Origin: Bacilli bacterium
GTDB lineage: Bacteria; Bacillota_I; Bacilli_A; RF39; UBA660
Length of the DNA: 64,000 nt
Reading direction: 5' to 3'
Assembly (NCBI GenBank): GCA_017410525.1
Contig: JAFQQQ010000003.1
Coordinates: 46,209 to 110,208, forward strand
Shown: in pieces, positions 1 to 64,000 of the stretch
Position numbering within the stretch: the first letter of the stretch is position 1
Layout of the letters: each line of letters opens with the position of its first letter
Notes under the pieces: model-generated
Seen by the model: the letters and a program-made list of their open reading frames with translations, nothing else
The model's database searches: none
What the model was told of the DNA's origin: nothing
Translations under genes and position numbers: made by a program

Positions 1-40
1 GTTAAAATATTGTTGTATTCATAGGAAAGAGCGTGATAGT

Positions 41-286
41 ATGGATGATACAAAAATTTATGATTCAAATGAATTTCAAAATGAGTATGTATCTACAGTG
101 GTTAAAGAAGTTGCTGAAATACTTGAAGAAAGAGGATACAATCCAACAAATCAAATAGTGGGTTATTTAATGAGTGGAGATCCAGGATATATTTCTAGTC
201 ATAAAGAGGCAAGAAATAAAATAACTTTATTTGATAGAACTAAAATATTAGAAATACTTGTAGAAGACTTTTTAAATAAAAAATGA
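41..286 (+). CDS. UPF0297/IreB-family small regulatory phosphoprotein (YrzL-like)
   Basis: 81-aa ORF with the conserved motif GYLMSGDPGYISSH. Lies in the classic Firmicutes yrzL-ruvX-yrzB-mltG order. Confidence 0.8.
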   Translation: MDDTKIYDSNEFQNEYVSTVVKEVAEILEERGYNPTNQIVGYLMSGDPGYISSHKEARNKITLFDRTKILEILVEDFLNKK

Positions 287-711
287 GATATTTAGGTTTA
301 GATCTTGGAACACGTACTCTTGGCATTTCTATAAGTGATACTACTAAGACTATTGCAAGCGCCTTAAAAACAATAAGATTTAATGATAGTGAATATGATT
401 CTCTAATACCTGAATTAAAAAATATTATAGAAGAATATCAAATATCAAAAATTGTTTTAGGTCTTCCAAAAAATATGAATAATACAATGGGAGAAAGATG
501 CGAAACGACTATTAACTTTCAAAAAAAACTAATAGATATATTTAATATTGAAGTGGTTTTACAAGATGAAAGGTTAACAACCGTACAAGCAACAAATTAT
601 ATGTTAGAGGCAGATATATCTAGAAAAAAAAGAAAGAGAAAAATAGATAGTTTAGCTGCTAATATTATTCTTCAAACATATTTAGATAGAGAAAAAGGAG
701 GCAAATTATGA
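283..711 (+). CDS. ruvX: Holliday-junction resolvase-like nuclease RuvX (YqgF)
   Basis: N-terminal MRYLGLDLGTRTLGISISD matches the YqgF/RuvX signature. 142 aa. Conserved synteny. Confidence 0.85.
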   Translation: MRYLGLDLGTRTLGISISDTTKTIASALKTIRFNDSEYDSLIPELKNIIEEYQISKIVLGLPKNMNNTMGERCETTINFQKKLIDIFNIEVVLQDERLTTVQATNYMLEADISRKKRKRKIDSLAANIILQTYLDREKGGKL

Positions 712-992
712 GAGAAGAAACAATGACTTTTAAAGTAATTAACGATGAAGGAAAAGAAATAGAATGTGAAGTTTTATTTACATTTGAATCAGATGAAACT
801 AAGAAAAATTATATAGTTTATACTGACAATACTGTAGATGAAGAGGGAAATACTAAAGTATATGCTTCAATTTACAATCCAGATCAAGATGAAACTAAAT
901 TACTTCCAATTGAAACTGATAAAGAATGGAAAATAATTGAAACTATTTTAGAAGAATTACAAAACGAAACTGCTAACAATACAGAAGAGTAA
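708..992 (+). CDS. DUF1292 (UPF0473, YrzB-like) protein
   Basis: 94-aa acidic protein immediately downstream of ruvX, as in B. subtilis yrzB. Confidence 0.7.
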   Translation: MREETMTFKVINDEGKEIECEVLFTFESDETKKNYIVYTDNTVDEEGNTKVYASIYNPDQDETKLLPIETDKEWKIIETILEELQNETANNTEE

Positions 993-1008
993 TTTACTCT
1001 TTTCTTTT

Positions 1009-2091
1009 ATGAAAAAAACAATTTTAATAATAGCAAGTCTAATATTAGGCATAGTTGCTTCTATAATATTAGTTTGTATAGTATTTTATAATGTTAATTT
1101 AAAAGCAGTTAGTGATGAATCTACAGAAGTAGAATTTATGGTAGATAGCGGAAGTACATATTATAGTGTTATTTCTAAATTAAAAAGCGAAGGTTTAATT
1201 AGAAATGAATTGGTTTTTAAACTTTATATTAAGTTTAATAAAGTAAATGATATACAAGCAGGGACTTATAAATTAAATAAAAATATGAGTGTTTTTGATA
1301 TTGTAGAGGTATTCTCTAAAGGAAATACTTATAATCCGGATGCTATAGTAATAACTTTTAAAGAAGGTAAACATATGAGAAGTATTGCTAGTACAATTGC
1401 TCTATATACAACTAATACTGAAGATACGGTATATAATTTACTTAAAGACAAAAACTATTTAAATAGTCTTATAAATGAATATTGGTTTATAGATGAATCT
1501 ATATTAAATAATAATTTATATTATTCATTAGAGGGTTATTTATATCCAAATACATACGAGTTTAAAAATAAAGATGTAAGTGTGAAAGAAATATTTGGAA
1601 CAATGTTAGATGAAATGGATAAACAATTAAATCCTTATAAAACAGATATATTAAGTAATAAATATTCAATACATGAGTTACTTACTTTAGCGAGCGTAGT
1701 AGAACTAGAAGGCGCTAGTAGTGATGATAGAGAAGGTATTGCTGGAGTGTTTTATAATAGATTAAAAAAAGGTGATCCATTAGGTAGTGATGTTACAACT
1801 TATTACGCAGAAAAAATAGAAATGAGTGATAGAGATTTATATACTTCTGAAATAAATGAAGCGAATAACTATAATACTCGAAGTTATCATTTAGCCGGCA
1901 AATTACCTATAGGTCCTATTTGTAATCCAAGCATAAAATCTATAAAAGCAACCCTTTATCCAAAAAAACATGATTATTATTATTTTGTTGCTGACATAAA
2001 TAAAAAGACTTATTTTTCTAAAACATATCAAGAACACCTTTCAACTAGAGATGATTTAATAGAGGCTGGATTATGGTACATGTACGATTAG
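1009..2091 (+). CDS. mltG: endolytic murein transglycosylase MltG (YceG-like)
   Basis: N-terminal TM anchor. YceG-family hallmark GYLYPNTYEF. 360 aa. Conserved position after DUF1292. Confidence 0.85.
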   Translation: MKKTILIIASLILGIVASIILVCIVFYNVNLKAVSDESTEVEFMVDSGSTYYSVISKLKSEGLIRNELVFKLYIKFNKVNDIQAGTYKLNKNMSVFDIVEVFSKGNTYNPDAIVITFKEGKHMRSIASTIALYTTNTEDTVYNLLKDKNYLNSLINEYWFIDESILNNNLYYSLEGYLYPNTYEFKNKDVSVKEIFGTMLDEMDKQLNPYKTDILSNKYSIHELLTLASVVELEGASSDDREGIAGVFYNRLKKGDPLGSDVTTYYAEKIEMSDRDLYTSEINEANNYNTRSYHLAGKLPIGPICNPSIKSIKATLYPKKHDYYYFVADINKKTYFSKTYQEHLSTRDDLIEAGLWYMYD

Positions 2092-2660
2092 AAGAATTAG
2101 AAAAGTATGCAGAGGAAAACAATGTTCCTATAATGCAAAAAGATGGAATAGATTTTTTAACTAATTATATTAAAGAAAATAATATAAAAAGCATATTAGA
2201 AATAGGGAGTGCAATAGGATATTCTGCTATAAAGATGACTTTAGTAGATAGTGATATTAAGGTTACTACTATAGAAAGAGATGTTAATAGATATAATATT
2301 GCAGTTAAAAATATTCATGATTTTAATTTAAGTGATAGAATTAATATTATCAATGTAGATGCTCTAGAAATTGATTTAAATGATAAATATGATTTAATAT
2401 TCATAGATGCTGCTAAAAGCCAATATATTAGGTTTTTTGAGAAGTTTGAAAAAAACTTAAATACTAATGGAGTTATTGTTAGTGATAATTTATCCTTCCA
2501 TGGATTTGTAGAAGATGATAGTAAAACTAATAATAGAAATACAAAACAATTAGTAAAAAAGATAAGAAAATATATTGATTATTTAAAAGAAAAGCCTAAC
2601 TATAAGACAATATTTTATAAAATGGGAGATGGAGTAGCAATTTCAATTAAATTAGACTAA
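2073..2660 (+). CDS. class I SAM-dependent O-methyltransferase (YrrM-like)
   Basis: 195 aa with a SAM-binding motif LEIGSAIGYSA. Conserved neighbour of mltG. Confidence 0.75.
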   Translation: MVHVRLEELEKYAEENNVPIMQKDGIDFLTNYIKENNIKSILEIGSAIGYSAIKMTLVDSDIKVTTIERDVNRYNIAVKNIHDFNLSDRINIINVDALEIDLNDKYDLIFIDAAKSQYIRFFEKFEKNLNTNGVIVSDNLSFHGFVEDDSKTNNRNTKQLVKKIRKYIDYLKEKPNYKTIFYKMGDGVAISIKLD

Positions 2661-2711
2661 AGATAGATTTTTCTATCTTTTTTTAGTATAATTGTTGTTG
2701 GAAGTGATTAC

Positions 2712-3983
2712 ATGAAGTTTTATATTTATACATTAGGATGTAAAGTTAATACGTATGAATCTAATGTAATGAAAGATAAATTGATAAATAATGGTTATAT
2801 TGAAGGTAATGATAATGATTCTGACATATATATAATAAATACTTGTACTGTTACTAATACTAGTGATAATAAATCATTAAAAATAGTTAGAAGAGTATTA
2901 AAAAATAATCTTAATTCTATAGTAGTTGTAGTAGGCTGTATGACTCAAGTTAATTCTGAAATATTAAAAAATTTAGACGTATCAATAATACTTGGTAATA
3001 GTGGGAAAAGTAGAATTGTTGAATATATTGAAGAATTTAAAAAAACAAAACAAAAAATAGTTGATGTTCAAGATATTATGGAAAAAGATTTTGAAGATAT
3101 GTGTTTAAATAATTTTAATAAAACTAGAGCATTTGTCAAAATAGAGGATGGTTGTGAGAATTTTTGTAGTTACTGTGTAATTCCTTTTGCTAGGGGTAAA
3201 GTTAGAAGTAAGAAACCTGAAGTAGTTATAAATGAAATAAAAAGTTTAATAAAAGATGGTCATAAAGAAATAGTATTAACTGGCATTCATACAGGACACT
3301 ATGGAAGTGATTTAGAAGGATATAGTTTTTCTAAATTACTTAAAGAAATAGAAAAGATAGAAGGCTTGGAAAGACTTAGAATATCCAGTATTGAAATAAC
3401 TGAGTTAGATGATGAGTTTATGTGTGTATTAAAGAACAGTAAAATACTTGTTGATCACATGCATATACCACTTCAATCTGGTAGCAACAAAATATTAAAT
3501 CTTATGAATAGAAAATACAATAAACAATATTTTATTGAAAGAATAGAAAAAATAAGGAGTGTAAGACCTGATATTTCAATAACTACTGATTTAATAGTGG
3601 GATTTCCTGGAGAGACAGAAGAATTATTTAATGAAACTATTGAAACTATAAGCAGAATTAAGTTTTCTAAAATACATGTATTTCCTTTCTCACTTAGAAA
3701 AGGTACTAAAGCAGCAAAATTATCTAATCATATAGATGATGTTACTAAAAAGGAAAGAGTTAAGGAAGTGCTAAATATAAGTGAAGACTTAGAAAAAGAA
3801 TATTTTAATAAATTTATAACTAAAGAAGTTGAGTTTTTACCTGAAATATATAAAGAAGGCTATATAATTGGCCATACAGGGAATTATTTATTAGTTAAAA
3901 CAAAAGGTAGTATAGATGATTTAAATGAAATAAAAAAAATTAAAATAGAAAAAGTAGAATATCCATATTGTATAGGAGAGTAG
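2712..3983 (+). CDS. mtaB: radical-SAM tRNA methylthiotransferase, MiaB/MtaB family
   Basis: MTTase N-domain (YIYTLGCKVN). Radical-SAM CxxxCxxC (CENFCSYC). C-terminal TRAM-like region. 423 aa. Confidence 0.75.
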   Translation: MKFYIYTLGCKVNTYESNVMKDKLINNGYIEGNDNDSDIYIINTCTVTNTSDNKSLKIVRRVLKNNLNSIVVVVGCMTQVNSEILKNLDVSIILGNSGKSRIVEYIEEFKKTKQKIVDVQDIMEKDFEDMCLNNFNKTRAFVKIEDGCENFCSYCVIPFARGKVRSKKPEVVINEIKSLIKDGHKEIVLTGIHTGHYGSDLEGYSFSKLLKEIEKIEGLERLRISSIEITELDDEFMCVLKNSKILVDHMHIPLQSGSNKILNLMNRKYNKQYFIERIEKIRSVRPDISITTDLIVGFPGETEELFNETIETISRIKFSKIHVFPFSLRKGTKAAKLSNHIDDVTKKERVKEVLNISEDLEKEYFNKFITKEVEFLPEIYKEGYIIGHTGNYLLVKTKGSIDDLNEIKKIKIEKVEYPYCIGE

Positions 3984-4008
3984 AAAAATTAAATTTTTTC
4001 TACTTTTT
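3979..4008 (+). terminator. intrinsic terminator after mtaB
   Basis: Hairpin GTAGAAAAATTAAATTTTTTCTAC followed by a T-run. Confidence 0.6.
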
Positions 4009-4010
4009 TA

Positions 4011-4259
4011 TGAAAAAAAGAAAATCTTATATATGAAATAATAGGTAAACAAGTTATGTTGGATAGTGATTTAGCTAAACTTTATGGGTGTAAAAGCGTA
4101 ACTAAAGTTATTAACCAGTCTGTTAAAAGAAATATAGAGAGATTTCCACAAGACTTTTGTTTTCAATTAGCAGAAGAAGAATATAAAAAGATTCTAAGGT
4201 CACAAATTGTGACCTTAGAATTAGAACAAGGCAAACATAGAAAATATAGACAGTTTTAA
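4011..4259 (+). pseudogene. remnant of ORF6N-domain (phage anti-repressor-type) gene
   Basis: Translation KKENLIYEIIGKQVMLDSDLAKLYG..VKRNIERFPQDFCFQL matches the ORF6N N-terminal domain. The natural ATG at 4009 is out of frame across an A7 run. The protein is cut short after ..GKHRKYRQF and lacks the C-terminal half. Confidence 0.5.
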
Positions 4260-4316
4260 TAGAATAATAGATGTAATAGAAAATAAGGATAAACATAAAC
4301 TTTAATAGGTGGTATA

Positions 4317-4703
4317 GTGAAAAAAGAAGAATTTAAAGAGTTTGTAAAAAATAATCCTAAACTTATAAAATATGTAAAAAACAATGAGATGACATGGCAA
4401 AAATTTTATGAAATGTATGATTTATACGGAAGTGAAGAAAGTGTTTGGAAAGACTATATTGGGGAAACAAAAACAGAAAAAAAAGAGATAGAAAAAACTT
4501 CAAAAGCAGGTATTTCTGGGCTTACCTTAAGTGAAGTAGTAAAATGGTTTAAGAATGTGGACCTAGATGGAATACAAGAAGGAATAGGCAATGTACAAAG
4601 AGTATTAGGCGTAGTCCAAGACTTTTCTAAGAAAGAATCTAGTAGTGAACCTACAAAATCAACATACAAACCAAGGCCATTATACAAACATTTTGAGGAT
4701 TAA
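4317..4703 (+). CDS. YlbD-like protein
   Basis: Motif NPKLIKYVKNNEMTWQKFYEMYDLYGSEE resembles B. subtilis YlbD. Position upstream of rsmD (ylbH) is conserved. GTG start with RBS AGGTGG. Confidence 0.5.
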   Translation: MKKEEFKEFVKNNPKLIKYVKNNEMTWQKFYEMYDLYGSEESVWKDYIGETKTEKKEIEKTSKAGISGLTLSEVVKWFKNVDLDGIQEGIGNVQRVLGVVQDFSKKESSSEPTKSTYKPRPLYKHFED

Positions 4704-4927
4704 TGACTTTAGATTTACAGTTTAAATTAAAAAGTAATCCTTTGTTTATAAAATATCTTCATGAAAACTCTCGTTGGTATAAAGTATTAAATAGAGACCC
4801 AGATATGTTTAACGTATTTATAGAGGAAATGAAAACAAATTATAAATTGAGAACTAGTGATAAACTTAATAAAGCGCTTTCAACATTTGAAATGGTAAGT
4901 GCGATTATTTCTTCTTTAAATTCATAA
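4703..4927 (+). CDS. YlbE-like protein
   Basis: LQFKLKSNPLFIKYLHENSRWYKVLNRDPDMF resembles the YlbE family. Conserved ylbD-ylbE-ylbH order. Confidence 0.5.
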   Translation: MTLDLQFKLKSNPLFIKYLHENSRWYKVLNRDPDMFNVFIEEMKTNYKLRTSDKLNKALSTFEMVSAIISSLNS

Positions 4928-4955
4928 ATTATGTTATAATAATATTGGTGATTAC

Positions 4956-5489
4956 ATGAGAGTTATAAGTGGTAAATATAAAGGTAAAAATTTAATTGGA
5001 TTTGATATAGATGGTACTAGGCCTACAATGGATAGAGTTAAAGAATCCTTGTTTGGAATAATACAAAACGATGTAAAAAATAGTATAGTATTAGATTTAT
5101 TTGCTGGTAGTGGGTCATTAGGTATAGAAGCTATAAGTAATGGAGCGAGTGAAGTATATTTTGTTGACAATAATATAGAACTAATAAATATAATAAAAAA
5201 GAATACGAGTGGTATGAATGAAAATATTCATATTATGAAGAGTGACTATAAAGATGCTTTAGAACTTATAAAAAATAGTAATATTAAGTTTGATATAATA
5301 TTTTTAGATCCTCCATATAAATTAAATCTAATAAATGATATTTTAGAAAAAATAGTTGAATATAACTTATTAAAAGAAAATGGTATAGTTGTTTGTGAAT
5401 ATGAAAATGAGAATATAGAAAATAACAAATTAAAACTAATTAAAGATAAGAAATATGGTAGTAAAAAAATAAAAATATTTACATTGTAA
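4956..5489 (+). CDS. rsmD: 16S rRNA (guanine966-N2)-methyltransferase RsmD
   Basis: Motifs LDLFAGSGSLGIEA and DPPY. 177 aa. Confidence 0.85.
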   Translation: MRVISGKYKGKNLIGFDIDGTRPTMDRVKESLFGIIQNDVKNSIVLDLFAGSGSLGIEAISNGASEVYFVDNNIELINIIKKNTSGMNENIHIMKSDYKDALELIKNSNIKFDIIFLDPPYKLNLINDILEKIVEYNLLKENGIVVCEYENENIENNKLKLIKDKKYGSKKIKIFTL

Positions 5490-5567
5490 AGTTTTGGTAA
5501 ATTATATAGGTAGGGTGTACAAACTTACCTTTTTTTGATATAATGTAATTTGAAGGTAGGTGGTATA

Positions 5568-7637
5568 ATGAAGAGAACATATAAATATATATTTATGTTA
5601 ATTTTTGTTATATCATCGTTTTTATTTATAAATAATGTAGAGGCCGATTATGAAGCTATAGTAGTAAATCCTAGTGGTAGTAAGTGCGAATTATATTCAA
5701 AGGCTACGGGAAAATGTTTTTATAGAAATGAAAATGTAAATTCATATGTATCGGGTGTTGTATGGTTTGATACAGGTGATAAGGTTACTGTGGTTGAAAA
5801 TAAAAAAACAGTAGCTACAAAAAATACTAGTTATTGTAAGGATTATTATGTATATGTTAAATATGTATTTCCGCAAAACAACAATACATATTATGGATAT
5901 TTTTGTAATGATGCTTTAGTGAATCCAAATACAGCTTTAACAGAAGAATTAAAAATAGAATTTAAAAATGCTGGTTTTCCAAGTAGTTATTGGAAGAGTT
6001 TAGCTGTAATGAAAAGCGCTCACCCAAATTGGAGTTTTGAAGCAATAGATACAAATCTTGATTGGAATTATGCAGTAAATGCTGAAAGTAGTGTTGGTTT
6101 AAGTTTTATACAAGGAGATCAGGGTTATAGATCAACTCTTGGGGGTTCATATAATTACTACACAGATACTTTTACAGTGATGGAGGGTAGTGACTGGTAT
6201 GCCGCAAATAAAGAAACAGTTGCGCATTATATGGATCCTAGAAATTTTTTAAATGATATGTATATATTTCAATTTGAATCATTACAATCTGATCCAAATG
6301 TTCAAACATTAGATGGAGTTAAAGGAATACTTGGAGATAATTTCTTAAAAGATTATGCGAATGACTTTATGAATGCAGCAACACAAAGTGGTGTTAGTAG
6401 TGTTTATCTATCTGCACTTGCTTTACAAGAAGTAGGTGGTGGTAGTGTTGCTGTTAATGGACAAGGTTTTACATATAGTACATATAATAAAAAATATCCT
6501 TCATTAAAAGGACAATGGATAAATGGTGGTTTTTATAATGTATATAATATAGGTGCTGGAACAGATTCATCTCCTGCACAAAATAGTGTAGTTTATGCAA
6601 TGGGTGGAGCAGATGGAACTGAAACTTCGTTTGATAGACCTTGGGATTCTATACCAAAAGCTATAATAGGAGGAGCTAAATTTATTGGAGATAAATACGT
6701 TGAAAAAGGTCAATATAGTAGTTATTTAAAAAAGTTTAATGTAGTTTCTACTTATTGGGATTTATTTTCTCACCAATATCAAACTGCAATAATCGCACCT
6801 TCTTCTGAATCTAAAAAAGTATTTAAATCTTATTATAATATGGGAATATTAGATTCTAGTTTTGTATTTTCTATTCCTGTTTATGATAATATGCCAAAAA
6901 ATGCTTGTGCACTTCCAAATCAAGGGAATCCAAATAATTATTTAAATTCTATCAAAATAAATAATACAAGTATAGATGGATTTGATGGTGGTAAAACTGA
7001 ATATACATATCATGTTTCATATGATGTTAAAGTAGCGGATATAACTGCTTCTACAGTTAATTCAAATGCTACTATTAAAAATACTGGTAAAAAAGATTTA
7101 GTAGTTGGTGATAATAAATTTGAAATAGAAGTAATCGCACAAAATGGTGCTAAAAAAACATATAATTTAAATATAGTTAGAAATAAAAATACATCTGGAG
7201 AACCTACAGTAGATGAAATAGTTAGTAATAGTGGGGTTAAATCAGATGGAACTTATTTTAGTGGTTTTGAAATAGATACTAATTCTCAAACTTTAGTAGA
7301 TAAAATAAAATCATTAAACCCAGATGCAGTCGTTAAAATAACTGATGTAAATGGATCTGTTAAAACTAATAAATCTTTAGCAACTGGAGATAAAATAAGT
7401 ATTACAAGTGCTGGAGAAGAAAAATCTTATTCAATAATTATACGTGGTGATACAAGCGGTAATGGTAAAATAGATGCACTAGATTTACTTAGAGTACAAA
7501 AACATATATTAGATGTTAATGATTTATCAGGAGTATATTTTAAAGCTGGGGATGCTAATAATGATGGTAAAATAAATCCATTAGATTTACTTATAATACA
7601 AAAACATATATTAGGTGTTAGTGGTATTAAACAATAG
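5568..7637 (+). CDS. secreted GH73-type N-acetylglucosaminidase with cadherin-like beta-sandwich and C-terminal type-I dockerin
   Basis: Signal peptide. Glucosaminidase motifs HYMDPRNFLNDMYIFQFESL and SSVYLSALALQEVGGGS. Cadherin-like repeat. Duplicated dockerin Ca-binding segments GDTSGNGKIDALDLL and GDANNDGKINPLDLL. True start is the ATG at 5568 after RBS AGGTGG; the listed 5550 start is TTG. Confidence 0.75.
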   Translation: MKRTYKYIFMLIFVISSFLFINNVEADYEAIVVNPSGSKCELYSKATGKCFYRNENVNSYVSGVVWFDTGDKVTVVENKKTVATKNTSYCKDYYVYVKYVFPQNNNTYYGYFCNDALVNPNTALTEELKIEFKNAGFPSSYWKSLAVMKSAHPNWSFEAIDTNLDWNYAVNAESSVGLSFIQGDQGYRSTLGGSYNYYTDTFTVMEGSDWYAANKETVAHYMDPRNFLNDMYIFQFESLQSDPNVQTLDGVKGILGDNFLKDYANDFMNAATQSGVSSVYLSALALQEVGGGSVAVNGQGFTYSTYNKKYPSLKGQWINGGFYNVYNIGAGTDSSPAQNSVVYAMGGADGTETSFDRPWDSIPKAIIGGAKFIGDKYVEKGQYSSYLKKFNVVSTYWDLFSHQYQTAIIAPSSESKKVFKSYYNMGILDSSFVFSIPVYDNMPKNACALPNQGNPNNYLNSIKINNTSIDGFDGGKTEYTYHVSYDVKVADITASTVNSNATIKNTGKKDLVVGDNKFEIEVIAQNGAKKTYNLNIVRNKNTSGEPTVDEIVSNSGVKSDGTYFSGFEIDTNSQTLVDKIKSLNPDAVVKITDVNGSVKTNKSLATGDKISITSAGEEKSYSIIIRGDTSGNGKIDALDLLRVQKHILDVNDLSGVYFKAGDANNDGKINPLDLLIIQKHILGVSGIKQ

Positions 7638-7645
7638 GAGGTAGT

Positions 7646-8950
7646 ATGAAAAAATATATTAAAATATTTAGTTTAGTAATTACACTTTTCTTATCAATAT
7701 TTCTTTTAAATACAAGTATTAAAGCAGCAAGTGCAACGATAAGTGTTAAAAGTAATAATAGTGTAGTAGTAGGTAATACGGTAAAAGTAACAGTAACACT
7801 TTCTTCTTCATCTAGTTTGGGTTCTTGGGACTTTTCAATAGGTTATGACACATCGCTTTTAAGACTTACATCTTCAACTGCTGAAAGTGGTCAAAGATCA
7901 GTAGGATATGTAAGTGGAAAAGGACAAACTTCAAAAACTTATACATTTAACTTTAAAGCACTTAAAAGTGGTACTGCAAAAGTTTATGTAAATAATGCTG
8001 AAGTATATGCATTTGATGAATCCTTGATGAGCGTAAGTAAAGGTAGTAAATCTATAAGTATAAAAACTCAAGCTGAAATAGAAGCATCTTATTCTAAAAA
8101 TAATTATTTAAAGAGTTTGTCTGTAGATGGATGTGAATTGAGTCCATCATTTGATAAAGAAACATCAGAATATACAGTTGAACTTGATAGTACAGTTGAA
8201 TCTATTAAGGTAAATGCCTCAGTAGAAGATAGTACAGCTAGTTTAATTGGTGGTGGTGAAGTTTCTGTTGTTGAAGGAAGTAACTCTATAGAATTAGTGG
8301 TAACTGCTCAAAACGGGAACACTAGAACTTATAAAATAATTGCAAATGTAAAAGAAGTTAATCCGATAAACGTAGAAGTTGATAATAAAAAATATACTGT
8401 TGTTAAAAGAAAATCTGCTTTATCTGCCCCTGATAATTTTAAGGAAACTACAGTAGTTATAAACAATGAAGAAATACCTGCGTTCTATAATGAAATAACT
8501 GATTATACAGTTGTTGGTTTAAAAGATGAAAAAGGTATAGTAGAATTATTTATATATGATTTAGATAGTGGTAAATATACTAAATATCAAGAATTAAACT
8601 TTAATAGTAATAAAATATTCTTGTTGGATGCTGTGAATATTCCAAACGGGTTAAAAGAAACTACAATAAAAATAAATGAAAAAGAAATAAAAGCATATAA
8701 ATTTGATGACAATAGTATTTATTATATAGTTTATGGTATTAACTTAAATACAGGCAATAAAGATTTCTATATGTATGATTCTGAAGAATATACAATACAA
8801 AGATATGATACAACTATGATAGACAAACTTACAAAAGAAAAAGATAGATATTTATCTATCGTACTAGTACTAAGTTGTGTATGTTTCTTAAGTATGCTAT
8901 TTTTACTTATTGAGGTAAACAAATATAATAAAATAAAGAACGAAATTTAA
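7646..8950 (+). CDS. membrane-anchored surface protein with N-terminal cohesin-like module and cadherin-like domain
   Basis: Signal peptide. N-terminal ~110 aa have the cohesin-like pattern (VVVGNTVKVTVTL...WDFSIGYDTSLLRL). A cadherin-like beta-sandwich repeat follows. One TM helix near the C-terminus. Confidence 0.5.
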   Translation: MKKYIKIFSLVITLFLSIFLLNTSIKAASATISVKSNNSVVVGNTVKVTVTLSSSSSLGSWDFSIGYDTSLLRLTSSTAESGQRSVGYVSGKGQTSKTYTFNFKALKSGTAKVYVNNAEVYAFDESLMSVSKGSKSISIKTQAEIEASYSKNNYLKSLSVDGCELSPSFDKETSEYTVELDSTVESIKVNASVEDSTASLIGGGEVSVVEGSNSIELVVTAQNGNTRTYKIIANVKEVNPINVEVDNKKYTVVKRKSALSAPDNFKETTVVINNEEIPAFYNEITDYTVVGLKDEKGIVELFIYDLDSGKYTKYQELNFNSNKIFLLDAVNIPNGLKETTIKINEKEIKAYKFDDNSIYYIVYGINLNTGNKDFYMYDSEEYTIQRYDTTMIDKLTKEKDRYLSIVLVLSCVCFLSMLFLLIEVNKYNKIKNEI

Positions 8951-8959
8951 TTCGTTCTT

Positions 8960-9553
8960 TTAATTTAAAATTGTATAAGCATTAAATGCAATAAAACCTA
9001 AAATTGCTAGTATATTAAGCACCTTAAAAAATTTACTAGCTCCTTTGTTAGTGACAACTGAAAGTCCAAATAAGAAAACTAATAAAACTATAATACCACC
9101 CGTAATTAAATAATTAGATTCGCTATCTTGATAATTTGTAAATATTAATAAATAAATATAATAACCAATACAAAATAGGTTAGTAATGCCAATTAAATTT
9201 AATAAAGTAACACCGTTTTTCTTTTTTGTGCTATTTTCTTTTTTAGTTTCTTCAAAATTAAATTTCATTTGTCTAGTAAGTTCTAGTATTTGGGTTTTGC
9301 TTAATTCTTCATCTTTATTTATTTCTTTTTTATATTCTTTTTTTACTTTCTCTAAATCTATAGTTAAATCTTTTGTACTTTTTTTTCTTTCTTCAACCAT
9401 ATCTTCAATATCATTGTTATTAGACTTGAGAAAATCTTCCTTTTCTATTTTTCTAGCTTTTCTTTCACTTCTTGACATTAAATCTGTGAATGTAGAAGTT
9501 TTGTCTAAATCGTTTTCCTTAATGTCTGATAAATCTAATCTTTTCTTTACCAT
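8960..9553 (-). CDS. hypothetical membrane protein (charged N-terminus, 2 C-terminal TM helices)
   Basis: Minus-strand ORF. Second ATG has a GGTGA RBS. No recognisable family. Confidence 0.4.
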   Translation of the reverse strand: MVKKRLDLSDIKENDLDKTSTFTDLMSRSERKARKIEKEDFLKSNNNDIEDMVEERKKSTKDLTIDLEKVKKEYKKEINKDEELSKTQILELTRQMKFNFEETKKENSTKKKNGVTLLNLIGITNLFCIGYYIYLLIFTNYQDSESNYLITGGIIVLLVFLFGLSVVTNKGASKFFKVLNILAILGFIAFNAYTILN

Positions 9554-9691
9554 AATTATCACCATAATAATTATAACTTAAATGTTAAAAAAAATAAAGT
9601 TCTATTTACAAATCTCGACAGTTTTTTTAAAAATGTCTGTAAAACCTTTATAATTACATATAATTGTGTTATAATTAAAAAGGTGATACAA

Positions 9692-10723
9692 ATGAATGAT
9701 ATTAATTTAACAACTATACTTTTAATGGTTTTTATACCTTTTGTATTTGTTGCACTTATAATACCTGTAATTAAGAAGGTAGCTAATCATGTAGGCGCGA
9801 TGGATATGCCAGATAAAAGAAAAGTACATTCAACTCCAATGCCTAGGTTAGGTGGGTTAGGTATATATGGCGGTTTTTTACTTGGATATATGATTTTTGG
9901 TGAACAAACACCAACTATGAATGCTATACTTATTGGAAGTTTTGTATTATTAATAACTGGTATAATAGATGATATAAAACCTATGAAAGCATCTCACAAA
10001 TTAATTTGTCAATTTGTTGCAGCTTTAATAGTGGTTATATATGGTAATTTACTTTTAAGAGACGTTAGTTTCTTTGGTATGTATATTAATTTTGGTTTTT
10101 GGGCTTATCCAATAACAATTTTATTTATATTAGGATGTATAAATTGTGTGAATCTGATAGATGGATTAGATGGACTTGCAGGTGGGATTAGTTCCATATT
10201 CTTTCTTACAATAGGAATAATTGCATATTGTCAGGGTAGAATTGGTTTATCGGTAGTAATAACTTTTATTATGTTTGGATCAACACTAGGATTCTTAGTT
10301 CATAATTTTCATCCAGCAAAAATATTTATGGGTGATTCTGGATCAATGTTTTTAGGATTTATAATATCGGTAATAACTCTTTTAGGATTTAAAACTATAA
10401 TAAGTACATCTATTATAATTCCACTTTGCATATTAATAGTTCCAATTTTAGATACTTTATGTGCGATTATAAGAAGAAAACTAAAAGGCGAGAGTATTGG
10501 TACACCTGATAAAAGTCATTTTCACCACCAATTACTTAGAAGAAATTATGGAGTTAGAGGCACTGTAATAGTAATTTATATTATAACAATTTTATTTAGT
10601 GCAGCTTCTATAATTTGGCTGTTAGTTGATAAAAATATTGGCTATATAATATATGGAATATTACTACTATGCCTTATAATATTTGTTTTTAGAACGGATA
10701 TAATATTTGATCATAAAAAATAA
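9692..10723 (+). CDS. UDP-GlcNAc:undecaprenyl-phosphate GlcNAc-1-phosphate transferase (TagO/WecA, MraY-like GT4)
   Basis: Polytopic membrane protein with motifs MPDKRKVHSTPMPRLGGLGIY and NLIDGLDGLA. Extended -10 TGTTATAAT sits upstream. ATG at 9692 after AGGTGA. Confidence 0.8.
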   Translation: MNDINLTTILLMVFIPFVFVALIIPVIKKVANHVGAMDMPDKRKVHSTPMPRLGGLGIYGGFLLGYMIFGEQTPTMNAILIGSFVLLITGIIDDIKPMKASHKLICQFVAALIVVIYGNLLLRDVSFFGMYINFGFWAYPITILFILGCINCVNLIDGLDGLAGGISSIFFLTIGIIAYCQGRIGLSVVITFIMFGSTLGFLVHNFHPAKIFMGDSGSMFLGFIISVITLLGFKTIISTSIIIPLCILIVPILDTLCAIIRRKLKGESIGTPDKSHFHHQLLRRNYGVRGTVIVIYIITILFSAASIIWLLVDKNIGYIIYGILLLCLIIFVFRTDIIFDHKK

Positions 10724-10756
10724 GTAAAAAAAGAAAAAGAGGTTTGAAAAATAAAC

Positions 10757-12328
10757 ATGAAAAATGAAAAAGAAAGAAAAAAAAATTATAGAATGATTAT
10801 AAATTTGCTTAGTTGTTTAGTTTCTTTTGTTATTACAATGGGAATAAGTTTTCTTTTAACTCCGTATATAACACAAAAGTTAGGCGCAGAAGCATACGGG
10901 TTTGTCTCGCTAGCGAATAATTTTGTTAATTATGCTTCAATAGCGACTTTAGCTATCAATTCTATGGCAGCTAGGTTTGTTTCTGTAAGTTATCATCAAA
11001 AGGATTATAATGAAGCTAATAAATATTTTAATAGTATTCTTTTCACAAACTTTTTTTTAATCTTGATTTTATTTGTTCCATCTCTTTTGATTATTTGTTT
11101 TCTACAAAGGATTGTTACTATAACTTCAACTTTAATTTTGTTTGTGAAAATTTTATTTGCTCTGATATTTTTAAATTTTTTTATGGGCTTGATAAATAGT
11201 TCTTTTTCAGTTTCATTATTCATAAAAAATAGAGTTGATTTAACAAATTTAAAAAATATGGAATCGAATGTTTTGAAAGCTTTAATTATGTTGGTATTGT
11301 TTTACTTGTTTGGAGCTAATATAATTTTTGTTGGCATTGCATCCTTAATAGCGACTACATATCTTTTAATTTATAATTTAAAATATTTCATTAAATTAAC
11401 GCCGGAAATAAAAATAAATAAAATTTACTTTGATATAAAAATGACATTTAAAATATTTATGTCAGGCATATGGAACACTGTTACAAAATTAGGTCAAGTT
11501 TTATCTGATGGCTTAGATTTATTGGTTTGTAACTGGTTTGTTACGCCATTAGCGATGGGGCAACTTGCAATTTCAAAAACTTTCTCAACATGTATAAGTA
11601 CATTAACTGCCAATATAAGTTATGTTTTTCAACCAAATATGACATACTACTATGCTATAGGGGATAAAGATAAAGAAATAAACGAAATAAAATTTTCCAT
11701 GAAAGCGACAGCGTTTTTTTCTAATATACTACTTGCAGGTGTTATTGCTCTAGGGATTAATTTGTTTAATTTGTGGATACCTGGACAAAATATAAGAATT
11801 ATATATTTATCAACATTTGTTACTATAATAGGTGGTATAGTAGGTTCAACTATTAATAGTTTGTTTAATATTTTTACTATAACTAATAAATTAAAAACAA
11901 ATTCATTAGTTACATTGAGTCAAGGTATTTTAAATATTATTTTAGTTTTCATTTTGTTAAGTTTAAATATATTTAAAGGGTATGAAATAGTCGTAATATC
12001 TGGCGTAAGTGTATTTACTTCTATAATAAAAAATTTGACATTTACTCCTATATATGCAGCAAAATGTTTAAACACAAACATAACAGTTTTTTATAAAACA
12101 ATTTTTACTGGTATGATATCGGCCATAATATTAATAATAACTTTTGCTTTTATATCAAATATTATTAATCCAATCACTTGGCCTTCTTTAATAATTTGCG
12201 CTTTAATTTGTGGTTTATTTGGAATAATTATTAATTACATTATATTACTAAACCATAATGAAAGAGAAATTTTTAAAAATTCTATAAAATCAATGTTGTT
12301 AAGAGGTGATAAAAATGAAGCAAAATAA
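10757..12328 (+). CDS. Wzx-type oligosaccharide flippase (MOP/polysaccharide biosynthesis family)
   Basis: 523 aa with about 12-14 TM helices. Polysaccharide-locus context. Confidence 0.7.
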   Translation: MKNEKERKKNYRMIINLLSCLVSFVITMGISFLLTPYITQKLGAEAYGFVSLANNFVNYASIATLAINSMAARFVSVSYHQKDYNEANKYFNSILFTNFFLILILFVPSLLIICFLQRIVTITSTLILFVKILFALIFLNFFMGLINSSFSVSLFIKNRVDLTNLKNMESNVLKALIMLVLFYLFGANIIFVGIASLIATTYLLIYNLKYFIKLTPEIKINKIYFDIKMTFKIFMSGIWNTVTKLGQVLSDGLDLLVCNWFVTPLAMGQLAISKTFSTCISTLTANISYVFQPNMTYYYAIGDKDKEINEIKFSMKATAFFSNILLAGVIALGINLFNLWIPGQNIRIIYLSTFVTIIGGIVGSTINSLFNIFTITNKLKTNSLVTLSQGILNIILVFILLSLNIFKGYEIVVISGVSVFTSIIKNLTFTPIYAAKCLNTNITVFYKTIFTGMISAIILIITFAFISNIINPITWPSLIICALICGLFGIIINYIILLNHNEREIFKNSIKSMLLRGDKNEAK

Positions 12329-13202
12329 TTTTTCTTTTTTCAGAATTAAAAGAAAAATTTTAACTAATAATATAAAAAATTTAATTATTAAACAGGATTT
12401 ACAAAGGTATTTAACTTATAATTTTTTGTATAAAAGATATAAAAGTATTATAGATTCTAGCAAATATGAAAGTAAAAAATATAAATCTAAAAAAGTTGTT
12501 TGGTTTTGTTGGTTTCAAGGAATCGATAATGCGCCTAGTTTAGTGAAGCTTTGTTTTAATAAAATAAAAAAGATTTTTAAAGATTATGAAATTGTTTTAA
12601 TTACTGCAAAAAATTATAGTGATTATATAAACATCCCTAATTATATTATTTCTAAATGGGAAAAAGGTATAATTTCTAATACTCATTTTTCAGATATTAT
12701 TAGAATTGAACTTTTAGCAGAGCATGGAGGAATATGGATAGATTCAACTGTTTATTGTACTTGCGACAATGTACCTAGTTATATAGAGAGTAACTCAATG
12801 TTTTTGTTTAAACAAATTAATTTAAATAGGGCTTCTAAAGATATTATTGTATCTTCTAGTTGGTTTATTAAGGCAAATAAGAACAATCCAATAATATTGT
12901 TAACTAGAGATTTATTACATGAATATTGGAGAGAAGCTGGCAGATTGGTTGATTATTTTATATTACATTTATTCTTTTCAATGGCTTCAAAAAAATATGA
13001 AAAAGAATGGGAAGCTATACCTAACTTTAATAACGTTAATCCTCATATATTACAATTTGAATTAGGAAACAAATATAATGAAGAAAGATTTAAATATTAC
13101 AAAAAAATTTCTGATTTTCATAAACTTTCATATAAATTTGACTTTTCTTTGTTCCAAAAATCATCAAATTATGATTATATAGAAAGGGACATATATGAAT
13201 AA
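12315..13202 (+). CDS. capsular-polysaccharide-synthesis-family (Caps_synth / GT32-like) glycosyltransferase
   Basis: Motif IIRIELLAEHGGIWIDSTVYCT is typical of the Caps_synth / OCH1-like DxD transferases. ATG at 12315 after AGAGGTGA. Confidence 0.55.
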   Translation: MKQNNFSFFRIKRKILTNNIKNLIIKQDLQRYLTYNFLYKRYKSIIDSSKYESKKYKSKKVVWFCWFQGIDNAPSLVKLCFNKIKKIFKDYEIVLITAKNYSDYINIPNYIISKWEKGIISNTHFSDIIRIELLAEHGGIWIDSTVYCTCDNVPSYIESNSMFLFKQINLNRASKDIIVSSSWFIKANKNNPIILLTRDLLHEYWREAGRLVDYFILHLFFSMASKKYEKEWEAIPNFNNVNPHILQFELGNKYNEERFKYYKKISDFHKLSYKFDFSLFQKSSNYDYIERDIYE

Positions 13203-14322
13203 TGTTAAGTTTATAATAAAATATATTGTATATAGTTTTTTTGTAATTTTTCCTATAAAAAAGAACAAGATTGTTTGTAATAATTTTATGGGTAAAGGAT
13301 TTGGCGATAACCCTAAATATATAGTAAATGAATTAATAAATCAAAAAACAAATTGCGATATTGTATGGGTTTGCAAACCAGAATACGCGAGATCTTTACC
13401 ATCTTCTGTTAGGATTGCTACAAAGTGGTATGAAATTTTATATGAATTTGCAACTGCAAAAATTTGGATAAGTAATGTTAGGTTGCCTAGATATTTAAGA
13501 AAGAGAAAGGGACAATTTTATATTCAAACTTGGCATGGGGGACTGGGTTTTAAAAAAGTAGAAAAAGATGTTGTTGATTCTCTTAGTAGAGGGTATGTTA
13601 AGGATGCTATACATGATGCCAGACAAACTGATCTTATGATTGCTAATTGCAAATTTTTAGAAAATCTATACAAAGATTCTTTTTGGTATGATGGGTATGT
13701 ATTATGTGAGGGATTACCTAAAAACGATTGTTTAACAAAAAGTACACCTGAAAAAGATAATGAAATACTTTCAAAATATAACTTACATGGCTTTGATATA
13801 ATACTTTATGCTCCTACGTTTAGAAAAAAAATGGATAAGGAAGTTTATAATATAAATTTTAATTCTTTAATTAAATTATTAAATAAAAAAACTAATAAGA
13901 AATGGAAAGTAATTGTTAGACTACACCCTAATGTTAATTTTCCTGAAAATTATATTGATTTTAATAATGATATAATAAATGTAAGTGACTATGATGACAT
14001 AAATGATTTATATAGTATTTCTGATATGTTAATTTCAGATTATTCATCAATAATGTTTGATTTTATGCTTACCAATAAACCAGTATTTATTTATGCAACT
14101 GACATAGAAGAATATAAAAAAGATAGAGATTTTTATTTATCTATTGAAGAATTGCCCTTTTCTATATCAACTAATAATAAAGAATTGTTAAAAAATGTAG
14201 AGAAAAATGATTTAAAAAAATTAATGTATAAATATAATAAATTTAATAAAAAATATGGGATAATAAATACAGGTGACTCTAGTAAAAAAATAGTAAAAAT
14301 AATAGAAGAAAAGTTAGGATAA
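13195..14322 (+). CDS. CDP-glycerol glycerophosphotransferase (TagB/TagF family)
   Basis: Motifs QTWHGGLGFKKV and ISDYSSIMFDF are characteristic of Glyphos_transf enzymes. Confidence 0.75.
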   Translation: MNNVKFIIKYIVYSFFVIFPIKKNKIVCNNFMGKGFGDNPKYIVNELINQKTNCDIVWVCKPEYARSLPSSVRIATKWYEILYEFATAKIWISNVRLPRYLRKRKGQFYIQTWHGGLGFKKVEKDVVDSLSRGYVKDAIHDARQTDLMIANCKFLENLYKDSFWYDGYVLCEGLPKNDCLTKSTPEKDNEILSKYNLHGFDIILYAPTFRKKMDKEVYNINFNSLIKLLNKKTNKKWKVIVRLHPNVNFPENYIDFNNDIINVSDYDDINDLYSISDMLISDYSSIMFDFMLTNKPVFIYATDIEEYKKDRDFYLSIEELPFSISTNNKELLKNVEKNDLKKLMYKYNKFNKKYGIINTGDSSKKIVKIIEEKLG

Positions 14323-14346
14323 TACATTGGGAAGGAAGATTTTAAT

Positions 14347-15273
14347 ATGAAATTTAGCATAATTATTCCAATATATAATGTAGAAAAATATTTAGAAAAA
14401 TGTTTAAATAGTGTTTTGTCGCAATCATATGAAAATTTTGAAGTAATAATGGTTAACGATGGAACTAAAGATAATTGTAAAAAAATAATGGATACCTTTT
14501 CTAAAAGAGATAAACGTTTTAAAGCATATAATAAAGAAAATGGTGGATTGAGTGATGCTAGAAATTTTGGTTTAAATTATGCAACGGGTGATTATTTGAT
14601 ATTCATTGATAGTGATGACTATATTGAAAATGATTATTTATTTAAGGTAAATGAAATTTTGAAGAAAAACAAAGAAGTAGATGTATTAAGGATTAAGTGC
14701 AAAAAAGTTGACGAACAAGGTAATTTAATTTGTTTCGAAAAATCAATCAATAAAAATGGTATAGTTACAATATGTGATTTGTTTTGTTTAGATTTTTTTG
14801 AAACTGCTTGGAGTTATGTTTATAATTTATCTTTTTGGAAAAAAAACAATTTTAAATATATGAAAGACAAAATACATGAAGATTTCGGCCTTACTCCTGA
14901 AATATTAATGAGGGCAAAAAAAATTTATTATACGGATTATTTTGTTTATAATTATGTACAAAGGGAAGGTAGTATAATGTCAGAGAAATCTGAGAAAAAA
15001 ACATTAAAAAAATGTTTTGATATATTAGAACAATATGACAGACTTATTAATGTTGATTATGGTGAAAATAAATATATCCCAGAGTATAAAAGTTATATTT
15101 CAAATATAGTGATAGAAAAAGCAAAAGAATTAAAAGGTCAAAATTTTAAAAAGTATATAAGAGAATTAAAAAGAAGAAAAGTATTTAATAATTTATTAAA
15201 TAATAGTTTAAAGAGAAAAATAAAAATAATTCTTCTAAAAATAAGTGTTAAATTATATTTTAAAATTTCATAG
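14347..15273 (+). CDS. family-2 glycosyltransferase
   Basis: Motifs FSIIIPIYNVEKYL and DSDDY. Confidence 0.8.
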   Translation: MKFSIIIPIYNVEKYLEKCLNSVLSQSYENFEVIMVNDGTKDNCKKIMDTFSKRDKRFKAYNKENGGLSDARNFGLNYATGDYLIFIDSDDYIENDYLFKVNEILKKNKEVDVLRIKCKKVDEQGNLICFEKSINKNGIVTICDLFCLDFFETAWSYVYNLSFWKKNNFKYMKDKIHEDFGLTPEILMRAKKIYYTDYFVYNYVQREGSIMSEKSEKKTLKKCFDILEQYDRLINVDYGENKYIPEYKSYISNIVIEKAKELKGQNFKKYIRELKRRKVFNNLLNNSLKRKIKIILLKISVKLYFKIS

Positions 15274-15284
15274 GAGTGATTTAT

Positions 15285-16244
15285 ATGCAACCTAAGGTAA
15301 GTATTATTGTGCCTGTATATAATGTAGAAAAATATATTTTAAGATGTATGGATAGTTTAGTAAATCAAACATTAGAAGATATAGAGATTATAATAATAAA
15401 TGATGGTACTAAGGATAATTCCGTAAAATTAATTGAAAAAAATTATAACGATAGTAGAATAAAAATTATAAATAAAAAAAATGCAGGACAAGCGGCTGCT
15501 AGAAACGATGGTTTAAAAGAATCAAATGGCGAATATATTTTTTATGTAGATAGTGATGATTATATTGAATTAGAAACTTTAGAAAATATGTATAATTTAG
15601 CAATAAAAAATAATTCTGATTTAGTTATATGTGATTACTTCAAATTATATGATAATAATAAAAAAGTATATCAATCAACAATACCTTTTTATAGCAGCAA
15701 TAATGAAAAAATTCCAGTTTTATCTATGCCTGGGCCTGTATGCAAATTATTTAAAAAGGAAATTTTAATAAGCAATGAAATAAATTTTTTAGAAAGTCAT
15801 ATATTTGAAGATAATGCAATTATTCCATACGCTTGTTCTTTGTGTAAAAATATAATATATACACAAGTGGCTTATTATTATTATTATCAAAGATCTGGAT
15901 CAAGCTTAAATCAAAAAACTTATAATAAGAATCTTGAAGATATCTTTGATGCTCTTGATTATTTGTATAATAAATTTAAAGCTAATAATACTTTGAATAA
16001 ATATTTTGATGAATTAGAATACATCTATATTGAACATTTGCTTCATGCCGCTAATTTAAGATTTATTCAATACAAAGAAGCGTATAAAAATATTAATATA
16101 ATATCTAATACACTCAAAGAAAAATTTCCTAATTGGAGAAAAAATAAGTATTATAAAATGCAAAATATAAAATATAAAATAGTTTGCAGTTTATTTTATA
16201 AAAAAAATATATTATTATTAAAATTACTTCTTAGAAAAAGGTGA
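15285..16244 (+). CDS. family-2 glycosyltransferase
   Basis: Motifs VSIIVPVYNVEKYI and DSDDY. RBS AGGAGTGA before the ATG at 15285. Confidence 0.8.
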   Translation: MQPKVSIIVPVYNVEKYILRCMDSLVNQTLEDIEIIIINDGTKDNSVKLIEKNYNDSRIKIINKKNAGQAAARNDGLKESNGEYIFYVDSDDYIELETLENMYNLAIKNNSDLVICDYFKLYDNNKKVYQSTIPFYSSNNEKIPVLSMPGPVCKLFKKEILISNEINFLESHIFEDNAIIPYACSLCKNIIYTQVAYYYYYQRSGSSLNQKTYNKNLEDIFDALDYLYNKFKANNTLNKYFDELEYIYIEHLLHAANLRFIQYKEAYKNINIISNTLKEKFPNWRKNKYYKMQNIKYKIVCSLFYKKNILLLKLLLRKR

Positions 16245-16248
16245 TAAT

Positions 16249-17421
16249 ATGAAAAATATATTATTTGTAGTAGATGATAAAAAAATGGGTGGGGTTTCTA
16301 TATTATTAGAAGATATTTTAAATAGATTAAATTTAAATAAATTTAATATTGATCTTTTAATACTAAAAAATGAAGGCGAATTGTTAAGTAAAATTCCATC
16401 AAAGATAAATATACTTTATGGTGATGAATTTTTTTACCCAATAAATTATTCATTATCTTCTGCAATCAAAGAAAAAAAACTAAAAAAAATAATTGATAAA
16501 GCTTTATTAGTTTTATATATGAAAACACCAATAATAAAATATATAATAAAAAGTAAAAGAAAAAAAATATTAAAAAAACAATATGATACTGAATTGGCTT
16601 TTAAAGATGGTTTTTGTGGACTATTTGTTGGATATGGTGATTCAAAAAGAAAAGTTCAATGGTTACATGCTGATTATTCTAGCCAGGATGATATTCAAAA
16701 TTATAAAACTAAATTTAAAAAATTATATAAAAATTTTGATAGAATTGTGGGAATTTCAAAACCAGTAGCTAAATATTTTAATGATAAGTATGGTTGTGAA
16801 GATAAAACAATTTGTATATATAATTTTGTAAATACACAAAAAGTTATTGAAAAATCTAATGAATATGAAATTAAGAAAGATTCTAAAAAAATTAATTTTG
16901 TCTCTGTAGGAAGATTTCATAAAATGAAAGGGTATTTAAGACTTATACGCGTTATTAATAAATTAAATCAAAATAATGAATTTAATAATTGCCATTTAAC
17001 TATAGTTGGTGATGGTCCGGAATATAATGAAGCTATTAATTTAATAAAAGATTACGATATAGGTGATAAAATTACTTTAATTGGATCTAAACAAAATCCA
17101 TTTCCATATGTAAAAAATTCAGATTGTTTTATTATGGGATCAGTTTATGAACCGTTTGGTTTAACTGTAATTGAAGCATTAACCCTTAAAGTTCCAGTTT
17201 TATCTACTGAGGTTGCTACTATAAGGGAAATGTTATCTAAAGAATATGGATTAATTGTAGAAAACAGTGAAAAAGGTTTATATAATGGATTTAAAAAAAT
17301 AATTAATAATAAAAATTTATTAAAAAATTACAAAAAAAATGTAAAAAATTATCAATATGATACTAAAAAAATAATTAAACAAATAGAAAATTTGTTGGAA
17401 GGGAAGCTACAAAATGAATAA
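16249..17421 (+). CDS. family-4 glycosyltransferase
   Basis: C-terminal EX7E motif (YEPFGLTVIEAL). 390 aa. Confidence 0.75.
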   Translation: MKNILFVVDDKKMGGVSILLEDILNRLNLNKFNIDLLILKNEGELLSKIPSKINILYGDEFFYPINYSLSSAIKEKKLKKIIDKALLVLYMKTPIIKYIIKSKRKKILKKQYDTELAFKDGFCGLFVGYGDSKRKVQWLHADYSSQDDIQNYKTKFKKLYKNFDRIVGISKPVAKYFNDKYGCEDKTICIYNFVNTQKVIEKSNEYEIKKDSKKINFVSVGRFHKMKGYLRLIRVINKLNQNNEFNNCHLTIVGDGPEYNEAINLIKDYDIGDKITLIGSKQNPFPYVKNSDCFIMGSVYEPFGLTVIEALTLKVPVLSTEVATIREMLSKEYGLIVENSEKGLYNGFKKIINNKNLLKNYKKNVKNYQYDTKKIIKQIENLLEGKLQNE

Positions 17422-19933
17422 TTTTTTAAAAGAAGAAACAGTAAAAAAAATGTTATTTTTATTTATAATTATTCAACCATTAATGGATATATATTATTTA
17501 TATACTATTCCTAATTTAGGTGGGGTTTTTGTTTTTTCTCCTTCTACTATAATTAGATTTGTGTTTTTTGGAATTTTATGTTTATTTGCATTTCTAATTT
17601 TAAAAAAGAAAAATAAATTTAAACTTTTATGGTGGTTTATCTGTATAGTATTAATATATACATTATTTCATCATTTAAATTGTTTAAATTATAATAATGA
17701 AATATTAGGAAATCAAACTTATTCCTTAATAACTGAACTTTTTTATATTGCAAGAATGTTAATGCCTATATTATTAATCTATATAAGTTATAATTTTAAA
17801 TTAAGTGAGAAAAAATTAAGTAAAGCATTATTTATTACTGCAGCTATATTTTCTTTTACAATGGTTATAACTAATTTGTTTTTAATTGCAATACCTTCAT
17901 ATGACGGTGCGACAAATATTAAAGTAAATTTTTTACAATGGTTTTCTCTAAAAAATCAAAATATAGAATTTATCTATATTGCGTCAAAAGGTATATTTCA
18001 CATGGCAAATCAAATAAGTGGAACTTTTGTTTTAATATTACCATTGTTAATTTATTATTTTAATAAAAAACATACTTTTTTAAGATTTATAATTATTTGT
18101 TCATTAATTTTGTCAATGCTTATGTTAGGTACTCGCGTTGCTTCGTATGGAGCGATTATTATCTGCATTGCAATGTTTGTTATGTATTTATTTTTCTATA
18201 TTTTAAAAAAAGAATATAATATAAATAAAAAAGTTATAGTTTCTAATTTTTTCCTTATAATCTTTTCAATAGTTTTCTTTTGTTTTAGCCCTGTTGTTTA
18301 TAGAAATTTTACTTCGACTATACCAAGTGATGATTCATATTCAAAAGAACAAACTATTATTAAAAAATATAATACTTTATTAAAGGAAAATAATAAAAAA
18401 GAATTAATCAAATTTATAAAGGAAAACTCATTAATATTTTCTATAAGAGAAAAATATACAAATGAAGTATATCCAGCAGAAAATAATTTAAATTTTTGGA
18501 TAAATACTTTTAATTTACCAATAGAAAAAAGAAATGATGATAGAAAAATTCAACAACTTATATTGGAGGATGTATTTAATAGAAACAATTCTATTTTTGA
18601 TGTTTTTTGTGGGATTGGCTCAAGTAGAGTTAGAAATAGTAGTATATATATTGAAAAAGATTTTATAGTACATTACTATATGCTTGGAGTTTTTGGATTA
18701 TTTGTTTTTATATCTCCTTATGTAATTATCTTATGTTATAGTGTTTTTAAGGTTTTGAGAAGGAATAAACAAACTTTTAATTATAAAAATTGTACTTTTA
18801 TATTTGCTACATTTTTAACTTTGATATGTAGTATTTATAGTGGTAATGTTTTAGATGAATTAATAATTACTGTTTATTTAGGAATTGTATTAGGAACTTT
18901 ATTATCGAATATTAATAATAATAGTTCTAAACAAAAATTAGAGGATAATAAGCTTAAATTAAGTGTTATTGTTCCTGTATATAATGTAGAAAACTATTTG
19001 GAAACATGTTTGGATAGTTTGATAAATCAAACAATTACTAATTATGAAATAATAGTAGTAAATGATGGAAGTCTTGATAGTAGTCAATCTATAATTGATA
19101 AATATCAAAAATTATATCCAGATAAAATAAAAAGTTATATAAAAGAAAACGGTGGGTTAAGTGATGCTAGAAATTATGGATTAAAATATGCAAAAGGGGA
19201 GTATATTGCTTTTCTAGACAGTGATGATTATGTAGAATATAATATGTATGAATTAATGTATAATAAAGCAGTATCACAAAATTTTGATGTTGTAGCATGC
19301 AATGTAAAATATGTATATGAAAATGAAAACAAAACTTTCTTATGTAATTCTAAAATATATTCTGATCTATTTGAAGAAAAAGAAATAAAAAAACTAATGT
19401 TAGATATATATCCTGCTGTATGGAACAAAATTTATAAGAGAGAAAAATTTCAAAAATTTAAATTCAAGAAAAATGCTTGGTTCGAAGATGTTGAATACTT
19501 ATATAGAATTTTTCCTTATATTTCATCTATGGGGACTATTGATAAAGCATTAATAAATTATAAACAAAGAGAAGGTGCAATAACAAAAACTTTTGACGAA
19601 AGATTATTACACCAAATATCTAATTGGAATGGAATTGTTGAGTATTATAAAAAAAATAATTTATTAGAAAAATATGAAAAAGAAATAGAATATTGCTATG
19701 TTAGATATTTATATGCAACTCTAGTAAGTCATTCTTTGAATTATAATAATTATGATTTTTTCAAAAAGGTATTGGATGAATGTGATAAAAATGTAAAAGA
19801 AAACTTCCCTAATTATAGAAAAAATAAGTATTTATATACAAATGGCTTAAAAGGTTTATATTTATTATTTTATAATAAAAAAATTATTAAAAAATTATAT
19901 AAATATAAACATAAAAATGGAGGTAATAAATAA
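17414..19933 (+). CDS. fusion protein: N-terminal polytopic Wzy/O-antigen-ligase-like polymerase domain + C-terminal family-2 glycosyltransferase
   Basis: First ~500 aa carry about 10-12 TM helices in an O-antigen-ligase-like arrangement. Last ~330 aa have GT2 motifs LSVIVPVYNVENYL and DSDDY. Confidence 0.6.
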   Translation: MNNFLKEETVKKMLFLFIIIQPLMDIYYLYTIPNLGGVFVFSPSTIIRFVFFGILCLFAFLILKKKNKFKLLWWFICIVLIYTLFHHLNCLNYNNEILGNQTYSLITELFYIARMLMPILLIYISYNFKLSEKKLSKALFITAAIFSFTMVITNLFLIAIPSYDGATNIKVNFLQWFSLKNQNIEFIYIASKGIFHMANQISGTFVLILPLLIYYFNKKHTFLRFIIICSLILSMLMLGTRVASYGAIIICIAMFVMYLFFYILKKEYNINKKVIVSNFFLIIFSIVFFCFSPVVYRNFTSTIPSDDSYSKEQTIIKKYNTLLKENNKKELIKFIKENSLIFSIREKYTNEVYPAENNLNFWINTFNLPIEKRNDDRKIQQLILEDVFNRNNSIFDVFCGIGSSRVRNSSIYIEKDFIVHYYMLGVFGLFVFISPYVIILCYSVFKVLRRNKQTFNYKNCTFIFATFLTLICSIYSGNVLDELIITVYLGIVLGTLLSNINNNSSKQKLEDNKLKLSVIVPVYNVENYLETCLDSLINQTITNYEIIVVNDGSLDSSQSIIDKYQKLYPDKIKSYIKENGGLSDARNYGLKYAKGEYIAFLDSDDYVEYNMYELMYNKAVSQNFDVVACNVKYVYENENKTFLCNSKIYSDLFEEKEIKKLMLDIYPAVWNKIYKREKFQKFKFKKNAWFEDVEYLYRIFPYISSMGTIDKALINYKQREGAITKTFDERLLHQISNWNGIVEYYKKNNLLEKYEKEIEYCYVRYLYATLVSHSLNYNNYDFFKKVLDECDKNVKENFPNYRKNKYLYTNGLKGLYLLFYNKKIIKKLYKYKHKNGGNK

Positions 19934-21804
19934 TGAATAAATATTTTGATTTATTATATAAAGATAGTTTTATTAAATTTATAAAATTTGTAAAAAATAA
20001 TTTATTAAAAGAGAAAAAAACTTTTATTGTAACAGCTAATCCAGAAACTTTTATGTTTTCTGAAAAAGACAAAGATTTAGAAAATATTATCCTTGATAAA
20101 AATGTAACGATTGTACCAGATGGTATTGGAATTGTTAAAGCTGCTAAAATGATAAATAATCCAGTTAAAGAAAGAATAACTGGAATTGATATAGCCAATG
20201 AATTATTAGATATAGCTAATGAAAATAAATTAAGTTTATATTTATTTGGTTCTGCTAAAGAAGTAATTAAAGCAATGGAAGAAGTAATAAATAAAAAATA
20301 TCCAAATATAAAATTATTAGGCACAAGTGATGGTTATGTCAAAGATAAAGATAAAGTTTTTGAAAAAATAGCTAAATTATCTCCAGATATAGTAATGGTA
20401 GCTCTTGGAATACCAAATCAAGAAAAACTAATTTACAAGCATTACAATAAATTTAAAAAAGGTGTATTTATAGGAGTAGGTGGATCTTTTGACGTTATAA
20501 GTGGTTATAAAAAAAGAGCTCCTAAATTATTTATAAAATTAAATTTAGAATGGTTATATAGAATTTTAAAAGAACCAAAAAGAATAAAGAGATTTTATAA
20601 TAGCAATGTTAAATTTTTAATGAATATTCAAAAAAAAAAATTAAATAATAAAATTAATATATTGTTTTTAATAATTTGTTGTTTAATTTTGTTATTTGGA
20701 TTATTTAATTCTATTTTTAATCCAAAAGACATTAATCAATATGAAAATCGTACTGCATATAAAATACCAAAATTTGAACTGAAAGGTTTTATTAATAAAA
20801 CCTTGCAAGATCAAATTGAACTTTCATTTTCAGATCAAATACCAATGGCCATTCTAATGAAAAAAACATATAATTATATTCAAGCATTCACATCACAACA
20901 AATTACAAATATATTATTAAAAAACAAATGTAATAATTTATATATAAATATAAATGATAGTATTAGTACTTTTGGTTGTGATAAACACTTGGTATATAAG
21001 CAATCAACTCTAAAATCTGATAAAGAGAGTTATAAAAAAAGAATTGAAAATATAAATAAATTTATTAAAAACATGAATGGAAAGGTTTATTTATATTATA
21101 TTGAAAAAGATACAGATATAAATTTTGTTAACAATAAAAAATCTAATATATATGAATATTTAGAAAAAAATATAAATTCAAAAAATATGTATAGATTTGA
21201 AATAAACAATTTTGAAGAGTATAAACAATATTTTTATAAGACAGATCATCATTGGAATTATAAAGGTTCCTATTTAGCATATAAAGATTTAGTTAATATT
21301 TTAACTAATGAGAAACCTTTAAATTTTGAAAATGAAAAATGTATAAATGATTATTTTAGTGGTTCTAAAGCTAGTATAGGTGGTGTTTCATCTATATATA
21401 AAGAACATTTTTGTGCTTATGAATTTGAATTTCCAAAACTTGATATTTATATAAATGGTAAAAAAGAAAACTATGGAAAAGAAGAATATTATTTTAAAAA
21501 AAATAATGAATATGTTTCTTATGCTTTATTTTATGGTGATGATTATGCTGAAATAATATTTGATTCAAATAATTCTAAAAAAGAAAATATTTTAATTATT
21601 GGAGAATCATATGATAATGCTATTTTAAAATTATTATCAACTCACTTTAATAAAACATATTCAATAGATTTGCGTCATTATGAAAAATATGCAGGAGAAA
21701 AATTTAATTATTTTGATTATATTTTAGAAAAAGATATAGATAAAGTTCTTTTAATAGGTAATAAGGATTATTTTTTATTGGAAGACTTCTATTTGGAGGT
21801 ATAA
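19933..21804 (+). CDS. fusion protein: WecB/TagA/CpsF-family (GT26) ManNAc transferase + C-terminal DHHW-family domain
   Basis: N-terminal ~240 aa carry TagA motifs (GVGGSFDVISGYKKRAPK, LEWLYRILKEPKRIKRFY). A TM helix follows. The C-terminal domain contains a literal DHHW motif (KTDHHWNYKGSY). Confidence 0.7.
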   Translation: MNKYFDLLYKDSFIKFIKFVKNNLLKEKKTFIVTANPETFMFSEKDKDLENIILDKNVTIVPDGIGIVKAAKMINNPVKERITGIDIANELLDIANENKLSLYLFGSAKEVIKAMEEVINKKYPNIKLLGTSDGYVKDKDKVFEKIAKLSPDIVMVALGIPNQEKLIYKHYNKFKKGVFIGVGGSFDVISGYKKRAPKLFIKLNLEWLYRILKEPKRIKRFYNSNVKFLMNIQKKKLNNKINILFLIICCLILLFGLFNSIFNPKDINQYENRTAYKIPKFELKGFINKTLQDQIELSFSDQIPMAILMKKTYNYIQAFTSQQITNILLKNKCNNLYININDSISTFGCDKHLVYKQSTLKSDKESYKKRIENINKFIKNMNGKVYLYYIEKDTDINFVNNKKSNIYEYLEKNINSKNMYRFEINNFEEYKQYFYKTDHHWNYKGSYLAYKDLVNILTNEKPLNFENEKCINDYFSGSKASIGGVSSIYKEHFCAYEFEFPKLDIYINGKKENYGKEEYYFKKNNEYVSYALFYGDDYAEIIFDSNNSKKENILIIGESYDNAILKLLSTHFNKTYSIDLRHYEKYAGEKFNYFDYILEKDIDKVLLIGNKDYFLLEDFYLEV

Positions 21805-21807
21805 GAT

Positions 21808-23220
21808 ATGTTATTTAGTAGTTTAACATTTTTATTTGGATTTTTACCTGTTTTATTTTTAATCTACTTTATTTGTCGAAATAATTTTGCTAAAAATATT
21901 ATTTTGCTTCTATTTTCATTAATATTTTATGCTTGGGGAGAACCTAAATACATATTTTTAATGTTGTTTACAGTGTTAATTGTATATATATTTGGCATAT
22001 TAATTGATAGATGTGATAAAACAAAAAAATATATAAGAAAAAAAGTATTTTTTATAATATGTATAGTATTATTAATTTTTAGTTTAGTATTTTTTAAGTA
22101 TAGTAATTTTATCTTTCAGAACATAAATAATATTTTTGGAGCTAATATAAAAACTTTAAAAATAGTATTGCCAATAGGAATTAGTTTTTATACTTTTCAA
22201 ATTCTTTCTTATATTATTGATTTATATAATAAAAAAATAAAGGTACAAAATAATTTTTTTAATTTAGCTTTATATGTTTCATTTTTTCCTCAATTAATTG
22301 CTGGACCGATAGTTAGATATGAAACAATAGAGGAAGAAATTTCTAATAGAAAAGAAAGTTTAGAAAATATAGTTTCTGGAGCTAAAAGATTTATTATAGG
22401 ATTATCAAAAAAAATAATAATTGCTAATCAAATGGCTATATTTGCTGATTTAATTTATAATAATTATTCTGTTTCTTATGGAACATCTATAATTTGGCTT
22501 GCGACAATTGCTTATACATTTCAGATATATTTTGATTTTTCTGGATATAGTGATATGGCTATAGGTTTAGGTAAAATATTTGGATTTAATTTTTTAGAAA
22601 ATTTTGATTATCCATATATATCGACTTCTATTACTGAATTTTGGCGCAGATGGCATATATCTTTATCCAGTTGGTTTAGAGATTATGTATATATACCTTT
22701 AGGAGGAAACAGGGTAAATAAAACTAAATGGATTAGAAATATTATAATTGTTTGGTTGTTAACTGGTTTATGGCATGGTGCTGCTTGGAATTTTATCATT
22801 TGGGGATTATTTTATGGATTTTTACTTTTATTTGAAAAATTATTTTTCAAAAAAGTATTAGATAAATTACCAAAATTTATTTGTTGGTTATATACTATTT
22901 TTATTATATTAATAGGATGGCTAATTTTCAGAGTCAATTCATTAGAACAATTAATAATATATTTAAAAGAAATGTTTATATTTAATAAAACTGATTGGAT
23001 TTTTATTTTATCTAATGAGCTTACAACTTTTAATTCGTTGATTTTTATTATACCAGCAATAATTTTTTCTACACCTATCATAAAAAAAATTAATATAAAA
23101 TTTGGTGGGAAAGTTTGGTATACTACAATTTATAATATAATGTTATTAGTGCTGCTATTAGTATGTATTACTTGTTTGACAAGTTCTTCATATAATCCGT
23201 TCATTTATTTTAGATTTTAA
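21808..23220 (+). CDS. MBOAT-family membrane O-acyltransferase (AlgI/DltB-like) 1
   Basis: Signature FWRRWHISLSSWFRDYVYIPLGG with the catalytic His. Polytopic membrane protein. Confidence 0.85.
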   Translation: MLFSSLTFLFGFLPVLFLIYFICRNNFAKNIILLLFSLIFYAWGEPKYIFLMLFTVLIVYIFGILIDRCDKTKKYIRKKVFFIICIVLLIFSLVFFKYSNFIFQNINNIFGANIKTLKIVLPIGISFYTFQILSYIIDLYNKKIKVQNNFFNLALYVSFFPQLIAGPIVRYETIEEEISNRKESLENIVSGAKRFIIGLSKKIIIANQMAIFADLIYNNYSVSYGTSIIWLATIAYTFQIYFDFSGYSDMAIGLGKIFGFNFLENFDYPYISTSITEFWRRWHISLSSWFRDYVYIPLGGNRVNKTKWIRNIIIVWLLTGLWHGAAWNFIIWGLFYGFLLLFEKLFFKKVLDKLPKFICWLYTIFIILIGWLIFRVNSLEQLIIYLKEMFIFNKTDWIFILSNELTTFNSLIFIIPAIIFSTPIIKKINIKFGGKVWYTTIYNIMLLVLLLVCITCLTSSSYNPFIYFRF

Positions 23221-23247
23221 TAGTTAAAAAAGAGAGGAAGTTTAAAA

Positions 23248-24696
23248 ATGTTGTTTAATTCATTTAAGTTTTTAATTTTTTTTCCAATTGTTACTTGTAT
23301 ATATTTTTTAATAAAAAAAGATAATATTAAATTAATTTGGTTATTGATTTGCAGTTACTTTTTTTACATGTGTTGGAATCCAATTTTTGCTTTATTAATG
23401 TTGTTTTCTACCTTTGTTACTTATATTTTTAGTTTATTAATGGAAAAATACAAAAAGCATAAAAAATTATTTTTAATTTTAAGTTTAATTATAAACTTGT
23501 TAATATTATTTTGTTTTAAATATCTTACTTTTATAATTGAAAATATAAATAATATATTTAAATTCTTCAATATTAGTGGTATAAAAACATTTGATATATT
23601 ATTACCAGTAGGTATTTCATTTTATACATTTCAGGCATTAAGTTATTCTTTTGATGTTTATAGGAATGATGTAAAAGTAGAAAAAAATTTTATAAAATAT
23701 GCACTTTTTGTTTCTTTTTTTCCACAATTAGTAGCTGGTCCCATTGAAAAGTCAAAAATATTTTTGAGTCAGTTTAATTTAAAACACAAATTTGATTATA
23801 ATAAAGTTAAAAACGGTATTTTAATAATGTTAGGTGGTTTTATTTTAAAACTTGTTATTGCTGATCGAGCTGCAATAGCAGTAAATCAAGTATATAATAA
23901 TTTATCATTATATACAGGATTATCATTAATATTAGCAACTGTACTTTTTGCTTTTCAAATATATTGTGATTTTTATGCTTATTCATTAATAGCAAAAGGG
24001 TCTGCACAGGTATTAGGATATAATTTATCACAAAATTTTAATAAACCTTATTTATCAACTAGTATAAAAGATTTTTGGAGAAGGTGGCATATTTCACTTA
24101 GTACTTGGTTTAAGGAATATTTATATGTTCCACTTGGTGGTAGTAAAGTAAGTAAGTTAAAAACAATAAGAAATATTTTAATTGTTTTTTGTGTTAGTGG
24201 TTTATGGCATGGTGCAGCTTGGACATTTCTAATATGGGGGTTATTACACGGATTATATCAAGTTATAGGAATGCTTATTAAAAATATTAGAAATAAAATT
24301 TCAAATATTCTTTTATTAGAAAAACATCCATTAATACACAAAATATTTCAAATAATAATTTGTTTTATACTTGTGGATTTTGCTTGGATTTTCTTTAGAG
24401 CTAATACTTTATATGATGCTTTTTATGTAATAAAAAATATTTTTGATTTTTCAGAAGGATTAAAACTAGCTAATTTTGGTTTATCAAGAGCAAATCTTGT
24501 GTTATTATTCTTCTCTATAGTATGTTTAATGATTTATGAGATATTTAATCATAAGTTTGATATTATAAAATTTATTAATAAAAGAAACATTATTGTTAGA
24601 TGGATTTTATATTTTATAATAATATATATAATACTTATTTTTGGAATTTATGGTCCAGGTTATGATGCTTCTCAATTTATATATTTTCAATTTTAG
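23248..24696 (+). CDS. MBOAT-family membrane O-acyltransferase (AlgI/DltB-like) 2
   Basis: Paralogue of the upstream gene. Signature FWRRWHISLSTWFKEYLYVPLGG. Confidence 0.85.
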   Translation: MLFNSFKFLIFFPIVTCIYFLIKKDNIKLIWLLICSYFFYMCWNPIFALLMLFSTFVTYIFSLLMEKYKKHKKLFLILSLIINLLILFCFKYLTFIIENINNIFKFFNISGIKTFDILLPVGISFYTFQALSYSFDVYRNDVKVEKNFIKYALFVSFFPQLVAGPIEKSKIFLSQFNLKHKFDYNKVKNGILIMLGGFILKLVIADRAAIAVNQVYNNLSLYTGLSLILATVLFAFQIYCDFYAYSLIAKGSAQVLGYNLSQNFNKPYLSTSIKDFWRRWHISLSTWFKEYLYVPLGGSKVSKLKTIRNILIVFCVSGLWHGAAWTFLIWGLLHGLYQVIGMLIKNIRNKISNILLLEKHPLIHKIFQIIICFILVDFAWIFFRANTLYDAFYVIKNIFDFSEGLKLANFGLSRANLVLLFFSIVCLMIYEIFNHKFDIIKFINKRNIIVRWILYFIIIYIILIFGIYGPGYDASQFIYFQF

Positions 24697-24705
24697 GAGG
24701 TATAC

Positions 24706-25647
24706 ATGAAAAAAATTATAATTAAAGTTATTATATTTACAGTTTTATTTTCTATTTCACTTTTTGTAGTTTCAAAAATTTTTGTTAGAAAAGGTGATGG
24801 TTATGGAACTGATGTACTTTCATTCTATAATGAGAAAGAAAATTCTATGGATTTAATATTTTTTGGATCATCACATAGTTATTCAACGTTTTCTCCTAAA
24901 GTTTTAGAAGAAAAAACAGGGTTAAAGTCTTATAATTTTGCAACTCAACAACAACCTCTTTGGATTACATATCATTACATGATTGAAAGTTTAAAGTATC
25001 AAAAACCAAAATATTTTGTTTTGGAAATATTAATGACTAGTGTAAATCAAAGTTATATGGAAGAAGGAGTAAATCGCGATGCAATAGACAAAATGAGATT
25101 TTCATTTAACAAAATACAAGCAATAAATTCTAGTGTTGAAAATTTTTCTGATAGAATAAGTTATTACTTAAATATAATAAAATATCATAGCAGATGGAAT
25201 GAGTTGAGTAAAAAAGATATAGTAGATAATTTAAAAAATAATATCAGTGACTCTAAAGGGTTTACTTATTTAAAAGGAAATGTTGAGCCTGCATATAAAA
25301 ATGATGTTACTAATTTTAAAGAAACTAAAAAGATAACTAAAAAGAATAATTTATATTTAAAAAAGATTATTGAATTAGCTAAAGACAATAATATAGAATT
25401 GATTTTAGTTAAAAGTCCTTGTACAATAACTAAGGAAAATCAAGCTTATTATAATTATGTTGAAGAAATAGCAAAAGAAAATAATATTAAATATTTGAAT
25501 TATAATTTGTTATATGATATACTTGAATTAGATTTTGAAAATGATTTTTATGATAGTGGTCATTTGAAAGGTGAAGCAGCTATAAAAGTAACTAATCATT
25601 TTGCGAAGTATTTGATTGAAAAGTATGATATACAAGGAGGTAAATAA
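24706..25647 (+). CDS. membrane-anchored SGNH/DltD/AlgX-like esterase-acyltransferase partner protein
   Basis: N-terminal TM anchor. GDS-like block FFGSSHSYSTF near the N-terminus. C-terminal DSGHL (DxxH). Confidence 0.55.
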   Translation: MKKIIIKVIIFTVLFSISLFVVSKIFVRKGDGYGTDVLSFYNEKENSMDLIFFGSSHSYSTFSPKVLEEKTGLKSYNFATQQQPLWITYHYMIESLKYQKPKYFVLEILMTSVNQSYMEEGVNRDAIDKMRFSFNKIQAINSSVENFSDRISYYLNIIKYHSRWNELSKKDIVDNLKNNISDSKGFTYLKGNVEPAYKNDVTNFKETKKITKKNNLYLKKIIELAKDNNIELILVKSPCTITKENQAYYNYVEEIAKENNIKYLNYNLLYDILELDFENDFYDSGHLKGEAAIKVTNHFAKYLIEKYDIQGGK

Positions 25648-26756
25648 TGATAAAAGTTATGACTGTTTTTGGAACTAGACCAGAAGCTATAAAAATGGCC
25701 CCGTTAGTTAAGGAGTTAAATTCTAGAGAAGAAATAGAAAGTATAGTATGTGTTACTGCTCAGCATAGAGAGATGTTGGATCAAGTATTAGAAACATTTG
25801 ATATTAAACCTGATTATGATTTAAATATAATGAAACAAGGACAAACATTAGGTGATGTTACTACAAGAGCGCTTAAAGGTCTTGAAGCAGTAATTAAGGA
25901 AATTAATCCTGATATAGTTTTAGTACATGGTGATACTACTACTACTTTTGCAGGAGCTTTAGCCGCCTTCTACAATCAAGTTGATATTGGTCATGTAGAA
26001 GCTGGATTAAGAACTTATGATAAATATTCACCATATCCAGAAGAAATGAATAGACAAATGGTTACTTGTATGACCGATATGTATTTTGCTCCTACAAAAC
26101 TAAGTGCTTCAAATTTAATCAAAGAAGGCAGAGATAAAGAAAAAATATATATTACGGGAAATACCGCTATTGATGCTATGAAAGTCACTATAAATAAAGA
26201 ATATAAAAGCGAGATTTTTGATTGGGTAGGAAATGACAGAATGATTCTTTTAACGGCTCATAGAAGAGAAAATTTGGGTGAACCAATGAAAAATATATTT
26301 AGAGCAATTAAAAGAATAATAAATGAATTTCAAGATGTAAAAGTTGTTTATCCAATACATTTAAATCCCAAAATAAGAGAAATTGCAAACGAGATTTTTA
26401 ATGACTGTGAGAAAATTAAAATAATAGAACCTTTAGAGGTGTTTGATTTCCACAATTTTCAAAATAAATCTTACATAATATTAACAGATAGTGGTGGTAT
26501 TCAAGAAGAAGCTCCATCTTTAGGTAAACCTGTATTAGTATTAAGAGATACTACTGAAAGGCCAGAAGGAATAGAAGCTGGAACATTAAAACTTGTAGGT
26601 ACGGATGAAGAAGTAATATATAGAGAAACAAAACTATTATTAGGTAATAAAAAAATTTACGATAAAATGAGCAAAGCTAGTAATCCATATGGTGATGGAA
26701 AAGCTAGTCAAAGAATAGTAGATGCGATTATTCAAAAATATAGTAAAGCAAAATAA
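25647..26756 (+). CDS. mnaA: UDP-N-acetylglucosamine 2-epimerase (non-hydrolysing; MnaA/WecB)
   Basis: MIKVMTVFGTRPEAIKMAPL and a full-length 369-aa epimerase. Confidence 0.9.
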   Translation: MIKVMTVFGTRPEAIKMAPLVKELNSREEIESIVCVTAQHREMLDQVLETFDIKPDYDLNIMKQGQTLGDVTTRALKGLEAVIKEINPDIVLVHGDTTTTFAGALAAFYNQVDIGHVEAGLRTYDKYSPYPEEMNRQMVTCMTDMYFAPTKLSASNLIKEGRDKEKIYITGNTAIDAMKVTINKEYKSEIFDWVGNDRMILLTAHRRENLGEPMKNIFRAIKRIINEFQDVKVVYPIHLNPKIREIANEIFNDCEKIKIIEPLEVFDFHNFQNKSYIILTDSGGIQEEAPSLGKPVLVLRDTTERPEGIEAGTLKLVGTDEEVIYRETKLLLGNKKIYDKMSKASNPYGDGKASQRIVDAIIQKYSKAK

Positions 26757-26820
26757 AATTTGTCTTTAATAAAAAACATTAAATATCATATAATATATTA
26801 GAAATGTAAATCATATCAAT

Positions 26821-26849
26821 TTGACAAATATTTTTAAATTTGGTATCAT
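26821..26849 (+). promoter_or_regulatory. sigma-A type promoter for the candidate ncRNA
   Basis: TTGACA (26821-26826), a 17-nt spacer, then TATCAT (26844-26849). Confidence 0.6.
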
Positions 26850-26856
26850 GTTAATT

Positions 26857-27467
26857 GTCGATGGCACATTATTCTAGTCAGAGATTTATTATGAGGACGG
26901 GGCTAAAAATCCGTTAAAGAGCATATCTGTGAAACTTCTTGTGCTTGCTTCTTTTGCCCAAATTGGGGTGAGTGCTGGAAATGAGAGTGTTGGGCATCCA
27001 TAATGGCATATGTAAATGACCCACCATTCGTGGAGACCTATTCTTGTGTTTGGCCTATACGAACAAACTGACGGACTGAATACGAAATAGGATTAAACCT
27101 ACCAAGTGGCGAAAGTTACGGGTAGTGTAGCTTGTCTTGAGTGAGTAATAGGGATTATTGATTAACAATTTAGTAAGTTTATAGCTAGAACTTATATAAG
27201 TTGCAATATGAAATATTGTTTGCAAAAAAGAATTAATAATAAAAATTTGGTGAGGAAATCTTCTAGGGTGTTGTTAATATAGGATTGCAGTGCATACTAA
27301 GTGGCAATCAAGTAGTATATTTGGTGACAATATACTGAATTCTTTAAAGGGGAACCGCCTACTGGTAACGGTAAGTAGAATTTAGGGAAATCCAACTTGA
27401 CCTAAGATGCAAAGTTAATTATATTAACGCCATTATATATTAAAGACTATTCATTAGTCTTTTTTTG
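26857..27467 (+). ncRNA. candidate large (~610 nt) structured noncoding RNA, possibly OLE-like; identity unverified
   Basis: Longest ORF-free stretch in the window. G+C is visibly higher than the flanks. Bounded by a consensus promoter and an intrinsic terminator. Many GAAA/GNRA-type loops and short stems. No ORF longer than 30 codons in either strand. Confidence 0.45.
27443..27467 (+). terminator. intrinsic terminator ending the candidate ncRNA
   Basis: AAGACTA-TTCAT-TAGTCTT hairpin followed by T7. Confidence 0.6.
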
Positions 27468-27514
27468 TTGTTAAAATAGGTATTTTGTGTTAAAATTATA
27501 ATAGGTGATAAATA

Positions 27515-27919
27515 ATGGAAGAAAATAAAAATGTTGAGATAGTACAAAATAATAAAGAGATAATGAATGAAGAATTTGCTTCTACTCAACAAGAAGTTGC
27601 AGAAGAAATAGATTCTGATTTTTCTGATATAAATAAAGAAGAAATGAAAAAAAATTATATTATTATAGCAATTCTTTATTTTGTTGTAATTATTTTATTT
27701 ATATTGTTAGTACTAGGTATAAAAAATCAAAAAGATACAGTTAAAGATAAAATAGATAGCAACAAAGAAGTTAATGATAAATTAGAACAAGAAAAAAACG
27801 AGGAAGTTGTTATTCCAGAAGAAAGACCAAAAAATCAAACTCCAGAAGAAATTATTATTCCTGATATAAATAATAATAATGGTTTAAATGATGAATTAAA
27901 TATTTTAGATCAAATATAG
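27515..27919 (+). CDS. hypothetical single-pass membrane protein with acidic N-terminus
   Basis: 134 aa. RBS AGGTGA. One TM helix. Low-complexity, E/K-rich. Confidence 0.5.
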   Translation: MEENKNVEIVQNNKEIMNEEFASTQQEVAEEIDSDFSDINKEEMKKNYIIIAILYFVVIILFILLVLGIKNQKDTVKDKIDSNKEVNDKLEQEKNEEVVIPEERPKNQTPEEIIIPDINNNNGLNDELNILDQI

Positions 27920-27927
27920 AGGTTAAC

Positions 27928-28473
27928 ATGAAAAAAAATAATAAGAAAAAAAATACGGTAGATTATAGTTGGATAATTAAAATAGTGCTTTCTAGTTTTT
28001 TAATATCAGTAGTATTTACACTTATATCAGAAACAGTAATACCTAATGTAGGAATTATATTAGGTTCAATTTTAACATTGGTTTTTATACTTGTAGGAGT
28101 TTTATTTGATATGATTGGTCTTGCTGTTGCAACCGCAGATGAAGCACAATTTAATTCAATGGTAGCTAAAAGGGTTAAAGGTGCTAAAATGGCTTTGAAA
28201 TTAAAGAAAAATGCAGATAAAGTATCAAGTTTTTGTAATGATGTAGTAGGAGATATATGTGGTATAGTATCGGGATCTACAGGCGCAGTTATTGCTATAA
28301 AAATAGTAGAATATTATAATTTTAATCCATTATTAGTTACACTTATTATAATGGGTATAATTTCTGCTTTAACAATAGGTGGTAAAGCGTTAGAAAAGGG
28401 TTATGCTATGAAAAAAAGTAATAGTATTTTATTTGGTTTTGCTAAGTTTTTAAGTTTATTTGTAAAAGAATGA
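27928..28473 (+). CDS. small four-TM membrane protein (OapA-like candidate)
   Basis: 181 aa. Four predicted TM helices. Basic loop KRVKGAKMALKLKKNADK. RBS GAGG. Confidence 0.45.
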   Translation: MKKNNKKKNTVDYSWIIKIVLSSFLISVVFTLISETVIPNVGIILGSILTLVFILVGVLFDMIGLAVATADEAQFNSMVAKRVKGAKMALKLKKNADKVSSFCNDVVGDICGIVSGSTGAVIAIKIVEYYNFNPLLVTLIIMGIISALTIGGKALEKGYAMKKSNSILFGFAKFLSLFVKE

Positions 28474-28481
28474 GGTGTTGT

Positions 28482-29402
28482 ATGAAAAATAAAGGATTCA
28501 CTCTTGTAGAATTATTAGCAGTTCTTATTATACTTGCTATTATATTTGTTATTTCTGTTCCTTTAATGACTGAAATATTAGATCAAAGTAAAAATACGCT
28601 ATATAAAAAACAAATTAATACAATTCTAGATGCAACTTATGATTATTCTTTAAAATATATTGAATATTTACCCGAAGACAATAATATCAGTTATATAACA
28701 CTAGGAGAATTAAAATATGAAGGTATAGTTGATTATGATTTAACTGATCCGGAAACAAATGAAAGATTTAAAAATGAATTAGTCATAAGTATTAACAAAG
28801 TAGGTACAGGATATAAAAATAGTGATATACATGCTAAATTAAAAGGTGACTATTTATATATAGTAGAAGTTGATAAATTAAAAGAAGCTAAAAATTTAAA
28901 ACCCATTATTACTTTGGATGGTTTAACAAAAAATACAGATGGAAATTATATTTTAACACTCGATTTAAATCAAGAAATTAATAATATTGCTTATAGTGCG
29001 ATTTCCGCAAATGGAGTAGATTTAACTAAAAAAGTAAAAAAATATATTTTATTAAATGATATTCCAACTGATAATATCACTACAACTAATTCAGGTATAT
29101 ATAAAGTTCATTATACAGTAGTAGATAACAATGGGTATGCTAATACAGCTACCTTAAGTATTATAATTGCGGATACAACAATACCTACAATTACGCTTCC
29201 AAATACAAATAAAATTGGTAAAGATGTAACAAATTTTGATTTATTAAAAAATGTTACTTGCGAAGATAACAGTGGTTATTGTGATATAGAGTTTTCTGGA
29301 GAAATAGATTATGGTGTTGTTGGAAAATATATAATTACATACACAGCAAAAGATCCAAGTGGAAATACAAGCATAAAGAAAAGAGTAATTACAATAGAAT
29401 AA
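28482..29402 (+). CDS. type IV pilin-like (prepilin N-terminal methylation domain) protein with Ig-like C-terminal region
   Basis: Classic class-III signal MKNKG/FTLVELLAVLIILAII. ATG at 28482 after GAGGTG. C-terminal beta-rich repeats. Confidence 0.65.
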   Translation: MKNKGFTLVELLAVLIILAIIFVISVPLMTEILDQSKNTLYKKQINTILDATYDYSLKYIEYLPEDNNISYITLGELKYEGIVDYDLTDPETNERFKNELVISINKVGTGYKNSDIHAKLKGDYLYIVEVDKLKEAKNLKPIITLDGLTKNTDGNYILTLDLNQEINNIAYSAISANGVDLTKKVKKYILLNDIPTDNITTTNSGIYKVHYTVVDNNGYANTATLSIIIADTTIPTITLPNTNKIGKDVTNFDLLKNVTCEDNSGYCDIEFSGEIDYGVVGKYIITYTAKDPSGNTSIKKRVITIE

Positions 29403-29472
29403 TAAAAATTATTCTTTTTTTTAAGTTTTTGTGGTACAATAGATAACAATTCATAAAAAGGAGAGTATTATA

Positions 29473-31002
29473 ATGAAAAAAATTAAGTTAATTGTATTAG
29501 TTTTATTAATAGTTTTATTAATTATAATTCTTTTTTATGAAATTTTTGGAACAAATTTATCTTACTTATCTTCTAGAGAAATAAAAGAAAATAGAATTTT
29601 AAATACAAATTTAATTACTCAATTAAAAATTAATAATGTAGATGCAATTTACGAAAAAAATACCAATACATTTTATTACACGATTCCAAGTAAATATGAA
29701 AATAATTTATATATTTTAAACTTAAATTTAGAAGATGGATTTAAATATAAAATAATTGATGAAACATTAAATATTATTAAAGTTAATTATACTAAAGAGA
29801 TAAACGTTATCATTTACAATGATAAATATTATTTTGAAACAAAAATACAATTAACAAATCTGCCTTTAATAAATATACTTAGTGAAGATGAAATTACTTC
29901 TAATGATACTAAGACACAGTTTAATTATTTTAATAATACTAATACTAAAAAAACAATTAATTTGAATAGTTTAATCAACATTAGAGGATCAACATCTAAA
30001 TGGTTTGATAAAAAATCTTATAAAATAAATTTTACTAATAAATCGTATACAGATGAAAAAGATATAAATATAGAAAATTTTTATAATGGCGATTCGTTGA
30101 TTTTAGATGCTGTTTATAGGGATCCTTCCAAAATAAGAAATGTTTTATGTATTGAGTTGTGGAATAACATTTCTAATGATTTTAGTAATGTAAATATATA
30201 TAGCGAGTTTGTAGAATTATTTATAAATAATGAATATAAAGGATTATATGTTTTAACTGAACCAATAAATAGAACTAAATTAAATTTAAATAAGACTTCT
30301 TCAAATGACACTAGTGTTATTGTAAAATCAAGTGTATGGGGAAAAATTCTTAATATAAGAGAGTATTATAAAATAGGTGAAAATGAATATTTGTATTATG
30401 AATTGAAATATCCAAATGATAAGAATATGTACGAAAAATCCTGGAATATAGTGTTAAATAAATTATCTAAATATTATAATAATGTAGATTTGTATGATGT
30501 TATAAAAAATAGTTTTAATATAGAAAATTATATTGACATGATAATATTTAATGCATTTACAAATAATGTAGATAATAAAATTGAAAAAAATAATTATTTC
30601 TATATAAATAGTTTAACAGATCCCCAACTGTTTATACAGCCTTGGGATATGGAATATACTTATGGACTTTTATTTGCAGAGAATATGTTTAACAATTTTA
30701 TAAAAAAAGAAGATTATAAAATAATATACACTAAATTTTATCACACAAATTCCTCTGAAATAAATAAATTACTAATAGAAAGATATTGGGAATTAAGAGA
30801 AAATATTTTAACTATAGATTTTTTTGATAGCTTATTAGGTAAATATTTAGATGAATTAACTAAGGGAGCTGCTTCAAGAGATTCAGAGAAGTGGTATGAA
30901 TATGATATAGAAAAAGAAATAGAAGAAATAAGAAGTTGGATTTACAATAGAATAGAATTTTTTGATGAATACGTGGAAAGCATAGAAAATGAAAAATCTT
31001 AG
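29473..31002 (+). CDS. CotH kinase-family protein
   Basis: N-terminal TM helix. CotH-like block NIRGSTSKWFDKKSYKINF. 509 aa. Confidence 0.6.
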   Translation: MKKIKLIVLVLLIVLLIIILFYEIFGTNLSYLSSREIKENRILNTNLITQLKINNVDAIYEKNTNTFYYTIPSKYENNLYILNLNLEDGFKYKIIDETLNIIKVNYTKEINVIIYNDKYYFETKIQLTNLPLINILSEDEITSNDTKTQFNYFNNTNTKKTINLNSLINIRGSTSKWFDKKSYKINFTNKSYTDEKDINIENFYNGDSLILDAVYRDPSKIRNVLCIELWNNISNDFSNVNIYSEFVELFINNEYKGLYVLTEPINRTKLNLNKTSSNDTSVIVKSSVWGKILNIREYYKIGENEYLYYELKYPNDKNMYEKSWNIVLNKLSKYYNNVDLYDVIKNSFNIENYIDMIIFNAFTNNVDNKIEKNNYFYINSLTDPQLFIQPWDMEYTYGLLFAENMFNNFIKKEDYKIIYTKFYHTNSSEINKLLIERYWELRENILTIDFFDSLLGKYLDELTKGAASRDSEKWYEYDIEKEIEEIRSWIYNRIEFFDEYVESIENEKS

Positions 31003-31666
31003 AAATGAATTAAAATATAAAATAACAGATAATGATTTTTATTTGTTAAATCTTAATTTAAAAAACTTAATAAAAAAAGATTCTAATTGTAAAGATGAGT
31101 TTTATAGCATTTCAAGTATTTATTTTGATAATTATAAAAAAACTTCTTATTATCAAGTTAAAAATGGAATAAGTGAAAGATGGAAATATAGAATAAGATT
31201 TTATAACTATGATGATTCATATATAATGTTAGAAAAGAAATATAAAATAAATGGATTAACTAATAAAAATGGTGTTAGAATTACTAGAGAAATGTTAGAT
31301 AATATTTTAAAAGGTAATGTGAAAATTGAAAAAAATCATAATAAATTATTAAACGAATTTATAATTAAAATAAAAACTGAATTATTAAAACCAATAATAT
31401 GTATTGAGTATGATAGAATACCTTATGTATATAAACTTGGAACAGTTAGATTAACTTTGGACTATAATATAAGGTATACAAATAATTATAGTGATTTATT
31501 TAATAAAAATAAAAAAGTGCATTATTTAAAAGATAAAATATTAGAAGTCAAATATAATGAATTAATTCCAGATTTTATAAGATATAGATTAGAATTAAAT
31601 CATTTAGAACAAATATCTTTTTCAAAATTTAATAATTGTATAGACAATTTAAATAGGAGGTTTTAG
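30989..31666 (+). CDS. VTC (polyphosphate-polymerase-like) domain protein
   Basis: ELKYKI..FYSISSIYFD..WKYRIRFYNYDDSYIMLEKKYK matches the bacterial VTC domain pattern. Confidence 0.65.
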   Translation: MKNLRNELKYKITDNDFYLLNLNLKNLIKKDSNCKDEFYSISSIYFDNYKKTSYYQVKNGISERWKYRIRFYNYDDSYIMLEKKYKINGLTNKNGVRITREMLDNILKGNVKIEKNHNKLLNEFIIKIKTELLKPIICIEYDRIPYVYKLGTVRLTLDYNIRYTNNYSDLFNKNKKVHYLKDKILEVKYNELIPDFIRYRLELNHLEQISFSKFNNCIDNLNRRF

Positions 31667-31668
31667 GT

Positions 31669-32349
31669 ATGATTTTAAAAGTAACCTTTGATGAAATATT
31701 TAAAGATAGTTTTTTAAATAATTTTTCATCTAATGTGTCAATTCCAACAATATGTGTGACACTTATATATACATTTTTATTATCTATATTTGTATTCTTT
31801 ATATACAAATTAACTACTAAAAATGTAATATATTCAAAGAAGTTCAATATATCAATGTCTTTGATGTCTATAATAACTGCTGCGATAGTTCTATCTATGC
31901 AAGCAAACATTACAGTATCACTTGGTATGGTTGGAGCTTTATCAATAGTAAGATTTAGAACTGCGATAAAAGAGCCGAGAGATTTACTTTTCTTATTTTG
32001 GAGTATATCTAATGGTATAATAATAGGAGCTCAGGTTTATTCAATGGCAATAGTACTTGCTATTGTGCTTGGTATAGCTATGTTATTCTTTGATATAATT
32101 CCAGAAAAAAAGATTCCATATTTACTAGTTATATATTTTAAAAGTGTAAAAACGAGAGATATAGAAATAATTCTTGGCAGTCATAAAGTAAAATATAAAT
32201 TAAAATCAGAAAATTTATCTAGTAAAGAATCTAGTTATATTTATGAATTAAAAGTTAAGAAAGATAAATCTTTTGTAGAAGAGATATTAAAAATTAAAGG
32301 AGTTAGTGAAGTTAACTTACTAAGTCAAGATGGAGAAAGTCAATATTAA
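31669..32349 (+). CDS. DUF4956 membrane protein
   Basis: SIVRFRTAIKEPRDLLFLFWSI matches the DUF4956 core. Multi-TM. Confidence 0.65.
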   Translation: MILKVTFDEIFKDSFLNNFSSNVSIPTICVTLIYTFLLSIFVFFIYKLTTKNVIYSKKFNISMSLMSIITAAIVLSMQANITVSLGMVGALSIVRFRTAIKEPRDLLFLFWSISNGIIIGAQVYSMAIVLAIVLGIAMLFFDIIPEKKIPYLLVIYFKSVKTRDIEIILGSHKVKYKLKSENLSSKESSYIYELKVKKDKSFVEEILKIKGVSEVNLLSQDGESQY

Positions 32350-32387
32350 ATCAACTTTATTTAGTTGATTTTTTTTATAATTATTAT

Positions 32388-32416
32388 TGACAAAATAGGT
32401 AACATATGTTACCATG
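32388..32416 (+). promoter_or_regulatory. promoter with embedded perfect 16-bp palindromic operator
   Basis: TTGACA at 32388-32393. GGTAACATATGTTACC at 32398-32413 sits between the -35 and -10 regions. RBS GGAGG at 32439. Confidence 0.55.
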
Positions 32417-32455
32417 TAAATGTATTAAGTTGTATCTTGGAGGTGTAATGTATCG

Positions 32456-32787
32456 GTGAATAATGATCAACTAAAGATTTTATCAAAAATGAAGAAATTA
32501 ATTAAATTAGGTAAAAGAAGATTCCAAATTAGAGAGACAGAGATTATTTACAAGATTTACTTGAACTAGGCATTAGTGAATCAGAAGCATGGAACGTTAT
32601 TTTAGAATTAAATAAACATTTTTATTTTAATGATCCTAAACCTTCATATTATAAAAACACTGATACATTAATTTTTAAAAAGCAAATAAATGGTATTGTT
32701 GCATATATTAAATTAAAAATTGAAAATAATAATAACCAAGAAGAGATAGTGGTATGTATATCTTTTCATGAAGATAATAGATTTTAA
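32456..32787 (+). pseudogene. MqsR-family (RelE-fold) type II toxin gene, interrupted by a single-nucleotide frameshift
   Basis: Frame 1 (GTG 32456) reads VNNDQLKILSKMKKLIKLGKRRFQIRETE... and stops at 32567. The +1 frame reads DYLQDLLELGISESEAWNVILELNKHFYFND...YIKLKIENNNNQEEIVVCISFHEDNRF and ends at 32787. The joined product aligns along the whole of E. coli MqsR. Confidence 0.6.
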
Positions 32788-32801
32788 AGGAGAATGTAAT
32801 T

Positions 32802-33770
32802 ATGAAATGTGATATTTGTGGGGGAACAAATACTTATATTAAAAATTACAAGCATGAATATACGATAAAAGGTAGAAATATAGAATTCGAAAGTGAAAGA
32901 TGTTTTTGTATTGAATGTAATTCTATCGTATATGATCAAATATTAGATAATATAGCAAGTGAAAAAGCAATAGATACATATAATAAAAAATATGGTATTT
33001 GTAAAGAAAAAATTATTGAATTAAGAAATAAATATAATTTGTCTTTAGAGTTGTTTGCTAAAATAATTGGATGTGCTAAAAAGACATTAATAAGCTATGA
33101 AAAAGGAACATCTATACCAAACGATAATTATATTATTATTTTAAATAGTTTATTATCAAACCCATTATTAATAATAGATTTGATAGAATCAAATAAAGGT
33201 CAATTCACTCAAAAAGAATATTCAAAATTGCAAGATAAACTTATACAAAACAACAACATAAATCAATTATTTTTTGATACTGATTTTGAACCTACTGTAT
33301 ATAATGGTTATACAAGATTAAATAAGAATAAAGTTTTAAATATGATTTTATTTTTAGCGGACACTACAATTTTAAAAACAAAGTTATTGAAAGAAATGTT
33401 TTATTCAGATTTTTTATATTATAAAAACACTGGTGCCTCAATAACAGGTTTAGAATATGCAAAAATAACACACGGTCCAGTGCCTGATAATTTTGATGAA
33501 ATAATTAGTGCTTATGTAGAACAAGGTTTAATAGATTATAAAATTGAATATGAAAACGATTATGAAAATCATAAAATTAGTAGTATTGATAAATTTAATA
33601 AAAATATTTTTTTAAGTGATGAATTAAAAATTTTAGAACAAGTAAAAAAATATTTTGAATCTTTTACTTCAAAACAAATAGCAGAGTTTTCACATATGGA
33701 AAAGGCATTTACTGAAACTGAATTTAGTAAAAAAATTGAATATGATTATGCCTTTTATTTAAGTTTATAA
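32802..33770 (+). CDS. MqsA-like antitoxin (Zn-ribbon + XRE HTH) fused to a C-terminal Panacea/DUF4065 domain
   Basis: MKCDICGG...KGR...CFCIECN zinc ribbon. HTH LSLELFAKIIGCAKKTLISYEKG. The C-terminal ~190 aa carry the DUF4065 pattern KLLKEMFYSDFLYYKNTGASITGLEYAKITHGPV. Confidence 0.7.
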   Translation: MKCDICGGTNTYIKNYKHEYTIKGRNIEFESERCFCIECNSIVYDQILDNIASEKAIDTYNKKYGICKEKIIELRNKYNLSLELFAKIIGCAKKTLISYEKGTSIPNDNYIIILNSLLSNPLLIIDLIESNKGQFTQKEYSKLQDKLIQNNNINQLFFDTDFEPTVYNGYTRLNKNKVLNMILFLADTTILKTKLLKEMFYSDFLYYKNTGASITGLEYAKITHGPVPDNFDEIISAYVEQGLIDYKIEYENDYENHKISSIDKFNKNIFLSDELKILEQVKKYFESFTSKQIAEFSHMEKAFTETEFSKKIEYDYAFYLSL

Positions 33771-33862
33771 AATTATTGTATAGTATAAATCAGTTATTCG
33801 AAAATTTAGAATAACTGAAAACTATGATAATAGTGTAATAAATTGTTAAAAAACATTACAAA

Positions 33863-33888
33863 ATAAGCTTTTTTAGGCTTATTTTTTT
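33863..33888 (+). terminator. intrinsic terminator
   Basis: AATAAGC-TTTTTAG-GCTTATT hairpin followed by a T-run. Confidence 0.45.
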
Positions 33889-33933
33889 GACTTTGATTTG
33901 AAAAATGTGTTATAATGAACTAGGTGAATAGAT

Positions 33934-35844
33934 ATGGTAAAATATGATGAAAGCTCAATTAAGATATTAGAAGGACTTGAAGCAGTTAGAAAAAGACCTG
34001 GTATGTATATTGGATCAACTGATAAAAGAGGACTTCATCATTTAATATGGGAAATTGTTGATAATGGTATAGACGAAGTTATCAATGGGTTTGGTAAAAA
34101 AATAAAAATAATATTACACAAAGATAAAAGTGTTAGTGTAGAAGATGAAGGAAGAGGTGTACCTGTTGGAAAACATTCTAGTGGTATGTCAACTCCAGAA
34201 GTAATTTATACTGTACTTCACGCAGGTGGTAAATTTGAAAGTAGCGGATATACTGTATCTGGAGGTCTTCATGGCGTAGGTGCTAGTGTTGTTAATGCCT
34301 TAAGTAAATGGATGGAAGTAACTATTAAAAGAGAAGGTTATGAGCACTTCATTCGTTTCAAAGATGGTGGTAAGGTAGATATACCTTTAACTAAAAGAGA
34401 CAAAACTAGTAAAACTGGTACAAGAGTTAGATTTATGCCAGATGATGAAATATTCTCAACTACTAATTTTTCATTTACTACTGTTTGTGAAAGGATGCAA
34501 GAAAGTGCTTTCCTTTTAGAAGGGTTAACAGTAGAAGTGACAGATGAAGAAGATAATAGAAATGAAAGTTTTTGTTATGATGATGGATTAAAAGCATTCG
34601 TTGAATACATAAATGAAGCTAAAAAAGAACTACACAAAGCAACTGTAATGAATGGTAGCAAAGATAAAATAGATGTTAAAGTAGCTTTTCAATATACAGA
34701 AAGTTATAGCGAAAATATAATATCGTTTGTTAATAATGTTAAAACAAGTGATGGTGGTACTCATGAAGTAGGACTTAAAACTGCTATTACAAGAGTATTT
34801 AATGAATATGCTAAAGAAAATGGATATTTAAAAGCCAAAGATAAAAACTTAGAAGGTCCAGATACAAGAGAAGGATTAACTGCTGTCATAAGTTTAAAAA
34901 TACCTGAAGCTTTACTTCAATTTGAAGGACAAACTAAAGGTAAACTTGGAACACCTATTGCTCGTACAGTAGTAGATAGTATAGTATCTGAAAAGTTAAA
35001 ATTCTTTCTTGAAGAAAATAAAGCAATTGCTACTGCAATTTTAAACAAAATGATTAAGAGTAGAAATGCTAGAGAAGCTGCAAGAAAAGCTCGTGATGAA
35101 GCTAGAAATGGTAAAAATAAAGATAAAAAAGAAAGAATTATTAGTGGTAAATTAACTCCTGCTCAAAGTAAGAATCCTAAAATAAATGAATTATTCTTAG
35201 TCGAAGGTGATTCTGCAGGTGGATCTGCTAAAACAGGTAGAGATAGAAAATATCAAGCAATACTACCACTTCGTGGTAAAGTATTAAATACAGAAAAAGC
35301 ATCATTAGATGAAGCTTATAAAAATGAAGAAATAAATACTATGATACATGCAATTGGTGCTGGTGTTGGAAGTGATTTTGATATAAATGATTCAAATTAT
35401 GATAAAGTAATAATAATGACCGATGCAGATGTAGATGGATCTCATATTCAAATATTACTTTTAACATTCTTCTATAGATATATGAAACCTTTAATTGAAA
35501 CAGGACATTTATATATCGCAATGCCGCCACTTTATAAAATTGAATGTGGTAAAGAAGGAGAATATGCTTGGACAGAAGAAGATAGAAAAGCACTTCTAGA
35601 AAAATATAAAGGTAAATCAACTAAGACACAAAGATATAAAGGTTTAGGAGAAATGGATGCTAATCAATTATGGGAAACAACTATGGATCCTAATACAAGA
35701 AGTTTAATTAAAGTAAGTATCAATGATGCTGCTTTAGCTGAAAAAAGAGTTAGAGTTCTTATGGGAGATAAAGTAGAACCTAGAAAAGAATGGATAGAAG
35801 AAAATGTAGAATTCTCACTAGAGGATAATTATAAAATTAATTAG
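33934..35844 (+). CDS. parE: DNA topoisomerase IV subunit B (ParE); GyrB-family ATPase
   Basis: LEGLEAVRKRPGMYIGST and a Toprim domain. 636 aa. Paired with a ParC-type A subunit. Extended -10 TGTGTTATAAT upstream. Confidence 0.75.
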   Translation: MVKYDESSIKILEGLEAVRKRPGMYIGSTDKRGLHHLIWEIVDNGIDEVINGFGKKIKIILHKDKSVSVEDEGRGVPVGKHSSGMSTPEVIYTVLHAGGKFESSGYTVSGGLHGVGASVVNALSKWMEVTIKREGYEHFIRFKDGGKVDIPLTKRDKTSKTGTRVRFMPDDEIFSTTNFSFTTVCERMQESAFLLEGLTVEVTDEEDNRNESFCYDDGLKAFVEYINEAKKELHKATVMNGSKDKIDVKVAFQYTESYSENIISFVNNVKTSDGGTHEVGLKTAITRVFNEYAKENGYLKAKDKNLEGPDTREGLTAVISLKIPEALLQFEGQTKGKLGTPIARTVVDSIVSEKLKFFLEENKAIATAILNKMIKSRNAREAARKARDEARNGKNKDKKERIISGKLTPAQSKNPKINELFLVEGDSAGGSAKTGRDRKYQAILPLRGKVLNTEKASLDEAYKNEEINTMIHAIGAGVGSDFDINDSNYDKVIIMTDADVDGSHIQILLLTFFYRYMKPLIETGHLYIAMPPLYKIECGKEGEYAWTEEDRKALLEKYKGKSTKTQRYKGLGEMDANQLWETTMDPNTRSLIKVSINDAALAEKRVRVLMGDKVEPRKEWIEENVEFSLEDNYKIN

Positions 35845-35853
35845 GAGTGAAGT

Positions 35854-38409
35854 ATGGCAAAGAAGAAAGAAGAAACAAACGAAATGTTAGGTAGAATTTA
35901 TGATTATACTCTAGAAGAAATAATGGGAGATAGATTTGGACAATATGCTAAAGATATTATTCAAAATCGTGCTATTCCAGATGTTAGAGATGGTTTAAAA
36001 CCTGTTCAAAGAAGAATTCTATATGCAATGTTTAGAGATAAAAATACTTATGATAAAGCCCATAAAAAGAGTGCTACAGCAGTAGGAAATGTTATGGGAC
36101 ATTACCACCCGCATGGAGACTCATCTATATATGAAGCAATGGTACATATGAGCCAGTGGTGGAAACAAAATGAATGTTATATAGACATGCATGGTAATAA
36201 TGGATCTATGGATGGTGATAGTGCTGCTGCTATGCGTTATACAGAAGCAAGACTATCTAAAATAAGTGGTGAACTTTTAAAAGATATAGATAAAGATACA
36301 ATAGAATGGGCACCTAACTTTGACGATACATTATATGAACCAATAGTTTTACCTGCTAAATATCCTAACTTACTTGTTAATGGTGCTAAAGGTATTTCTG
36401 CTGGATACGCTACAGAAATACCACCACACAACCTAGGTGAAGTTATAGATGCTACTATAAAAAGAATAGATTCTCCAAACTGTAGATTAGATACTATTCT
36501 TGATATAGTAAAAGGTCCGGACTTCCCAACAGGAGGAATTGTAGAAGGAAAGACGCAAATAGAAGAAGCTTTAACAAAAGGTAGAGGAAAAGTAATAATT
36601 CGTTCTAAATATGAAATAGTAGAAGACAAAAAGAACAAACAAGTAATTATACATGAAATACCTTTTGAAGTTAATAAAGCTAACTTAGTTAAAAAAATAT
36701 CTGATATTATCTATGATAAAAAAATAGATGGTATAACAGAAATAAGAGATGAATCAGACAGAGAAGAAAAGGTTAGAATTGCTATTGATTTAAAGAAAGA
36801 TGCTAATGTAGATAATATACTTAATTATTTATTTAAAAATACCGATTTACAAGTAAGTTATTCTTATAACATGGTGTGTATAGTAAATAGAAGACCTATG
36901 ATAGTAGGTGTTGTTGAAGTATTAGATGCATATATTGCTCATCAAAAAGAAGTAATAACACGTCGTACTAGATTTGATTTAGAACACGCTAAAGCAAGAA
37001 TGCATATCGTAGAAGGTTTAATTAAAGCTTTAGATATACTAGATGAAGTTATTAAAACTATTAGAGCTAGTAAAAATAAAAGTGATGCTATTAAAAACTT
37101 AGTAGAATGTTATGATTTTAGTGAAAAACAAGCAGAAGCAATAGTTAATTTACAACTTTATAGATTAACTAATACAGATGTTAATGTATTAAAAGAAGAA
37201 CATGCTAATTTACTTAAAGTAATTGCTATATTAGAAAGTATCTTAAGTGATGAAGAAAAATTAAAAACTGTTATGAAAAAAGAGTTAAAAGCTATTAAAG
37301 ATGAATATGCTACTCCAAGAAAAACAGAAATAAAAGATGAAATAACTGAAATAAAAATTGATACTCAAGCAATGATTCCAAAAGAAGATTGCATAGTAGT
37401 AGTAACTAAAGATGGTTATGTAAAAAGAGTTTCCAAGAGAAGTTATGCCGCATCTAATGAAGAAAAAACAGGATTGAAAGAACAAGATTATGTTATAGGT
37501 ATGTATGAATTAAATACACTCGATACAGTACTCTTGTTTACTGACATTGGTAATTATTTATTTGTGCCAGTACATGAAATACCTGATATGAAGTGGAAAG
37601 ATTTAGGTAAACATATAAGTAATATAATTAAAATAAATCCAGAAGAAAATATTATAGATGCAATACCTATAGTAGATTTTAATACAGATAAATATATTAC
37701 AGTATTTACTAAAAATGGTATGATTAAACGTACTTTAATTAGTGAATTAAAAGCTTTAAGACATACTAAACCAATGCCTTATATTAAACTTAAAGATGGA
37801 GATATAGTTGTTAATATATCTTATAATACTGGTACTGATGTATTTATAACTACACATAATGGATTTGCTTTAAGATATGATATAAATGAAGTGCCGCTTC
37901 TTGGAAGTCGTGCTAGTGGAGTTAAAGGAATTAGTTTAAAAAATGATGTAGTTGTTTCAGGTAATGTAATTAGTGATGAAGAATATATTTCTCTTATTAC
38001 AACAAAAAACACTGGTAAAAGAGTAAGAATATCAGATTTTGAAAGAATATCAAGAGCAAGAAAAGGTATTCAAATAATAAGAGATGTTAAAACTAATCCA
38101 TATTACATATTAAAAGCATTTACAATAAATTCTAGAAATAATATTGGATTAAAGTTCAAAGAAGATATAGAAATAATTAAATTAACTGAACTTCCAATAA
38201 CAGATAGACATTCAACAGGTACAAGTTTATCTAAACATGATATATTTGATGTATTTGTTGAAAAAGTTTTAGAAAATCCTAAAGAAACAAAAAAGGTTAT
38301 TGAAGAAGAAAAAGAAATAATAAAAGAAAATGTTTCTTTAGAAAGTATAGATCAACGAATGATGACTATTGATGACTTTTTAGGTGATTTAGATAAAGGG
38401 ATAGAGTAA
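35854..38409 (+). CDS. parC: DNA topoisomerase IV subunit A (ParC)
   Basis: AIPDVRDGLKPVQRRILYAM has the ParC-type VQRRIL motif rather than the GyrA-type VHRRVL. 851 aa. Confidence 0.75.
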   Translation: MAKKKEETNEMLGRIYDYTLEEIMGDRFGQYAKDIIQNRAIPDVRDGLKPVQRRILYAMFRDKNTYDKAHKKSATAVGNVMGHYHPHGDSSIYEAMVHMSQWWKQNECYIDMHGNNGSMDGDSAAAMRYTEARLSKISGELLKDIDKDTIEWAPNFDDTLYEPIVLPAKYPNLLVNGAKGISAGYATEIPPHNLGEVIDATIKRIDSPNCRLDTILDIVKGPDFPTGGIVEGKTQIEEALTKGRGKVIIRSKYEIVEDKKNKQVIIHEIPFEVNKANLVKKISDIIYDKKIDGITEIRDESDREEKVRIAIDLKKDANVDNILNYLFKNTDLQVSYSYNMVCIVNRRPMIVGVVEVLDAYIAHQKEVITRRTRFDLEHAKARMHIVEGLIKALDILDEVIKTIRASKNKSDAIKNLVECYDFSEKQAEAIVNLQLYRLTNTDVNVLKEEHANLLKVIAILESILSDEEKLKTVMKKELKAIKDEYATPRKTEIKDEITEIKIDTQAMIPKEDCIVVVTKDGYVKRVSKRSYAASNEEKTGLKEQDYVIGMYELNTLDTVLLFTDIGNYLFVPVHEIPDMKWKDLGKHISNIIKINPEENIIDAIPIVDFNTDKYITVFTKNGMIKRTLISELKALRHTKPMPYIKLKDGDIVVNISYNTGTDVFITTHNGFALRYDINEVPLLGSRASGVKGISLKNDVVVSGNVISDEEYISLITTKNTGKRVRISDFERISRARKGIQIIRDVKTNPYYILKAFTINSRNNIGLKFKEDIEIIKLTELPITDRHSTGTSLSKHDIFDVFVEKVLENPKETKKVIEEEKEIIKENVSLESIDQRMMTIDDFLGDLDKGIE

Positions 38410-38472
38410 TCTATCTTTTTTTCTTTCTAAAATAGTGTTATAATATAATTGTTGAATATAGTCAAAGGGTGA

Positions 38473-39957
38473 ATGCATATGAAGAATAAGAAAGTATTAA
38501 AGATAATAATACTAACAATTTGTTTAATATTGATTTTCTTTTCAATATTTATGAAATTAAGATTTAATAATGTCTCATTTGAATTACTTTTGTTTAGTAT
38601 ATTTACATCTAAAGGTGGTAATTTTGATATATTATTATATGGTATTTTATTTGTAGTATCAGGTGTTTTAATTGGTTTAGGTATCATATATTTATTAAAA
38701 TTATTTTATAAAAAAGTATTAAATAAAAAAATAAGTTTTTTAGATAAATTAAGTGATAAGAAAAAATCAATAATAAAACTATTTATTTATATTATAATTG
38801 TTATTATATCTATTACATGTTTACTTAGAATATTAAAAATAGATACTTATATAATGTCACAGTCTAAGGAAACTAACCTTTTTGAAGAATATTATGTGGA
38901 TGGTAGGGATATTAAAATAACTTTTCCTGAAGAAAAAAGAAATCTTATATATATTTATGTCGAATCATTAGAAAGTACTAATATATCAAAGAAAAATGGT
39001 GGATTAGTTAAAGAATCTTACATTCCAAACTTAGAAAAATTGGCTTTAAAAAATGTTAATTTTAGTAATAGTGATAAAATAGGTGGAGCACTCCAAGTAA
39101 ATAATACAGATTGGACTATGGCTGCTTTAATATCTCATACATCTGGAATACCTTTTAAAATATCAATGGATACTAATTTTTATAATAATTATATTAACTC
39201 TTTCCCTGGAGTATATAATTTAGGAGATATATTAGAAGAAAATGGTTATAACAATTATTTTATGATTGGGTCGGATGCTGAATTTGGTGGTAGAAAATCA
39301 TTCTTTGAAACACATGGGAATTATACGATTTATGATTATTATTATGCGATTGAAAATAAAGATATAGAAGAAGATTATTTTGTTTGGTGGGGTTATGAAG
39401 ATAAAAAATTATTTGAGTATGCTAAAGAAAAAATATTAGAAGCAAATGAATTAGAGGAACCATTTAATTTTACACTACTTACAGTAGATACACATTTTAC
39501 AGATGGATACATGGATGATTCTTGTGAAGAAGTGTTTGATAATAAATATGCGAATTCATTCTATTGTTCTGATTTGAAAATAGGAGAGTTTATTGATTGG
39601 ATTAAAGAACAAGATTTCTATGAAAATACTACAATAGTAATAGTAGGAGATCACATGACTATGCAATCTAATTTTTATGAATTAGATAAAAATTATCAAA
39701 GAACTATTTATAATACATTCATCAATTCTAAAATAGAACCAGAAAAAGAAAAGAATAGATTATTTTCTACTCTAGATTTCTTTCCGACAACTCTTGCTTC
39801 ATTAGGAGTAGAAATTGAAGGTAATAAATTAGGGTTGGGTGTTAATTTGTTTTCAGAAGAAAAAACTTTAGTTGAAAAGTTAGGATTAGAAAATTTAAAT
39901 AAAGAAATAAGTAAAAAATCAAGTTACTATGATAATATAATAATAGGCAAAGAATAA
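38473..39957 (+). CDS. LTA-synthase-family sulfatase-like membrane protein
   Basis: N-terminal TM helices plus an extracellular sulfatase-like domain (IYIYVESLEST..TDWTMAALISHTSGIP). Compact at 494 aa. Confidence 0.55.
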   Translation: MHMKNKKVLKIIILTICLILIFFSIFMKLRFNNVSFELLLFSIFTSKGGNFDILLYGILFVVSGVLIGLGIIYLLKLFYKKVLNKKISFLDKLSDKKKSIIKLFIYIIIVIISITCLLRILKIDTYIMSQSKETNLFEEYYVDGRDIKITFPEEKRNLIYIYVESLESTNISKKNGGLVKESYIPNLEKLALKNVNFSNSDKIGGALQVNNTDWTMAALISHTSGIPFKISMDTNFYNNYINSFPGVYNLGDILEENGYNNYFMIGSDAEFGGRKSFFETHGNYTIYDYYYAIENKDIEEDYFVWWGYEDKKLFEYAKEKILEANELEEPFNFTLLTVDTHFTDGYMDDSCEEVFDNKYANSFYCSDLKIGEFIDWIKEQDFYENTTIVIVGDHMTMQSNFYELDKNYQRTIYNTFINSKIEPEKEKNRLFSTLDFFPTTLASLGVEIEGNKLGLGVNLFSEEKTLVEKLGLENLNKEISKKSSYYDNIIIGKE

Positions 39958-40015
39958 AGAACTTTGTTCTTTTTCTTTTTATGAAATAATGATATAATAC
40001 ATACAGGTGATTTCT

Positions 40016-41794
40016 ATGGATGAGAGATTAAAAAATAAATTATCTTTATTACCACAACTTCCAGGGTGTTATTTAATGAAAAATAAAGATGGAGTTATTA
40101 TATATGTAGGTAAAGCAAAGAAGTTAAAAAATAGAGTAAATTCTTATTTTAGGGGTAAACACTATGGTAAAACTGCTAAATTAGTTAGTGAAATAGTAGA
40201 TTTTGAATACATAGTTGTTAATAGTGAGATTGAATCTTTAATATTAGAACTTAATTTAATAAAAAAATATGATCCTAAATATAATATATTACTTAGAGAT
40301 GATAAATCTTATCCATATATAGAACTTACTGATAATAAGGTTCCAACATTAAAAGTAGTTAGAAATATAAATTTAAAAAAGAAATCTAAACATTTATATG
40401 GTCCTTATCCAAACGTTACAGCAGCTAGAAACACAGTTAATCTATTAAATAGACTATATCCTTTAAGAAAGTGTAACACGTATCAAAAAAGACCATGTCT
40501 ATACTTTCATATAGGAGAATGTTTAGGGTATTGTGCGAATAAAATAGAAGATAGTAAAATACAAGAAATGAAAAATGAAATAATTAAATTTTTAAATGGA
40601 GATCACACTTTAGTAACTAAAAAGATAAAAGAAAAAATGGAATATGAAAGTAGTTTACTACACTTCGAAAAAGCTTTAGAATATAAAGAATTACTAGATT
40701 ATATAAATATAACTTTAACTAATCAAGAAGTAGAACTTAAAGATAATGTAGATAGAGATATATTTGGATATTATTTAGATAAAGGATATTTAAGTATACA
40801 AGTATTCTTTATAAGAGGATCTAAAATAGTATCTAGAAAGTCTAAAATATTTGATATAGTAGATGATGTAGGTGAAGAATTAACTAGATATATTGCTAGA
40901 TTCTATAATAATTTAAATAAACCGAAAGAAATACTTGTTCCAAGTATAGTTGATGATAAACTATTAAGTGAATACTTAGAAATGAATGTAAGAAAACCTA
41001 TAAAAGGTGAAAAATTAAAGTTAGTTAATAATGCATGTGAGAATGCTAAAATAATGCTAAATGAAAAATTTGAACTTATAAAAAAAGATGAAGAAAAAAC
41101 AATTAAAGCTAATGGAGAATTAAAAGAAAAATTAAAATTAGATAGACTTTCTAGAATAGAAATATTTGATAATGCTCATCTTTTTGGAACTTATACTGTA
41201 TCTGGTATGGCAGTATTTATAGATGGAGTTCCAAGTAAGAATAATTATAGAAAATTTAAAATAAGTGTTGATACTAATGATGATTATGGTGCCTTTAGAG
41301 AAGTATTATATAGAAGATATTTTAGAGTTTTAAAAGATAATCTAGAAAGACCAGATTTAATAATAGTTGATGGTGGTATAGGACAAATAAATGCTGCTAG
41401 AGATATAATAAATAGTTTAAATCTAGGTATACCAGTTGTAGGACTAAAAAAAGATAATAAACATACAACAGAAGCACTTCTAGCTTTTGATCCTATAGAA
41501 GAAGTTAAAATAGATAAAAAAAGCAATTTATTTTACTTGTTAGAAAGAATGCAAGATGAAGTACATGAATTTACTATAAATTATCACAAGCAAATAAGAA
41601 GTAAAGGTAGTTTATCTAGTATATTAGATAATGTAGAAGGTATTGGAGAAAAAAGAAAAAAAGAATTATTAAAAAAATATAAAACATTAAATAAAATTAA
41701 AGAAACTAGTATAGAGGAATTAGAAAATATATTACCTAGAAATATAGCTATAAATTTATTAGATTTCTTAAAAGAATATAATAATAAAAATTGA
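40016..41794 (+). CDS. uvrC: excinuclease ABC subunit C
   Basis: GIY-YIG block LPQLPGCYLMKNKDGVIIYVGKAKKLKNRVNSYF. C-terminal HhH. ATG at 40016 after AGGTGA. Confidence 0.9.
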   Translation: MDERLKNKLSLLPQLPGCYLMKNKDGVIIYVGKAKKLKNRVNSYFRGKHYGKTAKLVSEIVDFEYIVVNSEIESLILELNLIKKYDPKYNILLRDDKSYPYIELTDNKVPTLKVVRNINLKKKSKHLYGPYPNVTAARNTVNLLNRLYPLRKCNTYQKRPCLYFHIGECLGYCANKIEDSKIQEMKNEIIKFLNGDHTLVTKKIKEKMEYESSLLHFEKALEYKELLDYINITLTNQEVELKDNVDRDIFGYYLDKGYLSIQVFFIRGSKIVSRKSKIFDIVDDVGEELTRYIARFYNNLNKPKEILVPSIVDDKLLSEYLEMNVRKPIKGEKLKLVNNACENAKIMLNEKFELIKKDEEKTIKANGELKEKLKLDRLSRIEIFDNAHLFGTYTVSGMAVFIDGVPSKNNYRKFKISVDTNDDYGAFREVLYRRYFRVLKDNLERPDLIIVDGGIGQINAARDIINSLNLGIPVVGLKKDNKHTTEALLAFDPIEEVKIDKKSNLFYLLERMQDEVHEFTINYHKQIRSKGSLSSILDNVEGIGEKRKKELLKKYKTLNKIKETSIEELENILPRNIAINLLDFLKEYNNKN

Positions 41795-41841
41795 TTTTAA
41801 TATAAAAAAGTGCTATTATAATACTTACTTGGGGGAATAAT

Positions 41842-42543
41842 ATGAATAAATATTTAGAAGAATATAGTTATTTTTTCAATAATATATATCCTTATTTAGG
41901 TAAAAAAGAACAAAAAATGTGTTTAAAAGAATTAAAAAGAGAATTAAAATATAAAAAAATTGATGAAAAGAAAGAATTAGAAAAAATATTACTTAAGGAT
42001 GATATAGTAAAAAGTATTGAAGATAATAAAGAAATATTACTTGCTATAATACCCGAATTAAATGACATGATAGATTTTGAGCACAATCATCCGCATCATC
42101 ATTTAGATGTATGGAATCATACAATATGTGCTTTAAGTTATTCTTATAAAGATTTTGATTTGAGGTTATGTTTATTACTTCATGATATAGGTAAACCGCA
42201 TAGTTATCAAGATGGTGATGTTAGACATTTTAAAGGCCATCCTAAAGCATCTAGTAATATTTCAAGAACTATTTTAAATAGGTTAGGTTATGAAAAAGAT
42301 TATGTAGAAGAGATTTGTTATTTAATAGAAAATCATGATAATCCATTAACTTATTATGATATTTTAGATAACTTTGATTTAACTTTGAAAAGATATTTGA
42401 TTCAATATTGTGATGCACTCGCTCATAATCCAGAAAAGTTAGAAAAAAGAATTAAATATTTAAAAAGTACTTTAGAAAAATTTAAAGAATGTAAACCTAA
42501 TATTGAAAAAAAGGTAAAAACTAAAATAAAATATAATTTATAG
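41842..42543 (+). CDS. HD-domain phosphohydrolase
   Basis: HD motif LLLHDIGKP with histidine-rich metal ligands. Confidence 0.7.
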   Translation: MNKYLEEYSYFFNNIYPYLGKKEQKMCLKELKRELKYKKIDEKKELEKILLKDDIVKSIEDNKEILLAIIPELNDMIDFEHNHPHHHLDVWNHTICALSYSYKDFDLRLCLLLHDIGKPHSYQDGDVRHFKGHPKASSNISRTILNRLGYEKDYVEEICYLIENHDNPLTYYDILDNFDLTLKRYLIQYCDALAHNPEKLEKRIKYLKSTLEKFKECKPNIEKKVKTKIKYNL

Positions 42544-42548
42544 AAATT

Positions 42549-42573
42549 GAAATCAAAAAATGATTTCTTTTTT
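42549..42573 (+). terminator. intrinsic terminator
   Basis: GAAATCA-AAAAA-TGATTTC hairpin followed by a T-run. Confidence 0.55.
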
Positions 42574-42611
42574 ATTTATTTTATAGTATAATTATTAAAG
42601 GAGTTGATACT

Positions 42612-44036
42612 ATGGCTAATAAAGCTATAACAAGTAGAGATATAGATTTTGCTAAATGGTATACAGATGTAGTTAAAGCTGCTCATCTTGCTGATTATTC
42701 TAATGTTAAAGGATGTACAGTTTTTGAACCTAACGGATATGCTATATGGGAAAAAATGCAAAGTGTACTTGACGGAATGTTTAAGAGATCAGGTCACAAA
42801 AATGTATATATGCCAGTACTTATACCAGAAAACCTAATGAAAAAAGAAGGAGAACTAATAAATGGATTTGCTCCTGAAGTTGCATGGGTAACAATAGGTG
42901 GTCAAAAAGAATTAGAAGAAAAAATGTGTATTAGACCAACTTCAGAAACATTATTTAGTGATTATTATGCAGCTAAAGTTAAATCATATAGAGATTTACC
43001 TTTAAAATATAATCAATGGTGTAATGTAATGAGATGGGAAAAAGAAACAAGACCATTCTTAAGAAGTAGAGAATTCTTATGGCAAGAAGGTCATACAGTA
43101 CATGCTACTAGGGAAGAAGCGGAACAAGAAACAAGAGATATGTTAAATACATATAAAACTTTCTTTGAAGATTATTTAGCTATTCCAGTAATAACAGGAA
43201 GAAAAACAGAAAAAGAAAAATTTGCTGGAGCTGAATATACTTTAACAGTAGAATCTTTAATGTATAATGGCGTTTCTTTACAATCAGGAACAAGCCATTA
43301 CTTTGGACAAAAATTTAGTAAAGCTTATGATATAAAATTTTTAAATAAAGCAAATGAACTAGAACATGCATATCAAACTTCTTGGGGAGTAACAACAAGA
43401 ATGATTGGTGCTTTAATAATGGTTCATAGCGATGATGATGGACTTGTTTTACCACCTAACATCGCACCAACAAGGGTGGCTATTATACCAATTGGTGATA
43501 ATGAAGAAGTAAAAAATCTAGTAGAAGATACATATAACAAATTAAAAGAAAATAATATAAGTTTTTATATAGATGATACAGATAAATCTCCAGGATTTAA
43601 GTTTGCTGAAGCTGAAGTAAATGGAATACCAGTAAGAATTGAAATAGGTGCACGTGATTTAGAAAATGGTAAAATAACTATTGCAAGAAGAGATACTAAA
43701 GAAAAATATCAAGTAGATAAAGATATTGATATAGTAAGTTATGTAAAAGAATTAATGGATACAATACAAAATGATATGTTTGAAAGAGCAAAGATAAGAC
43801 GCGATAATCAAACATATGAAGCACATACTCTTGAAGATGTAGAACAAATCATGAATAGTCATCCTGGATTTGTTAAGGCAATGTGGTGTGGCGATGAAGA
43901 CTGCGAATTAAAAATGAAAGAAATTCGCGGTACTAAATCAAGATGTATTATGGAAAACCACGGTCATATTGATGATAAATGTGTAGTATGTGGTAAAGAA
44001 GCAAAAGAGTTAGTTGTATGGGGAATACAATATTAA
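42612..44036 (+). CDS. proS: prolyl-tRNA synthetase, archaeal/eukaryotic type
   Basis: 474 aa. N-terminal catalytic core. No bacterial INS editing domain. C-terminal Zn-binding domain ...WCGDEDCE...CVVCGKEA. Ends ...WGIQY. Confidence 0.85.
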   Translation: MANKAITSRDIDFAKWYTDVVKAAHLADYSNVKGCTVFEPNGYAIWEKMQSVLDGMFKRSGHKNVYMPVLIPENLMKKEGELINGFAPEVAWVTIGGQKELEEKMCIRPTSETLFSDYYAAKVKSYRDLPLKYNQWCNVMRWEKETRPFLRSREFLWQEGHTVHATREEAEQETRDMLNTYKTFFEDYLAIPVITGRKTEKEKFAGAEYTLTVESLMYNGVSLQSGTSHYFGQKFSKAYDIKFLNKANELEHAYQTSWGVTTRMIGALIMVHSDDDGLVLPPNIAPTRVAIIPIGDNEEVKNLVEDTYNKLKENNISFYIDDTDKSPGFKFAEAEVNGIPVRIEIGARDLENGKITIARRDTKEKYQVDKDIDIVSYVKELMDTIQNDMFERAKIRRDNQTYEAHTLEDVEQIMNSHPGFVKAMWCGDEDCELKMKEIRGTKSRCIMENHGHIDDKCVVCGKEAKELVVWGIQY

Positions 44037-44048
44037 AAAGGAGAGTTT

Positions 44049-44591
44049 ATGGAAGATATTTTAATGAATGCAGAAATGGAAATGGAAACTGCAATTGAAA
44101 ATTTAGAAAAAAGATTTTTAAATATACGTGCTGGACGTGCTAATCCTGCTATGTTAGATGCTGTTATGGTAAATTATTATGGATCTGATACTCCATTAAA
44201 ACAACTTGCTACTATATCAGTACCAGAAGCAAGACAACTTTGTATTAAACCTTTTGATAGAAGTAGTATAAGTGCTATTGAAAAAGGTATTTATGAAGCA
44301 AATATAGGATTAACTCCTAATAACAATGGAGAAATGATTATACTTAATATTCCTGCTTTAACAGAAGAAACAAGAAGAGGATATGTTAAACAAGCTAAAG
44401 AATATGCTGAAGATTGTAAAATTGTTTTAAGAAATATTAGACAAGATGCTAATAATGATATCAAAAAACTTGAATTACCTGAAGACGATATTAAAGGTGG
44501 TCAAGAAGACGTTCAAGAATTAATAAATAAATATAATAAAATAGTAGATGAAAAATTAAAAATAAAAGAAACTGAATTAATGACAATTTAA
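44049..44591 (+). CDS. frr: ribosome recycling factor
   Basis: 180-aa typical Frr (..NIRAGRANPAMLD..VPEARQL..). Confidence 0.85.
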   Translation: MEDILMNAEMEMETAIENLEKRFLNIRAGRANPAMLDAVMVNYYGSDTPLKQLATISVPEARQLCIKPFDRSSISAIEKGIYEANIGLTPNNNGEMIILNIPALTEETRRGYVKQAKEYAEDCKIVLRNIRQDANNDIKKLELPEDDIKGGQEDVQELINKYNKIVDEKLKIKETELMTI

Positions 44592-44616
44592 AAAGTTCAT
44601 AAGAACTTTTTATTTT
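44591..44616 (+). terminator. intrinsic terminator after frr
   Basis: AAAAGTTC-ATAA-GAACTTTT hairpin followed by a T-run. Confidence 0.55.
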
Positions 44617-44656
44617 ATTTTTAGATATAGTGTGTTATAATAATAATGGTGATGAT

Positions 44657-45778
44657 ATGAATAAGAATATAGATAAGAATAATTTAAATGATGTTATAAG
44701 TATATCTAAAAAAATATTAAAGCTATTTTATACGCTTTTAATAGTGATAGGTGCTTATGTGCTTTTAAGAATAGTTAAGGAATTAGGATTACTAAGTTTT
44801 TTAGTTACTATTATAAAAGTATTAAGTCCATTATTTATAGGTATAGTAGTTGCATGGTTATTAAAACCTTTTGTTAAGTGGTTAGAAGATAAAAAAGTTA
44901 GAAGGGGATTGGGATCTGCTTTAGCATACGTAATACTTATTGGAGCTATTATATTACTTGTAAAATCTATAATACCACTCATTTACAATCAAACGATAGA
45001 TTTAGTGGGTAATTTTCCAGATATATTTGCTACTGTTAAAACTTGGATTGAAGGAATATTTAACAATATTAATTCAAGTACAGTAAATATTGAAACCTTC
45101 CAAAACAATTTAATGGTAAGATTAGATGAAATATCAGTTAATCTTTCAACAACTCTCCCATCATTTATAATTAATTCTGCCACAACAGTAATTTCTTATA
45201 TAGGAACATTCTTAATTGGTTTAGTAATTGGTTTCTTCTTATTATTAAACTCTTATAATGTAGAAAATGTTGTTATGGATATAACACCTAAAAAATGGAG
45301 AAAAACATTTCATGAATTAGGAGAAAAAATAAACCAATCTTTAAGAAACTATGTTAATGGTGCCTTACTTGATGCAGGAGTAGTATTTGTAATATCAACA
45401 ATTGCTTTCGCTTTAATAGGTTTAAAAGCTCCAGTACTTTTTGGTATATTTTGTGGACTTATGAATGTAATACCATATGCTGGACCATATATAGGAGGAG
45501 CTCCTGCTGTTATAGTTGCATTCTCGCAAGGAACCGGAGTTGGTATTGCAGTACTGATTGCTATTGTTGCTATACAAATGATAGAAGGAAATGTATTACA
45601 AACTTTAATTATTAGTAAAACTACTAAATTAAATCCAGTAACTATTATTATAGGATTACTTGTTTTTGGACATTTCTTTGGAATAGTGGGTATGTTATTA
45701 TCTACTCCGATAATTGGAGTGTGTAAAGTAATAATTAAATATTTTGATGATAAGTATGATTTATTAAACTTCAATTAG
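44657..45778 (+). CDS. AI-2E family transporter (UPF0118 permease)
   Basis: Polytopic membrane protein, about 370 aa. The listed GTG 44630 start overlaps the extended -10 TGTGTTATAAT (44633-44641); the ATG at 44657 is more likely. Confidence 0.7.
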   Translation: MNKNIDKNNLNDVISISKKILKLFYTLLIVIGAYVLLRIVKELGLLSFLVTIIKVLSPLFIGIVVAWLLKPFVKWLEDKKVRRGLGSALAYVILIGAIILLVKSIIPLIYNQTIDLVGNFPDIFATVKTWIEGIFNNINSSTVNIETFQNNLMVRLDEISVNLSTTLPSFIINSATTVISYIGTFLIGLVIGFFLLLNSYNVENVVMDITPKKWRKTFHELGEKINQSLRNYVNGALLDAGVVFVISTIAFALIGLKAPVLFGIFCGLMNVIPYAGPYIGGAPAVIVAFSQGTGVGIAVLIAIVAIQMIEGNVLQTLIISKTTKLNPVTIIIGLLVFGHFFGIVGMLLSTPIIGVCKVIIKYFDDKYDLLNFN

Positions 45779-45789
45779 GGGGAGTATAT

Positions 45790-46326
45790 ATGGAATTCAT
45801 TAAAAGAAATCCCAAAATATTTATTATTTCTGGTAAAGCTAGAAGTGGGAAAAATGAAATATCTAAAATAATTGAAAAAAGTTATAGTAATAAAAAATGT
45901 ATTACTATTTCTTTTGGTTATTATATAAAAGATTATGTTAAGAGAATTAGTGATTGGGATGGCAGTGAAGAAACTAAACCAAGAGACCTTTTACAACACT
46001 TAGGAATAGAATTGGTAAGAAATAAGATAAATAAAAGATTATTTATTGATAGAATATTACAAGATATTGAGATATTTTCTTACTTTTATGATATAATAGT
46101 CGTCAGCGACGTAAGATTGCTTGACGAAATAACAATTTTAAAAAAAATTTATCCTAACTCTACAAGTATTAGAGTAGTCAGAAATAACTATCAAAACAAT
46201 TTAACCGAAGAACAAAAAAATCATTTAACCGAAATCGATTTAGATAATTATAATGATTTTGATTATATAATAGAAAATGATGATAAGTTAGAAGAAAAGG
46301 TAATAAAAATATTAAGTGAGGTGTAG
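45790..46326 (+). CDS. P-loop nucleoside/nucleotide kinase-like protein
   Basis: Walker A block IFIISGKARSGKNEISKII. 178 aa. Exact family uncertain. Confidence 0.5.
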   Translation: MEFIKRNPKIFIISGKARSGKNEISKIIEKSYSNKKCITISFGYYIKDYVKRISDWDGSEETKPRDLLQHLGIELVRNKINKRLFIDRILQDIEIFSYFYDIIVVSDVRLLDEITILKKIYPNSTSIRVVRNNYQNNLTEEQKNHLTEIDLDNYNDFDYIIENDDKLEEKVIKILSEV

Positions 46327-46327
46327 T

Positions 46328-46975
46328 ATGAGTAAAATAGTTGCTATAGATGGACCTGCTGGTAGTGGTAAAGGTACAGTTGCTAAAATATTAGCTGATC
46401 AATGTAATCTAACATATATTGATACAGGGGCAATGTATAGGGCAATCGCTTATGCTTCTTTACAAAATAACATTAAAATAAGTGAAGAAGATAAAATAGT
46501 TCAACTTGCTAAAAACTCTAAAATAGATTTTATAGATGGTAAAACATATTTAAATGGAAAAGATATTAGTAAAGAAATTAGAACTATGGAAGTAACTAGA
46601 ATAGTATCTCCTTTGTCTAGTATAGTTAAATTAAGAGAAATACTAGTAGATATGCAAAGAGAAATGGCAAGCAATTTGGATGTAATTATGGAGGGCAGAG
46701 ACATAACTACAGTAGTATTTCCTAATGCAACATACAAGTTTTACTTAGATGCAACTCTTGATGAAAGAGCCAATCGTAGATATAAAGAAAATAAAGAAAA
46801 AGGCATGGATGTAACATTAGAAGAAATAAAGGAAAATATAAGTAAAAGAGATTATAATGATATGCATAAAGAAGTAGGTTCTTTAACTAGAACTGAAGAT
46901 GCTATTTATATAGATTCTACTAATTTAAACATAGAAGAAGTAGTGAAAAAAATAAAGAACATAATAGAGGTGTAA
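46328..46975 (+). CDS. cmk: cytidylate kinase
   Basis: MSKIVAIDGPAGSGKGTVAK. 215 aa from the ATG at 46328. Confidence 0.9.
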   Translation: MSKIVAIDGPAGSGKGTVAKILADQCNLTYIDTGAMYRAIAYASLQNNIKISEEDKIVQLAKNSKIDFIDGKTYLNGKDISKEIRTMEVTRIVSPLSSIVKLREILVDMQREMASNLDVIMEGRDITTVVFPNATYKFYLDATLDERANRRYKENKEKGMDVTLEEIKENISKRDYNDMHKEVGSLTRTEDAIYIDSTNLNIEEVVKKIKNIIEV

Positions 46976-46976
46976 C

Positions 46977-48725
46977 ATGAATTTAAAAGATTTATATATT
47001 GACTTTTTTGTAAGTAAAGGACACAAACAAATACCAAGTGCTCCAGTAGTACCTGAAAATGACCCAAGCGTATTATTTAATACTGCTGGTATGCAACCTT
47101 TAATACCGTATTTAACAGGTAAAGAACACCCATATGGGACTAGACTTGTAGATTATCAAAAATGTATTAGAACTAATGATTTAGATGAAATTGGTGATAC
47201 TTATCACCACACTTTCTTTGAAATGTTAGGTAACTGGTCATTAGGAGATTATTTTAAAAAAGAAGCTATTACTTGGAGTTTTGAATTTTTAACTCAAGTA
47301 CTAAATATCCCTGTTGAAAGATTAGGCGTTACAGTATTTGCTGGTAACGATATAATTCCTACAGACGAAGAAGCAATAGAAATATGGAAAAGTTTGGGAA
47401 TAAATGAAGATAGAATATGTCCGACTTCAACAGATAATTTTTGGATCGCAGGAGACACAGGACCATGTGGACCTGATAGTGAAATGTTTTATTTTAGAAG
47501 TGATGATGAAATACCTACTAAATTTGATCCAGAAGATGAAAGATGGGTAGAAATTTGGAACAATGTTTTTATGCAATATTATAAACATCAGGATGGTAGT
47601 ATAACAGAACTTCCTAAAAAAAATGTTGATACAGGAATGGGATTAGAAAGAGTAGTTGCTGTTTTAGAAGGCGTTAATGATAATTATAAATCTTCAGTTT
47701 GGAAAGATATAATTGAGAAATTAGAAAAAATATCAAATAAAACTTATGAGGGTAATGAAAAAAGTATGAGAATAATCGCCGATCATATTAGAACTGCTGT
47801 ATTTATTTCTGCAGATCCTGCTGGAATTAAACCATCTAATACAGATCAAGGTTATATACTTAGAAGACTTATTAGAAGAGCAATTCGTCACTCTAAAAAA
47901 TTAAATATTGATATAAATAGTAATTGGGAAGAAGAAATTGCTATAGCTATAATGAATAAATATAAAAAATATTATATCGAAATAGAAACAAATTACAATG
48001 TTGTGTTAGAGGTGTTAAAAAATGAAAAAATTAAATTTAATAGAACCCTTGAAAAAGGCTTAAGAGAATTTGAAAAAATAACAAATAATATAACTAATAA
48101 TATATTAAATAGAGATTTAGCTTTTAAATTGTATGATACATATGGATTCCCGATTGAACTTACAGAAGAACTTGCGAAAGAAAAAAACATATCTGTTGAT
48201 GTAGAAGGATTTAAAGAAAAATTTAAAGAACACCAAGAAAAGTCTAGAACTGCATCACAAGGTAAGTTTAAAGGAGGCCTTTCTGGAAACAGTGAAATAG
48301 AGACTAAATACCATACAGCCACTCATTTACTTAATGCCGCATTAAAACAGGTAGTTGGTTCTGATGTTCATCAAAAAGGAAGTAATATAACTGCAGAAAG
48401 AATGAGATTTGATTTTTCTTGCGATCATAAATTAACTGATCATGAAAAGTTAAATGTAGAAGAATTAGTAAATAAATGGATTAGGGAAGGAATAGATGTA
48501 GTAAGTACTGAGATGAGTAAAGAAGAAGCAATTAAATCAGGAGCTGAATGTATGTTCATTGAAAAATATCCTGACATTGTTACTGTTTATTCAATAGGTG
48601 ACATATCTAAGGAGTTATGTGGAGGTCCACATGTTAAAAACACTAGTGAAATTGGTTCATTTAAAATAAAAAAAGAAGAAGCAAGCAGTGCTGGTGTAAG
48701 AAGAATTAAAGCAGTAATAGAATAA
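46977..48725 (+). CDS. alaS: compact alanyl-tRNA synthetase (catalytic + tRNA-recognition + editing domains; no C-Ala domain)
   Basis: Class-II AlaRS motifs (FFVSKGHKQIPSAPVV, HHTFFEMLGNWSLGDYFK, GPCGPDSEMFYF). Editing domain HTATHLLNAAL...CGGPH. Protein ends after the editing domain at 582 aa. Confidence 0.7.
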   Translation: MNLKDLYIDFFVSKGHKQIPSAPVVPENDPSVLFNTAGMQPLIPYLTGKEHPYGTRLVDYQKCIRTNDLDEIGDTYHHTFFEMLGNWSLGDYFKKEAITWSFEFLTQVLNIPVERLGVTVFAGNDIIPTDEEAIEIWKSLGINEDRICPTSTDNFWIAGDTGPCGPDSEMFYFRSDDEIPTKFDPEDERWVEIWNNVFMQYYKHQDGSITELPKKNVDTGMGLERVVAVLEGVNDNYKSSVWKDIIEKLEKISNKTYEGNEKSMRIIADHIRTAVFISADPAGIKPSNTDQGYILRRLIRRAIRHSKKLNIDINSNWEEEIAIAIMNKYKKYYIEIETNYNVVLEVLKNEKIKFNRTLEKGLREFEKITNNITNNILNRDLAFKLYDTYGFPIELTEELAKEKNISVDVEGFKEKFKEHQEKSRTASQGKFKGGLSGNSEIETKYHTATHLLNAALKQVVGSDVHQKGSNITAERMRFDFSCDHKLTDHEKLNVEELVNKWIREGIDVVSTEMSKEEAIKSGAECMFIEKYPDIVTVYSIGDISKELCGGPHVKNTSEIGSFKIKKEEASSAGVRRIKAVIE

Positions 48726-48756
48726 AAAAAGTTGAGAAATAATTTTCTCAACTTTT
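48723..48756. terminator. bidirectional intrinsic terminator
   Basis: AGTTGAGAAA-TAAT-TTTCTCAACT perfect hairpin flanked by an A-run and a T-run, between convergent genes. Confidence 0.7.
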
Positions 48757-48968
48757 TATCTTGTTTTTGCTATAAAATCTTTAATTTCAGACATTTCTTT
48801 AGTACATACAATAGTATCGTCAGCTTTTACTCTTTTAGTTAAAGTATTAAGTAAAGTAATTTTTTCTCTAAGTTCTTTCCAATAACTTGAGTCTTTACTT
48901 TTAGCATTCAAACATCTATGAATTAAATCAAATTTATATATAGCTAATTGTTCATTTATATCAAACAT
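48756..48968 (-). CDS. hypothetical small protein (70 aa)
   Basis: Strong RBS AAGGAGGG before ATG (MFDINEQ...). Followed by the bidirectional terminator. Confidence 0.5.
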   Translation of the reverse strand: MFDINEQLAIYKFDLIHRCLNAKSKDSSYWKELREKITLLNTLTKRVKADDTIVCTKEMSEIKDFIAKTR

Positions 48969-49220
48969 TTTGTCCCTCCTTAAAAAACACAACGAGATAG
49001 TATTATACACTAATTATAGAAAAGGTCAAGTTTAATTTAACATTTTTCACATTATGTTATTCTTTATGTAAGTTAATCTATATGACAATACTAAAAATTA
49101 ATTTGATATTAATAATTAAATAAAATTACATAAGGAAATGTAAATAAAAACATAAAATTAGGTAAAAATTCGTTCAAATAAAGAAAAATTGTGTTATAAT
49201 TATATGTAGGATGTGATTTT

Positions 49221-49949
49221 ATGAAAAAAGAAAAAATATTATTTATAGCTTTACCAGTTTTATGTGCAGTCGCTGCAATACTAGGATTTATATTTGTTGG
49301 AAAAGAATCTTCGAATAAAGATGCATTAAAATTCAAACAGGAATACGAAGAACTTAATGGGACAGTTGCTTTTGGTGATATAAAATATAATGATCTAGAT
49401 ATATCTGTAAATAATCCAATGAAATATTCTGATTATGATGAAATAATTGATGTTGTTAAGAATGAAAGCGGAATTATATATTTAGGTTTTCCAGGATGTC
49501 CTTGGTGCAGAAGTGCTCTTCCTATATTGCTAGATGTTGCTAAAGATAATGATATAACTACAATATATTATAAAAATATTAAAGATGACCGAGACTCTTA
49601 TGTTGTAGAAGATGGAAAATTAGTTTATCAATTAGATGATGAAGGTAATGAGAAAAAAGGTGCAGAAGGATATTTTAAGCTTATGGAAGCACTTGATAAA
49701 AATCTAACTGAATATGTGATTTCTTACGAAGGTAAAGAATATAAAACCGGGGAAAAAAGAATATATGCTCCAACTGTAGTATTTGTTAGAGATGGTAAAG
49801 TTTTAGGTCTACATATTTCAACAGTAGATTCACACAAGAGCGGTTTTGATAAAATGACCGAAGAACAAATAGATGAACTATATGGAATATATGAAGAATA
49901 TATATTAGAAATGAAAAATTCATCTTGTTCAAAAGATGATGCTTGCTAA
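49221..49949 (+). CDS. thioredoxin-fold CxxC protein with N-terminal membrane anchor (bacteriocin-transport-accessory/PedC-like)
   Basis: N-terminal hydrophobic segment. GFPGCPWCRS CxxC motif. Extended -10 TGTGTTATAAT upstream. Confidence 0.55.
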   Translation: MKKEKILFIALPVLCAVAAILGFIFVGKESSNKDALKFKQEYEELNGTVAFGDIKYNDLDISVNNPMKYSDYDEIIDVVKNESGIIYLGFPGCPWCRSALPILLDVAKDNDITTIYYKNIKDDRDSYVVEDGKLVYQLDDEGNEKKGAEGYFKLMEALDKNLTEYVISYEGKEYKTGEKRIYAPTVVFVRDGKVLGLHISTVDSHKSGFDKMTEEQIDELYGIYEEYILEMKNSSCSKDDAC

Positions 49950-50568
49950 TATGATTTATCAAATAGTATTAGATGAAATATTAAAACAAATAAATTTAAG
50001 TGGTAAAACACCTAAACTTTTATTACATGCTTGTTGTGCTCCTTGTAGCTCTTATGTATTAGAATATTTAAGTGAATTTTTTGAGATAACAATTTATTAT
50101 TATAATCCTAATATTCATCCCGAAAATGAATATATTAGAAGATTAAATGAATTAAGAAAATTTTTAACTGAGTTTAAATCTAAAAATAAAATTAATTTAG
50201 TAGAAGAAATTTATAATCCATTAGAATATTTTAACGAAGTAAAAGGATTAGAAAATCTAGGAGAAAAAAGCAAAAGATGTTATAAGTGCTATAAACTTAG
50301 AATGGAAAAAGCAGTTGAATATGCAAAAAATAATAATTTTGATTATTTTACAACCACTTTATCAATAAGTCCTTATAAAAAATCAGATTGGATAAATGAA
50401 ATTGGCGGTATGTTGGAAAATAAATATAACATTAAATATTTATATGCTGATTTTAAAAAGAAAAATGGGTATAAAAGATCTTTAGAATTATCTAAGGAAT
50501 ATGGATTATATAGACAGGATTATTGTGGATGTATTTATTCTAAACAAGAAAGAGAAATTATTGTTTAA
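49936..50568 (+). CDS. queH: epoxyqueuosine reductase QueH (DUF208)
   Basis: LLLHACCAPCSSY plus C-terminal Cys ligands (YCGCIYS). Confidence 0.8.
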   Translation: MMLANMIYQIVLDEILKQINLSGKTPKLLLHACCAPCSSYVLEYLSEFFEITIYYYNPNIHPENEYIRRLNELRKFLTEFKSKNKINLVEEIYNPLEYFNEVKGLENLGEKSKRCYKCYKLRMEKAVEYAKNNNFDYFTTTLSISPYKKSDWINEIGGMLENKYNIKYLYADFKKKNGYKRSLELSKEYGLYRQDYCGCIYSKQEREIIV

Positions 50569-50616
50569 TTTCTTTTTTTATTATACAAAATGTGTTATAA
50601 TTAAAAAGGTGATAGA

Positions 50617-51306
50617 ATGAACCAATTTGAAAGATTAGAATTACTTATAAAAGATAAAATTAATAATATTTATAATAAATCAGTTTTGGTAATTGGTTTA
50701 GGTGGTGTAGGCAGTTATGCTGTTGAGGCTTTAATAAGAAGTGGAATACAAGATATAACTATAGTAGACAACGATACAATATCTATAACAAACTTAAACA
50801 GGCAACTTATGACTTATCAAAATAATATAGGGGAGTTTAAAACAAATGAAATAGAAAAAAGAATATTATCTATAAATCCTAGCTGTAAAATAACAAAAAT
50901 AAATAAGTTTATTACTTTAGAAAATATAAATGAATTATTTAACAAAAATTATGATTATATAGTTGATGCCTGTGATACTATTACAGTTAAATTAGAATTA
51001 ATTAAAATATGCAAAACAAAAGAAATTAAACTAATATCTTGTATGGGTACAGGCAATAAAATGGATCCTAGCAGATTAAAAATATTAGATGTGAGAAAAA
51101 CGAGCTATGATCCAATAGCTAAAATCATTAGAAAAATGGTAAAAAATGAAAAAATTAAAGGTAAAGTAATGGTTGTTTGTAGTGATGAAGAAGGCTACAC
51201 TAAAGTAAACGGTATAATTCCTTCTAATTCATTTGTTCCTGCAACTGCAGGATTACTTTGTGCAAGTTTTATTATTAATGATATAGTAGGTGATAAATGT
51301 GTTTAA
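50617..51306 (+). CDS. tcdA: tRNA threonylcarbamoyladenosine dehydratase (ThiF/MoeB-family, TcdA-like)
   Basis: Rossmann motif VLVIGLGGVGSYAVEAL. 229 aa. Confidence 0.75.
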   Translation: MNQFERLELLIKDKINNIYNKSVLVIGLGGVGSYAVEALIRSGIQDITIVDNDTISITNLNRQLMTYQNNIGEFKTNEIEKRILSINPSCKITKINKFITLENINELFNKNYDYIVDACDTITVKLELIKICKTKEIKLISCMGTGNKMDPSRLKILDVRKTSYDPIAKIIRKMVKNEKIKGKVMVVCSDEEGYTKVNGIIPSNSFVPATAGLLCASFIINDIVGDKCV

Positions 51307-51835
51307 GTTTTTAGAAGAAATAATAAAAAAAATAGAAGGTAATGTATTAGTTTTATGTTTAGATGATAAATTACTTGATAAGTTTGAAAAAAATAATAAG
51401 GTTAATTTATATGCTATATATTCTAGTAAAAATAGTAGCGCTATTTTTTCAAAAAACAAGAAAAAACAGACAAATAAAGGAAAAACTATAAATATTAAAA
51501 AATTAAGAAAATATATAAATAAGAACTCAATAGATTACTTAATATGTAATATGGATGAAATAAAAGAATATTATAAATATATAATAAAAGATACTATTTA
51601 TTTAAACAAAGGCACAATTTACATTTATGCATCTAATGATATAGACAAAGATTTTATAATTAACAAATATAAAAGATATAACGTAAAAATAAAACATAAT
51701 GATTACAAAAATGGCTATATACTTACTATAGATAATAAAAACAGCAAAAATAATTACTTTAAAGATAAATTATATTTTGTAAAAGATACTTTTTATAATA
51801 TTGCTGAAGTTATAGGGAATATAATGGTTAGTTAG
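51290..51835 (+). CDS. hypothetical protein
   Basis: 181-aa K/N-rich ORF translationally coupled to tcdA. No family recognised. Confidence 0.4.
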   Translation: MINVFKFLEEIIKKIEGNVLVLCLDDKLLDKFEKNNKVNLYAIYSSKNSSAIFSKNKKKQTNKGKTINIKKLRKYINKNSIDYLICNMDEIKEYYKYIIKDTIYLNKGTIYIYASNDIDKDFIINKYKRYNVKIKHNDYKNGYILTIDNKNSKNNYFKDKLYFVKDTFYNIAEVIGNIMVS

Positions 51836-51842
51836 GTGAAAT

Positions 51843-52487
51843 ATGAATTTATTGGTAACTGATTTTGATGGTACTTTATTTGATGATAATTATGAAAACA
51901 ATATAAAATTTATAGAAGAGTTAAACAACACAGATTTAGTAATAGCTACAGGCAGAAATTATCCTAATTTAAAACAAGATTTAAAAATAAAATGTAATTA
52001 TTATATTTGTAATGATGGTGGTTATATATTAGATAAAGATTGTAATTTATTATATAGAAATTATATAAATAAAGAAACGGTGGCTACTATATATTCTAGA
52101 ATACTAAAATTAGGTTATGAAGATTATTTTATTGATAATATAAATGAGTTTAGTAAAGAAATAATTGATAATGCAAATAAAATATCTGTTAGAATTCAAA
52201 ATAACTACCATGATAAAGATACTGAGTATTTATTAGAAGGTTTAGATAATGTATATGCTTATGTAAGCTCAAATTGGATAAATATACTTAGTGTAGAGTC
52301 AAAAAAATCTAATGCAATAAATTATATAACTAATAAGAAAAATTACAATAACATATATATTGTAGGTAATGATATTAACGATTATGACATGTTAAAAATG
52401 TATAATGGATATCTTATAGGAAATAACAGCGATTTTAATACTATAAACAATTTTTTAGAATTAAAAAATATAATAAAAAATGATTAA
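51843..52487 (+). CDS. HAD-superfamily (Cof-like) hydrolase
   Basis: LLVTDFDGTLFDD motif I and GNDINDYDML motif IV. Confidence 0.7.
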   Translation: MNLLVTDFDGTLFDDNYENNIKFIEELNNTDLVIATGRNYPNLKQDLKIKCNYYICNDGGYILDKDCNLLYRNYINKETVATIYSRILKLGYEDYFIDNINEFSKEIIDNANKISVRIQNNYHDKDTEYLLEGLDNVYAYVSSNWINILSVESKKSNAINYITNKKNYNNIYIVGNDINDYDMLKMYNGYLIGNNSDFNTINNFLELKNIIKND

Positions 52488-52494
52488 TTATTAA

Positions 52495-53421
52495 TCATTT
52501 TTTTGTTTTTTGATATCCTTTTTCTTCAAAAGTTTTTTTATCTTCGTTCATCGTCAACTCATCCCTTAATTTTCTTAACTCTTCGCATTGTTTTGCTCTA
52601 GATATTGTTTTATTTTTATTTAATTGCTTGTTATTTTCAAAAACATTTACTTTTTCTTGTGTTTCTTTTTTTTCTTCAAATTCAAGAAAAATGTTAAGCA
52701 ATTTTTCTCTTTTTAGTTTTTCTAAACTTTTATTGTTTTCAACTATATATGAAGCCACTGTTGTTAATTGAAATAACGTTGTTAACATTATGGAATAATT
52801 AGAAATAGTAAATAAAGTAGGATTTATTGTAGATAGGAAACCAAGAGCTAAGGCAAAAAATAGCGGCCATTCTTTAATTTTTCCTACCGTTGTGCTAGTT
52901 ATATTTAAGTCTTTGTTTTTGACTTTATATAATATATTAACAATAGCGATTAATCCTTCTCCAAATAAAATTGAAATGTAAGCTGGATTCAAAAATAACA
53001 AATTAATTCCAATAACTCCAGCAAAGAATTTATCTGATGCTTGATCTAACAATTTCCCATATTCACTTGTACTACCGTGTTTTCTAGCACTTTTGCCATC
53101 AAAAAAGTCTGTAACAGCTCCCATACCGGCGATAATTCCTGTTCCTATAAATAAAGGTATAGAAACGGTAGAGATTGCTATAATAGATGTTATGAGAGTG
53201 ATAAGTGGTATAATAAGTCTGGCGAACGTCCACATATTTGCTCTTTGTTTTTTATTAGTGTCTTTTTTAAAAAACTCTTTAAACATTGTTTTTGTTCCTA
53301 ATTTAAATTCTTCCCAATATTTTTTTATTTCGTCTTTCATTTTATAATCACCATAATATCCTCGAAGAAATATTTTACCACTTTTTTGAAAAAAGTCAAC
53401 ATATTTAAAATTTAGAACCAT
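52495..53421 (-). CDS. CDP-alcohol phosphatidyltransferase with extended charged termini
   Basis: DFFDGKSARKHGSTSEYGKLLDQASDK matches the D(x)2DG(x)2AR...G(x)3D(x)3D signature. Flanked by a ~60-aa N-terminal and ~100-aa K/E-rich C-terminal extension. Confidence 0.7.
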   Translation of the reverse strand: MVLNFKYVDFFQKSGKIFLRGYYGDYKMKDEIKKYWEEFKLGTKTMFKEFFKKDTNKKQRANMWTFARLIIPLITLITSIIAISTVSIPLFIGTGIIAGMGAVTDFFDGKSARKHGSTSEYGKLLDQASDKFFAGVIGINLLFLNPAYISILFGEGLIAIVNILYKVKNKDLNITSTTVGKIKEWPLFFALALGFLSTINPTLFTISNYSIMLTTLFQLTTVASYIVENNKSLEKLKREKLLNIFLEFEEKKETQEKVNVFENNKQLNKNKTISRAKQCEELRKLRDELTMNEDKKTFEEKGYQKTKK

Positions 53422-53553
53422 ATAATATATTGTATTAGGAAACTAATACTGGGAAACAATAGTGTATGTAAATGTCTCATTTATTTATTGTTTCTCTTTT
53501 TTTATTCGACAAAAGTTATAACTAATTTATTATATAGTAATAGTGGTGGGAAT

Positions 53554-54486
53554 ATGAGAAAAAGATTTAAAAAGAAAAGAAAGTTTAAATATAAAGTCAT
53601 AGTATATTTATTCTGTGTAACACTTAGTATATATTTAACAACTTTTGTTTCTAATAAATTAAGGTTGGTTATATCTAATCAAATGATAATAGAAAACATA
53701 TTTAAAAACAATAATTATGTATATAAAGATAAATCAAACAATCATATAACAGTAAAGTTATATTCGCATATAAAAGAAAATTTTTTTAATTCACCAGTTA
53801 ATTTGCTTAAAAATGAATTAAAAATGAGTGAAAAAGAAGAAAAAATAGAGTTTATGTATGCGGAAACCTCAAACCCTACAATATATATTTATAATTCACA
53901 TCAAGGAGAAAAATATTCCATGGAGTATTTGGAAGATTATAATATTGTTCCAGATGTACTTATGGCTAGTTTAATGCTTAAAGATAAATTAGAAAGCAAT
54001 AACATAAGTAGTATAGTTGAAGAAAGTGACATTCTTAAATACATGAAAGATAATAATTTAGATTACTCCGGTAGTTACAAAGCAAGTAGAATATACTTAG
54101 AAAAAATATTAAACTCATATCCTAATATGGATTTATATATTGATTTACACAGAGATGCCGCTACTCATAAAGTTTCAACTACTATTATAAATGATAAACC
54201 TTGTGCGAAGATTTTATTTGTTATTGGTTTAGAAAATTCTAATTATAAAAAAAACTTAGAAAAAGTTACAAAATTAAATAATATAATACTTGAAAAATAT
54301 CCGTCTTTAACAAGAGGTATTATGAAAAAACAAGGTTATGGCGTCAATGGAATATATAATCAAGATTTAGATGAAAGAGTAATATTAATTGAAATAGGTG
54401 GACATGAAAACAATATAGAGGAAATAAATAATACGTTAGATTTAATTGCTGAAGTTATAGGAGAATATTTAAATGAAAAAAAATAA
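53554..54486 (+). CDS. spoIIP: stage II sporulation protein P
   Basis: TM anchor. IYIYNSHQGEKY block and ..DLHRDA.. typical of the SpoIIP amidase-like domain. ATG at 53554 after GGTGGG. Confidence 0.7.
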   Translation: MRKRFKKKRKFKYKVIVYLFCVTLSIYLTTFVSNKLRLVISNQMIIENIFKNNNYVYKDKSNNHITVKLYSHIKENFFNSPVNLLKNELKMSEKEEKIEFMYAETSNPTIYIYNSHQGEKYSMEYLEDYNIVPDVLMASLMLKDKLESNNISSIVEESDILKYMKDNNLDYSGSYKASRIYLEKILNSYPNMDLYIDLHRDAATHKVSTTIINDKPCAKILFVIGLENSNYKKNLEKVTKLNNIILEKYPSLTRGIMKKQGYGVNGIYNQDLDERVILIEIGGHENNIEEINNTLDLIAEVIGEYLNEKK

Positions 54487-54808
54487 GAAAAATAAAATAT
54501 ATAAGTTTATGTTTATGGTTTTATTCTTAAGCTTTTTAGTTGTTTATTGTGCTGAATTAACGGGATATTATGAGTATCAAAACCATAAACATGCAGTTTT
54601 AACCGAAGAACAAATAAAACAATTTGAAAAAGATGTAGCAAACGGTAAAGAAGTAGATATAAATGAATATTTAGTTAAAGATGAAAGGGTTTATAACAAT
54701 AATTTATCTAAAATATCAAGTAAACTGTCTAATGGAATAAGCAAAATCGTCCAAAAAGGTGTAGAAAGTACTTTTAAATTTCTTTCGAATCTTGTAGAAG
54801 GAGAATAA
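54473..54808 (+). CDS. small membrane-anchored protein (YqxA/DUF3679-like?)
   Basis: 111 aa. N-terminal TM helix. Lies downstream of spoIIP, as yqxA does in Bacillus. Confidence 0.35.
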   Translation: MKKNKKNKIYKFMFMVLFLSFLVVYCAELTGYYEYQNHKHAVLTEEQIKQFEKDVANGKEVDINEYLVKDERVYNNNLSKISSKLSNGISKIVQKGVESTFKFLSNLVEGE

Positions 54809-54835
54809 AAGTGTTATAATGAATATGGTGATGAA

Positions 54836-55222
54836 ATGAATATATTAAAGAAAGAAAATTGGTGGATTTGGTTACTTTTATTATTACTTTCAAGTGGTTC
54901 TAATACTGTCGTTTTAGCCGCTATATTAGATTCTTTTGATAAAAAAGCTTGGTATAGTAAGTGGTATTATTGGGTAATAGGTTTAGTGTTACTTATACCT
55001 TTCGCAGTTATGGTTTATGTATTTTATATAGAAATGACTTGTAAAGCAGCAGCTAAATTAGAAGTAAAAGGTAAAGAATATTATTTATCTCCGTATATAT
55101 GGATAATAATGATTATAATTCCATATATAGGGTGGTTTGCCTTTTTAGCTCTATATCTATATTTAAATATTGCTATACTAGTTAATTTAAAAAATGGTAA
55201 AGGTGAAAAGTATATAAAATAA
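54836..55222 (+). CDS. hypothetical membrane protein
   Basis: 128 aa. 3-4 TM helices. Extended -10 GTGTTATAAT upstream. Confidence 0.45.
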   Translation: MNILKKENWWIWLLLLLLSSGSNTVVLAAILDSFDKKAWYSKWYYWVIGLVLLIPFAVMVYVFYIEMTCKAAAKLEVKGKEYYLSPYIWIIMIIIPYIGWFAFLALYLYLNIAILVNLKNGKGEKYIK

Positions 55223-55247
55223 AACAACAGAATTTCTGTTGTTTTTT
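55223..55247. terminator. bidirectional intrinsic terminator
   Basis: AACAACAG-AATTT-CTGTTGTT hairpin followed by T-run, between convergent genes. Confidence 0.6.
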
Positions 55248-55797
55248 ACATAGTATTTAAACCTAATTTAAATACTTTTTGTTTTGTAGGTTCTCCTATA
55301 GAAAGAGAATATATTTTACTGCCGAGAATATGTTCTTGTAAAATAGAAACTTCATTTTCTTTACCGTTTTCTATTACAGGAACCATGATGTATTTTTTTT
55401 GAACTAAATCTGTAGAATCATCATTTTTTAATAATTTATATTCGGTTTTATATTTATAAGAATTTAAAATTAAATCTTTATCGGTATTTGCATTAAGTTG
55501 TCTTAATTGCATTGCCAAATCTGTTAATGATTTTTTTGAAGAATTTCTAATATATTTTGATAATATTAAATCAGCGGGTATATAAACAAGTAATTGGATA
55601 TTTAAAGATATAGACATTGCTTCAAATAATGCTTTTAACATTTTTTCTGGTGGTACCCAAAAAGAATTAATAATCATTATAAAAGTTGTCGCAACCCAAC
55701 CTCTAATTAAAATAGGTTTAACTGTTCTTTGCAGAGAAAAACCAGTTTTTGCTTCTCTTATTTTATCTATTAAATCATAATTAATCATCAATTTCAT
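55246..55797 (-). CDS. hypothetical protein
   Basis: 183-aa minus-strand ORF with one hydrophobic segment. No family recognised. Confidence 0.4.
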   Translation of the reverse strand: MKLMINYDLIDKIREAKTGFSLQRTVKPILIRGWVATTFIMIINSFWVPPEKMLKALFEAMSISLNIQLLVYIPADLILSKYIRNSSKKSLTDLAMQLRQLNANTDKDLILNSYKYKTEYKLLKNDDSTDLVQKKYIMVPVIENGKENEVSILQEHILGSKIYSLSIGEPTKQKVFKLGLNTM

Positions 55798-55913
55798 AGT
55801 AATTCTCCTTAATTAATAGTTATTTTAATTTATTTCTTATTTTTTGTCAACTTTCAAAAATATATAATATATTTTTTTTAATATTTGTGATAAAATGTAT
55901 ATAGGTGATTTTT

Positions 55914-56330
55914 ATGAAACAATTAACACGCAGTGAACTTAGAAAAAACATAATGACTATACTTTATCAAATAAATGTATATGAAGCAAACAAAATAGAA
56001 TATAATGTTGAAGATGTTATAAAAGAAGTAAATCCTATTGATAATGAATTTGTTAAAGATGTAGTATATGGTGTTATTACTAAGAAAGATGAATTAGATA
56101 ATTTAGCTAATACTTTTTTAAATAAATGGACAATAGATAGATTAGGTAATACTGATCAATCTATTGTTAGAATGGCAATTTATGAATTATTATATACAAA
56201 AACACCTGAAATAGTTGTTATAAACGAAGCAATAGAACTAGCTAAACTTTATAGTGACGATGATGTTAAAAATATGATAAATGGAGTTTTAGATAAAATA
56301 TATAAAAACAAGGTAGATAACCATGAATAA
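55914..56330 (+). CDS. nusB: transcription antitermination factor NusB
   Basis: MKQLTRSELRKNIMTILYQ and ..VRMAIYEL... ATG at 55914 after AGGTGA. Confidence 0.85.
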   Translation: MKQLTRSELRKNIMTILYQINVYEANKIEYNVEDVIKEVNPIDNEFVKDVVYGVITKKDELDNLANTFLNKWTIDRLGNTDQSIVRMAIYELLYTKTPEIVVINEAIELAKLYSDDDVKNMINGVLDKIYKNKVDNHE

Positions 56331-57591
56331 TAAATATTTAACAGTAAGTGCGATAAATAGATATTTAAAGGCTAAGTTTGACAGTGATGAAAACTTAAGA
56401 GTAGTATTTTTAAAAGGTGAAATATCTAACATTAAATACCACACAACAGGTCATATTTATTTTTCTATTAAAGATGAAGCTAGTAAGATAAACGCTATTA
56501 TGTTTTCTAGTAGTGCTAAAAAGTTATTGTTTAAACCTATAGATGGTTCTAAAGTATTAGTTACTGGTAGAATTAGTGTATATGAAGCAACTGGTGGATA
56601 TCAAATATATGTAGATGAAATGTTAGAAGATGGTGTAGGTAATTTATATATAGCTTTTGAAAAATTAAAACAAGATTTAAGTAAAGAAGGTTTATTTGAT
56701 CAAAAATACAAAAAACCAATACCAAAAATACCAAATAGAGTAGGTGTAGTTACTGCTTCTACAGGAGCTGCTATTAAAGATATATTATCTACTATTAAAA
56801 GAAGATATCCTATATGTGAAGTAATACTTTTTCCATCACTTGTACAAGGAGATAATGCTAAAGAAGATATTGTAAAAAATATTAAACTTGCTGAAAATTA
56901 TAACTTAGATGTTTTAATTGTAGGTAGAGGTGGAGGATCTATTGAAGATTTATGGCCTTTTAACGAAGAAATAGTTGCACGTGCTATATTTGACTGTTCT
57001 ATACCGGTTATAAGCGCTGTAGGGCATGAAATAGACTTTACAATAGCTGATTATGTTGCTGATATGCGTGCTCCTACACCCACAGGAGCTGCAGAAATGG
57101 CTGTACCTAATATAAGTGATTTAATTAATAATATAAATAATTTAAAGATTAGATTAAATGAAGGTATAAATAAAAAAATAAATTATCAAAAATTATATTT
57201 AGACTCAATTAAAAATTCATATGCAATTAAAAATCCTTTAATTATGTATGAAAACAAAAAACAAAAACTAGATATTTTAATTGATAATTTAAATAAAACT
57301 TTATTAAAAAAATATGACAATGCTAAACACAAGTTTGATTTATTAAAAAATAACTATATATTAAATAATCCTAATTTTCTTTATAAAGATAAACTGATTA
57401 AATTAGATAACTTAATAGAAAAATTAGAACTTATAAATCCATTAGGGGTTTTAAAAAGAGGTTATTCATTAACTTATATTGATAATAAAGTATTAAAAAA
57501 TATTAAAGATGTTAAGACTAATGATAATCTAGTTATTAAACTACACGATGGAGAAATAAATACAACTGTAATAGATATAAAGGAGAATTAA
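56323..57591 (+). CDS. xseA: exodeoxyribonuclease VII large subunit
   Basis: N-terminal OB fold. Catalytic core VITSPTGAA-like (VVTASTGAAIKD). 422 aa. Confidence 0.85.
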   Translation: MNNKYLTVSAINRYLKAKFDSDENLRVVFLKGEISNIKYHTTGHIYFSIKDEASKINAIMFSSSAKKLLFKPIDGSKVLVTGRISVYEATGGYQIYVDEMLEDGVGNLYIAFEKLKQDLSKEGLFDQKYKKPIPKIPNRVGVVTASTGAAIKDILSTIKRRYPICEVILFPSLVQGDNAKEDIVKNIKLAENYNLDVLIVGRGGGSIEDLWPFNEEIVARAIFDCSIPVISAVGHEIDFTIADYVADMRAPTPTGAAEMAVPNISDLINNINNLKIRLNEGINKKINYQKLYLDSIKNSYAIKNPLIMYENKKQKLDILIDNLNKTLLKKYDNAKHKFDLLKNNYILNNPNFLYKDKLIKLDNLIEKLELINPLGVLKRGYSLTYIDNKVLKNIKDVKTNDNLVIKLHDGEINTTVIDIKEN

Positions 57592-57592
57592 T

Positions 57593-57811
57593 ATGACAAA
57601 AGAAAAAACTTTTGAAGAAAAATTAAAAGAATTAGAAACTATAGTTAATGAATTAGAATCAGGAGAAATAGATTTAGATTCATCTATAGAAAAATATACG
57701 AGTGCTATGAAACTTGTTAAAGAATGTGATGAAAAATTAAAAAATGTTGAAGAACAAGTAAACAAAATTGTTACTGAAAATGGTTCTTTAGAAGAGTTTG
57801 AAGTAGAATAA
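57593..57811 (+). CDS. xseB: exodeoxyribonuclease VII small subunit
   Basis: 72 aa, FEEKLKELETIVNELESGEIDLDSSIEKY. Confidence 0.85.
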   Translation: MTKEKTFEEKLKELETIVNELESGEIDLDSSIEKYTSAMKLVKECDEKLKNVEEQVNKIVTENGSLEEFEVE

Positions 57812-57830
57812 TAATTATTAGGGTGGTTTT

Positions 57831-58451
57831 GTGACAAATAAAGAAATAGAAAAAATACTTAATTTTTTAGATAATGAAAAATTAGAAGAGCTTAAAAGAT
57901 ATTTATTAACTGAGAAAAAGAGAAATAATAATATTTTGAGACAAAAGGCATTTGAAAAATATTTAACTACTAATATTTTTGGACTTGATGGTTCAACTTT
58001 ACCTTCAATATATATTGGTAGTAAAGATAATGTTCAAATATTTACTAATTTTGCTAGTATATACATATTAAATAAAAATTTTTTAAATATGGAAACAAGT
58101 TATTTATCTTTTGAAAAAAATAAAGCAAGAAAAACTTCGCACAGATATAAATTAGTATCAAAAGAAGAAATAAATAAATATGTTAGCAAATTTGAAGAAA
58201 AATTAGGATTTAATGAATTTGATATATTGTCTATAGAAAGTTGGTCTGTATTAGCCAGCACTCGATATGATATAGAATATTATGATGAAATAAAACAAAA
58301 GAAAATAATAGAAATATTTAGAAAAGTTGAAATAGATACAGCTGATATTTTATTAGATAACCCTAAATATACTATTTATAATGATAAAATGCCTATTTTA
58401 AAAGCTGAAAGTGAAATTGGTAAAGCATATATAATAGGATGTAAAAAATAA
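57831..58451 (+). CDS. hypothetical protein
   Basis: 206 aa. GTG start after RBS GGTGG. No family recognised. Sits where ispA would be in canonical synteny. Confidence 0.45.
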   Translation: MTNKEIEKILNFLDNEKLEELKRYLLTEKKRNNNILRQKAFEKYLTTNIFGLDGSTLPSIYIGSKDNVQIFTNFASIYILNKNFLNMETSYLSFEKNKARKTSHRYKLVSKEEINKYVSKFEEKLGFNEFDILSIESWSVLASTRYDIEYYDEIKQKKIIEIFRKVEIDTADILLDNPKYTIYNDKMPILKAESEIGKAYIIGCKK

Positions 58452-58539
58452 TAAGAATACCTTTTGGTATTTTTTTCTTTATATAAAATATTTTTATTTT
58501 TTCATAATATAAATGGTAGTCTAAGAAGGAGTTGCTTTT

Positions 58540-59529
58540 ATGTTTTTTAAAAAATTTAAAAACTTAACTCTAGCTTTATTTCTAACTATATATATTATTC
58601 CACAAACCATATTAGCTTATTCAAAAGAGATTATCGCAAGTGGAGAAACTGTTGGTATTAAACTTGAAACAGATGGAATACTAATAGTAGGATCATATGA
58701 AATAAATGGCCATAATTCTTTAGTTGAAGCAGGTTTAAAAACTGGTGATATAATAAATCAAATAAATAACAATGAAGTCAATACTGTTGAAGAAATGGTC
58801 GATATAATAAGTAATTGTAATTGCGATAATTTAAAAATAGTATATGAAAGAGAAAATAAAACTAAAAAAACAACTCTAAATCTTTATGAAGATAAAGGTG
58901 TATTAAAAACAGGATTATATGTAAAAGATTCAGTGTCGGGTGTTGGAACTTTAACTTTTATAGATCCAAATACTAAATATTTCGGTGTATTAGGTCATGA
59001 GATTGCTGATACTACTACAGGAGAAATTATAGATATTGAAAATGGTACTATATTTGATTCCAAAATAACTGGAATAACAAGAAGTAGTGAAGGAAATCCT
59101 GGTGAGAAGAATGCTTTACTTTACAGTGACAAAGTAGAAGGTGAAGTATATGAAAATACTAATAAAGGTATATTTGGTAAATATACTAGCAATTTTGATA
59201 CATCTAAACTTTATAAAGTAGCTAGTATTGATGATATTAAGATGGGAGATGCCACAATCCTGACTGTATTAGATGGTGTAGACGTTGGAGAGTTTTCTAT
59301 TAAAATAACATCTATAAATAAAACTAAGGATAAGCTAAAAAATATTCAGTTTGAAATAACTGATAAGACATTACTTGATAAAACTAATGGTATAGTTCAA
59401 GGAATGAGTGGAAGCCCAATTATTCAAGGTGATTATATAATAGGTGCAGTAACACACGTCGTAGTAAACGATCCACATAAAGGTTATGGAATACTTATAG
59501 AAAATATGTTAGAAGAAGCGGAAAACTAG
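58540..59529 (+). CDS. spoIVB: SpoIVB-type S55 sporulation serine peptidase
   Basis: Signal peptide. PDZ-like segment. Catalytic blocks GTLTFIDPNTKYFGVLGHEI and GIVQGMSGSPII. Confidence 0.75.
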   Translation: MFFKKFKNLTLALFLTIYIIPQTILAYSKEIIASGETVGIKLETDGILIVGSYEINGHNSLVEAGLKTGDIINQINNNEVNTVEEMVDIISNCNCDNLKIVYERENKTKKTTLNLYEDKGVLKTGLYVKDSVSGVGTLTFIDPNTKYFGVLGHEIADTTTGEIIDIENGTIFDSKITGITRSSEGNPGEKNALLYSDKVEGEVYENTNKGIFGKYTSNFDTSKLYKVASIDDIKMGDATILTVLDGVDVGEFSIKITSINKTKDKLKNIQFEITDKTLLDKTNGIVQGMSGSPIIQGDYIIGAVTHVVVNDPHKGYGILIENMLEEAEN

Positions 59530-59548
59530 ATTTATATCTAGTTTTTTT
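59523..59548 (+). terminator. intrinsic terminator after spoIVB
   Basis: AAACTAGAT-TTAT-ATCTAGTTT hairpin followed by a T-run. Confidence 0.6.
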
Positions 59549-59569
59549 GTATAATATATATGTGATGTT

Positions 59570-60379
59570 ATGAAAAAGAGATTTAAAAAAATATATGTAG
59601 AAATAACTAATTCTTGTAATTTAAATTGTGATTTTTGTATAAAAAATAAAAGGCATAATAAATTTATATGTATTGATGAATTTAAAATGTTATTAGAAAA
59701 AGTAAAAGATTATACTGATTATTTATATTTTCACGTATTAGGGGAACCTTTACTTCATCCTAAAATAAACGAACTAATAGATATAGCTAGTAAAGATTTT
59801 AAAATAAATATAACTACTAATGGTTATTTGATTGATAGAATAAAGGATAATAAAAATATAAGACAATTAAATATCTCTCTTCATAGTTTTGATGATAAAT
59901 ACAAAATAAAGCTTATAGATTATTTAAATAATATTTTTGATACAGTAGATAAATTAATAAAAAATAAAACGTATATATCTCTTAGACTTTGGGTAAAAAA
60001 TGAATATAATAATAAAATTATTGATTATATAAATAATAGGTATAATACAAATATTAAATATGAAGTAGAACAATTTACAATAAACAATTATATTTTTATA
60101 AATAATTTTCACGAATTTATATGGCCTGATTTAAATAATGATACTTATGATGAAATTGGTACTTGTTATGGCTTAATAGATCATATAGGAATACTTGTAG
60201 ATGGTACTATAATACCGTGTTGTTTGGATAGTATGGGAATCATTGATTTAGGGAATATATATGAAAATAATTTAGATGAAATAATAAATAGTGATAGAGT
60301 TAATAATATAATAAATAACTTTAAAAATAATAAAAAATGCGAAGAATTGTGTAAACACTGTAAGTTTATAGAAAAATAA
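59570..60379 (+). CDS. small radical-SAM protein with C-terminal SPASM/twitch-like Cys cluster
   Basis: N-terminal CNLNCDFC (Cx3Cx2C). C-terminal cysteines ..GTCYG..PCCLDS..KKCEELCKHCKF. 269 aa. Own -10 TATAAT at 59552. Confidence 0.7.
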   Translation: MKKRFKKIYVEITNSCNLNCDFCIKNKRHNKFICIDEFKMLLEKVKDYTDYLYFHVLGEPLLHPKINELIDIASKDFKINITTNGYLIDRIKDNKNIRQLNISLHSFDDKYKIKLIDYLNNIFDTVDKLIKNKTYISLRLWVKNEYNNKIIDYINNRYNTNIKYEVEQFTINNYIFINNFHEFIWPDLNNDTYDEIGTCYGLIDHIGILVDGTIIPCCLDSMGIIDLGNIYENNLDEIINSDRVNNIINNFKNNKKCEELCKHCKFIEK

Positions 60380-60402
60380 TACCTAATAAAATAGGTGAGA
60401 TT

Positions 60403-60974
60403 ATGGAAATTAAAACAAAAACGATAGAAAATGATTTAGAATATTTAAGACAAATATCTAAACCTGTAGATTTTAATAATGATGAATGGAAAGAAGCTTT
60501 AAAAGTACTAGATGAATATTATGAAAATAGTGATACTGTTATGGCAATGGCGTCAGTACAATTAGGAATACCTTTAAGATTAGTTTATTTAAAAAATACA
60601 GATTTAAAAAGTTAGATGATACTTCATTTAATGAATCTAGAATACTAATTAACCCCAAAATAATAAGTAGGGAAGTATTAACTAGATACTGGGAAGCATG
60701 CGCTTCTTGTTTAAATAATATGGGATTAGTAGAAAGACCATATAAAATAAAACTAGAATATTATGATGAAAATAAGAAAAAACATACTAAAACATTTAGA
60801 GGATTTGAAACAACAGTATTATCACATGAAATGTATCATTTAGACGGTATATTACACATAGACAAATCTATTTAACTTTATCAAATGGATAGAGATGAAA
60901 GGAAAAGATTTAGAGAAACTCATCTATATGAAATTGTAAGAAAAGATGGAGATTTTATTGAAAAACAAAAATAA
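60403..60974 (+). pseudogene. def: peptide deformylase paralogue, disrupted (frameshift at A5 run 60606-60610 plus in-frame TAA 60873-60875)
   Basis: Pieces recover all PDF motifs: SVQLGIPLRL (GxGxAAxQ-like), EACASC (EGCLS), SHEMYHLDGIL (HExxH). The C-terminal helix DRDERKRF... continues after the TAA codon. Confidence 0.65.
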
Positions 60975-61003
60975 TATGTTATAATTCTTATAGGAGGTAT
61001 GTT

Positions 61004-61417
61004 ATGAAAAATATGGTACAAGAGTTTAAAACTTTTATTTCAAGAGGAAATGTAGTAGACTTAGCTGTAGGTGTTGTGGTAGGTAATGCTTTTAAAGATA
61101 TAGTTAATTCTTTAGTAGATAATATTATAATGCCAGTAGTAGGAATATTGATAGGCGGTATAAACTTTACAACTTTGTCTCTTAGCGTTTGGGGTGTAGA
61201 TGTTAAATTTGGATTACTTTTACAAAGTATTGTTGACTTCTTCATTATTGCTTTCTGTATATTTATGGCTGTTAAAGTGGTAAATAAATTAACTAAGAAA
61301 AAAGAAGAAAAGAAAGAAGAACCAAAAGCACCTGTTAAAAGTGATGAAGTAGTACTTTTAGAAGAAATAAGAGATTTATTAAAAAAAGATAATAAAAAAA
61401 CAACTAAATCTAAATAG
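61004..61417 (+). CDS. mscL: large-conductance mechanosensitive channel
   Basis: MVQEFKTFISRGNVVDLAVGVVVGNAFKDIV. 137 aa. Confidence 0.9.
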   Translation: MKNMVQEFKTFISRGNVVDLAVGVVVGNAFKDIVNSLVDNIIMPVVGILIGGINFTTLSLSVWGVDVKFGLLLQSIVDFFIIAFCIFMAVKVVNKLTKKKEEKKEEPKAPVKSDEVVLLEEIRDLLKKDNKKTTKSK

Positions 61418-61425
61418 TTGTTTTT

Positions 61426-61536
61426 TTATGCAAAAATTGCAAGTACGCTAGTTGCTAACATAGCAACTATTAAAACAATTATTAATACTTTTTCTGCTGT
61501 TAATTTGTATTTTTTCTTATTATTTTTCTTTGACAT
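61426..61536 (-). CDS. small (36 aa) lysine-rich single-TM peptide
   Basis: Minus-strand ORF MSKKNNKKKYKLTAEKVLIIVLIVAMLATSVLAIFA. RBS GAGGTG 7 nt upstream and TATAAT just beyond. Confidence 0.4.
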   Translation of the reverse strand: MSKKNNKKKYKLTAEKVLIIVLIVAMLATSVLAIFA

Positions 61537-61622
61537 TCTAACACCTCAACAATATTATAATATATTTTAAATAAAATTGGAATAAAAAAATATTTACTTA
61601 ATAGAATTAAATAGGTGAGATA

Positions 61623-62249
61623 ATGAAAAAAATAATGGACAAACTATTTAATTTAGTAAGATTTGATAAAAGATATGTATTGTTTTGTTTAATATTAGTT
61701 ATACTAGGAATAGCATGTGGGTCTATTTTTATAGTAATATTAAATGGGAGTGATAAAAGTTTAGCAATAGAATATATAGAAACTTTTGTTGATACAATAA
61801 AGAATAATAGCTTTAATTATATAGATACTCTAAAAAATACTTTAATTATAAATTATTTAGTTATATTTATAATATCTATATTAGGTTTTACTTATTTTTT
61901 AACCCCTATAAATATTCTAATCTTATTTTATAAAGCATTTGTCATAGGATTTAGTTTATCTAGCTTTATATTAACTTATAAAATAAAAGGATTATTGTTA
62001 AGTATAATATATATATTCCCACATCTAATTATAAATATACTCTTATTTAGTCTTTTAATAGCCTTTACACTCAAATTATCACTAAAAATGATTAACTCTA
62101 TTATAAGGAAGAAAGAAGTGAATATGAGGGTTTATTTTAATAAATATTTATATACAGGTTTATTTATTTTTATAGCGTTAACTATATCAAGTTTATATGA
62201 ATCATTTATCGCTCCGTATTTACTTAAATTAGTTGTAAATATATTATAA
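61623..62249 (+). CDS. SpoIIM-like polytopic membrane protein
   Basis: 208 aa with 5 TM helices. Size and topology resemble stage II sporulation protein M. Assignment from pattern only. Confidence 0.45.
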   Translation: MKKIMDKLFNLVRFDKRYVLFCLILVILGIACGSIFIVILNGSDKSLAIEYIETFVDTIKNNSFNYIDTLKNTLIINYLVIFIISILGFTYFLTPINILILFYKAFVIGFSLSSFILTYKIKGLLLSIIYIFPHLIINILLFSLLIAFTLKLSLKMINSIIRKKEVNMRVYFNKYLYTGLFIFIALTISSLYESFIAPYLLKLVVNIL

Positions 62250-62328
62250 TAATTGTAATTTAGTTTACCCTTACTTTACACTTGACAATTGACAATATTG
62301 TGATAAAATTATATTAGGAGGGTAACAG

Positions 62329-63129
62329 ATGAAGACTAAATTAACTGATTTATTACACGAACTAGGTGTCTCTAAGGTAAAGCTTGCTAAATTTTTAGGT
62401 GTTTCTAGACAAATGATTTATAATTACTTGGAAATGGATGATATAAATAAATGGCCTAAAGATAAAAAGGTTTTATTATTTAATTTATTAGATATAAAAG
62501 ATATAAAAGATATAGATAAAATAAAAGTAGATACTGAATATATTACATCAGTTGAAATGAGACTAAATAGTTTGTGTGATGGTAAAAATGAAGATAATAA
62601 GGGAGTTACTAGTGAAATATTAAATGGTGTAAGTCCAAAAAATCAAGAATTATTTATAGGTATAATGGATCTAGTTAAAGAATATTTAGAAGATTCAGGT
62701 AAAGAGGGAAGAGATATAGTTAATTATTTTTATCACTATTTACAAGCTATGAATAATACTAAAGAATTAAAATATATTCTTGCTTATGTAGCAAAAGAAA
62801 CTGGTTTTGAAAAACCTATGGAATTTGTATTTGAAGAAGATGAACAATTTATTTTTGAAAGTATTATGTTTTCTGCTATGGTACTTTATAAGAGTGGTAA
62901 ATCTTCTAAGAGTAAGTTAGCAGAATCACATAGAAGATTTGTTAATCAAATTGAACAAAAAATTGAAGAAAAATTAAGTAGAACTATGGAACTTAATAAT
63001 ATTAAGGTTCAAGCACTTAAAGAACTTGGATATACAGAGATCAATGAAAATAATGCTACTGAAGTATTTGAAAAGATCGCTGAGATTCAATCAAGAAAAA
63101 CAGCATTTAAAAAAATAGATGACAAATAG
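62329..63129 (+). CDS. HTH-domain transcriptional regulator
   Basis: N-terminal HTH (LAKFLGVSRQMIYNYL). 266 aa. Upstream tandem TTGACAATTGACAA and an imperfect palindrome. Confidence 0.55.
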   Translation: MKTKLTDLLHELGVSKVKLAKFLGVSRQMIYNYLEMDDINKWPKDKKVLLFNLLDIKDIKDIDKIKVDTEYITSVEMRLNSLCDGKNEDNKGVTSEILNGVSPKNQELFIGIMDLVKEYLEDSGKEGRDIVNYFYHYLQAMNNTKELKYILAYVAKETGFEKPMEFVFEEDEQFIFESIMFSAMVLYKSGKSSKSKLAESHRRFVNQIEQKIEEKLSRTMELNNIKVQALKELGYTEINENNATEVFEKIAEIQSRKTAFKKIDDK

Positions 63130-63512
63130 TTCATTCTATTTTTTTGTATACTCCCCCTACTTTGTTGTTTTTAAAAATAGGGGAGTTGCTATGAAAAATT
63201 AAAATTGAGATGATCAACTCTTCATTAAATAGTTACTCGATCGCTTAGAATTCGTTTGATGTATTGTATATAGTTAATAATATATAATAAATAATATATA
63301 AAAAAATAAATTTAAAAAAATAATTTATAAGTATTGGATTTAAGAAAACTTCTGTGAATTGAAGTTTGTTGTTAGGGCTTAGACAAAAAAGATTAAGTAT
63401 CAACTAAAATTATAATTGAAATTATATAAATAATTAACTATTAAATCAACCTAAATCAAATAACCTACAATGTATATTATGTTAACTTCTTAAAAATAGA
63501 AAGGAAACGATT

Positions 63513-63719
63513 ATGGCTAACCTAATAATAACACTCTTATTTATTTTGATGACATTAACTCTTGTTCTATCTTTACAACTTGAAAGTTTGGTATTGATGC
63601 TTCTAATCACCATCATCCTCCTAATCCTTTATGTTGGATTAGAAAGAAATAATCATCTCTCATCAAATAAACCTTTTGCAAAAAATTATATAACTTATTA
63701 CTTAAAAAAGATTTTATGA
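63513..63719 (+). CDS. small hydrophobic peptide (68 aa, 2 TM)
   Basis: RBS GGAAA weak. Leu/Ile-rich. Overlaps the start of the downstream DUF2726 ORF by 4 nt. Confidence 0.35.
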   Translation: MANLIITLLFILMTLTLVLSLQLESLVLMLLITIILLILYVGLERNNHLSSNKPFAKNYITYYLKKIL

Positions 63720-64000
63720 CTTTATCAGAATTAGATTTTTATAATAAAATTAAAATTCTAGAAAATAATTTTAAAATAGTTCCACAAGTTAATTTAGGTG
63801 CTATAATAAAAAAAATTTCAAAAAATAAATACAGAAGTGAATTGTTTAAAAATATAGATTTCGCAATTTTTACTAAAGACTACTCCAAACTTTTATTATT
63901 AATTGAATTAAATGATAAAACGCATAATCAAGAAGAAAGGAAAAATAGAGATCAAAAAGTAAAAATGATTTGTAAAGAAGCAGGAATTAAATTAATTTGT
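63716..64000 (+). CDS. DUF2726-domain protein (partial, runs off window end)
   Basis: Translation ...DFAIFTKDYSKLLLLIELNDKTHNQEERKNRDQKVKMICKEAGIKLI matches the DUF2726 core. No stop within the window. Confidence 0.5.
   Translation, partial: MTLSELDFYNKIKILENNFKIVPQVNLGAIIKKISKNKYRSELFKNIDFAIFTKDYSKLLLLIELNDKTHNQEERKNRDQKVKMICKEAGIKLIC

Follow-up and report, generated by a model that had tools for sequence, protein, structure and literature searches.

Introduction

The closest known system to the gene cluster described here is the wall polysaccharide (SCWP) of Bacillus anthracis and B. cereus. Its synthesis begins with GlcNAc-ManNAc, a product of TagO and TagA acting with an epimerase, and the biochemically unproven model proposed for B. 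anthracis combines a separate murein linkage unit with repeats. The system includes a MOP-type flippase and the PF13425 proteins WpaA and WpaB, which are proposed to polymerize and ligate. O-acetylation involves two pairs of proteins (PatA1/PatB1 and PatA2/PatB2), in which an MBOAT protein works with a DHHW-family protein. The acceptor of B. cereus PatB1 is a ManNAc-GlcNAc-containing SCWP trisaccharide.

Several other pathways share parts of this logic. The founding enzymes of enterobacterial common antigen (ECA) are WecA, WecB and WecG, and WzxE and WzyE/WzzE handle the later steps. As described in PMC9804384, the ECA repeat is flipped by Wzx and polymerized by Wzy, and a ManNAc(A)-GlcNAc disaccharide is present in each repeat. 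In the PS-II locus of Clostridioides difficile, an initiating transferase is accompanied by a flippase-type exporter and a predicted polymerase; the locus further encodes several GT2 enzymes, a glycerophosphotransferase (CD2775), manC/pgm2 and two LCP proteins. TagA, TagO and ManNAc receive 0 mentions in the paper on PS-II. The teichoic acid of Streptococcus pneumoniae and the EPA decorations of Enterococcus faecalis have repeats that contain polyol phosphate; these are built on undecaprenyl phosphate, after which Wzx flips them and a Wzy-like protein polymerizes them. The E. faecalis model also uses TagA and TagB. In both systems the phosphotransferases are of the LicD family, CDP-ribitol or phosphocholine is used, and synthesis starts from other sugars than here.

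Results

Organization of the locus

We analyzed 64,000 nucleotides (the window) of a 229-kb metagenome scaffold (NCBI MAG "Bacilli bacterium"). The host lineage, gut Bacilli that are uncultured, spore-forming and of very low GC content, has relatives whose metagenome bins were named "Tenericutes," "Mycoplasma sp. CAG" or "Clostridium sp. CAG." Positions 9692-26756 of the forward strand contain 13 intact, co-directional and tightly packed ORFs, with -23 to +33 nt between neighbors. The GC content of the cluster is 22.6%, compared to 24.9% in the remainder of the window. The source contig carries the identical 13 gene calls, from which we took the start of g6, and domains were assigned with Pfam and NCBIfam profiles (Table 1). 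An OLE RNA lies immediately 3' of the cluster.

Table 1. Genes of the cluster, with positions in the window

Gene	Assignment	Position	Strand	Evidence
g1	Initiating polyprenyl-phosphate HexNAc-1-phosphate transferase (WecA/TagO type), ~10 TM	9692..10723	+	PF00953, 138 bits
g2	Wzx-type (MOP/Polysacc_synt) flippase	10757..12328	+	PF01943, 31.3 bits (cut-off 28.2), residues 16-291
g3	Caps_synth / DXD (GT32-like) glycosyltransferase	12315..13202	+	PF05704, 275 bits; PF04488, 27 bits
g4	TagF-family CDP-polyol phosphotransferase, stand-alone soluble catalytic domain	13195..14322	+	PF04464 (Glyphos_transf), 260 bits
g5	GT2 glycosyltransferase	14347..15273	+	PF00535, 120 bits
g6	GT2 glycosyltransferase	15285..16244	+	PF00535, 126 bits
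g7	GT4 (Glycos_transf_1) glycosyltransferase	16249..17421	+	PF00534, 112 bits
g8	Fusion: Wzy/WaaL-clan membrane domain (1-501, PF13425) + cytoplasmic GT2 domain (511-839)	17414..19933	+	O-antigen_lig + GT2
g9	Fusion: TagA (18-238) + TM helix (243-261) + PatB1-type DHHW domain (~300-620)	19933..21804	+	Profiles, PDB matches
g10	MBOAT 1 (PatA type), partner of g9 DHHW domain	21808..23220	+	PF03062, 94 bits
g11	MBOAT 2 (PatA type), partner of g12	23248..24696	+	PF03062, 116 bits
g12	Membrane-anchored extracytoplasmic SGNH-fold protein, divergent DUF1574 member	24706..25647	+	AF2 model, Foldseek, homologue profiles
g13	MnaA/WecB non-hydrolysing UDP-GlcNAc 2-epimerase, UDP-ManNAc supply	25647..26756	+	TIGR00236, 549 bits (cut-off 210)

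A first-pass annotation had described this region as a single operon-like cell-wall glycopolymer locus. This is supported, and the profiles return the same gene content, in which TagO-, TagA- and MnaA-type enzymes occur together with Wzx and with a membrane protein of the Wzy/WaaL clan. The gene fusions that it claimed are real in two cases, g8 and g9. It had also stated that TagGH and TagD are absent, which is true of the window plus 10 kb on each side (~83 kb in total; TagD by a tblastn probe on the window and by domain scan on the flanks). The same probe detects TagD in three related loci (L035, L056 and L057).

Other genes are missing from these ~83 kb as well. We find no ABC exporter or other ABC transporter domain, no LCP ligase, no second initiating transferase, no cytidylyltransferase domain or CDP-glycerol/CDP-ribitol synthase, no chain-length regulator (Wzz or CpsC/CpsD), and none of the capsule components CpsA (LCP), CpsB, the CpsC/CpsD kinase module or a CpsE/WbaP-type initiator. 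The ORFs scanned in the window include neither a CsaB-type pyruvyltransferase nor an SLH domain.

For comparison we use a set of 53 species-representative TagA loci. TagA and MnaA stand side by side in 46 of them, where the TagA-adjoining genes are 72-81% identical to g13. TagO lies near TagA/MnaA in 20 loci, and a g8-like Wzy domain is found in 17. The block formed by g5, g6, g7 and the Wzy-GT2 fusion is kept in L009 and L064 (35-51% identity). In one related locus, L085, an LCP gene adjoins the cluster.

Priming enzymes

The g1 reading frame starts with the ATG at 9692, preceded by the Shine-Dalgarno sequence AAGGTGA. Among the NCBIfam profiles, WecA scores highest (152 bits, short of the equivalog cut-off of 326), ahead of MraY at 78 bits. 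The protein contains the motifs DD96, N154xxNxxDGxDG, MGDSGS216 and HFHH279, the last in place of the HIHH of WecA. From its sequence it is predicted to transfer GlcNAc-1-P. It is the sole initiating transferase within ~83 kb.

The second enzyme is part of g9 (623 amino acids), which combines WecG/TagA and DHHW domains. The TagA domain is closer to TarA (206 bits) than to the WecG of ECA (137 bits), matches the PDB structure of TagA (7MPK) at 6e-43, and is predicted to be a UDP-ManNAc:GlcNAc-PP-Und ManNAc transferase. There is no WecC here, and ManNAc rather than ManNAcA is therefore expected.

Flippase and polymerase candidates

The product of g2 (523 amino acids) is polytopic, with at least 10 hydrophobic segments. 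Its Wzx score is marginal, barely over the PF01943 cut-off; the annotation on the source contig agrees on a Wzx-type flippase. In g8 (839 amino acids) the membrane domain has a fold of the WaaL/Wzy type and belongs to the same Pfam family as WpaA and WpaB. Family and WaaL-like fold are common to polymerases and ligases and do not discriminate between them. Among the matches listed for this domain there is no solved Wzy structure, so the match to WaaL reflects the shared clan fold only. We infer that the domain polymerizes instead of ligating.

A variable phosphotransferase

The NCBIfam scores of g4 are all below the cut-offs (TarF, 179 bits against 550; TarB, 75 bits against 500; TarL, 85 bits). 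It matches the PDB structure of TagF (3L7I) at 1e-40, and the histidines of its TWHG and RLH motifs align with TagF H444 and H584. Since both catalytic histidines are retained, a phosphate-containing product is plausible, in keeping with the anionic polymer suggested at first.

The further suggestion that g4 is a TagB primase, completing a classical GlcNAc-ManNAc-GroP linkage unit, is not supported: the TarF profile outscores TarB, and a g4-like gene is found alongside TagA in only 5 of the 53 related loci, compared to 46 for MnaA. In the nearest sister loci, which share the backbone Wzx-GT2-GT2-Wzy::GT-TagA::PatB-MBOAT-MnaA, the place of g4 is occupied by LicD and sulfatase-type or cytidylyltransferase genes. 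The weak TarB score, the rarity with TagA and the replacement in sister loci suggest that g4 carries out a repeat-specific decoration or in-chain step and is not part of the conserved primer. It belongs to the variable portion of the locus, and its phosphate would presumably be placed within the repeat.

Two O-acylation modules

The first reading had listed two MBOAT proteins with one SGNH partner. Both MBOATs and the duplicated O-acylation machinery are confirmed; the partner count is not, as there are two full PatA-type pairs, each MBOAT having its own Ser-His-Asp extracytoplasmic SGNH partner (the g9 C-terminal domain and g12). The C-terminal domain of g9, which has one predicted TM segment, matches B. 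cereus PatB1 (PDB 5V8E) at 3.5e-14. A comparison of 10 fusion homologues shows no variation in its TDHHW motif (residues 437-441), in S559 or in D579xR581, and the spacing from Ser to Asp/Arg equals that of S337/D357/R359 in PatB1. Homologues of g10 adjoin DHHW genes or domains in four related loci (L003, L028, L082 and L085; 60-71% identity).

The second partner, g12 (313 amino acids), has no Pfam match itself. Among its homologues, 18 of 28 match PF07611 (DUF1574). Foldseek with the AF2 model (pLDDT 87.7) finds DltD (6PFX) as the best match, then GDSL esterases and Neisseria gonorrhoeae PatB. The TM segment is N-terminal (residues 4-22), and the invariant residues G54-S55-S56-H57 and D283/H286 form GSSH and DxxH motifs. 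Homologues of g11 and g12 adjoin each other in L059, L071, L080, L028 and L082, and the two acylation pairs are found separately from one another in related loci.

Both MBOATs end in the C-terminal acyl-shuttle motif FxYxxF (FIYFRF in g10, FIYFQF in g11), a criterion for acyl-CoA-dependent PatA-type MBOATs (PMC12148441). D-alanylation is therefore unlikely, and the acyl group transferred is presumably acetyl. With the DltB profile g10 and g11 score 171 and 146 bits (cut-off 375), and the window contains no carrier-protein or ligase genes (DltA/DltC/DltX).

Comparison with known systems

The cluster shares with the B. anthracis/cereus SCWP the three enzymes of the GlcNAc-ManNAc start, a MOP-type flippase, PF13425 proteins, and O-acetylation by two MBOAT-containing pairs, one of which has a PatB1-like DHHW partner. 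The parts are joined differently: in the present cluster PatB and TagA form one protein, as do the Wzy-like domain and a GT2 enzyme. For the second acetylation pair, a classical SGNH protein resembling DUF1574 takes the place of a second DHHW protein. The cluster also has a TagF-family phosphotransferase, while CsaB and SLH proteins are not seen in the window. With six glycosyltransferase domains, the unit is likely to be much larger.

ECA is also close. It has the same founding enzymes, i.e., a GlcNAc-1-P transferase, a 2-epimerase and a WecG/TagA-family transferase. Here the host is Gram-positive, there is no Wzz, and the gene set is enlarged by further glycosyltransferases, by a phosphotransferase and by the O-acetylation pairs.

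C. difficile PS-II, which had been put forward as an example of the same kind, is more distant than these two. The flippase/polymerase logic, with an initiating transferase and several GT2 genes, is common to both, as are a glycerophosphotransferase inside the wall-polymer locus and the lack of TagGH. PS-II is described without TagA, TagO, ManNAc or MBOAT/PatB modules, and its manC/pgm2 and LCP genes are absent here. The resemblance to S. pneumoniae teichoic acid and E. faecalis EPA decorations lies in the Wzx/Wzy-like handling of polyol-phosphate repeats and extends to the LicD-family enzymes of the sister loci; in the present cluster phosphotransfer is of the TagF family, and TagO, TagA and MnaA are encoded within the locus. 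Classical wall teichoic acid (WTA) of B. subtilis and Staphylococcus aureus also relies on TagO-, TagA-, MnaA- and TagF-family enzymes. Besides TagD and TagGH, the cluster lacks a long polymerase-type TagF/TarL; it has Wzx and a Wzy-like protein instead, and five additional glycosyltransferase domains.

Discussion

We propose that this operon probably makes a peptidoglycan-associated, teichoic-acid-like secondary wall heteropolysaccharide by a Wzx/Wzy-type route. MnaA (g13) would produce UDP-ManNAc, g1 would transfer GlcNAc-1-P onto undecaprenyl phosphate, and the TagA domain of g9 would add beta-ManNAc. The lipid-linked unit would then be extended by up to five more glycosyltransferases (g3, g5, g6, g7 and the GT2 domain of g8). 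Glycerol phosphate, or another polyol phosphate, would be added by g4, drawing on a CDP-activated donor whose synthesis would be encoded elsewhere in the genome. The completed unit would be flipped by g2 and polymerized outside the membrane by the PF13425 domain of g8, so that each repeat would contain ManNAc-GlcNAc, a feature shared with ECA and the SCWP of B. anthracis. Two acetyl-CoA-dependent pairs may O-acetylate two different positions of the exported polymer: g10 would work with the PatB1-like domain in g9, and g11 with the DUF1574-like g12. An LCP ligase encoded elsewhere would join the polymer to peptidoglycan. The genes and their families, the catalytic motifs, the membrane topology, the pairs of modules and the backbone kept in related genomes are direct results; the sugars after GlcNAc-ManNAc, the place of the phosphate, the acetyl group and the link to peptidoglycan are inferred, as is polymerization in place of ligation. 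A single initiating transferase together with a Wzy-type route implies that ManNAc-GlcNAc most likely starts every repeat, and is not a lone linkage unit at the reducing end.

Such a lone unit is the basis of the alternative that TagO, TagA and g4, the last as TagB primase, build one GlcNAc-ManNAc-GroP linkage unit to which a separate Wzy-polymerized main chain is joined. In its favor, a single operon encodes all three of these families, and the published models of B. anthracis (murein linkage unit plus repeats) and of E. faecalis EPA decorations, which this scheme resembles, pair such a primer with Wzx/Wzy-like proteins. PF13425 proteins are proposed as both polymerase and ligase, and TagO could in principle start primer and repeats alike. 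We consider this scheme unlikely: the TarF and TarB scores of g4 are both far under cut-off and favor TarF, its rarity next to TagA and its LicD-type replacement indicate that it varies with the repeat and not with a primer module, and no second initiating transferase for a main chain lies within ~83 kb.

A second alternative is an ordinary operon for a capsule or exopolysaccharide that is released or loosely held and has no teichoic-acid-like function in the wall. Gram-positive cps/eps loci typically contain, as this cluster does, Wzx and a Wzy-like protein along with a Caps_synth-family enzyme and several GT2/GT4 genes, and both the GC content below that of the flanks and the mosaic variable middle would fit. 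We give this little credence, as the CpsA-E modules, Wzz and WbaP listed above are absent in and near the locus, and a TagO/TagA/MnaA start and O-acetylation of the PatB1 type mark out a wall-linked SCWP. Least probable of all is that g8 is a WaaL/PglL-like ligase moving a single, unpolymerized oligosaccharide from its lipid onto a surface protein, lipoteichoic acid or glycolipid, given that its WaaL match is one of clan fold, that polymeric SCWP is where PatB1-type acetylation and an association of TagA with MnaA are known, and that no acceptor candidate, e.g., an S-layer glycoprotein gene, is linked.

The logic of the preferred Wzx/Wzy pathway is already known from B. anthracis and enterobacteria, with a few unusual gene fusions here, and the locus leaves the current understanding of wall polymer synthesis in Gram-positive bacteria unchanged. 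What it offers, for a gut lineage without known cell-envelope chemistry, is a concrete and testable set of genes behind the main glycopolymer of the wall. The comparative evidence places the TagF-like phosphotransferase in the variable, repeat-specific part, as opposed to the conserved TagO/TagA/MnaA primer. The natural TagA::PatB fusion argues that ManNAc transfer is closely linked functionally to SCWP O-acetylation, and the PatA-type MBOAT next door in a wall-polymer operon predicts a function for the uncharacterized SGNH family DUF1574.

It is tempting, if speculative, to suppose that in the host clade TagO, TagA and MnaA became the first steps of a Wzy-polymerized repeat that is the cell's only equivalent of teichoic acid. 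If so, phosphodiester modules would be interchangeable (TagF-like here, LicD/sulfatase-like in sister loci), and DUF1574 would gain its first functional context, as the partner of a PatA-type MBOAT. Cytoplasmic synthesis would also be physically coupled to extracellular modification, since TagA is joined by one TM helix to a PatB O-acetyltransferase and the acceptor of PatB1 contains the very ManNAc-GlcNAc disaccharide that TagA makes.

Organization of the locus

The cell-wall glycopolymer cluster consists of 13 uninterrupted ORFs (g1 to g13). Neighboring genes overlap by up to 23 nt or stand up to 33 nt apart, a spacing that points to a single operon. Every domain named in the first-pass annotation was borne out by Pfam and NCBIfam, and its start coordinate agrees both with an ATG at 9692 behind an AAGGTGA ribosome-binding site and with the gene call of the source contig, a 229-kb metagenome scaffold. 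Since promoter and terminator scans of this AT-rich DNA performed no better than on shuffled sequence, we place the operon boundaries by gene spacing and the flanking OLE RNA. The GC content of the cluster is 22.6%, against 24.9% in the rest of the window, and reaches approximately 20% mid-cluster. The window also carries the sporulation genes SpoIIP, SpoIVB, SpoIIM and YlbD, which, with a GC content of approximately 24-25%, show a spore-forming low-GC Firmicute. Relatives of the locus come from gut MAGs that are filed under uncultured Bacilli, Clostridium sp. CAG:302, Clostridium sp. CAG:914, "Tenericutes," or Mycoplasma sp. CAG:611.

Features of the cluster and its surroundings (window positions)
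Feature	Position	Strand	Content	Basis or remark
Gene pair directly 5' of cluster	5550-8950	+	Secreted 695-aa protein (cadherin-like domain, C-terminal type I dockerin); 434-aa protein (cohesin and cadherin-like domains, C-terminal TM anchor)	
201-aa ORF	8960-9565	-	Lysine/glutamate-rich N-terminal half; three hydrophobic segments C-terminally	Called as gene in metagenome annotation
Cluster g1-g13	9692-26756	+	13 ORFs	
g1		+	WecA/TagO-type PNPT	Pfam/NCBIfam
g2		+	Polysacc_synt/Wzx	Pfam score barely over threshold
g3		+	Caps_synth/DXD transferase	Pfam
g4		+	Glyphos_transf enzyme	Pfam
g5, g6		+	GT2 each	Pfam
g7		+	GT4	Pfam
g8		+	839 aa; O-antigen_lig (PF13425) and GT2 fusion	Pfam
g9		+	623 aa; TagA and DHHW fusion	Pfam/NCBIfam
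g10, g11		+	MBOAT each	Pfam
g12		+	313 aa	No Pfam match
g13		+	MnaA/WecB	549 bits
Promoter-like site	26821-26849		TTGACA-17-TATCAT with TG extension	Ahead of OLE RNA
OLE RNA (RF01071)	26845-27449	+	Full length, model positions 1-616	374 bits
Small membrane-protein ORF	27515-27919		134 aa, one TM	
Small membrane-protein ORF	27928-28473		181 aa, CNNM/DUF21-type TM domain	
Pilin-like gene	28470-29402		N-terminal methylation motif, Ig-like domains	
Three-gene set	29473-32349	+	CotH kinase-like protein, VTC-domain protein, DUF4956	Just 3' of pilin-like gene
Sulfatase-family gene	38473-39957	+	494-aa LtaS/GacH-like membrane protein	12 kb 3' of cluster

A TagA::PatB fusion and two O-acylation pairs

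Residues 18-238 of g9 align to the full TarA model and to solved TagA structures (7MPK, 6e-43). A lysine-rich stretch and a single hydrophobic helix (243-261) follow, and residues of approximately 300-620 match Bacillus cereus PatB1 (5V8E, 3.5e-14). These alignments indicate that g9 is a genuine three-part protein, and the domain order with one helix would put TagA in the cytoplasm and PatB outside the cell. The DHHW-family motifs (TDHHW 437-441, S559 and D579/R581 in g9) are invariant in 10 fusion homologues; the Asp-x-Arg oxyanion block lies 20-22 residues past the nucleophilic Ser, and its spacing in g9 equals that of PatB1 S337/D357/R359. The acceptor of PatB1 is a ManNAc-GlcNAc-GlcNAc trisaccharide, in which GlcNAc becomes acetylated. 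Because this acceptor holds ManNAc-GlcNAc, the fusion would unite the maker of the motif with its probable modifier.

Full-length TagA::PatB fusions form approximately 31 clusters at 90% identity, and at 50% identity there is just one other representative. A frequent arrangement among relatives joins TagA to a PMT_2 or O-antigen_lig membrane domain in place of PatB. Among TagA-domain proteins of related gut Firmicutes (P0074, P0094, P0099, P0108, P0101, P0091 and many others), TagA is very often C-terminal in a long protein, behind a PMT_2 (GT-C-like), O-antigen_lig or nucleotidyltransferase domain. It appears from such architectures that TagA is habitually joined to membrane enzymes working outside the cell.

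What are the partners of the two MBOATs? Both end in the C-terminal FxYxxF "acyl shuttle" (FIYFRF in g10, FIYFQF in g11). According to a 2025 study (PMC12148441), this motif marks MBOATs that draw an acyl group from acyl-CoA and pass it to a partner of the SGNH type, whereas Dlt systems carry it on a separate peptide, DltX. D-alanylation of the DltB/DltD kind is made unlikely by the presence of FxYxxF on both MBOATs and by scores far under the DltB cut-off, and neither DltA nor DltC occurs near the cluster. The predicted structure of g12 (pLDDT 87.7) has an SGNH fold with an N-terminal anchor, and its best solved structural neighbors are DltD, GDSL esterases and Neisseria PatB; by sequence, neither g12 alone nor its profile gave a significant match in the PDB. 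Its GSSH and DxxH motifs are invariant, and 18 of 28 homologues match DUF1574, an SGNH family without a characterized member. The fold together with the conserved triad rules out a non-enzymatic membrane protein.

Genes like g10 adjoin DHHW genes or domains in four related loci (L003, L028, L082, L085), and genes like g11 adjoin g12-like genes in five (L059, L071, L080, L028, L082), so the two pairs travel independently. The first-pass annotation had counted both MBOATs correctly and had given them one SGNH partner; the DHHW domain of g9 is the second. The locus is thus predicted to hold two complete PatA/PatB-type O-acylation systems, both of which most likely O-acetylate.

Phosphotransferase and Wzy-like fusion

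Both histidines aligned with the catalytic H444 and H584 of TagF are kept in g4. The protein is a TagF-type catalytic domain that stands alone (3L7I, 1e-40). The g8 model (pLDDT 86.9) has two domains, and its cytoplasmic GT2 domain is nearest to CgT/GalT1 and to three glycosyltransferases of teichoic acids, TarP, RmlT and TarS, which glycosylate polyol-phosphate chains; it also resembles the N-terminal GT2 domain of TagF. These likenesses give a weak hint that the polymer may contain a glycosyl-polyol-phosphate motif. The PF13425 family, which includes Bacillus anthracis WpaA/WpaB, is commonly fused to GT2, GT4, Alg14 or Caps_synth in this group. In two related loci (L009, L064) the block g5-g6-g7-Wzy-GT2 recurs with Wzy and GT2 as separate adjacent genes, which suggests that g8 arose by a recent joining of neighbors.

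Related loci

Searching a single genome for each species yielded 80 loci around TagA homologues, and for counts we used the 53 of at least 15 kb. MnaA lies near TagA in 46 of these, TagO in 20, a g8-like Wzy domain in 17, an MBOAT in six, a g4-like phosphotransferase in five, and a g12-like gene in three. Closest to the cluster are the sister loci L082 and L085, whose TagA::PatB proteins are 61% and 57% identical to g9 and which have in common the backbone Wzx - GT2 - GT2 - Wzy::GT - TagA::PatB - MBOAT - (MBOAT - DUF1574) - MnaA - (TagO). Where the cluster has g3 and g4, L082 (536-4206) encodes a sulfotransferase-like protein, LicD and a 587-aa sulfatase-family (LtaS-like) protein, and L085 (570-5376) an aminotransferase, a fusion of CTP_transf_like (TagD-family) with GFO_IDH_MocA, and LicD. 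This suggests that a common backbone may bear different phospho-substituents in sister loci. In L085 an LCP ligase gene lies two genes 3' of MnaA, beyond a sulfatase-family gene.

The sulfatase-family gene of the window lies 12 kb 3' of the cluster; L082 and L085 have sulfatase-family genes within their wall-polymer loci. Its product is possibly an extracellular phosphoglycerol/phosphoethanolamine transferase or LTA synthase.

A model for the pathway

Initiation can be assigned to g1, which has the PNPT motifs DD, NxxNxxDGxDG and MGDSGS, and HFHH where WecA has HIHH. MraY is ruled out as its identity by score (WecA 152 bits versus MraY 78) and by HFHH in place of the MraY HHH context. The conserved TagO/TagA/MnaA module, a single initiating transferase in the window and its 10-kb flanks, Wzx and the PF13425 protein together argue for a Wzx/Wzy-type pathway, and we regard as probable a secondary cell-wall polysaccharide (SCWP) with a GlcNAc-ManNAc-first unit, phosphate and two O-acetylations. 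The lipid-linked unit would start with GlcNAc-ManNAc, and the disaccharide would therefore recur in every repeat. The putative phosphotransferase g4 belongs to the part of the locus that varies with the repeat and would add polyol phosphate within the unit or as a side group. After export, O-acetylation at two positions would fall to the two PatA-type pairs. LCP enzymes attach such polymers to peptidoglycan, and, judging from L085, one may do so here. The same recurring-disaccharide logic holds for the SCWP repeat of B. anthracis/cereus and, according to PMC9804384, for enterobacterial common antigen, with its ManNAc(A)-GlcNAc disaccharide in each repeat.

The first-pass annotation had instead proposed a classical GlcNAc-ManNAc-GroP linkage unit, which would occur singly and go with a separately built main chain. 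Published models, themselves unproven, offer a precedent for such an arrangement; we consider it unlikely, as it fits the comparative data less well and g4 scores higher as TarF than as TarB. The reported lack of TagD and TagGH holds for the window and 10 kb on each side. A TagD probe that recovers the gene (62-64% identity) from three related Clostridia loci drew no match within the window at a cut-off as permissive as E = 10, and no cytidylyltransferase, ABC exporter or LCP ligase is encoded by the window ORFs of 120 aa or more or by the flanking gene calls (10 kb each side). The same set contains no CpsB/C/D, Wzz, WbaP-type initiator, CsaB or SLH protein. A conventional capsule is quite improbable, given the absence of the CpsABCD module from this set and an initiation and acetylation of SCWP type. 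A ligase-type system glycosylating with single units is compatible with the fold alone, and we give it scarcely any credence.

Neighboring genes and elements

The OLE (ornate, large, extremophilic) RNA is present in full length and starts 89 nt past the mnaA (g13) stop codon, and the two small membrane-protein ORFs after it could encode OLE-associated proteins. The presence of OLE in a gut Bacilli MAG of approximately 25% GC perhaps merits its own look. On the 5' side, the cohesin and dockerin genes resemble a minimal pair with a membrane anchor, in a gut Bacilli MAG that does not look cellulolytic. The 201-aa ORF, the sole opposite-strand ORF adjoining the cluster, had no match in family scans.

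Relation to known systems

The nearest described system is the SCWP pathway of B. anthracis/cereus. The likeness to Clostridioides difficile PS-II that had been proposed extends to the flippase/polymerase logic and the glycerophosphotransferase; it ends at TagA, TagO and ManNAc, none of which the published description of PS-II names, and at the LCP genes, which lie inside the PS-II locus and are absent from the cluster. All components belong to known families, and the logic of the pathway is already known. The unusual features are both gene fusions, a second partner of DUF1574-like type, and phosphodiester modules that are swapped between sister loci.

Follow-up and report, generated by a model that had tools for sequence, protein, structure and literature searches.

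Evidence for a full-length OLE RNA gene, with its own predicted promoter and terminator, upstream of oapA in an uncultured member of the Bacillota

What occupies the 758 nt (26757-27514) that separate mnaA/wecB (25647-26756) from the next open reading frame (starting at 27515) in the DNA analysed here, a stretch of 64,000 nt from an uncultured Bacilli bacterium, hereafter called the window? This gap is the longest stretch of the window in which no ORF reaches 60 aa, and also the longest in which none reaches 90 aa, as an earlier note made from the sequence alone had remarked. The same note had seen that the G+C content rises above the background, which is indeed the case: it is 0.355 for 26845-27449 and rises to 0.42 in the 5' half, while the window averages 0.243 (sd 0.036), and of 2536 segments of 605 nt taken by sliding, not one is as rich in G+C. 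A large structured RNA was proposed on these grounds, with OLE RNA as the leading idea and a ROOL-like or wholly new RNA considered equally possible. We conclude, with a probability of roughly 0.95, that the gene-free stretch holds ole, the gene of a full-length RNA of the OLE (ornate, large, extremophilic) family, about 610 nt long.

With gathering thresholds, the Rfam 15 models found a single match in the whole 64-kb window, OLE (RF01071), which bears out the idea that had been put first. The match covers 605 nt of the window (26845-27449, plus strand) and model positions 1-616 of 616, with 374 bits (gathering score 50) and E = 2.5e-106. Posterior probabilities in the alignment to the OLE model are near 1, and the strongly conserved blocks are near-perfect. 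Two indels relative to the Rfam model are notable, an 11-nt insertion in the P7 loop and the loss of 12 nt at model positions 424-435, where the model has a small hairpin of poor conservation. The blocks CUAGUCA, CUAAAAAUCC, GCCCA, AAUGGCAU, GGAGACC, GGAUUAAACC and GUGUAGC, as well as GAGGAAAUC, ACUAAGUGG, UUUAAAGGGGAACCGC, GGGAAAUCC and GACCUAAG, are invariant in the 15 sequences that were aligned. OLE RNAs occur in Bacillota, typically in anaerobic or extremophilic ones, and the host belongs to this phylum, a neighbouring protein being identical to an NCBI 'MAG: ... [Bacilli bacterium]' entry. The OLE family was described in 2006, and the locus in the window is an ordinary full-length copy of this already known family. 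An Rfam-based catalogue across GTDB genomes lists 2,822 OLE hits in Bacillota (PMC11332333).

Related loci were fetched from GTDB species representatives with the 181-aa protein encoded downstream of the gap as query (20 loci, referred to by L numbers where they must be told apart). An OLE match lies upstream of the homologue of this protein in 17 of the 20 loci, and each of these matches is full length unless the edge of the locus truncates it. The nearest relatives come from MAGs assigned to Bacilli/Bacillota that were recovered from sheep, rabbit, rumen and human gut samples. An alignment of the window RNA with 14 full-length homologues (15 sequences; mean column identity 78%) gives 21 consensus helices with 160 pairs in all, and 97.6% of the sequence-by-pair cells hold standard pairs. 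Compensatory double changes were found in 78 of the 160 pairs, compared with 43.7 ± 3.6 pairs in column shuffles, none of 500 of which reached 78, and with 10-21 pairs in a slid control in which the 3' partners were moved by 1-3 columns. The fold includes long-range helices between the conserved block at the 5' end and the sequence that follows P9. P1 pairs AUGGC (26861-26865) with GCCAU (27429-27433); compared with GUGGU/ACCAC of the Rfam consensus, this amounts to two compensatory changes. Covariation in relatives had been named in the earlier note as a check on its proposal, and the 78 compensated pairs answer it in the affirmative. Because pairing is kept by compensatory changes across relatives, the region is, on comparative grounds, a selected structured RNA and not a decayed gene.

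Decay nevertheless deserves to be weighed, since a long gap containing only short ORFs (at most 56 aa on both strands) is also what a decayed protein gene, or a degenerating and non-functional OLE relic, would leave behind. However, the substitutions in the 15 homologues keep base pairs rather than reading frames, the highly conserved OLE nucleotides are all intact, promoter and terminator are conserved, and an intact oapA has been kept. No excess of pair-breaking substitutions was seen in close relatives either, and we give this explanation almost no weight. A different or new large structured RNA (ROOL-, GOLLD- or raiA-like), whose resemblance to OLE would be superficial, could draw on the non-canonical neighbourhood of the locus. 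It has to contend with a match that spans the entire OLE model at near-certain posterior probabilities, and with a permissive Rfam scan of 26600-27700 at E ≤ 1, which returned no family other than OLE. The ROOL, GOLLD, raiA, riboswitch and leader readings were dropped on this result. The covariance-model comparison advised in the earlier note thus gave OLE and none of ROOL, GOLLD and raiA, and the equal footing once granted to a ROOL-like or wholly new RNA does not hold; a merely superficial resemblance is exceedingly improbable. An artefact of the Rfam match is itself very unlikely, because the full-length score is joined by independent covariation. The features of the full-length OLE locus are collected in Table 1.

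Table 1. Features annotated or predicted at the ole-oapA locus (positions are those of the window).
Feature	Position	Strand	Basis and details
Sigma-A-type promoter of ole (predicted)	26821-26849	+	-35 TTGACA 26821-26826, 17-nt spacer, TG-extended -10 TATCAT 26844-26849
OLE RNA gene ole (RF01071), full-length type	26845-27449	+	Rfam match and covariation
Structured core	26861-27433	+	Bounded by P1 5' strand AUGGC and 3' strand GCCAU
L4, A-rich P4 loop CUAAAAAUCC	26903-26912	+	OLE-model alignment
J4a/5 strand UCUGUGAAAC	26926-26935	+	C-helix pair, 3-nt bulge and G-A of the predicted OapC k-turn
L9.3 palindromic loop UAGCUA, core AGCU	27182-27187	+	Alignment; predicted kissing loop for RNA homodimer
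P13 hairpin, GUGA tetraloop and single bulged U	27315-27335	+	Rfam structure line; predicted primary OapB site
P14.1 hairpin, GUAA (GNRA) loop	27359-27378	+	Rfam structure line; PMC7936274; predicted secondary OapB site
Intrinsic terminator (predicted)	27442-27466	+	8-bp stem AAAGACUA/UAGUCUUU, 5-nt loop, U7
Promoter-like site ahead of downstream operon (weak prediction)	27468-27496	+	TTGTTA, 17 nt, TAAAAT, TG
Small single-pass membrane protein gene, 134 aa, between ole and oapA	27515-27919	+	No known family, clade-specific
oapA, 181 aa, CNNM/DUF21-like, four hydrophobic segments	27928-28473	+	Pfam, motif, hydropathy, synteny
Prepilin-type gene, GFTLVELL N-terminus, C-terminal Ig-like domain	28470-29402	+	Start 28470 or 28482

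The published helix names were put on the Rfam helices from the text of the papers, a mapping that we infer. According to cryo-EM studies, the L4, L5.1/L6.1 and L9.3 loops are dimer bridges of OLE RNA (PMC12286853; PMC12265935), and the A-rich L4 forms an A-A bridge adjoining the proposed OapA-binding P4a region (PMC12265935, PMC12286853). The L5.1 loop GCCCA and the L6.1 loop AAUGGCAU are both present in the window RNA, so that, judged from its sequence, the RNA has all of the putative dimerisation elements, namely the A-rich L4, L5.1/L6.1 and a self-complementary L9.3. The core of L9.3 is AGCU in the window and GGCC in more distant relatives, and the switch of this palindrome among GGCC, GAUC and AGCU has been published as covariation evidence for an intermolecular kissing loop (PMC12286853).

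Candidate protein-binding sites were considered as well. The k-turn nucleotides UC-UGU-GA of J4a/5 are invariant in the 15 sequences, and candidate partners drawn by inspection are UGAGAG in J5/6, directly 3' of P5, or GGAGAC in J6/7 (27029-27038). The literature disagrees on the partner strand, which is J5/6 in PMC9723947 and J6/7 in PMC12286853; J4a/5 may form the predicted OapC k-turn with the GA-GA of either. Binding of OapB needs the GNRA tetraloop of P13 together with a single-nucleotide bulge (PMC7936274). The P13 stem of the window RNA reads GUAUA-U(bulge)-UUG / CAA-UAUAC, and its predicted features exactly match these OapB-binding requirements. The stem CTACT...AGTAG of the earlier note is real and corresponds to P14.1 with its GUAA loop, although it lies at 27359-27378 and not at 27352-27374. 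The letters of a second proposed stem, ATTGC...GCAAT, are likewise present (27284-27308), but they form no helix in the Rfam consensus; this pairing could not be confirmed, since relatives change on one side only, in wobble-compatible ways, and a helix of the consensus overlaps it. The window RNA has a complete P7 (17 pairs), P8 (13 pairs) and long P9, and it retains the P13 tip.

The promoter of ole matches 11 of 12 consensus positions in addition to its TG-extended -10 box and is the top promoter-like site of the scanned region. In nearly all 14 relatives the invariant GATGGCAC is preceded, with constant spacing, by TTGACA and a -10 box, so that the near-consensus promoter which the earlier note had placed at 26821-26849 stands, and transcription would start near 26856. 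At the 3' end, the hairpin at 27442-27462 followed by U7 folds with -7.4 kcal/mol (z = -2.8 vs shuffles). A terminator consensus scanner, which needs at least three G-C pairs, gave no match at the 3' end of ole because the stem has only two; the terminator was recovered by direct folding and by comparison with relatives. It is kept in L003-L006, where the stem of L006 has compensatory changes and the loop of L005 differs, and the terminator formerly given at 27443-27467 is retained with the boundaries 27442-27466. The primary transcript would thus run from about 26856 to about 27466, and the predicted ends return the same estimate of about 610 nt that had been made before.

A further explanation, which concerns the architecture only, is that OLE forms the 5' part of a longer transcript of ole, the small membrane protein gene, oapA and the prepilin-type gene, the hairpin then stopping transcription only in part or acting in processing or stability. 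Its stem is weak, with 8 bp, 2 G-C pairs and -7.4 kcal/mol, oapA of distant relatives starts 10-130 nt past OLE, often with only a U-run between, and the ole of Halalkalibacterium halodurans has been reported to be polycistronic (PMC12265935). On the other side, hairpin and U7 are kept with compensatory changes in L003-L006, and a TG-extended promoter-like site follows the terminator, matching 9 of 12 positions, its sequence being retained in L003-L005. In L007 and L009, moreover, other genes lie between ole and oapA, so co-transcription of the two is not required in this clade. We therefore prefer a separate ole transcript and consider the longer one unlikely, though it is a serious contender. 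Some read-through from ole into the downstream genes is possible, since the terminator is modest and the H. halodurans ole is polycistronic.

The second ORF downstream of ole, of 181 aa, matches PF01595 in Pfam with 34.1 bits against a cut-off of 28.4. It carries a DxxxD motif at D105-D109 (DVVGD) and a K/R-rich basic loop at about residues 80-97. According to the literature, OapA can be told from true CNNM domains by a DxxxD motif, four TM segments and a basic patch (PMC11332333, PMC12265935). No NCBIfam model matches the 181-aa protein, and a phmmer search of PDB sequences with it yielded only a chance match to a capsid protein (E = 0.23). From the Pfam CNNM match, the DxxxD motif, hydropathy and synteny, the ORF is accepted as oapA. 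A small downstream protein with four TM segments had already been linked to OapA; such a protein exists, but it is encoded by the second ORF, and the first has a single TM segment. Among most of the window ORFs of at least 90 aa, Pfam found neither oapB nor oapC (KOW-like and L7Ae-like domains), which occur in about 60% and about 45% of OLE hosts, respectively, and are not universal.

The gene between ole and oapA also lies directly upstream of oapA in L003-L009, where, the window included, its products range from 61 to 216 aa and have in common a conserved N-terminal motif and a TM helix, to which most add a NILDQI-like motif at the C-terminus. Only 16 homologues of the 134-aa protein were found, all of them unnamed. 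Pfam and NCBIfam gave only sub-threshold matches to it (Baculo_11_kDa, DUF6377, IcmG/DotF), which were treated as noise from TM and low-complexity regions. The idea that this gene is a split-off N-terminus of OapA was rejected, as what distant OapAs have in addition at the N-terminus is an unrelated short basic stretch and all four hydrophobic segments lie within the 181-aa ORF. A prepilin-type gene follows oapA; a start at 28470 gives a 4-nt overlap with oapA, and the alternative start at 28482 comes from the gene call of L001. By tblastn, a prepilin-type gene is found within about 10 nt after oapA in L003-L010, and L021 has a longer ORF with a prepilin-type N-terminus about 70 nt after oapA. 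The trio of small membrane protein gene, oapA and prepilin-type gene stays together in L007 and L009, although other genes part it from ole. In more distant relatives oapA directly follows ole, and neither neighbour is present.

The link between the prepilin-type protein and the OLE system appears to be only syntenic, and the linkage of the trio within one clade may be simple inheritance. That the OLE particle of this clade has gained two lineage-specific envelope partners, the small membrane protein and the prepilin-type protein, is a speculative suggestion with low odds; both gene types go unmentioned in the phylogenetic-profiling study. If it were true, an exported pseudopilin-like partner would be a first handle on an extracellular side of the OLE complex, because it has been suggested that domain 2 of OLE is situated on the outer face of the membrane.

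Upstream of ole lies a cell-wall glycopolymer cluster of about 17 kb, which includes TagO-like, flippase, TagF-like, GT2/GT1 and TagA/WecG genes, two MBOAT genes and MnaA. The downstream order is the small membrane protein gene, oapA, the prepilin-type Ig-domain gene, CotH, VTC, DUF4956, an HTH/SocA-like gene and gyrB/gyrA. The canonical frame of ole-oapA is nusB-xseA-xseB...spoIVB with ispA and dxs, and the typical OLE neighbours, ispA, dxs, xseAB, nusB, recN, spoIVB and others, are common and not defining. The immediate neighbours of ole in the window do not belong to this set. However, nusB-xseA-xseB-(206-aa ORF, orf206)-spoIVB is present at 55905-59529, 28 kb downstream of ole-oapA, and is a remnant of the canonical cluster; ispA and dxs were not found there. 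The earlier statement that the neighbourhood is not ispA-ole-oapA-dxs accordingly applies to the immediate neighbours, whereas the nusB-xseA-xseB...spoIVB genes do occur at 55.9-59.5 kb of the window. A spore-forming lifestyle of the host, which the earlier note had called a 'spore-forming Firmicute', is plausible, given the SpoIIP, SpoIVB, YlbD coat protein and CotH genes in the window.

The working of the particle is proposed by homology, with steps transferred from H. halodurans and two Clostridium species, and what the present locus itself demonstrates is the sequence, the fold, the signals and the gene linkage. OLE RNA would be transcribed as a discrete, abundant species, and its fold would consist of two domains that the long-range P3 helix connects. 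The membrane protein OapA would bind the RNA as a dimer and hold it at the cell membrane, where it may pair with a second copy via the A-rich L4, L5.1/L6.1 and the palindromic L9.3 (AGCU here). The k-turn near P5 would recruit an OapC-type protein, and P13, through its GNRA loop and bulged U, an OapB-type protein, in each case where the genome has one. The resulting particle is expected to help the cell to tolerate alcohols, cold, excess Mg2+ and poor carbon sources (PMC12265935; PMC11332333).

OLE RNA is among the most intriguing bacterial noncoding RNAs, being large, highly conserved, membrane-associated and possibly membrane-spanning. The present locus adds one more full-length representative to a family of which GTDB scans already recover thousands (PMC11332333), and composition and signals alone sufficed to spot it. 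Only mildly new are the self-contained promoter-to-terminator unit, of which the locus is a clean example, the relocation from the canonical cluster and the two linked envelope genes. The locus documents a clade in which ole-oapA left the nusB-xseAB...spoIVB cluster and gained two tightly linked envelope-protein genes, whose products are candidate accessory factors.

Compared with OLE and OapA of Halalkalibacterium (Bacillus) halodurans, the window RNA is alike in family, length class, conserved nucleotides, the P13 GNRA loop and bulge and the k-turn nucleotides, and it is likewise followed by an oapA with DxxxD. It differs in that its ole has its own predicted promoter and terminator, whereas that of H. 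halodurans lies inside a long operon, that an extra small membrane-protein gene stands between ole and oapA, and that the neighbours are cell-wall polysaccharide genes instead of ispA/dxs. OapA of the window also lacks the basic N-terminal extension (about 15-25 residues) found in the OapAs of more distant relatives. The OLE RNAs of Clostridium acetobutylicum and C. botulinum, whose structures were determined by cryo-EM (Kretsch et al. 2025, PMC12286853; reviewed in PMC12265935), have L4, L5.1 GCCCA, L6.1 AAUGGCAU and a palindromic L9.3 in common with the window RNA; the L9.3 core is AGCU in the window and GGCC in theirs.

Shortened OLE RNAs have been reported from uncultured gut bacteria as variant 1 (TANB77) and variant 2 (RF39) (Fernando & Breaker 2024, PMC11332333). 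Variant 1 has a shortened P7-P9 and has lost the P13 tip, and variant 2 is without P7 and P8 (PMC11332333). The window host resembles the hosts of these variants in being known only from metagenome assemblies and in its very A+T-rich genome, but the window RNA keeps P7, P8, a full-length P9 and the OapB site of P13. A shortened variant type, which would be expected in reduced gut genomes, was ruled out, P7, P8 and P9 being complete. Deletions do occur among the relatives, with L014 lacking P7 and L015, L018 and L019 lacking the distal P9. Finally, ROOL, GOLLD and the raiA motif are also large, ornate and G+C-enriched RNAs of Bacillota, some of which form homo-oligomers. They differ from the window RNA, which none of them matches at E ≤ 1, and they are without an OapA partner.

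The 5' flank of oapA, which encodes a CNNM-like protein, is occupied by a gene for a small single-pass membrane protein in every case within the clade (the window and the related loci L003-L009). In the encoded protein, an acidic linker of variable sequence joins a conserved N-terminal motif and transmembrane helix to a NILDQI-like motif at the C-terminus. The protein has no assigned family, and a large protein database yielded only 16 homologues. On the 3' side, throughout the clade (window and L003-L010), the prepilin-type gene begins about 10 nt or less from the stop codon of oapA; in L021 the distance is about 70 nt. No pilus-assembly genes were recognised within the window. Upstream, the cell-wall cluster extends directly up to the promoter of the OLE RNA gene, ole. 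This cluster includes genes for TagO-like, flippase, and TagF-like proteins, several glycosyltransferases, an O-antigen-ligase-like fusion, TagA/WecG-DHHW, two MBOAT acyltransferases, and MnaA.

Coordinates of features in the window and in related locus L009
Feature	Position	Remark
Two large neighbouring proteins	5550-8950	One with dockerin and cadherin-like domains, the other with cohesin and cadherin-like domains
Cell-wall glycopolymer or teichoic-acid-like biosynthesis cluster	9683-26756	~17 kb
Small single-pass membrane protein gene	27515-27919	Directly upstream of oapA; same position in L003-L009
Orphan prepilin-type gene	28470/28482-29402	GFTLVELL leader, C-terminal Ig-like domain
CotH-VTC-DUF4956 trio	29473-32349	After the oapA block; likewise in L003 and L006
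CotH-VTC-DUF4956 trio in L009	602-3289	
ORF-free gap	32350-32801	452 nt; upstream of HTH/MqsA-like + SocA (Panacea) antitoxin-type gene (32802-33770)
nusB, xseA, xseB, 206-aa ORF without family, spoIVB	55905-59529	Grouped together
Two short consecutive ORFs	60403-60615, 60720-60875	Jointly peptide deformylase-like (translations read by eye)

Within OLE RNA, GAUUGC (27283-27288) and GCAAUC (27304-27309) could pair, and this pairing may represent an alternative conformation, because it overlaps a consensus helix. Where this clade shows G-C, the Rfam consensus shows A-U, and the only changes in relatives within this pairing are to G-U or U-G. Natural OLE deletions are present in four related MAGs, as seen in an alignment of the window RNA with 14 full-length homologues (columns 207-244 and 327-372): helix P7 is missing in L014, whereas in L015, L018, and L019 distal P9 is absent, and with it L9.3, the kissing loop for dimerisation.

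Elsewhere in the window, the dockerin, cohesin, and cadherin-like domains of the two large proteins represent modules of cellulosome style, here in a Bacilli MAG with very high A+T content. The second peptide deformylase-like ORF ends with a HEMYHLDG-type metal-binding motif, and the pair may reflect a frameshifted gene, a split gene, or a faulty assembly. The ORF-free gap had no match in Rfam at gathering score.

As for gene order, the CotH-VTC-DUF4956 trio lies between ole and the small membrane protein gene in L009, and therefore the same gene set has been reshuffled around ole. The nusB-to-spoIVB group is located 28 kb downstream of ole and lacks ispA and dxs. It looks like a remnant of the usual ole-oapA surroundings, which include nusB, xseA, xseB, and spoIVB, together with ispA and dxs.

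What the first reader, a model, noticed from the sequence alone, without database searches (positions are those of the whole stretch)
27515..28473. Two small membrane proteins immediately downstream of the candidate ncRNA; the 181-aa four-TM protein is an OapA-like candidate
The 134-aa ORF has an acidic cytoplasmic N-terminus, one TM helix and an E/K-rich tail. The 181-aa ORF has four TM helices and a basic loop (KRVKGAKMALKLKKNADK). A basic loop like this could bind RNA. OLE RNA is known to be tethered to the membrane by the ~21-kDa four-TM protein OapA, encoded directly downstream of ole. The 181-aa protein has that size and topology. No strong promoter is visible between the ncRNA terminator and these genes, so partial read-through and co-transcription are plausible.
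Basis: inference. Interest (0 to 1): 0.55.

Follow-up and report, generated by a model that had tools for sequence, protein, structure and literature searches.

The report
OapA gene beside OLE RNA
The 181-residue membrane protein is the normal protein partner (OapA) of the large OLE RNA encoded just upstream, and the 134-residue protein is an unannotated small membrane protein that one group of uncultured gut bacteria always keeps directly in front of the OapA gene.

Summary
The upstream "candidate ncRNA" is a full-length OLE RNA (Rfam RF01071, 374 bits, window 26845-27449).

The 181-aa ORF (27928-28473) meets every OapA feature I could test:
- four TM helices and a basic cytoplasmic loop
- the two invariant aspartates of the DxxxD motif (D105, D109)
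- a weak CNNM/DUF21 match, with no CBS or CorC domains
- a confident AlphaFold model whose best PDB matches are the CorB and CorC transmembrane domains, as published for H. halodurans OapA
- OLE upstream on the same strand in 76 of 80 species that carry a homologue

The record calls it "hypothetical protein", so it is a new member of a known family.

The 134-aa ORF (27515-27919) is a real gene of a small, unnamed family (about 64 database clusters at 90% identity, 52-146 aa). I found it only in the closest Bacilli MAG lineage, always directly before oapA (spacing -17 to +37 nt). It stays there even where ole is kilobases away or absent from the locus.

A conserved extended -10 promoter-like element (27468-27496) follows a structurally conserved OLE terminator.

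Whether the small protein is an OapA or OLE RNP partner is inferred, not shown.

The parts
26821..26849 (+). Promoter-like site in front of ole (TTGACA-17-TATCAT with upstream TG, 11 of 12 matches)
   Evidence: It lies just 5' of the first conserved OLE nucleotides, which start near 26861 in the alignment. This is a consensus match only; no transcription data.
26845..27449 (+). OLE RNA gene (ole), full length
   Evidence: Rfam RF01071, 374 bits (gathering score 50), E 2.5e-106, model positions 1-616 of 616.
27442..27472 (+). Intrinsic-terminator-like hairpin after OLE: AAAGACUA / UAGUCUUU stem, 5-nt loop, then a U-rich run
   Evidence: dG -7.4 kcal/mol, z -2.8; relatives have a hairpin plus T-run at the same place with different stem sequences, so the structure is conserved and the sequence is not. 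The consensus terminator scan missed it because the stem has fewer than 3 G-C pairs.
27468..27496 (+). Conserved promoter-like element of the small-ORF/oapA unit (TTGTTA-17-TAAAAT, extended -10 TGnTAAAAT)
   Evidence: It is conserved at -44 to -51 from the small ORF's ATG in 12 of 13 loci, including loci with no ole nearby. Its function as a promoter is inferred.
27515..27919 (+). Small single-pass membrane protein, 134 aa (MBQ2946746.1, 'hypothetical protein IJE04_02730'). Member of an unnamed lineage-restricted family. Conserved core DFxDIxKE..KNYI-TM-GIKNQKDTVKD; variable acidic tails; C-terminal ELNILDQI in the long forms
   Evidence: No Pfam or NCBIfam family reaches its cutoff. It sits immediately upstream of oapA in all 13 loci where it was found.
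27928..28473 (+). oapA orthologue, 181 aa (MBQ2946747.1, 'hypothetical protein IJE04_02735'). Four TM helices, basic loop at 67-100, invariant D61, D105-x3-D109, S115, G116, K153, K157
   Evidence: OLE linkage across species.
28470..29402 (+). Prepilin-type (N-terminal methylation motif) protein with an Ig-like surface domain, coupled to the oapA stop codon. Probable true start is the ATG at 28482 (MKNKGFTLVELL)
   Evidence: PF07963 29.6 bits, PF16403 41.5 bits, TIGR02532. It follows oapA in the small-ORF lineage (L001-L013, L015, L088, L089), with only a weak match in L014, which has no small ORF. Its membership in the functional unit is inferred from gene order.

Best explanation
The window holds a complete ole locus of an uncultured gut Bacilli MAG.

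**Shown here**
- ole (26845-27449) has a promoter-like site in front of it and a terminator hairpin behind it.
- The 181-aa gene encodes the OapA orthologue, a four-TM protein with a CNNM-like fold.
- The 134-aa gene is a real, lineage-restricted gene for a single-pass membrane protein. It is always joined to the 5' end of oapA and is preceded by a conserved promoter-like element.

**From the literature, on H. halodurans**
- OapA binds OLE RNA with a stoichiometry of at least 2:1 and takes it to the membrane.
- The resulting RNP helps cells cope with cold, short-chain alcohols, excess Mg2+ and poor carbon sources.
- OapA's transmembrane domain resembles Mg2+ transporters of the CorB/CorC/MpfA type. 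The two invariant aspartates (D105 and D109 here) are the residues whose mutation to alanine gives a dominant-negative phenotype.

**Inferred**
- The small ORF, oapA and the downstream pilin-like Ig gene form their own transcription unit, translated in a coupled way. I put this at about 0.6.
- The small protein is an accessory membrane partner of OapA, packing through the conserved face of its TM helix (I50, L54, V58, L61, L65, G68). I put this at about 0.35-0.4.

My probability that the 181-aa protein is an OapA orthologue is about 0.95.
For: - OLE identity: Rfam 374 bits, full length.
- OapA features met:
  - four TM helices plus a basic loop
  - D105xxxD109 invariant in 50 diverse homologues
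  - PF01595 CNNM at 34.1 bits against a cutoff of 28.4, with no other domain
- Linkage: 80 species-level loci were chosen only by OapA similarity. OLE lies upstream on the same strand in 76 of them. The median distance from the OLE end to the first aligned OapA codon is 83 nt.
- Small protein:
  - 16 plus 48 homologous clusters, all 52-146 aa
  - conserved TM core
  - dN/dS below 1
  - spacing to oapA of -17 to +37 nt in 13 loci
  - adjacency kept when a deacetylase gene separates ole (L003, L010-L012) and when no OLE is in the locus (L013, L015, L088, L089)
- Transcription signals: a terminator with compensatory stem changes and a conserved promoter-like element.
Against: - I could not compare the protein directly with the H. 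halodurans BH2780 sequence.
- The OapA profile finds no PDB sequence at E<=10, so the CNNM relationship rests on the Pfam hit and the fold.
- No RNA binding, membrane localisation or transcription data exist for this organism.
- For the small protein, the only evidence of partnership is gene order.
  - Its distribution is confined to one lineage.
  - It coincides with the distribution of the downstream pilin-like gene, so it may serve that protein instead.
  - dN/dS for two close pairs is 0.76-0.79, measured on only 40 codons.
- A transcript starting at the proposed promoter would have a leader of only about 11-12 nt, which is unusually short.
Confidence: 0.85

Rival explanations
1. The 181-aa protein is a generic DUF21/CNNM divalent-cation transporter fragment that only happens to lie near OLE. 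It has no specific link to the RNA.
For: Its only curated family hit is PF01595 CNNM. Databases name its homologues 'DUF21 domain-containing protein'. Its fold matches the CorB and CorC TM domains.
Against: It lacks the CBS pair and CorC_HlyC domains that define MpfA/CorB/CorC transporters (the protein is 181 aa in all). It has the OapA-specific DxxxD motif and a fourth TM helix. OLE lies upstream on the same strand in 76 of 80 species, which chance cannot give for an RNA that matched at most once in each locus examined.
Confidence: 0.03
2. The 134-aa ORF is real but has nothing to do with OapA or OLE. It is a partner of the downstream pilin-like Ig protein, for example a membrane anchor or assembly factor of a surface structure, or a neutral hitch-hiker in the operon.
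For: The small ORF and the pilin-like gene share the same narrow lineage distribution. The surrounding genes are for cell-envelope polysaccharides and surface proteins. The small gene is absent from 73 of the 80 species-level oapA loci examined, so OapA does not generally need it.
Against: It is always on the oapA side and overlaps or abuts the oapA start. It is never next to the pilin-like gene. The conserved promoter-like element drives it together with oapA.
Confidence: 0.35
3. The two genes are expressed mainly by read-through from the ole promoter. This would match H. halodurans and most species, where ole and oapA are too close for a promoter.
For: The terminator stem is weak (8 bp, 2 G-C pairs, -7.4 kcal/mol), so some read-through is likely. 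In 60 of 75 species the gap between ole and oapA is 150 nt or less. Promoter-like matches are common in this AT-rich DNA: 29 found against 23 expected.
Against: The hairpin plus T-run is kept by compensatory changes. The TTGnnn / TGnTAnnnT element stays at a fixed distance from the small ORF's ATG in 12 of 13 loci, including loci with dnaE or a deacetylase gene upstream and no ole.
Confidence: 0.25
4. The 134-aa ORF is not a gene. It is a chance ORF, or only a leader ORF whose peptide sequence does not matter.
For: No known family matches it. Its tails are low-complexity, vary widely in length (52-146 aa) and are predicted with low confidence.
Against: The core is conserved at the protein level across about 64 clusters, with invariant L54, Y55, L65 and Q72. 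dN/dS is below 1 in all ten comparisons. A conserved SD sits at a fixed distance from the ATG. The TM helix is predicted with pLDDT 92-96.
Confidence: 0.05

Closest known systems
OapA (OLE-associated protein A; BH2780 of Halalkalibacterium halodurans; CLB_RS09010 of C. botulinum)
   Same: It is encoded downstream of ole on the same strand. It is small, with four TM helices and a basic cytoplasmic cluster. It has two invariant aspartates in a DxxxD motif, a weak CNNM/DUF21 match, and CorB 7M1U as its best structural match (PMC11332333, PMC12265935, PMC7936274).
   Different: It comes from an uncultured gut Bacilli MAG and is annotated only as hypothetical. It is separated from ole by a terminator, a promoter-like element and an extra small gene, rather than abutting ole. 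The locus lies among cell-envelope polysaccharide genes. RNA binding was not tested.
MpfA / CorB / CorC (CNNM-family Mg2+ transporters)
   Different: There is no CBS pair and no CorC_HlyC domain. It has four TM helices where CorB has three (PMC11332333). It has the DxxxD motif. The OapA profile finds no sequence-level match to the PDB CorB or CorC chains.
Small single-pass accessory subunits of membrane transporters and complexes (a general class; recalled from general knowledge, not tested)
   Same: The 134-aa protein is a short single-pass membrane protein. Its gene is translationally coupled to that of a polytopic membrane protein, and one face of its TM helix is conserved.
   Different: It shows no homology to any named family, and no interaction has been shown.

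Membership tests
OapA | Gene co-located with ole, downstream on the same strand | tested here: met
   OLE is at 26845-27449 and the gene at 27928-28473, both on the + strand. One small gene lies between them.
OapA | Family-wide linkage of homologues with OLE RNA | tested here: met
   76 of 80 species-level loci, chosen by protein similarity, have OLE upstream on the same strand. The median gap is 83 nt.
OapA | Small protein with four predicted transmembrane helices | tested here: met
   Hydropathy gives segments 15-36, 43-66, 101-128 and 137-152. AlphaFold2 gives helices H13-37, H43-69, H96-130 and H134-162, with pLDDT 93.2.
OapA | Conserved cluster of positive charges on the cytoplasmic face | tested here: met
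   The loop at 67-100 has 8 K/R and net charge +5; the N-terminus is +4. The basic loop is kept in the homologues. The sidedness is inferred from the positive-inside rule.
OapA | DxxxD motif with two strictly conserved aspartates (the PM1 mutant residues) | tested here: met
   D105-V-V-G-D109. Both are invariant in 50 diverse homologues. The feature is described in PMC11332333 and PMC7936274.
OapA | Weak homology to the CNNM/DUF21 domain, with a CorB-like fold | tested here: met
OapA | Lacks the proline that is highly conserved in CNNM domains | not tested
   No residue-level alignment to a CNNM domain could be obtained. hmmscan prints no alignment, and the OapA profile does not hit the PDB CorB or CorC sequences.
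OapA | Direct sequence similarity to H. halodurans BH2780 | not tested
   The BH2780 sequence could not be retrieved. The papers and their supplements hold no sequence, and the single genome scan returned only the 80 closest species.
OapA | Binds OLE RNA (at least 2:1) and localises it to the membrane | not testable with these tools
   This needs biochemistry or cell biology.
MpfA/CorB/CorC Mg2+ transporters | [quoted passage not shown] | tested here: not met
   Only the CNNM match is present. The protein ends at residue 181, right after the TM domain.
Any curated family, for the 134-aa protein | Score above the curated cutoff in Pfam or NCBIfam | tested here: not met
   The best hit is Baculo_11_kDa at 21.3 bits against a cutoff of 28.4. 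No family is hit consistently across 12 members.
Type IV pilin / pseudopilin-like, for the downstream 310-aa gene | N-terminal prepilin cleavage/methylation motif | tested here: met
   PF07963 scores 29.6 bits (cutoff 21.2) and TIGR02532 scores 27.1 (cutoff 16.3). The sequence KGFTLVELL is visible.

The most novel reading that the evidence does not exclude
In this gut Bacilli lineage the OLE ribonucleoprotein may have gained extra, lineage-specific membrane subunits. The first would be the small single-pass protein: it would pack against OapA through its conserved TM face, with its conserved basic juxtamembrane segment GIKNQKD(T)VKD near the RNA or the lipid headgroups. The second, possibly, is the pilin-like protein with an extracellular Ig domain. 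Such subunits could supply some of the protein shielding or extracytoplasmic contacts that the recent model of OLE as a membrane-spanning RNA says OapA alone cannot provide (PMC12265935). The fact that the small gene stays with oapA when ole moves away fits a protein-protein partnership.
Probability: 0.2. Interest if true: 0.7.

Novelty: new variant of a known kind. Interest (0 to 1): 0.42.

Why it matters
OLE RNA is one of the largest and best-conserved bacterial non-coding RNAs whose biochemical function is still unknown. Its known obligate partners, OapA, OapB and OapC, were each a major clue.

Identifying this gene as oapA is routine: it corrects a 'hypothetical protein' label and extends OLE/OapA to uncultured animal-gut Bacilli.

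Three findings are more useful to specialists.
- One lineage has rebuilt the locus. ole has become a stand-alone gene with its own terminator.
- oapA has gained its own conserved promoter-like element and two tightly coupled membrane or surface protein genes.
- In some relatives ole is no longer nearby, yet OapA keeps all its hallmark residues.

The small protein is therefore a cheap, testable candidate for a new OLE RNP component. These loci are also natural experiments on how far oapA depends on linkage to ole.

Tried and rejected
- **Sequence search of the PDB.** The protein alone and a 50-sequence profile gave no meaningful hit. No OapA structure has been deposited, and CorB/CorC are too distant at the sequence level.
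- **Looking for the BH2780 or Clostridium OapA sequence.** Papers and supplements held none.
- **The genome scan.** It returned only the 80 best species, all gut MAGs or isolates, so no model organism was reached.
- **AFDB fold search.** I wanted named UniProt OapA homologues, but the library was unavailable.
- **Pfam and NCBIfam on the small protein and 11 relatives.** Only scattered sub-threshold hits from TM or low-complexity regions.
- **Is the small protein fused to OapA in longer homologues?** No hit. Several 'long OapA' entries are instead ORFs over-extended through the OLE 3' region.
- **The built-in terminator scan.** It found nothing because it requires 3 G-C pairs. The hairpin came from direct folding and comparison.
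- **Looking for an MpfA-like CNNM protein in the window or loci.** I wanted one to align the conserved proline, but none was present.
- **Structure prediction with alignment A1.** I redid it with alignment A5 (result).

Full report
**1. What is in the sequence**

Each has a Shine-Dalgarno sequence in front of it. AGGTGA lies at 27503-27508, and GAGG overlaps the stop codon of the first ORF.

- The 134-aa protein has one strongly hydrophobic segment (about residues 48-69). Its N-terminal part is acidic (net -9) and its C-terminal part is E/K-rich (net -8).
- The 181-aa protein has four hydrophobic segments (15-36, 43-66, 101-128, 137-152). It has a basic N-terminus and a basic loop at 67-100 with 8 K/R, which holds the quoted KRVKGAKMALKLKKNADK.

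**2. The upstream RNA**

An Rfam scan of the whole window gave one match: OLE RNA (RF01071) at 26845-27449 on the + strand. It scores 374 bits against a gathering score of 50 and covers model positions 1-616 of 616. The "candidate ncRNA" is therefore a genuine, complete ole gene.

A near-consensus promoter-like site (TTGACA-17-TATCAT with TG) lies at 26821-26849. That is just before the first conserved OLE nucleotides.

**3. The 181-aa protein is an OapA orthologue**

The literature defines OapA by these features (PMC11332333; PMC12265935; PMC7936274; PMC12054373):
- its gene co-locates with ole
- it has four TM helices
- it has a conserved basic cluster on the cytoplasmic face
- it has a DxxxD motif, whose two strictly conserved aspartates give a dominant-negative phenotype when mutated
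- it is weakly homologous to the CNNM/DUF21 domain

All the features I could test are met.
- The only Pfam hit is PF01595 CNNM at 34.1 bits (cutoff 28.4). There are no CBS or CorC domains.
- In an alignment of 50 homologues down to 34% identity, the invariant columns are D61, D105, G108, D109, S115, G116, K153 and K157. D105-x3-D109 is therefore the DxxxD motif.
- AlphaFold2 gives a confident model (pLDDT 93.2, pTM 0.82) with four long helices and two short helices in the basic loop.

The family is large and uniform.
- There are 4230 clusters at 90% identity.
- There are 1094 representatives at 50% identity with E<=0.001, and most of the best 150 listed are 170-215 aa.
- Sources name them only "DUF21 domain-containing protein" or "hypothetical protein".
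- The exact window protein is MBQ2946747.1, "hypothetical protein IJE04_02735 [Bacilli bacterium]".

**4.

A scan of one genome per species with the OapA profile returned 80 loci, selected by protein similarity only. They cover Bacilli, Oscillospiraceae and other Clostridia, Ca. Petromonas, and the isolate Neopoerus faecalis.

An nhmmer search with an OLE seed found OLE upstream on the same strand in 76 of the 80. The median distance from the OLE match to the first aligned OapA codon is 83 nt, and 60 of 75 measurable loci are within 150 nt. Rfam confirmed full-length OLE in the two metagenomic loci tested.

I could not compare the protein directly with BH2780. The sequence was not obtainable.

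**5. The 134-aa protein**

It matches no curated family. It is identical to MBQ2946746.1, "hypothetical protein IJE04_02730".

A single-sequence search found 16 clusters. A profile of the conserved core found 48 more, all 52-102 aa and unnamed or "hypothetical".

Alignments show a conserved core, DFxDIxKE..KNYI-(TM helix)-GIKNQKDTVKD, with invariant L54, Y55, L65 and Q72. The flanks are highly variable, acidic or Asn-rich. The long forms end in ELNILDQI.

The conserved TM residues I50, L54, V58, L61, L65 and G68 lie within +-40 degrees on a helical wheel. This is the pattern expected for a helix-packing face; that reading is an inference.

AlphaFold2 is confident only for the TM helix.

dN/dS of the 40-codon core against ten relatives is 0.21-0.79, against 0.11-0.28 for oapA. 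The gene is therefore coding but less constrained.

**6. Where the small gene occurs**

Among the 80 species loci it is present only in the seven closest to the window (L008-L013 and L015, with OapA identity of 64% or more). It is also in the metagenomic loci L001, L003, L005, L088 and L089.

In all 13 loci it lies immediately 5' of oapA, with spacing from -17 to +37 nt.

It stays there in two situations:
- when a roughly 415-aa polysaccharide deacetylase gene separates it from ole (L003, L010-L012)
- when no OLE is detectable within the 10-12 kb held for each locus (L013, L015, L088, L089), where nhmmer with a 72-sequence profile and Rfam both found nothing

In L088 the pair directly follows dnaE. 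The OapA proteins of these loci keep the basic loop and the SSFCNDVxGDICG motif.

The gene after oapA encodes a protein with a prepilin-type N-terminus and an Ig-like surface domain. It has essentially the same lineage distribution as the small ORF; the one exception is a weak match in L014.

**7. Transcription signals**

Right after the last conserved OLE nucleotides, the window has an 8-bp hairpin followed by a U-run (27442-27472, dG -7.4 kcal/mol, z -2.8). Relatives have a hairpin plus T-run at the same position with quite different stem sequences. This argues for a selected terminator.

Downstream lies TTGTTA-17-TAAAAT with an upstream TG (27468-27496). The pattern TTGnnn-N13-16-TGnTAnnnT occurs 44-51 nt before the small ORF's ATG in 12 of 13 loci. 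The thirteenth, L005, has it by eye. It occurs in only 1.9% of background 60-nt windows, and it travels with the small ORF rather than with ole.

The small ORF, oapA and probably the pilin-like gene therefore look like a separate transcription unit. The terminator is weak, so some read-through from ole remains plausible. The implied leader is only about 11-12 nt, which is a reason for caution.

**8. Mechanism**

- Shown here: the gene identities, the family linkage, the fold and the conserved motifs.
- From the literature: OapA binds OLE RNA and takes it to the membrane. The RNP supports tolerance of cold, alcohol, Mg2+ and poor carbon sources. OapA is thought to be a divalent-cation transporter whose regulatory domains may be replaced by the RNA.
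- Inferred here: the small protein is an accessory membrane partner of OapA. The main rival is that it serves the pilin-like protein, or is functionally unrelated.

**9. Verdict**

The OapA call is a solid result of modest novelty: a new member of a known family, and a correction to the annotation. The lineage-specific changes are a new variant of the known ole-oapA arrangement:
- ole has its own terminator
- oapA has its own conserved promoter-like element
- a new small membrane protein and a pilin-like protein are coupled to oapA
- ole and oapA are unlinked in some relatives

Together these give a testable candidate for an additional OLE RNP component.

Noticed in passing
L051:4213-4791 and L077:4351-4683: In two other MAG lineages a different, soluble ORF (192 and 110 aa) lies between ole and oapA. 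The two share the motif SKIKFYS..SKPxVxS..NKALKxVIDKDIxFLSxK. This is a second, independent insertion at the same position.
   Followed up: no
L013, L014, L015, L036, L088, L089: These oapA loci have no detectable OLE within the 5-6 kb held on each side (nhmmer profile and Rfam). Their OapA proteins still keep the basic loop and the DxxxD motif. Either ole has moved elsewhere in these genomes or it has been lost.
   Followed up: partly
P0204, P0205, P0210, P0231, P0246; L063:4401-5543: Some database 'long OapA' proteins are ORFs extended upstream through the conserved 3' part of OLE. Their N-termini read '..PYLSRKI..', which is translated OLE sequence. This is a gene-calling artefact that hides the RNA gene.
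   Followed up: partly
window 28470-29402: This is a gene for a protein with a prepilin-type N-terminus and an Ig-like surface domain. Its SD (GAGGTG) overlaps the oapA stop codon. The probable true start is the ATG at 28482, giving MKNKGFTLVELL. It follows oapA in the small-ORF lineage; L014, which lacks the small ORF, has only a weak match.
   Followed up: partly
window 29473-32349: A CotH / VTC-domain / DUF4956 gene trio lies downstream. It is conserved in the same order in eight related loci: L001, L003, L005, L006, L008, L009, L012 and L088.
   Followed up: no
window 26845-27449: This OLE RNA lacks the small hairpin at Rfam model positions 424-435. It also has an 11-nt insertion near model position 222. 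The conserved motifs are otherwise intact.
   Followed up: no
L012, L026, L035, L036, L046, L051, L052, L078: These contigs carry oapA, and all but L036 also carry OLE, yet their records are titled 'Muribaculaceae' or 'Bacteroidaceae' (Bacteroidota). The published papers read here describe OLE and OapA as features of Bacillota. The records are probably mislabelled or mis-binned.
   Followed up: no
window 17414-26756: The genes upstream of ole are for cell-envelope polysaccharide synthesis: glycosyltransferases, WecG, two MBOAT acyltransferases and wecB. The literature notes nusB and yqxC as common ole neighbours (PMC12054373), and neither is among the genes annotated here.
   Followed up: no

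Follow-up and report, generated by a model that had tools for sequence, protein, structure and literature searches.

The Cassette Encodes a Likely Functional Module

The three neighboring genes cotH, VTC and DUF4956 were found to form one compact unit and, with high probability, one functional module in the window, that is, in the whole stretch of 64,000 nucleotides that was analyzed. The single account that best covers the whole chain is a trans-membrane polyphosphate or phosphoryl-transfer module for envelope glycopolymers, to which we assign a probability of roughly 0.4. The initial annotation had put forward a membrane polyphosphate or phosphoryl-transfer module as one hypothesis, and this hypothesis agrees with the intact polymerase-type tunnel of the VTC protein, the membrane partner, and the intact CotH that is predicted to be extracytoplasmic. 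The gene set itself has been known since 2020; what is new is its non-Pel context, its consistent topology, and the conservation of its catalytic residues.

All three open reading frames lie on the forward strand, exactly at the coordinates first given for them, and they overlap or abut as had been described. The CotH-family kinase (29473–31002, 509 amino acids) overlaps the stand-alone VTC-type triphosphate tunnel enzyme (30989–31666, 225 amino acids) by 14 nt, and a gap of 2 nt separates the latter from the DUF4956 membrane protein (31669–32349, 226 amino acids). An intrinsic terminator on the same strand (32348..32379), consisting of a 9-bp stem, a 6-nt loop, and then T8, overlaps the DUF4956 stop codon; its RNA fold reached −8.1 kcal/mol (z −4.6), and 0 of 200 shuffles were as good. 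At the other end, direct reading of the forward strand at 29425..29472 pointed to a putative promoter of the cassette's own, with an extended −10 element (TGGTACAAT), and a putative ribosome-binding site (AAAGGAGAG) 8 nt 5′ of the cotH ATG. Because a consensus promoter scan gave no enrichment over shuffles in the AT-rich window DNA, this promoter is a suggestion only. A hairpin followed by T8 further upstream (about 29396–29423) was weak (−4.7 kcal/mol, z −0.69) and indistinguishable from shuffled sequence, and was rejected as a signal.

Distribution of the Cassette and Its Genomic Surroundings

Genomes were scanned with two DUF4956 peptide patterns, which gave at least 600 matching stretches; 599 of those listed were confirmed relatives. 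Co-occurrence was counted in the best 80 of these at least 600 matches, and the figures are conditional on the DUF4956 anchor. Within this sample of 80, a VTC gene was adjacent to DUF4956 in 76 loci and a cotH gene lay within 3 kb of it in 63, in line with the co-conservation that had been expected. When only the loci of this sample with at least 3 kb of sequence on both sides were considered (n = 52), VTC was present in 48 and CotH, within 3.5 kb, in 41. The core is the VTC–DUF4956 pair (92% of complete loci), and CotH is a frequent, nonuniversal third partner (79%), about 21% of the complete loci having no CotH nearby. Several gene orders occur among the best 80 loci (CotH–VTC–DUF4956 in 35, VTC–DUF4956–CotH in 15, DUF4956–VTC–CotH in 3, and others), and the adjacency persists throughout; the stop codon of one gene often overlaps the start codon of the next. 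This recurrence is well beyond chance. The number of CotH proteins recovered depended on the profile: an HMM built from close relatives found them in ~30 loci, and after three iterations in 64, with six divergent matches confirmed as Pfam CotH. The triad had been said to recur in Clostridia and Bacteroidetes. Recurrence was borne out for Clostridia and not for Bacteroidetes, where the single locus labeled Bacteroides (L041) has VTC and DUF4956, its sequence ending 248 nt later.

A 17-kb glycopolymer cluster with flippase/TagF/WecG-type genes, of teichoic-acid or secondary-wall-polysaccharide type, lies upstream of the cassette in the window. Similar surroundings were met elsewhere. GT2 glycosyltransferases made up 28 of the 231 flanking proteins, and Bac_transf, LCP, ABC, GtrA, sugar-nucleotide enzymes, and secreted purple-acid-phosphatase-like esterases also recurred; by gene, the neighbors in other genomes were GT2, priming-transferase, LCP, and ABC-2 genes, and in streptococci pel. 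The cassette of the window is not contiguous with pelDEA(DA)FG: in the window, neither the ~20 kb upstream nor the genes downstream yielded a Pel-specific family, and across 47 other loci PelG was not one of the flanking families that recur. The OLE RNA and the CNNM-like and pseudopilin genes that lie upstream were considered as parts of the module and rejected, as L003 and L004, the two closest relatives, are the only ones in which they occur with the triad. A role in anti-phage defense was likewise rejected, PADLOC giving no hits for the triad.

The same families have been described as accessory genes of Gram-positive pel operons, where cotH, polyphosphate-polymerase, and DUF4956 genes occur with or without DUF4832 (bioRxiv 10.1101/768473 / PMC7112168; Whitfield et al. 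2020). The equivalents in Streptococcus intermedius are SIR_1594, SIR_1593, and SIR_1592, and in mutants deleted for the DUF4956-like and CotH genes, Pel levels were altered and aggregation was lower; the accessible part of this 2025 study gives changes for these two mutants and none for the VTC gene (PMC12345266). The view of the initial annotation that the triad is essentially uncharacterized holds for its biochemical function and is slightly outdated otherwise, given the link to pel made in 2020 and the S. intermedius deletions (PMC12345266). Other mentions of DUF4956 in the searchable literature were listings in expression tables only. The Pel accessory cassette and the cassette of the window have in common the same three families, tightly clustered and tied to exopolysaccharide biology; in both, CotH is secreted or anchored, the VTC domain stands alone, and the polytopic protein has an ACT-like C-terminus. 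In contrast, the window has the flippase/TagF/WecG-type cluster in place of pel genes, has no DUF4832 gene, and its CotH carries an Ig-like domain at the N-terminus instead of FN3 at the C-terminus. According to the 2025 study, the three-gene synteny was not found outside Pel loci (PMC12345266), whereas our survey found the triad mostly in other glycopolymer contexts.

The DUF4956 Membrane Protein

The assignment of the third protein to DUF4956 was borne out (E 4e-10; 40.1 bits vs. a cut-off of 30.6), with a Pfam match that spans profile positions 6–103 of 169 only; the accession first attached to it, PF14344, was wrong, and the correct one is PF16316. The family is large, with more than 7,700 homologs at E ≤ 1e-3. 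The protein is polytopic, as had been supposed, with five predicted helices (residues 25–49, 57–78, 85–99, 103–120, and 124–141). The peptide SIVRFRTAIKEPRDLLFLFWSI corresponds to its residues 92–113, and the family has an invariant basic loop, R95-F-R97-T-x-x-K101-x-P-x-D105. The C-terminus (151–219) is an ACT-like domain with the order beta-alpha-beta-beta-alpha-beta. The topology of the cassette was derived from hydropathy and the positive-inside rule, by which DUF4956 is predicted to be N-out and C-in, with both the Arg/Lys loop and the ACT-like domain in the cytoplasm. The DUF4956 profile had no match among PDB sequences, and comparison with the Vtc transmembrane subunits and channel found no similarity in sequence or fold.

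DUF4956 has the same architecture as the MgtC/SapB proteins (Salmonella MgtC and Escherichia coli YhiD; C-domains PDB 2lqj and 7qa5), in which a polytopic N-domain with Gly-rich helices is followed by a cytoplasmic ACT-like domain; however, only DUF4956 has the RFRT..K.P.D loop. An hhalign probability of 35% was only suggestive of a relationship with MgtC, and membership in MgtC/SapB (PF02308) was rejected (Pfam E 3.9; 8.3 bits vs. a cut-off of 31.4). As far as we know, MgtC-type proteins are regulators rather than channels. The cassette might accordingly combine an intracellular phosphate or energy regulator with an independent surface kinase, so that nothing crosses the membrane: the VTC protein would make or sense polyphosphate at the inner membrane face, an MgtC-like DUF4956, with its ACT-like domain as metabolite sensor, would modulate membrane machinery such as polysaccharide synthases or ATP synthase, and CotH would merely be co-regulated, modifying the same envelope polymer or its proteins with another donor. 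We consider this unlikely. The MgtC link is statistically weak by both figures, the ACT fold is very common, and the scheme names no phosphoryl donor for a kinase outside the cell. It also leaves unexplained why the third partner is most often a CotH that is secreted or anchored (79%), and this in several gene orders.

The VTC Protein and Its Likely Chemistry

The VTC assignment was confirmed by Pfam (PF09359, E 4e-34, profile positions 2–233 of 235; 118.6 bits vs. a cut-off of 23), and 3,047 clusters at 50% identity match the protein of the window. Profiles were needed for comparison with the PDB because single-sequence phmmer searches of each of the three proteins against it found no match; NCBIfam, too, had no model for any of them. 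The VTC family profile matched the catalytic domain of Vtc4 (3g3q) with an E value of 6.3e-12, and its best PDB matches were Vtc4 and Vtc2 only. No transmembrane segment, signal, or SPX domain was found in the VTC protein, which is predicted to be cytoplasmic.

All 13 mapped Vtc4 tunnel residues are present in the window protein and are 100% conserved where aligned across 76 loci. R5, K9, R68, R70, K84, K93, and Y141 correspond to Vtc4 R196, K200, R264, R266, K281, K294, and Y359, and R143, R154, E186, K188, S212, and K213 to R361, R373, E426, K428, S457, and K458. The wider list of tunnel residues, beyond R264, R266, E426, and K458, is attributed to Hothorn et al. (2009). Triple mutation of R264, R266, and E426 inactivates yeast VTC (PMC9911596), and K458 has been termed catalytic (PMC4641920). 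In the searchable literature, no biochemical activity was reported for any bacterial VTC-domain protein. Judged by this residue pattern, the odds are about even that the VTC protein makes polyphosphate, most likely from ATP.

Alternatively, the VTC protein would be a tunnel-fold hydrolase or cyclase (a tripolyphosphatase, NTPase, polyphosphatase, or nucleotide cyclase), with the ACT-like domain of DUF4956 reading its product or substrate and signaling to the envelope. Most characterized bacterial TTM enzymes are hydrolases or cyclases, and AtTTM3 has a tunnel center in common with Vtc4, yet does not polymerize (PMC4641920). Moreover, E7 is an invariant Glu in the bacterial VTC family, where Vtc4 has Thr198 and the hydrolases have one of their acidic-patch glutamates, and because of this match hydrolase or other TTM chemistry keeps some probability. 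However, the other assignable acidic-patch positions are basic in the bacterial family, like in Vtc4 (R5 and K188, plus K84 and K93); AtTTM3 Glu-90, the third acidic-patch position, probably corresponds to K84 or K93. Three glutamates of the acidic patch make up metal site 2 in ygiF (PMC4641920). The family falls in Pfam VTC and not in CYTH, with Vtc4 and Vtc2 as its only best structural matches, and the equivalent of K458, dispensable in the hydrolase AtTTM3 (PMC4641920), is invariant here. A hydrolase or cyclase is thus rather improbable.

The CotH Kinase

The first protein was assigned to CotH as proposed (PF08757, E 8.8e-37, profile positions 1–320 of 322; 127.7 bits vs. a cut-off of 23.8). 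It consists of an N-terminal membrane anchor (~2–25), an Ig-like beta domain (~59–136), and the kinase domain (~146–509). The membrane anchoring that had been claimed was recovered as one strong N-terminal hydrophobic helix (residues 6–24, KD 3.4), modeled by AF2 as a helix at 2–25. The AF2 model (pLDDT 88, pTM 0.85) matched 5jd9, the Bacillus cereus CotH kinase, with a Foldseek E value of 3e-16 and a TM-score of 0.72 (target-normalized), and the CotH profile matched the same entry with E 1.1e-12. D367 (in NNVDN) and D392 (in PWDME) align in 5jd9 with the aspartates of FD and WD, whose spacing of 23 residues equals that between D228 and D251 of Bacillus subtilis CotH; D228Q and D251A yield dead CotH in that species (PMC7821199). 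Both aspartates are invariant in 29 close CotH homologs, and among distant linked homologs their equivalents are retained in 56 of 65 (D367) and 61 of 65 (D392). The CotH of the window is predicted to be a catalytically intact kinase.

An N-terminal hydrophobic segment, anchor or signal, was present in 66 of 69 linked CotH proteins, the 3 exceptions being truncated open reading frames. The CotH domain is predicted to be extracytoplasmic, on the outer membrane face, and because of this location its phosphoryl donor is uncertain. We know of no CotH that uses polyphosphate; the only characterized one uses ATP on spore-coat proteins. The Bacillus spore-coat Ser/Thr kinase (PDB 5jd9 and 5jda) has the same atypical kinase fold and shares both catalytic aspartates, but identity is only about 17%, the protein of the window adds the membrane anchor and the Ig-like domain, and its predicted location differs from that of Bacillus CotH in the mother-cell cytoplasm or coat, as do its genomic surroundings, which are not those of sporulation.

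A function in sporulation, with CotH as spore-coat kinase and its neighbors as coat or forespore-membrane accessory proteins, would follow the only characterized bacterial CotH, which is a spore-coat kinase (PMC7821199), and spore-formers such as Paenibacillus, Lysinibacillus, Cytobacillus, and Clostridium contribute several of the loci. This is very improbable, considering that nearly all linked CotH proteins (66/69) carry an anchor or signal peptide, that the neighbors are glycopolymer genes and not coat genes, and that the cassette also occurs in nonsporulating streptococci and bifidobacteria and in loci labeled Treponema, Caldisericia, and Mariniplasma. In the B. cereus protein there is no room for an anchor and an Ig-like domain, because its chain has 359 residues and the profile alignment enters at residue 37. 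Finally, the idea that three unrelated genes became neighbors by chance or are artifacts of annotation, for which only the general AT-richness that inflates ORF calls could be adduced, is refuted by the strong Pfam scores, by catalytic residues under purifying selection, by co-occurrence over 80 genomes (the best 80 of at least 600 matches) in shuffled orders, and by identical proteins on independent metagenome contigs.

A Proposed Trans-Membrane Polyphosphate or Phosphoryl-Transfer Module

In the trans-membrane module that we favor, the cytoplasmic, Vtc4-type VTC enzyme would use ATP to form inorganic polyphosphate. DUF4956 would be its obligate membrane partner, a docking site for the enzyme and a gate or conduit for its product, in the part that the Vtc1/3/4 transmembrane channel has in yeast, though unrelated to that channel in sequence. 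The order of an enzyme inside, DUF4956 in the membrane, and a kinase outside is indicated by the anchor or signal in 66 of the 69 linked CotH proteins. ATP is scarce outside the cell, and for this reason we speculate that CotH, on the outer face, works on the exported phosphate polymer or together with it, either taking it as phosphoryl donor or attaching or organizing it on surface glycopolymers or proteins. The module would in this way serve envelope polysaccharide biology. That the VTC product reaches CotH across the membrane is doubtful when judged as a step of its own. In its most specific form, the proposal would be a PPK-independent, VTC-like system that makes polyphosphate and exports it through an oligomeric DUF4956 conduit, with a polyphosphate-using or polyphosphate-anchoring ecto-CotH that modifies wall glycopolymers; CotH would then use polyphosphate instead of ATP, or anchor the polymer, and phosphorylate or cross-link Pel or teichoic-acid-like polysaccharides. 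We give this form only a small chance.

The nearest known system is the eukaryotic VTC complex (PDB 3g3q, 8i6v, and 7ytj). Its tunnel domain is homologous (E 6e-12), the polymerase residues checked are conserved, and both systems tie a soluble catalytic domain obligatorily to a membrane component; the basic residues of DUF4956 at the inferred cytoplasmic face resemble the basic belt leading into the yeast VTC channel. On the other hand, the bacterial catalytic domain is a separate polypeptide without the SPX sensor domain, Vtc4 Thr198 gives way to an invariant Glu, the place of the three-helix Vtc transmembrane domains is taken by DUF4956 with its five helices and ACT-like domain, and the extracytoplasmic CotH partner has no equivalent in yeast. 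The cassette is not a member of the eukaryotic VTC system, having neither DUF202-type subunits nor SPX, and it may work alike.

Polyphosphate synthesis in bacteria is attributed to PPK1 and PPK2. If active, this widespread Vtc4-like enzyme would be a third bacterial route to polyphosphate, and the layout with an enzyme inside, a membrane partner, and a kinase outside offers a possible answer to the puzzle of how an extracellular kinase works where ATP is poor. If the export reading were true, DUF4956 would be a new family of membrane translocators and CotH the first extracellular kinase to be driven by polyphosphate. In an opportunistic streptococcus, the cassette has an effect on aggregation (PMC12345266). 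In gut and rumen Firmicutes the triad is attached to many types of envelope glycopolymer loci, not only Pel, and these many contexts widen the search space for its function. The reading gives simple testable predictions on topology, catalytic mutants, and the localization of polyphosphate. Across 31 loci, CotH was the fastest-evolving of the three proteins in every one (31/31), with median identities of 24%, 34%, and 42%, that of CotH being the lowest, and such divergence is as expected for an exposed protein.

Gene Assignment and Structure of the cotH-VTC-DUF4956 Unit

The three genes that the initial annotation had placed at 29473-32349 were recovered at exactly these coordinates, all on the forward strand, and the Pfam search agreed with its family names, each above the curated threshold: CotH (29473-31002, +, 509 aa; PF08757, E = 8.8e-37), VTC (30989-31666, +, 225 aa; PF09359, E = 4e-34), and DUF4956 (31669-32349, +, 226 aa; PF16316, E = 4e-10). 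The accession proposed for DUF4956, PF14344, was wrong and is replaced here by PF16316. A 229-kb metagenome contig carries identical copies of the window's proteins. The NCBI names of the three proteins' identical or near-identical counterparts are "CotH kinase family protein," "polyphosphate polymerase domain-containing protein," and "DUF4956 domain-containing protein." The observation is real, the genes are correctly identified, and the gene set itself is no surprise to specialists. cotH, DUF4956, DUF4832, and a gene for a polyphosphate polymerase were reported to adjoin the pel operons of streptococci, clostridia, and bifidobacteria as accessory genes (Whitfield et al., bioRxiv 10.1101/768473). 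In NELoc-2 of Clostridium perfringens, each VTC gene is followed by a membrane protein of about 220 aa annotated as "tubulin/FtsZ," with CotH adjoining (PMC2879425); we suspect that this membrane protein is a misannotated DUF4956. The cassette has been described already, though not explained; its genomic context here is new.

The genes overlap or abut as had been claimed: cotH and VTC share 14 nt, and 2 nt separate the VTC stop from the DUF4956 start, ahead of which AGGAGG lies within the 3' end of the VTC gene. A terminator (9-bp stem and T8; -8.1 kcal/mol, z = -4.6, 0/200 shuffles) overlaps the DUF4956 stop codon. Based on the overlap, the short gap, and the terminator, the three genes were treated as one translationally coupled unit. 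Its own promoter is only putative: the 70-nt gap 5' of cotH holds a putative extended -10 element (TGGTACAAT) and a putative GGAG ribosome-binding site. Folding of a hairpin in this gap was not significant against shuffles, and promoter scans were uninformative at the base composition of the window, which is very AT-rich (about 23% GC).

Conservation of the Triad across Genomes

One genome per species was scanned with two DUF4956 peptide patterns, and the best 80 of at least 600 matching loci were analyzed; all co-occurrence figures are therefore conditional on DUF4956 as the anchor and on these best matches. The loci came mainly from Lachnospiraceae and Oscillospiraceae, and also from Bacillaceae, Paenibacillus, Lysinibacillus, Cytobacillus, Trichococcus, and Clostridium, while some lay on contigs labelled Treponema, Caldisericia, Mariniplasma, and Bacteroides; in the Bacteroides-labelled locus (L041), the sequence stops 248 nt past DUF4956. 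Partner genes were sought with purpose-built HMMs, that for CotH being iterated three times, and six of its most divergent matches were verified as Pfam CotH. The co-conservation check suggested with the initial annotation gave a clear result in these mostly Lachnospiraceae and Oscillospiraceae loci: VTC directly adjoined DUF4956 in 76 of 80, and 64 had CotH, which lay no farther than 3 kb away in 63. Among the 52 loci whose flanks reached at least 3 kb on each side, 48 (92%) had VTC and 41 (79%) had CotH within 3.5 kb. The VTC-DUF4956 pair is the core, and CotH is the usual third partner. Gene order (C, CotH; V, VTC; D, DUF4956) varied among CVD (35), VDC (15), VD (15), cVD (3), CCVD (3), DVC (3), and a few others, and neighboring genes frequently overlapped by 1-4 nt. 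That adjacency is kept despite the shuffled order argues for selection on the linkage. In ten loci (L018, L026, L035, L038, L044, L063, L065, L068, L080, and L082), the pair is flanked by several kb on each side and no CotH lies within 3.5 kb.

Predicted Topology and Proposed Mechanism

The three genes are co-inherited, the Vtc4-type tunnel is intact, and so is the catalytic core of CotH. We infer that VTC would polymerize polyphosphate from ATP at the membrane and that DUF4956 would dock VTC and gate or conduct the product; more speculatively, CotH on the outside might use or position the polymer on surface glycopolymers or proteins.

A 29-sequence CotH profile matched Bacillus cereus CotH (5jd9, E = 1.1e-12), on which the AF2 model (pLDDT 88, pTM 0.85) superposed with a Foldseek E of 3e-16 and a TM-score of 0.72 normalized to the target. 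D367 and D392 align to the aspartates equivalent to D228 and D251 of B. subtilis CotH, where mutating either abolishes kinase activity (PMC7821199). Both are invariant among close homologs and kept in 56 and 61, respectively, of 65 distant cassette-linked ones. Membrane anchoring, as annotated, was borne out by hydropathy and by the model, which places a transmembrane helix at 2-25 and an Ig-like beta domain at about 59-136 before the kinase. Since this very hydrophobic helix follows a short, Lys-rich N-terminus, the positive-inside rule predicts an extracytoplasmic kinase domain. A hydrophobic segment precedes the kinase domain in 66 of 69 cassette-linked CotH ORFs, the three exceptions being fragments or ORFs cut by a contig end; nine ORFs have an additional C-terminal segment.

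DUF4956 is polytopic, as first read, with five predicted helices in its AF2 model (25-49, 57-78, 85-99, 103-120, and 124-141; pLDDT 76) and a beta-alpha-beta-beta-alpha-beta domain at 151-219. R95, R97, K101, D105, and W111 were invariant in 80/80 best loci; conservation inside the neighboring peptides used for recovery (SLGMVGALS or K[ED]PRDLLFL) is partly by construction, which concerns K101 and D105 in the second pattern, while R95, R97, and W111 lie outside both. R104 is Met in 51/80 loci, so most must have come in through the first pattern. If the Lys-rich loop 47-58 is inside, the protein would be N-out and C-in, and the invariant loop R95-F-R97-T-x-x-K101-x-P-x-D105 and the ACT-like domain would be cytoplasmic.

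The main rival reading is that all chemistry is cytoplasmic and regulatory, with an MgtC-like DUF4956. The modelled architecture is MgtC-like, as was also concluded in a Streptococcus intermedius study (PMC12345266); family membership lacks a significant match (Pfam MgtC, E = 3.9), and hhalign with Escherichia coli YhiD was co-linear over 132 columns at a probability of only 35%.

Hydropathy showed no hydrophobic segment in VTC, and together with the models it predicts VTC inside, DUF4956 in the membrane, and CotH outside. CotH was the fastest-evolving partner in 31/31 comparable loci (median identities of CotH, VTC, and DUF4956: 24%, 34%, and 42%), also against the closest relatives (61-65%, 77-81%, and 94-95%), a pattern that fits an exposed CotH and a membrane partner under strong constraint.

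Polymerase-Like Conservation of VTC

When the single sequence was searched against 1.84 billion cluster representatives, 3,047 clusters matched at E <= 1e-3; among the matches listed, nearly all were stand-alone proteins of about 225-240 aa. A 70-sequence profile matched the catalytic domain of yeast Vtc4 in the PDB (3g3q, E = 6.3e-12), Vtc2 more weakly, and nothing else meaningfully. Read through this alignment, R5, K9, R68, R70, K84, K93, Y141, R143, R154, E186, K188, S212, and K213 correspond to Vtc4 R196, K200, R264, R266, K281, K294, Y359, R361, R373, E426, K428, S457, and K458, and none of the 13 varied in any aligned sequence from the 76 diverse loci (100% conservation). They include the positions of the standard catalytically dead mutant (R264A/R266A/E426N; PMC9911596) and the described catalytic lysine K458 (PMC4641920). 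This conservation indicates a protein selected as an enzyme.

The second rival is that VTC is a hydrolase or cyclase. In TTM hydrolases, an acidic patch of four Glu forms a second metal site, whereas in Vtc4 basic residues replace these Glu and guide the growing chain (PMC4641920). The bacterial family carries R-x-E-x-K on strand 1 and E-V-K on the invariant-Glu strand. E7, an invariant Glu in place of Vtc4 Thr198, coincides with one glutamate of the hydrolase ExExK patch and keeps the hydrolase reading alive, but R5 and K188 are Vtc4-like and K84 and K93 are both basic. The hybrid R-x-E-x-K motif was kept in 70/70 diverse family representatives and 74/74 aligned locus sequences, and we read the protein as polymerase-like with a bacterial-specific twist at E7. 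A literature search found no biochemical study of a bacterial VTC-domain protein. The consistent trans-membrane layout and polymerase-grade conservation make a question directly testable: does a VTC-like polyphosphate system feed an extracellular kinase in bacteria?

A sporulation function of the triad and chance adjacency of its genes are both disfavored. An anti-phage defense role is disfavored as well, PADLOC giving no matches for the triad.

Genomic Context

Flanks were surveyed in 47 loci (up to three genes per side) by blast clustering and a Pfam census. GT2 accounted for 28 of 231 proteins and Bac_transf for 9; LCP ligases were present in 12 loci and a histidine kinase-response regulator pair in 10. 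ABC and ABC-2 transport, GtrA, sugar-nucleotide enzymes, and Cthe_2159-type proteins also recurred, as did secreted purple-acid-phosphatase-like metallophosphoesterases (Pur_ac_phosph_N and Metallophos; one blast cluster spanned five loci), for example in L059 (5842-7089, -) and in Paenibacillus luteus; these may act as partners that process phosphoesters or polyphosphate outside the cell. Given these glycopolymer-type flanks, the module belongs to envelope-polysaccharide biology in general, not Pel alone. The S. intermedius report (PMC12345266) states that triad synteny was not found outside Pel loci; there, deletion of SIR_1592 (DUF4956-like) and SIR_1594 (secreted CotH-FN3) altered Pel levels and reduced aggregation, and its authors suggested a link with phosphate metabolism.

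In the window, no Pel-specific families were detected in about 20 kb upstream or in the downstream genes. Upstream of the triad lies a wall-glycopolymer cluster of about 17 kb (9683-26756, +) encoding a GT4 priming transferase, a flippase, Caps_synth, a TagF-type CDP-glycerol glycerophosphotransferase, several GT2 and GT1 enzymes, an O-antigen-ligase-like/GT2 fusion (839 aa), UDP-GlcNAc 2-epimerase, a WecG/TagA-DHHW fusion, and two MBOAT O-acyltransferases, whose 313-aa partner had no Pfam match; an LtaS-like sulfatase-fold gene lies downstream. The apparent 760-nt gene-free gap between this cluster and two small membrane-protein genes (27515-27919 and 27928-28473, +) is occupied by an Ornate Large Extremophilic (OLE) RNA (26845-27449, +; RF01071, 374 bits, E = 2.5e-106, model 1-616/616), directly preceded by a near-consensus promoter (TTGACA-17-TATCAT with TG, 26821-26849). 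The product of the second gene (181 aa) matched PF01595 (E = 2.8e-8), a CNNM/DUF21-like transmembrane domain, and no NCBIfam model; we take this gene to be probably oapA, the OLE-associated membrane protein. Overlapping it by 4 nt, a prepilin-type gene (28470-29402, +) combines an N-terminal methylation motif (PF07963, TIGR02532) with a C-terminal bacterial Ig-like surface domain; among relatives, just the two closest (L003 and L004) have it ahead of the triad, and it is thus outside the conserved module.

Downstream, an MqsR-like toxin gene (32456-32787, +) with a promoter-like site (TTGACA-17-TACCAT, 32387-32415) is apparently split by a frameshift near 32530-32570, which may mean a pseudogene or else an error in the assembly; the joined frames matched PF15723 (MqsR_toxin) with E = 1.6e-5 and 25.7 bits (cut-off, 26.2) over profile positions 6-95/95. 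It is followed by an antitoxin fusion (32802-33770, +) in which an MqsA-type zinc-ribbon and HTH N-terminus (PF15731, TIGR03830) is joined, in an unusual combination, to a C-terminal SocA/Panacea domain (PF13274, E = 1.2e-16).
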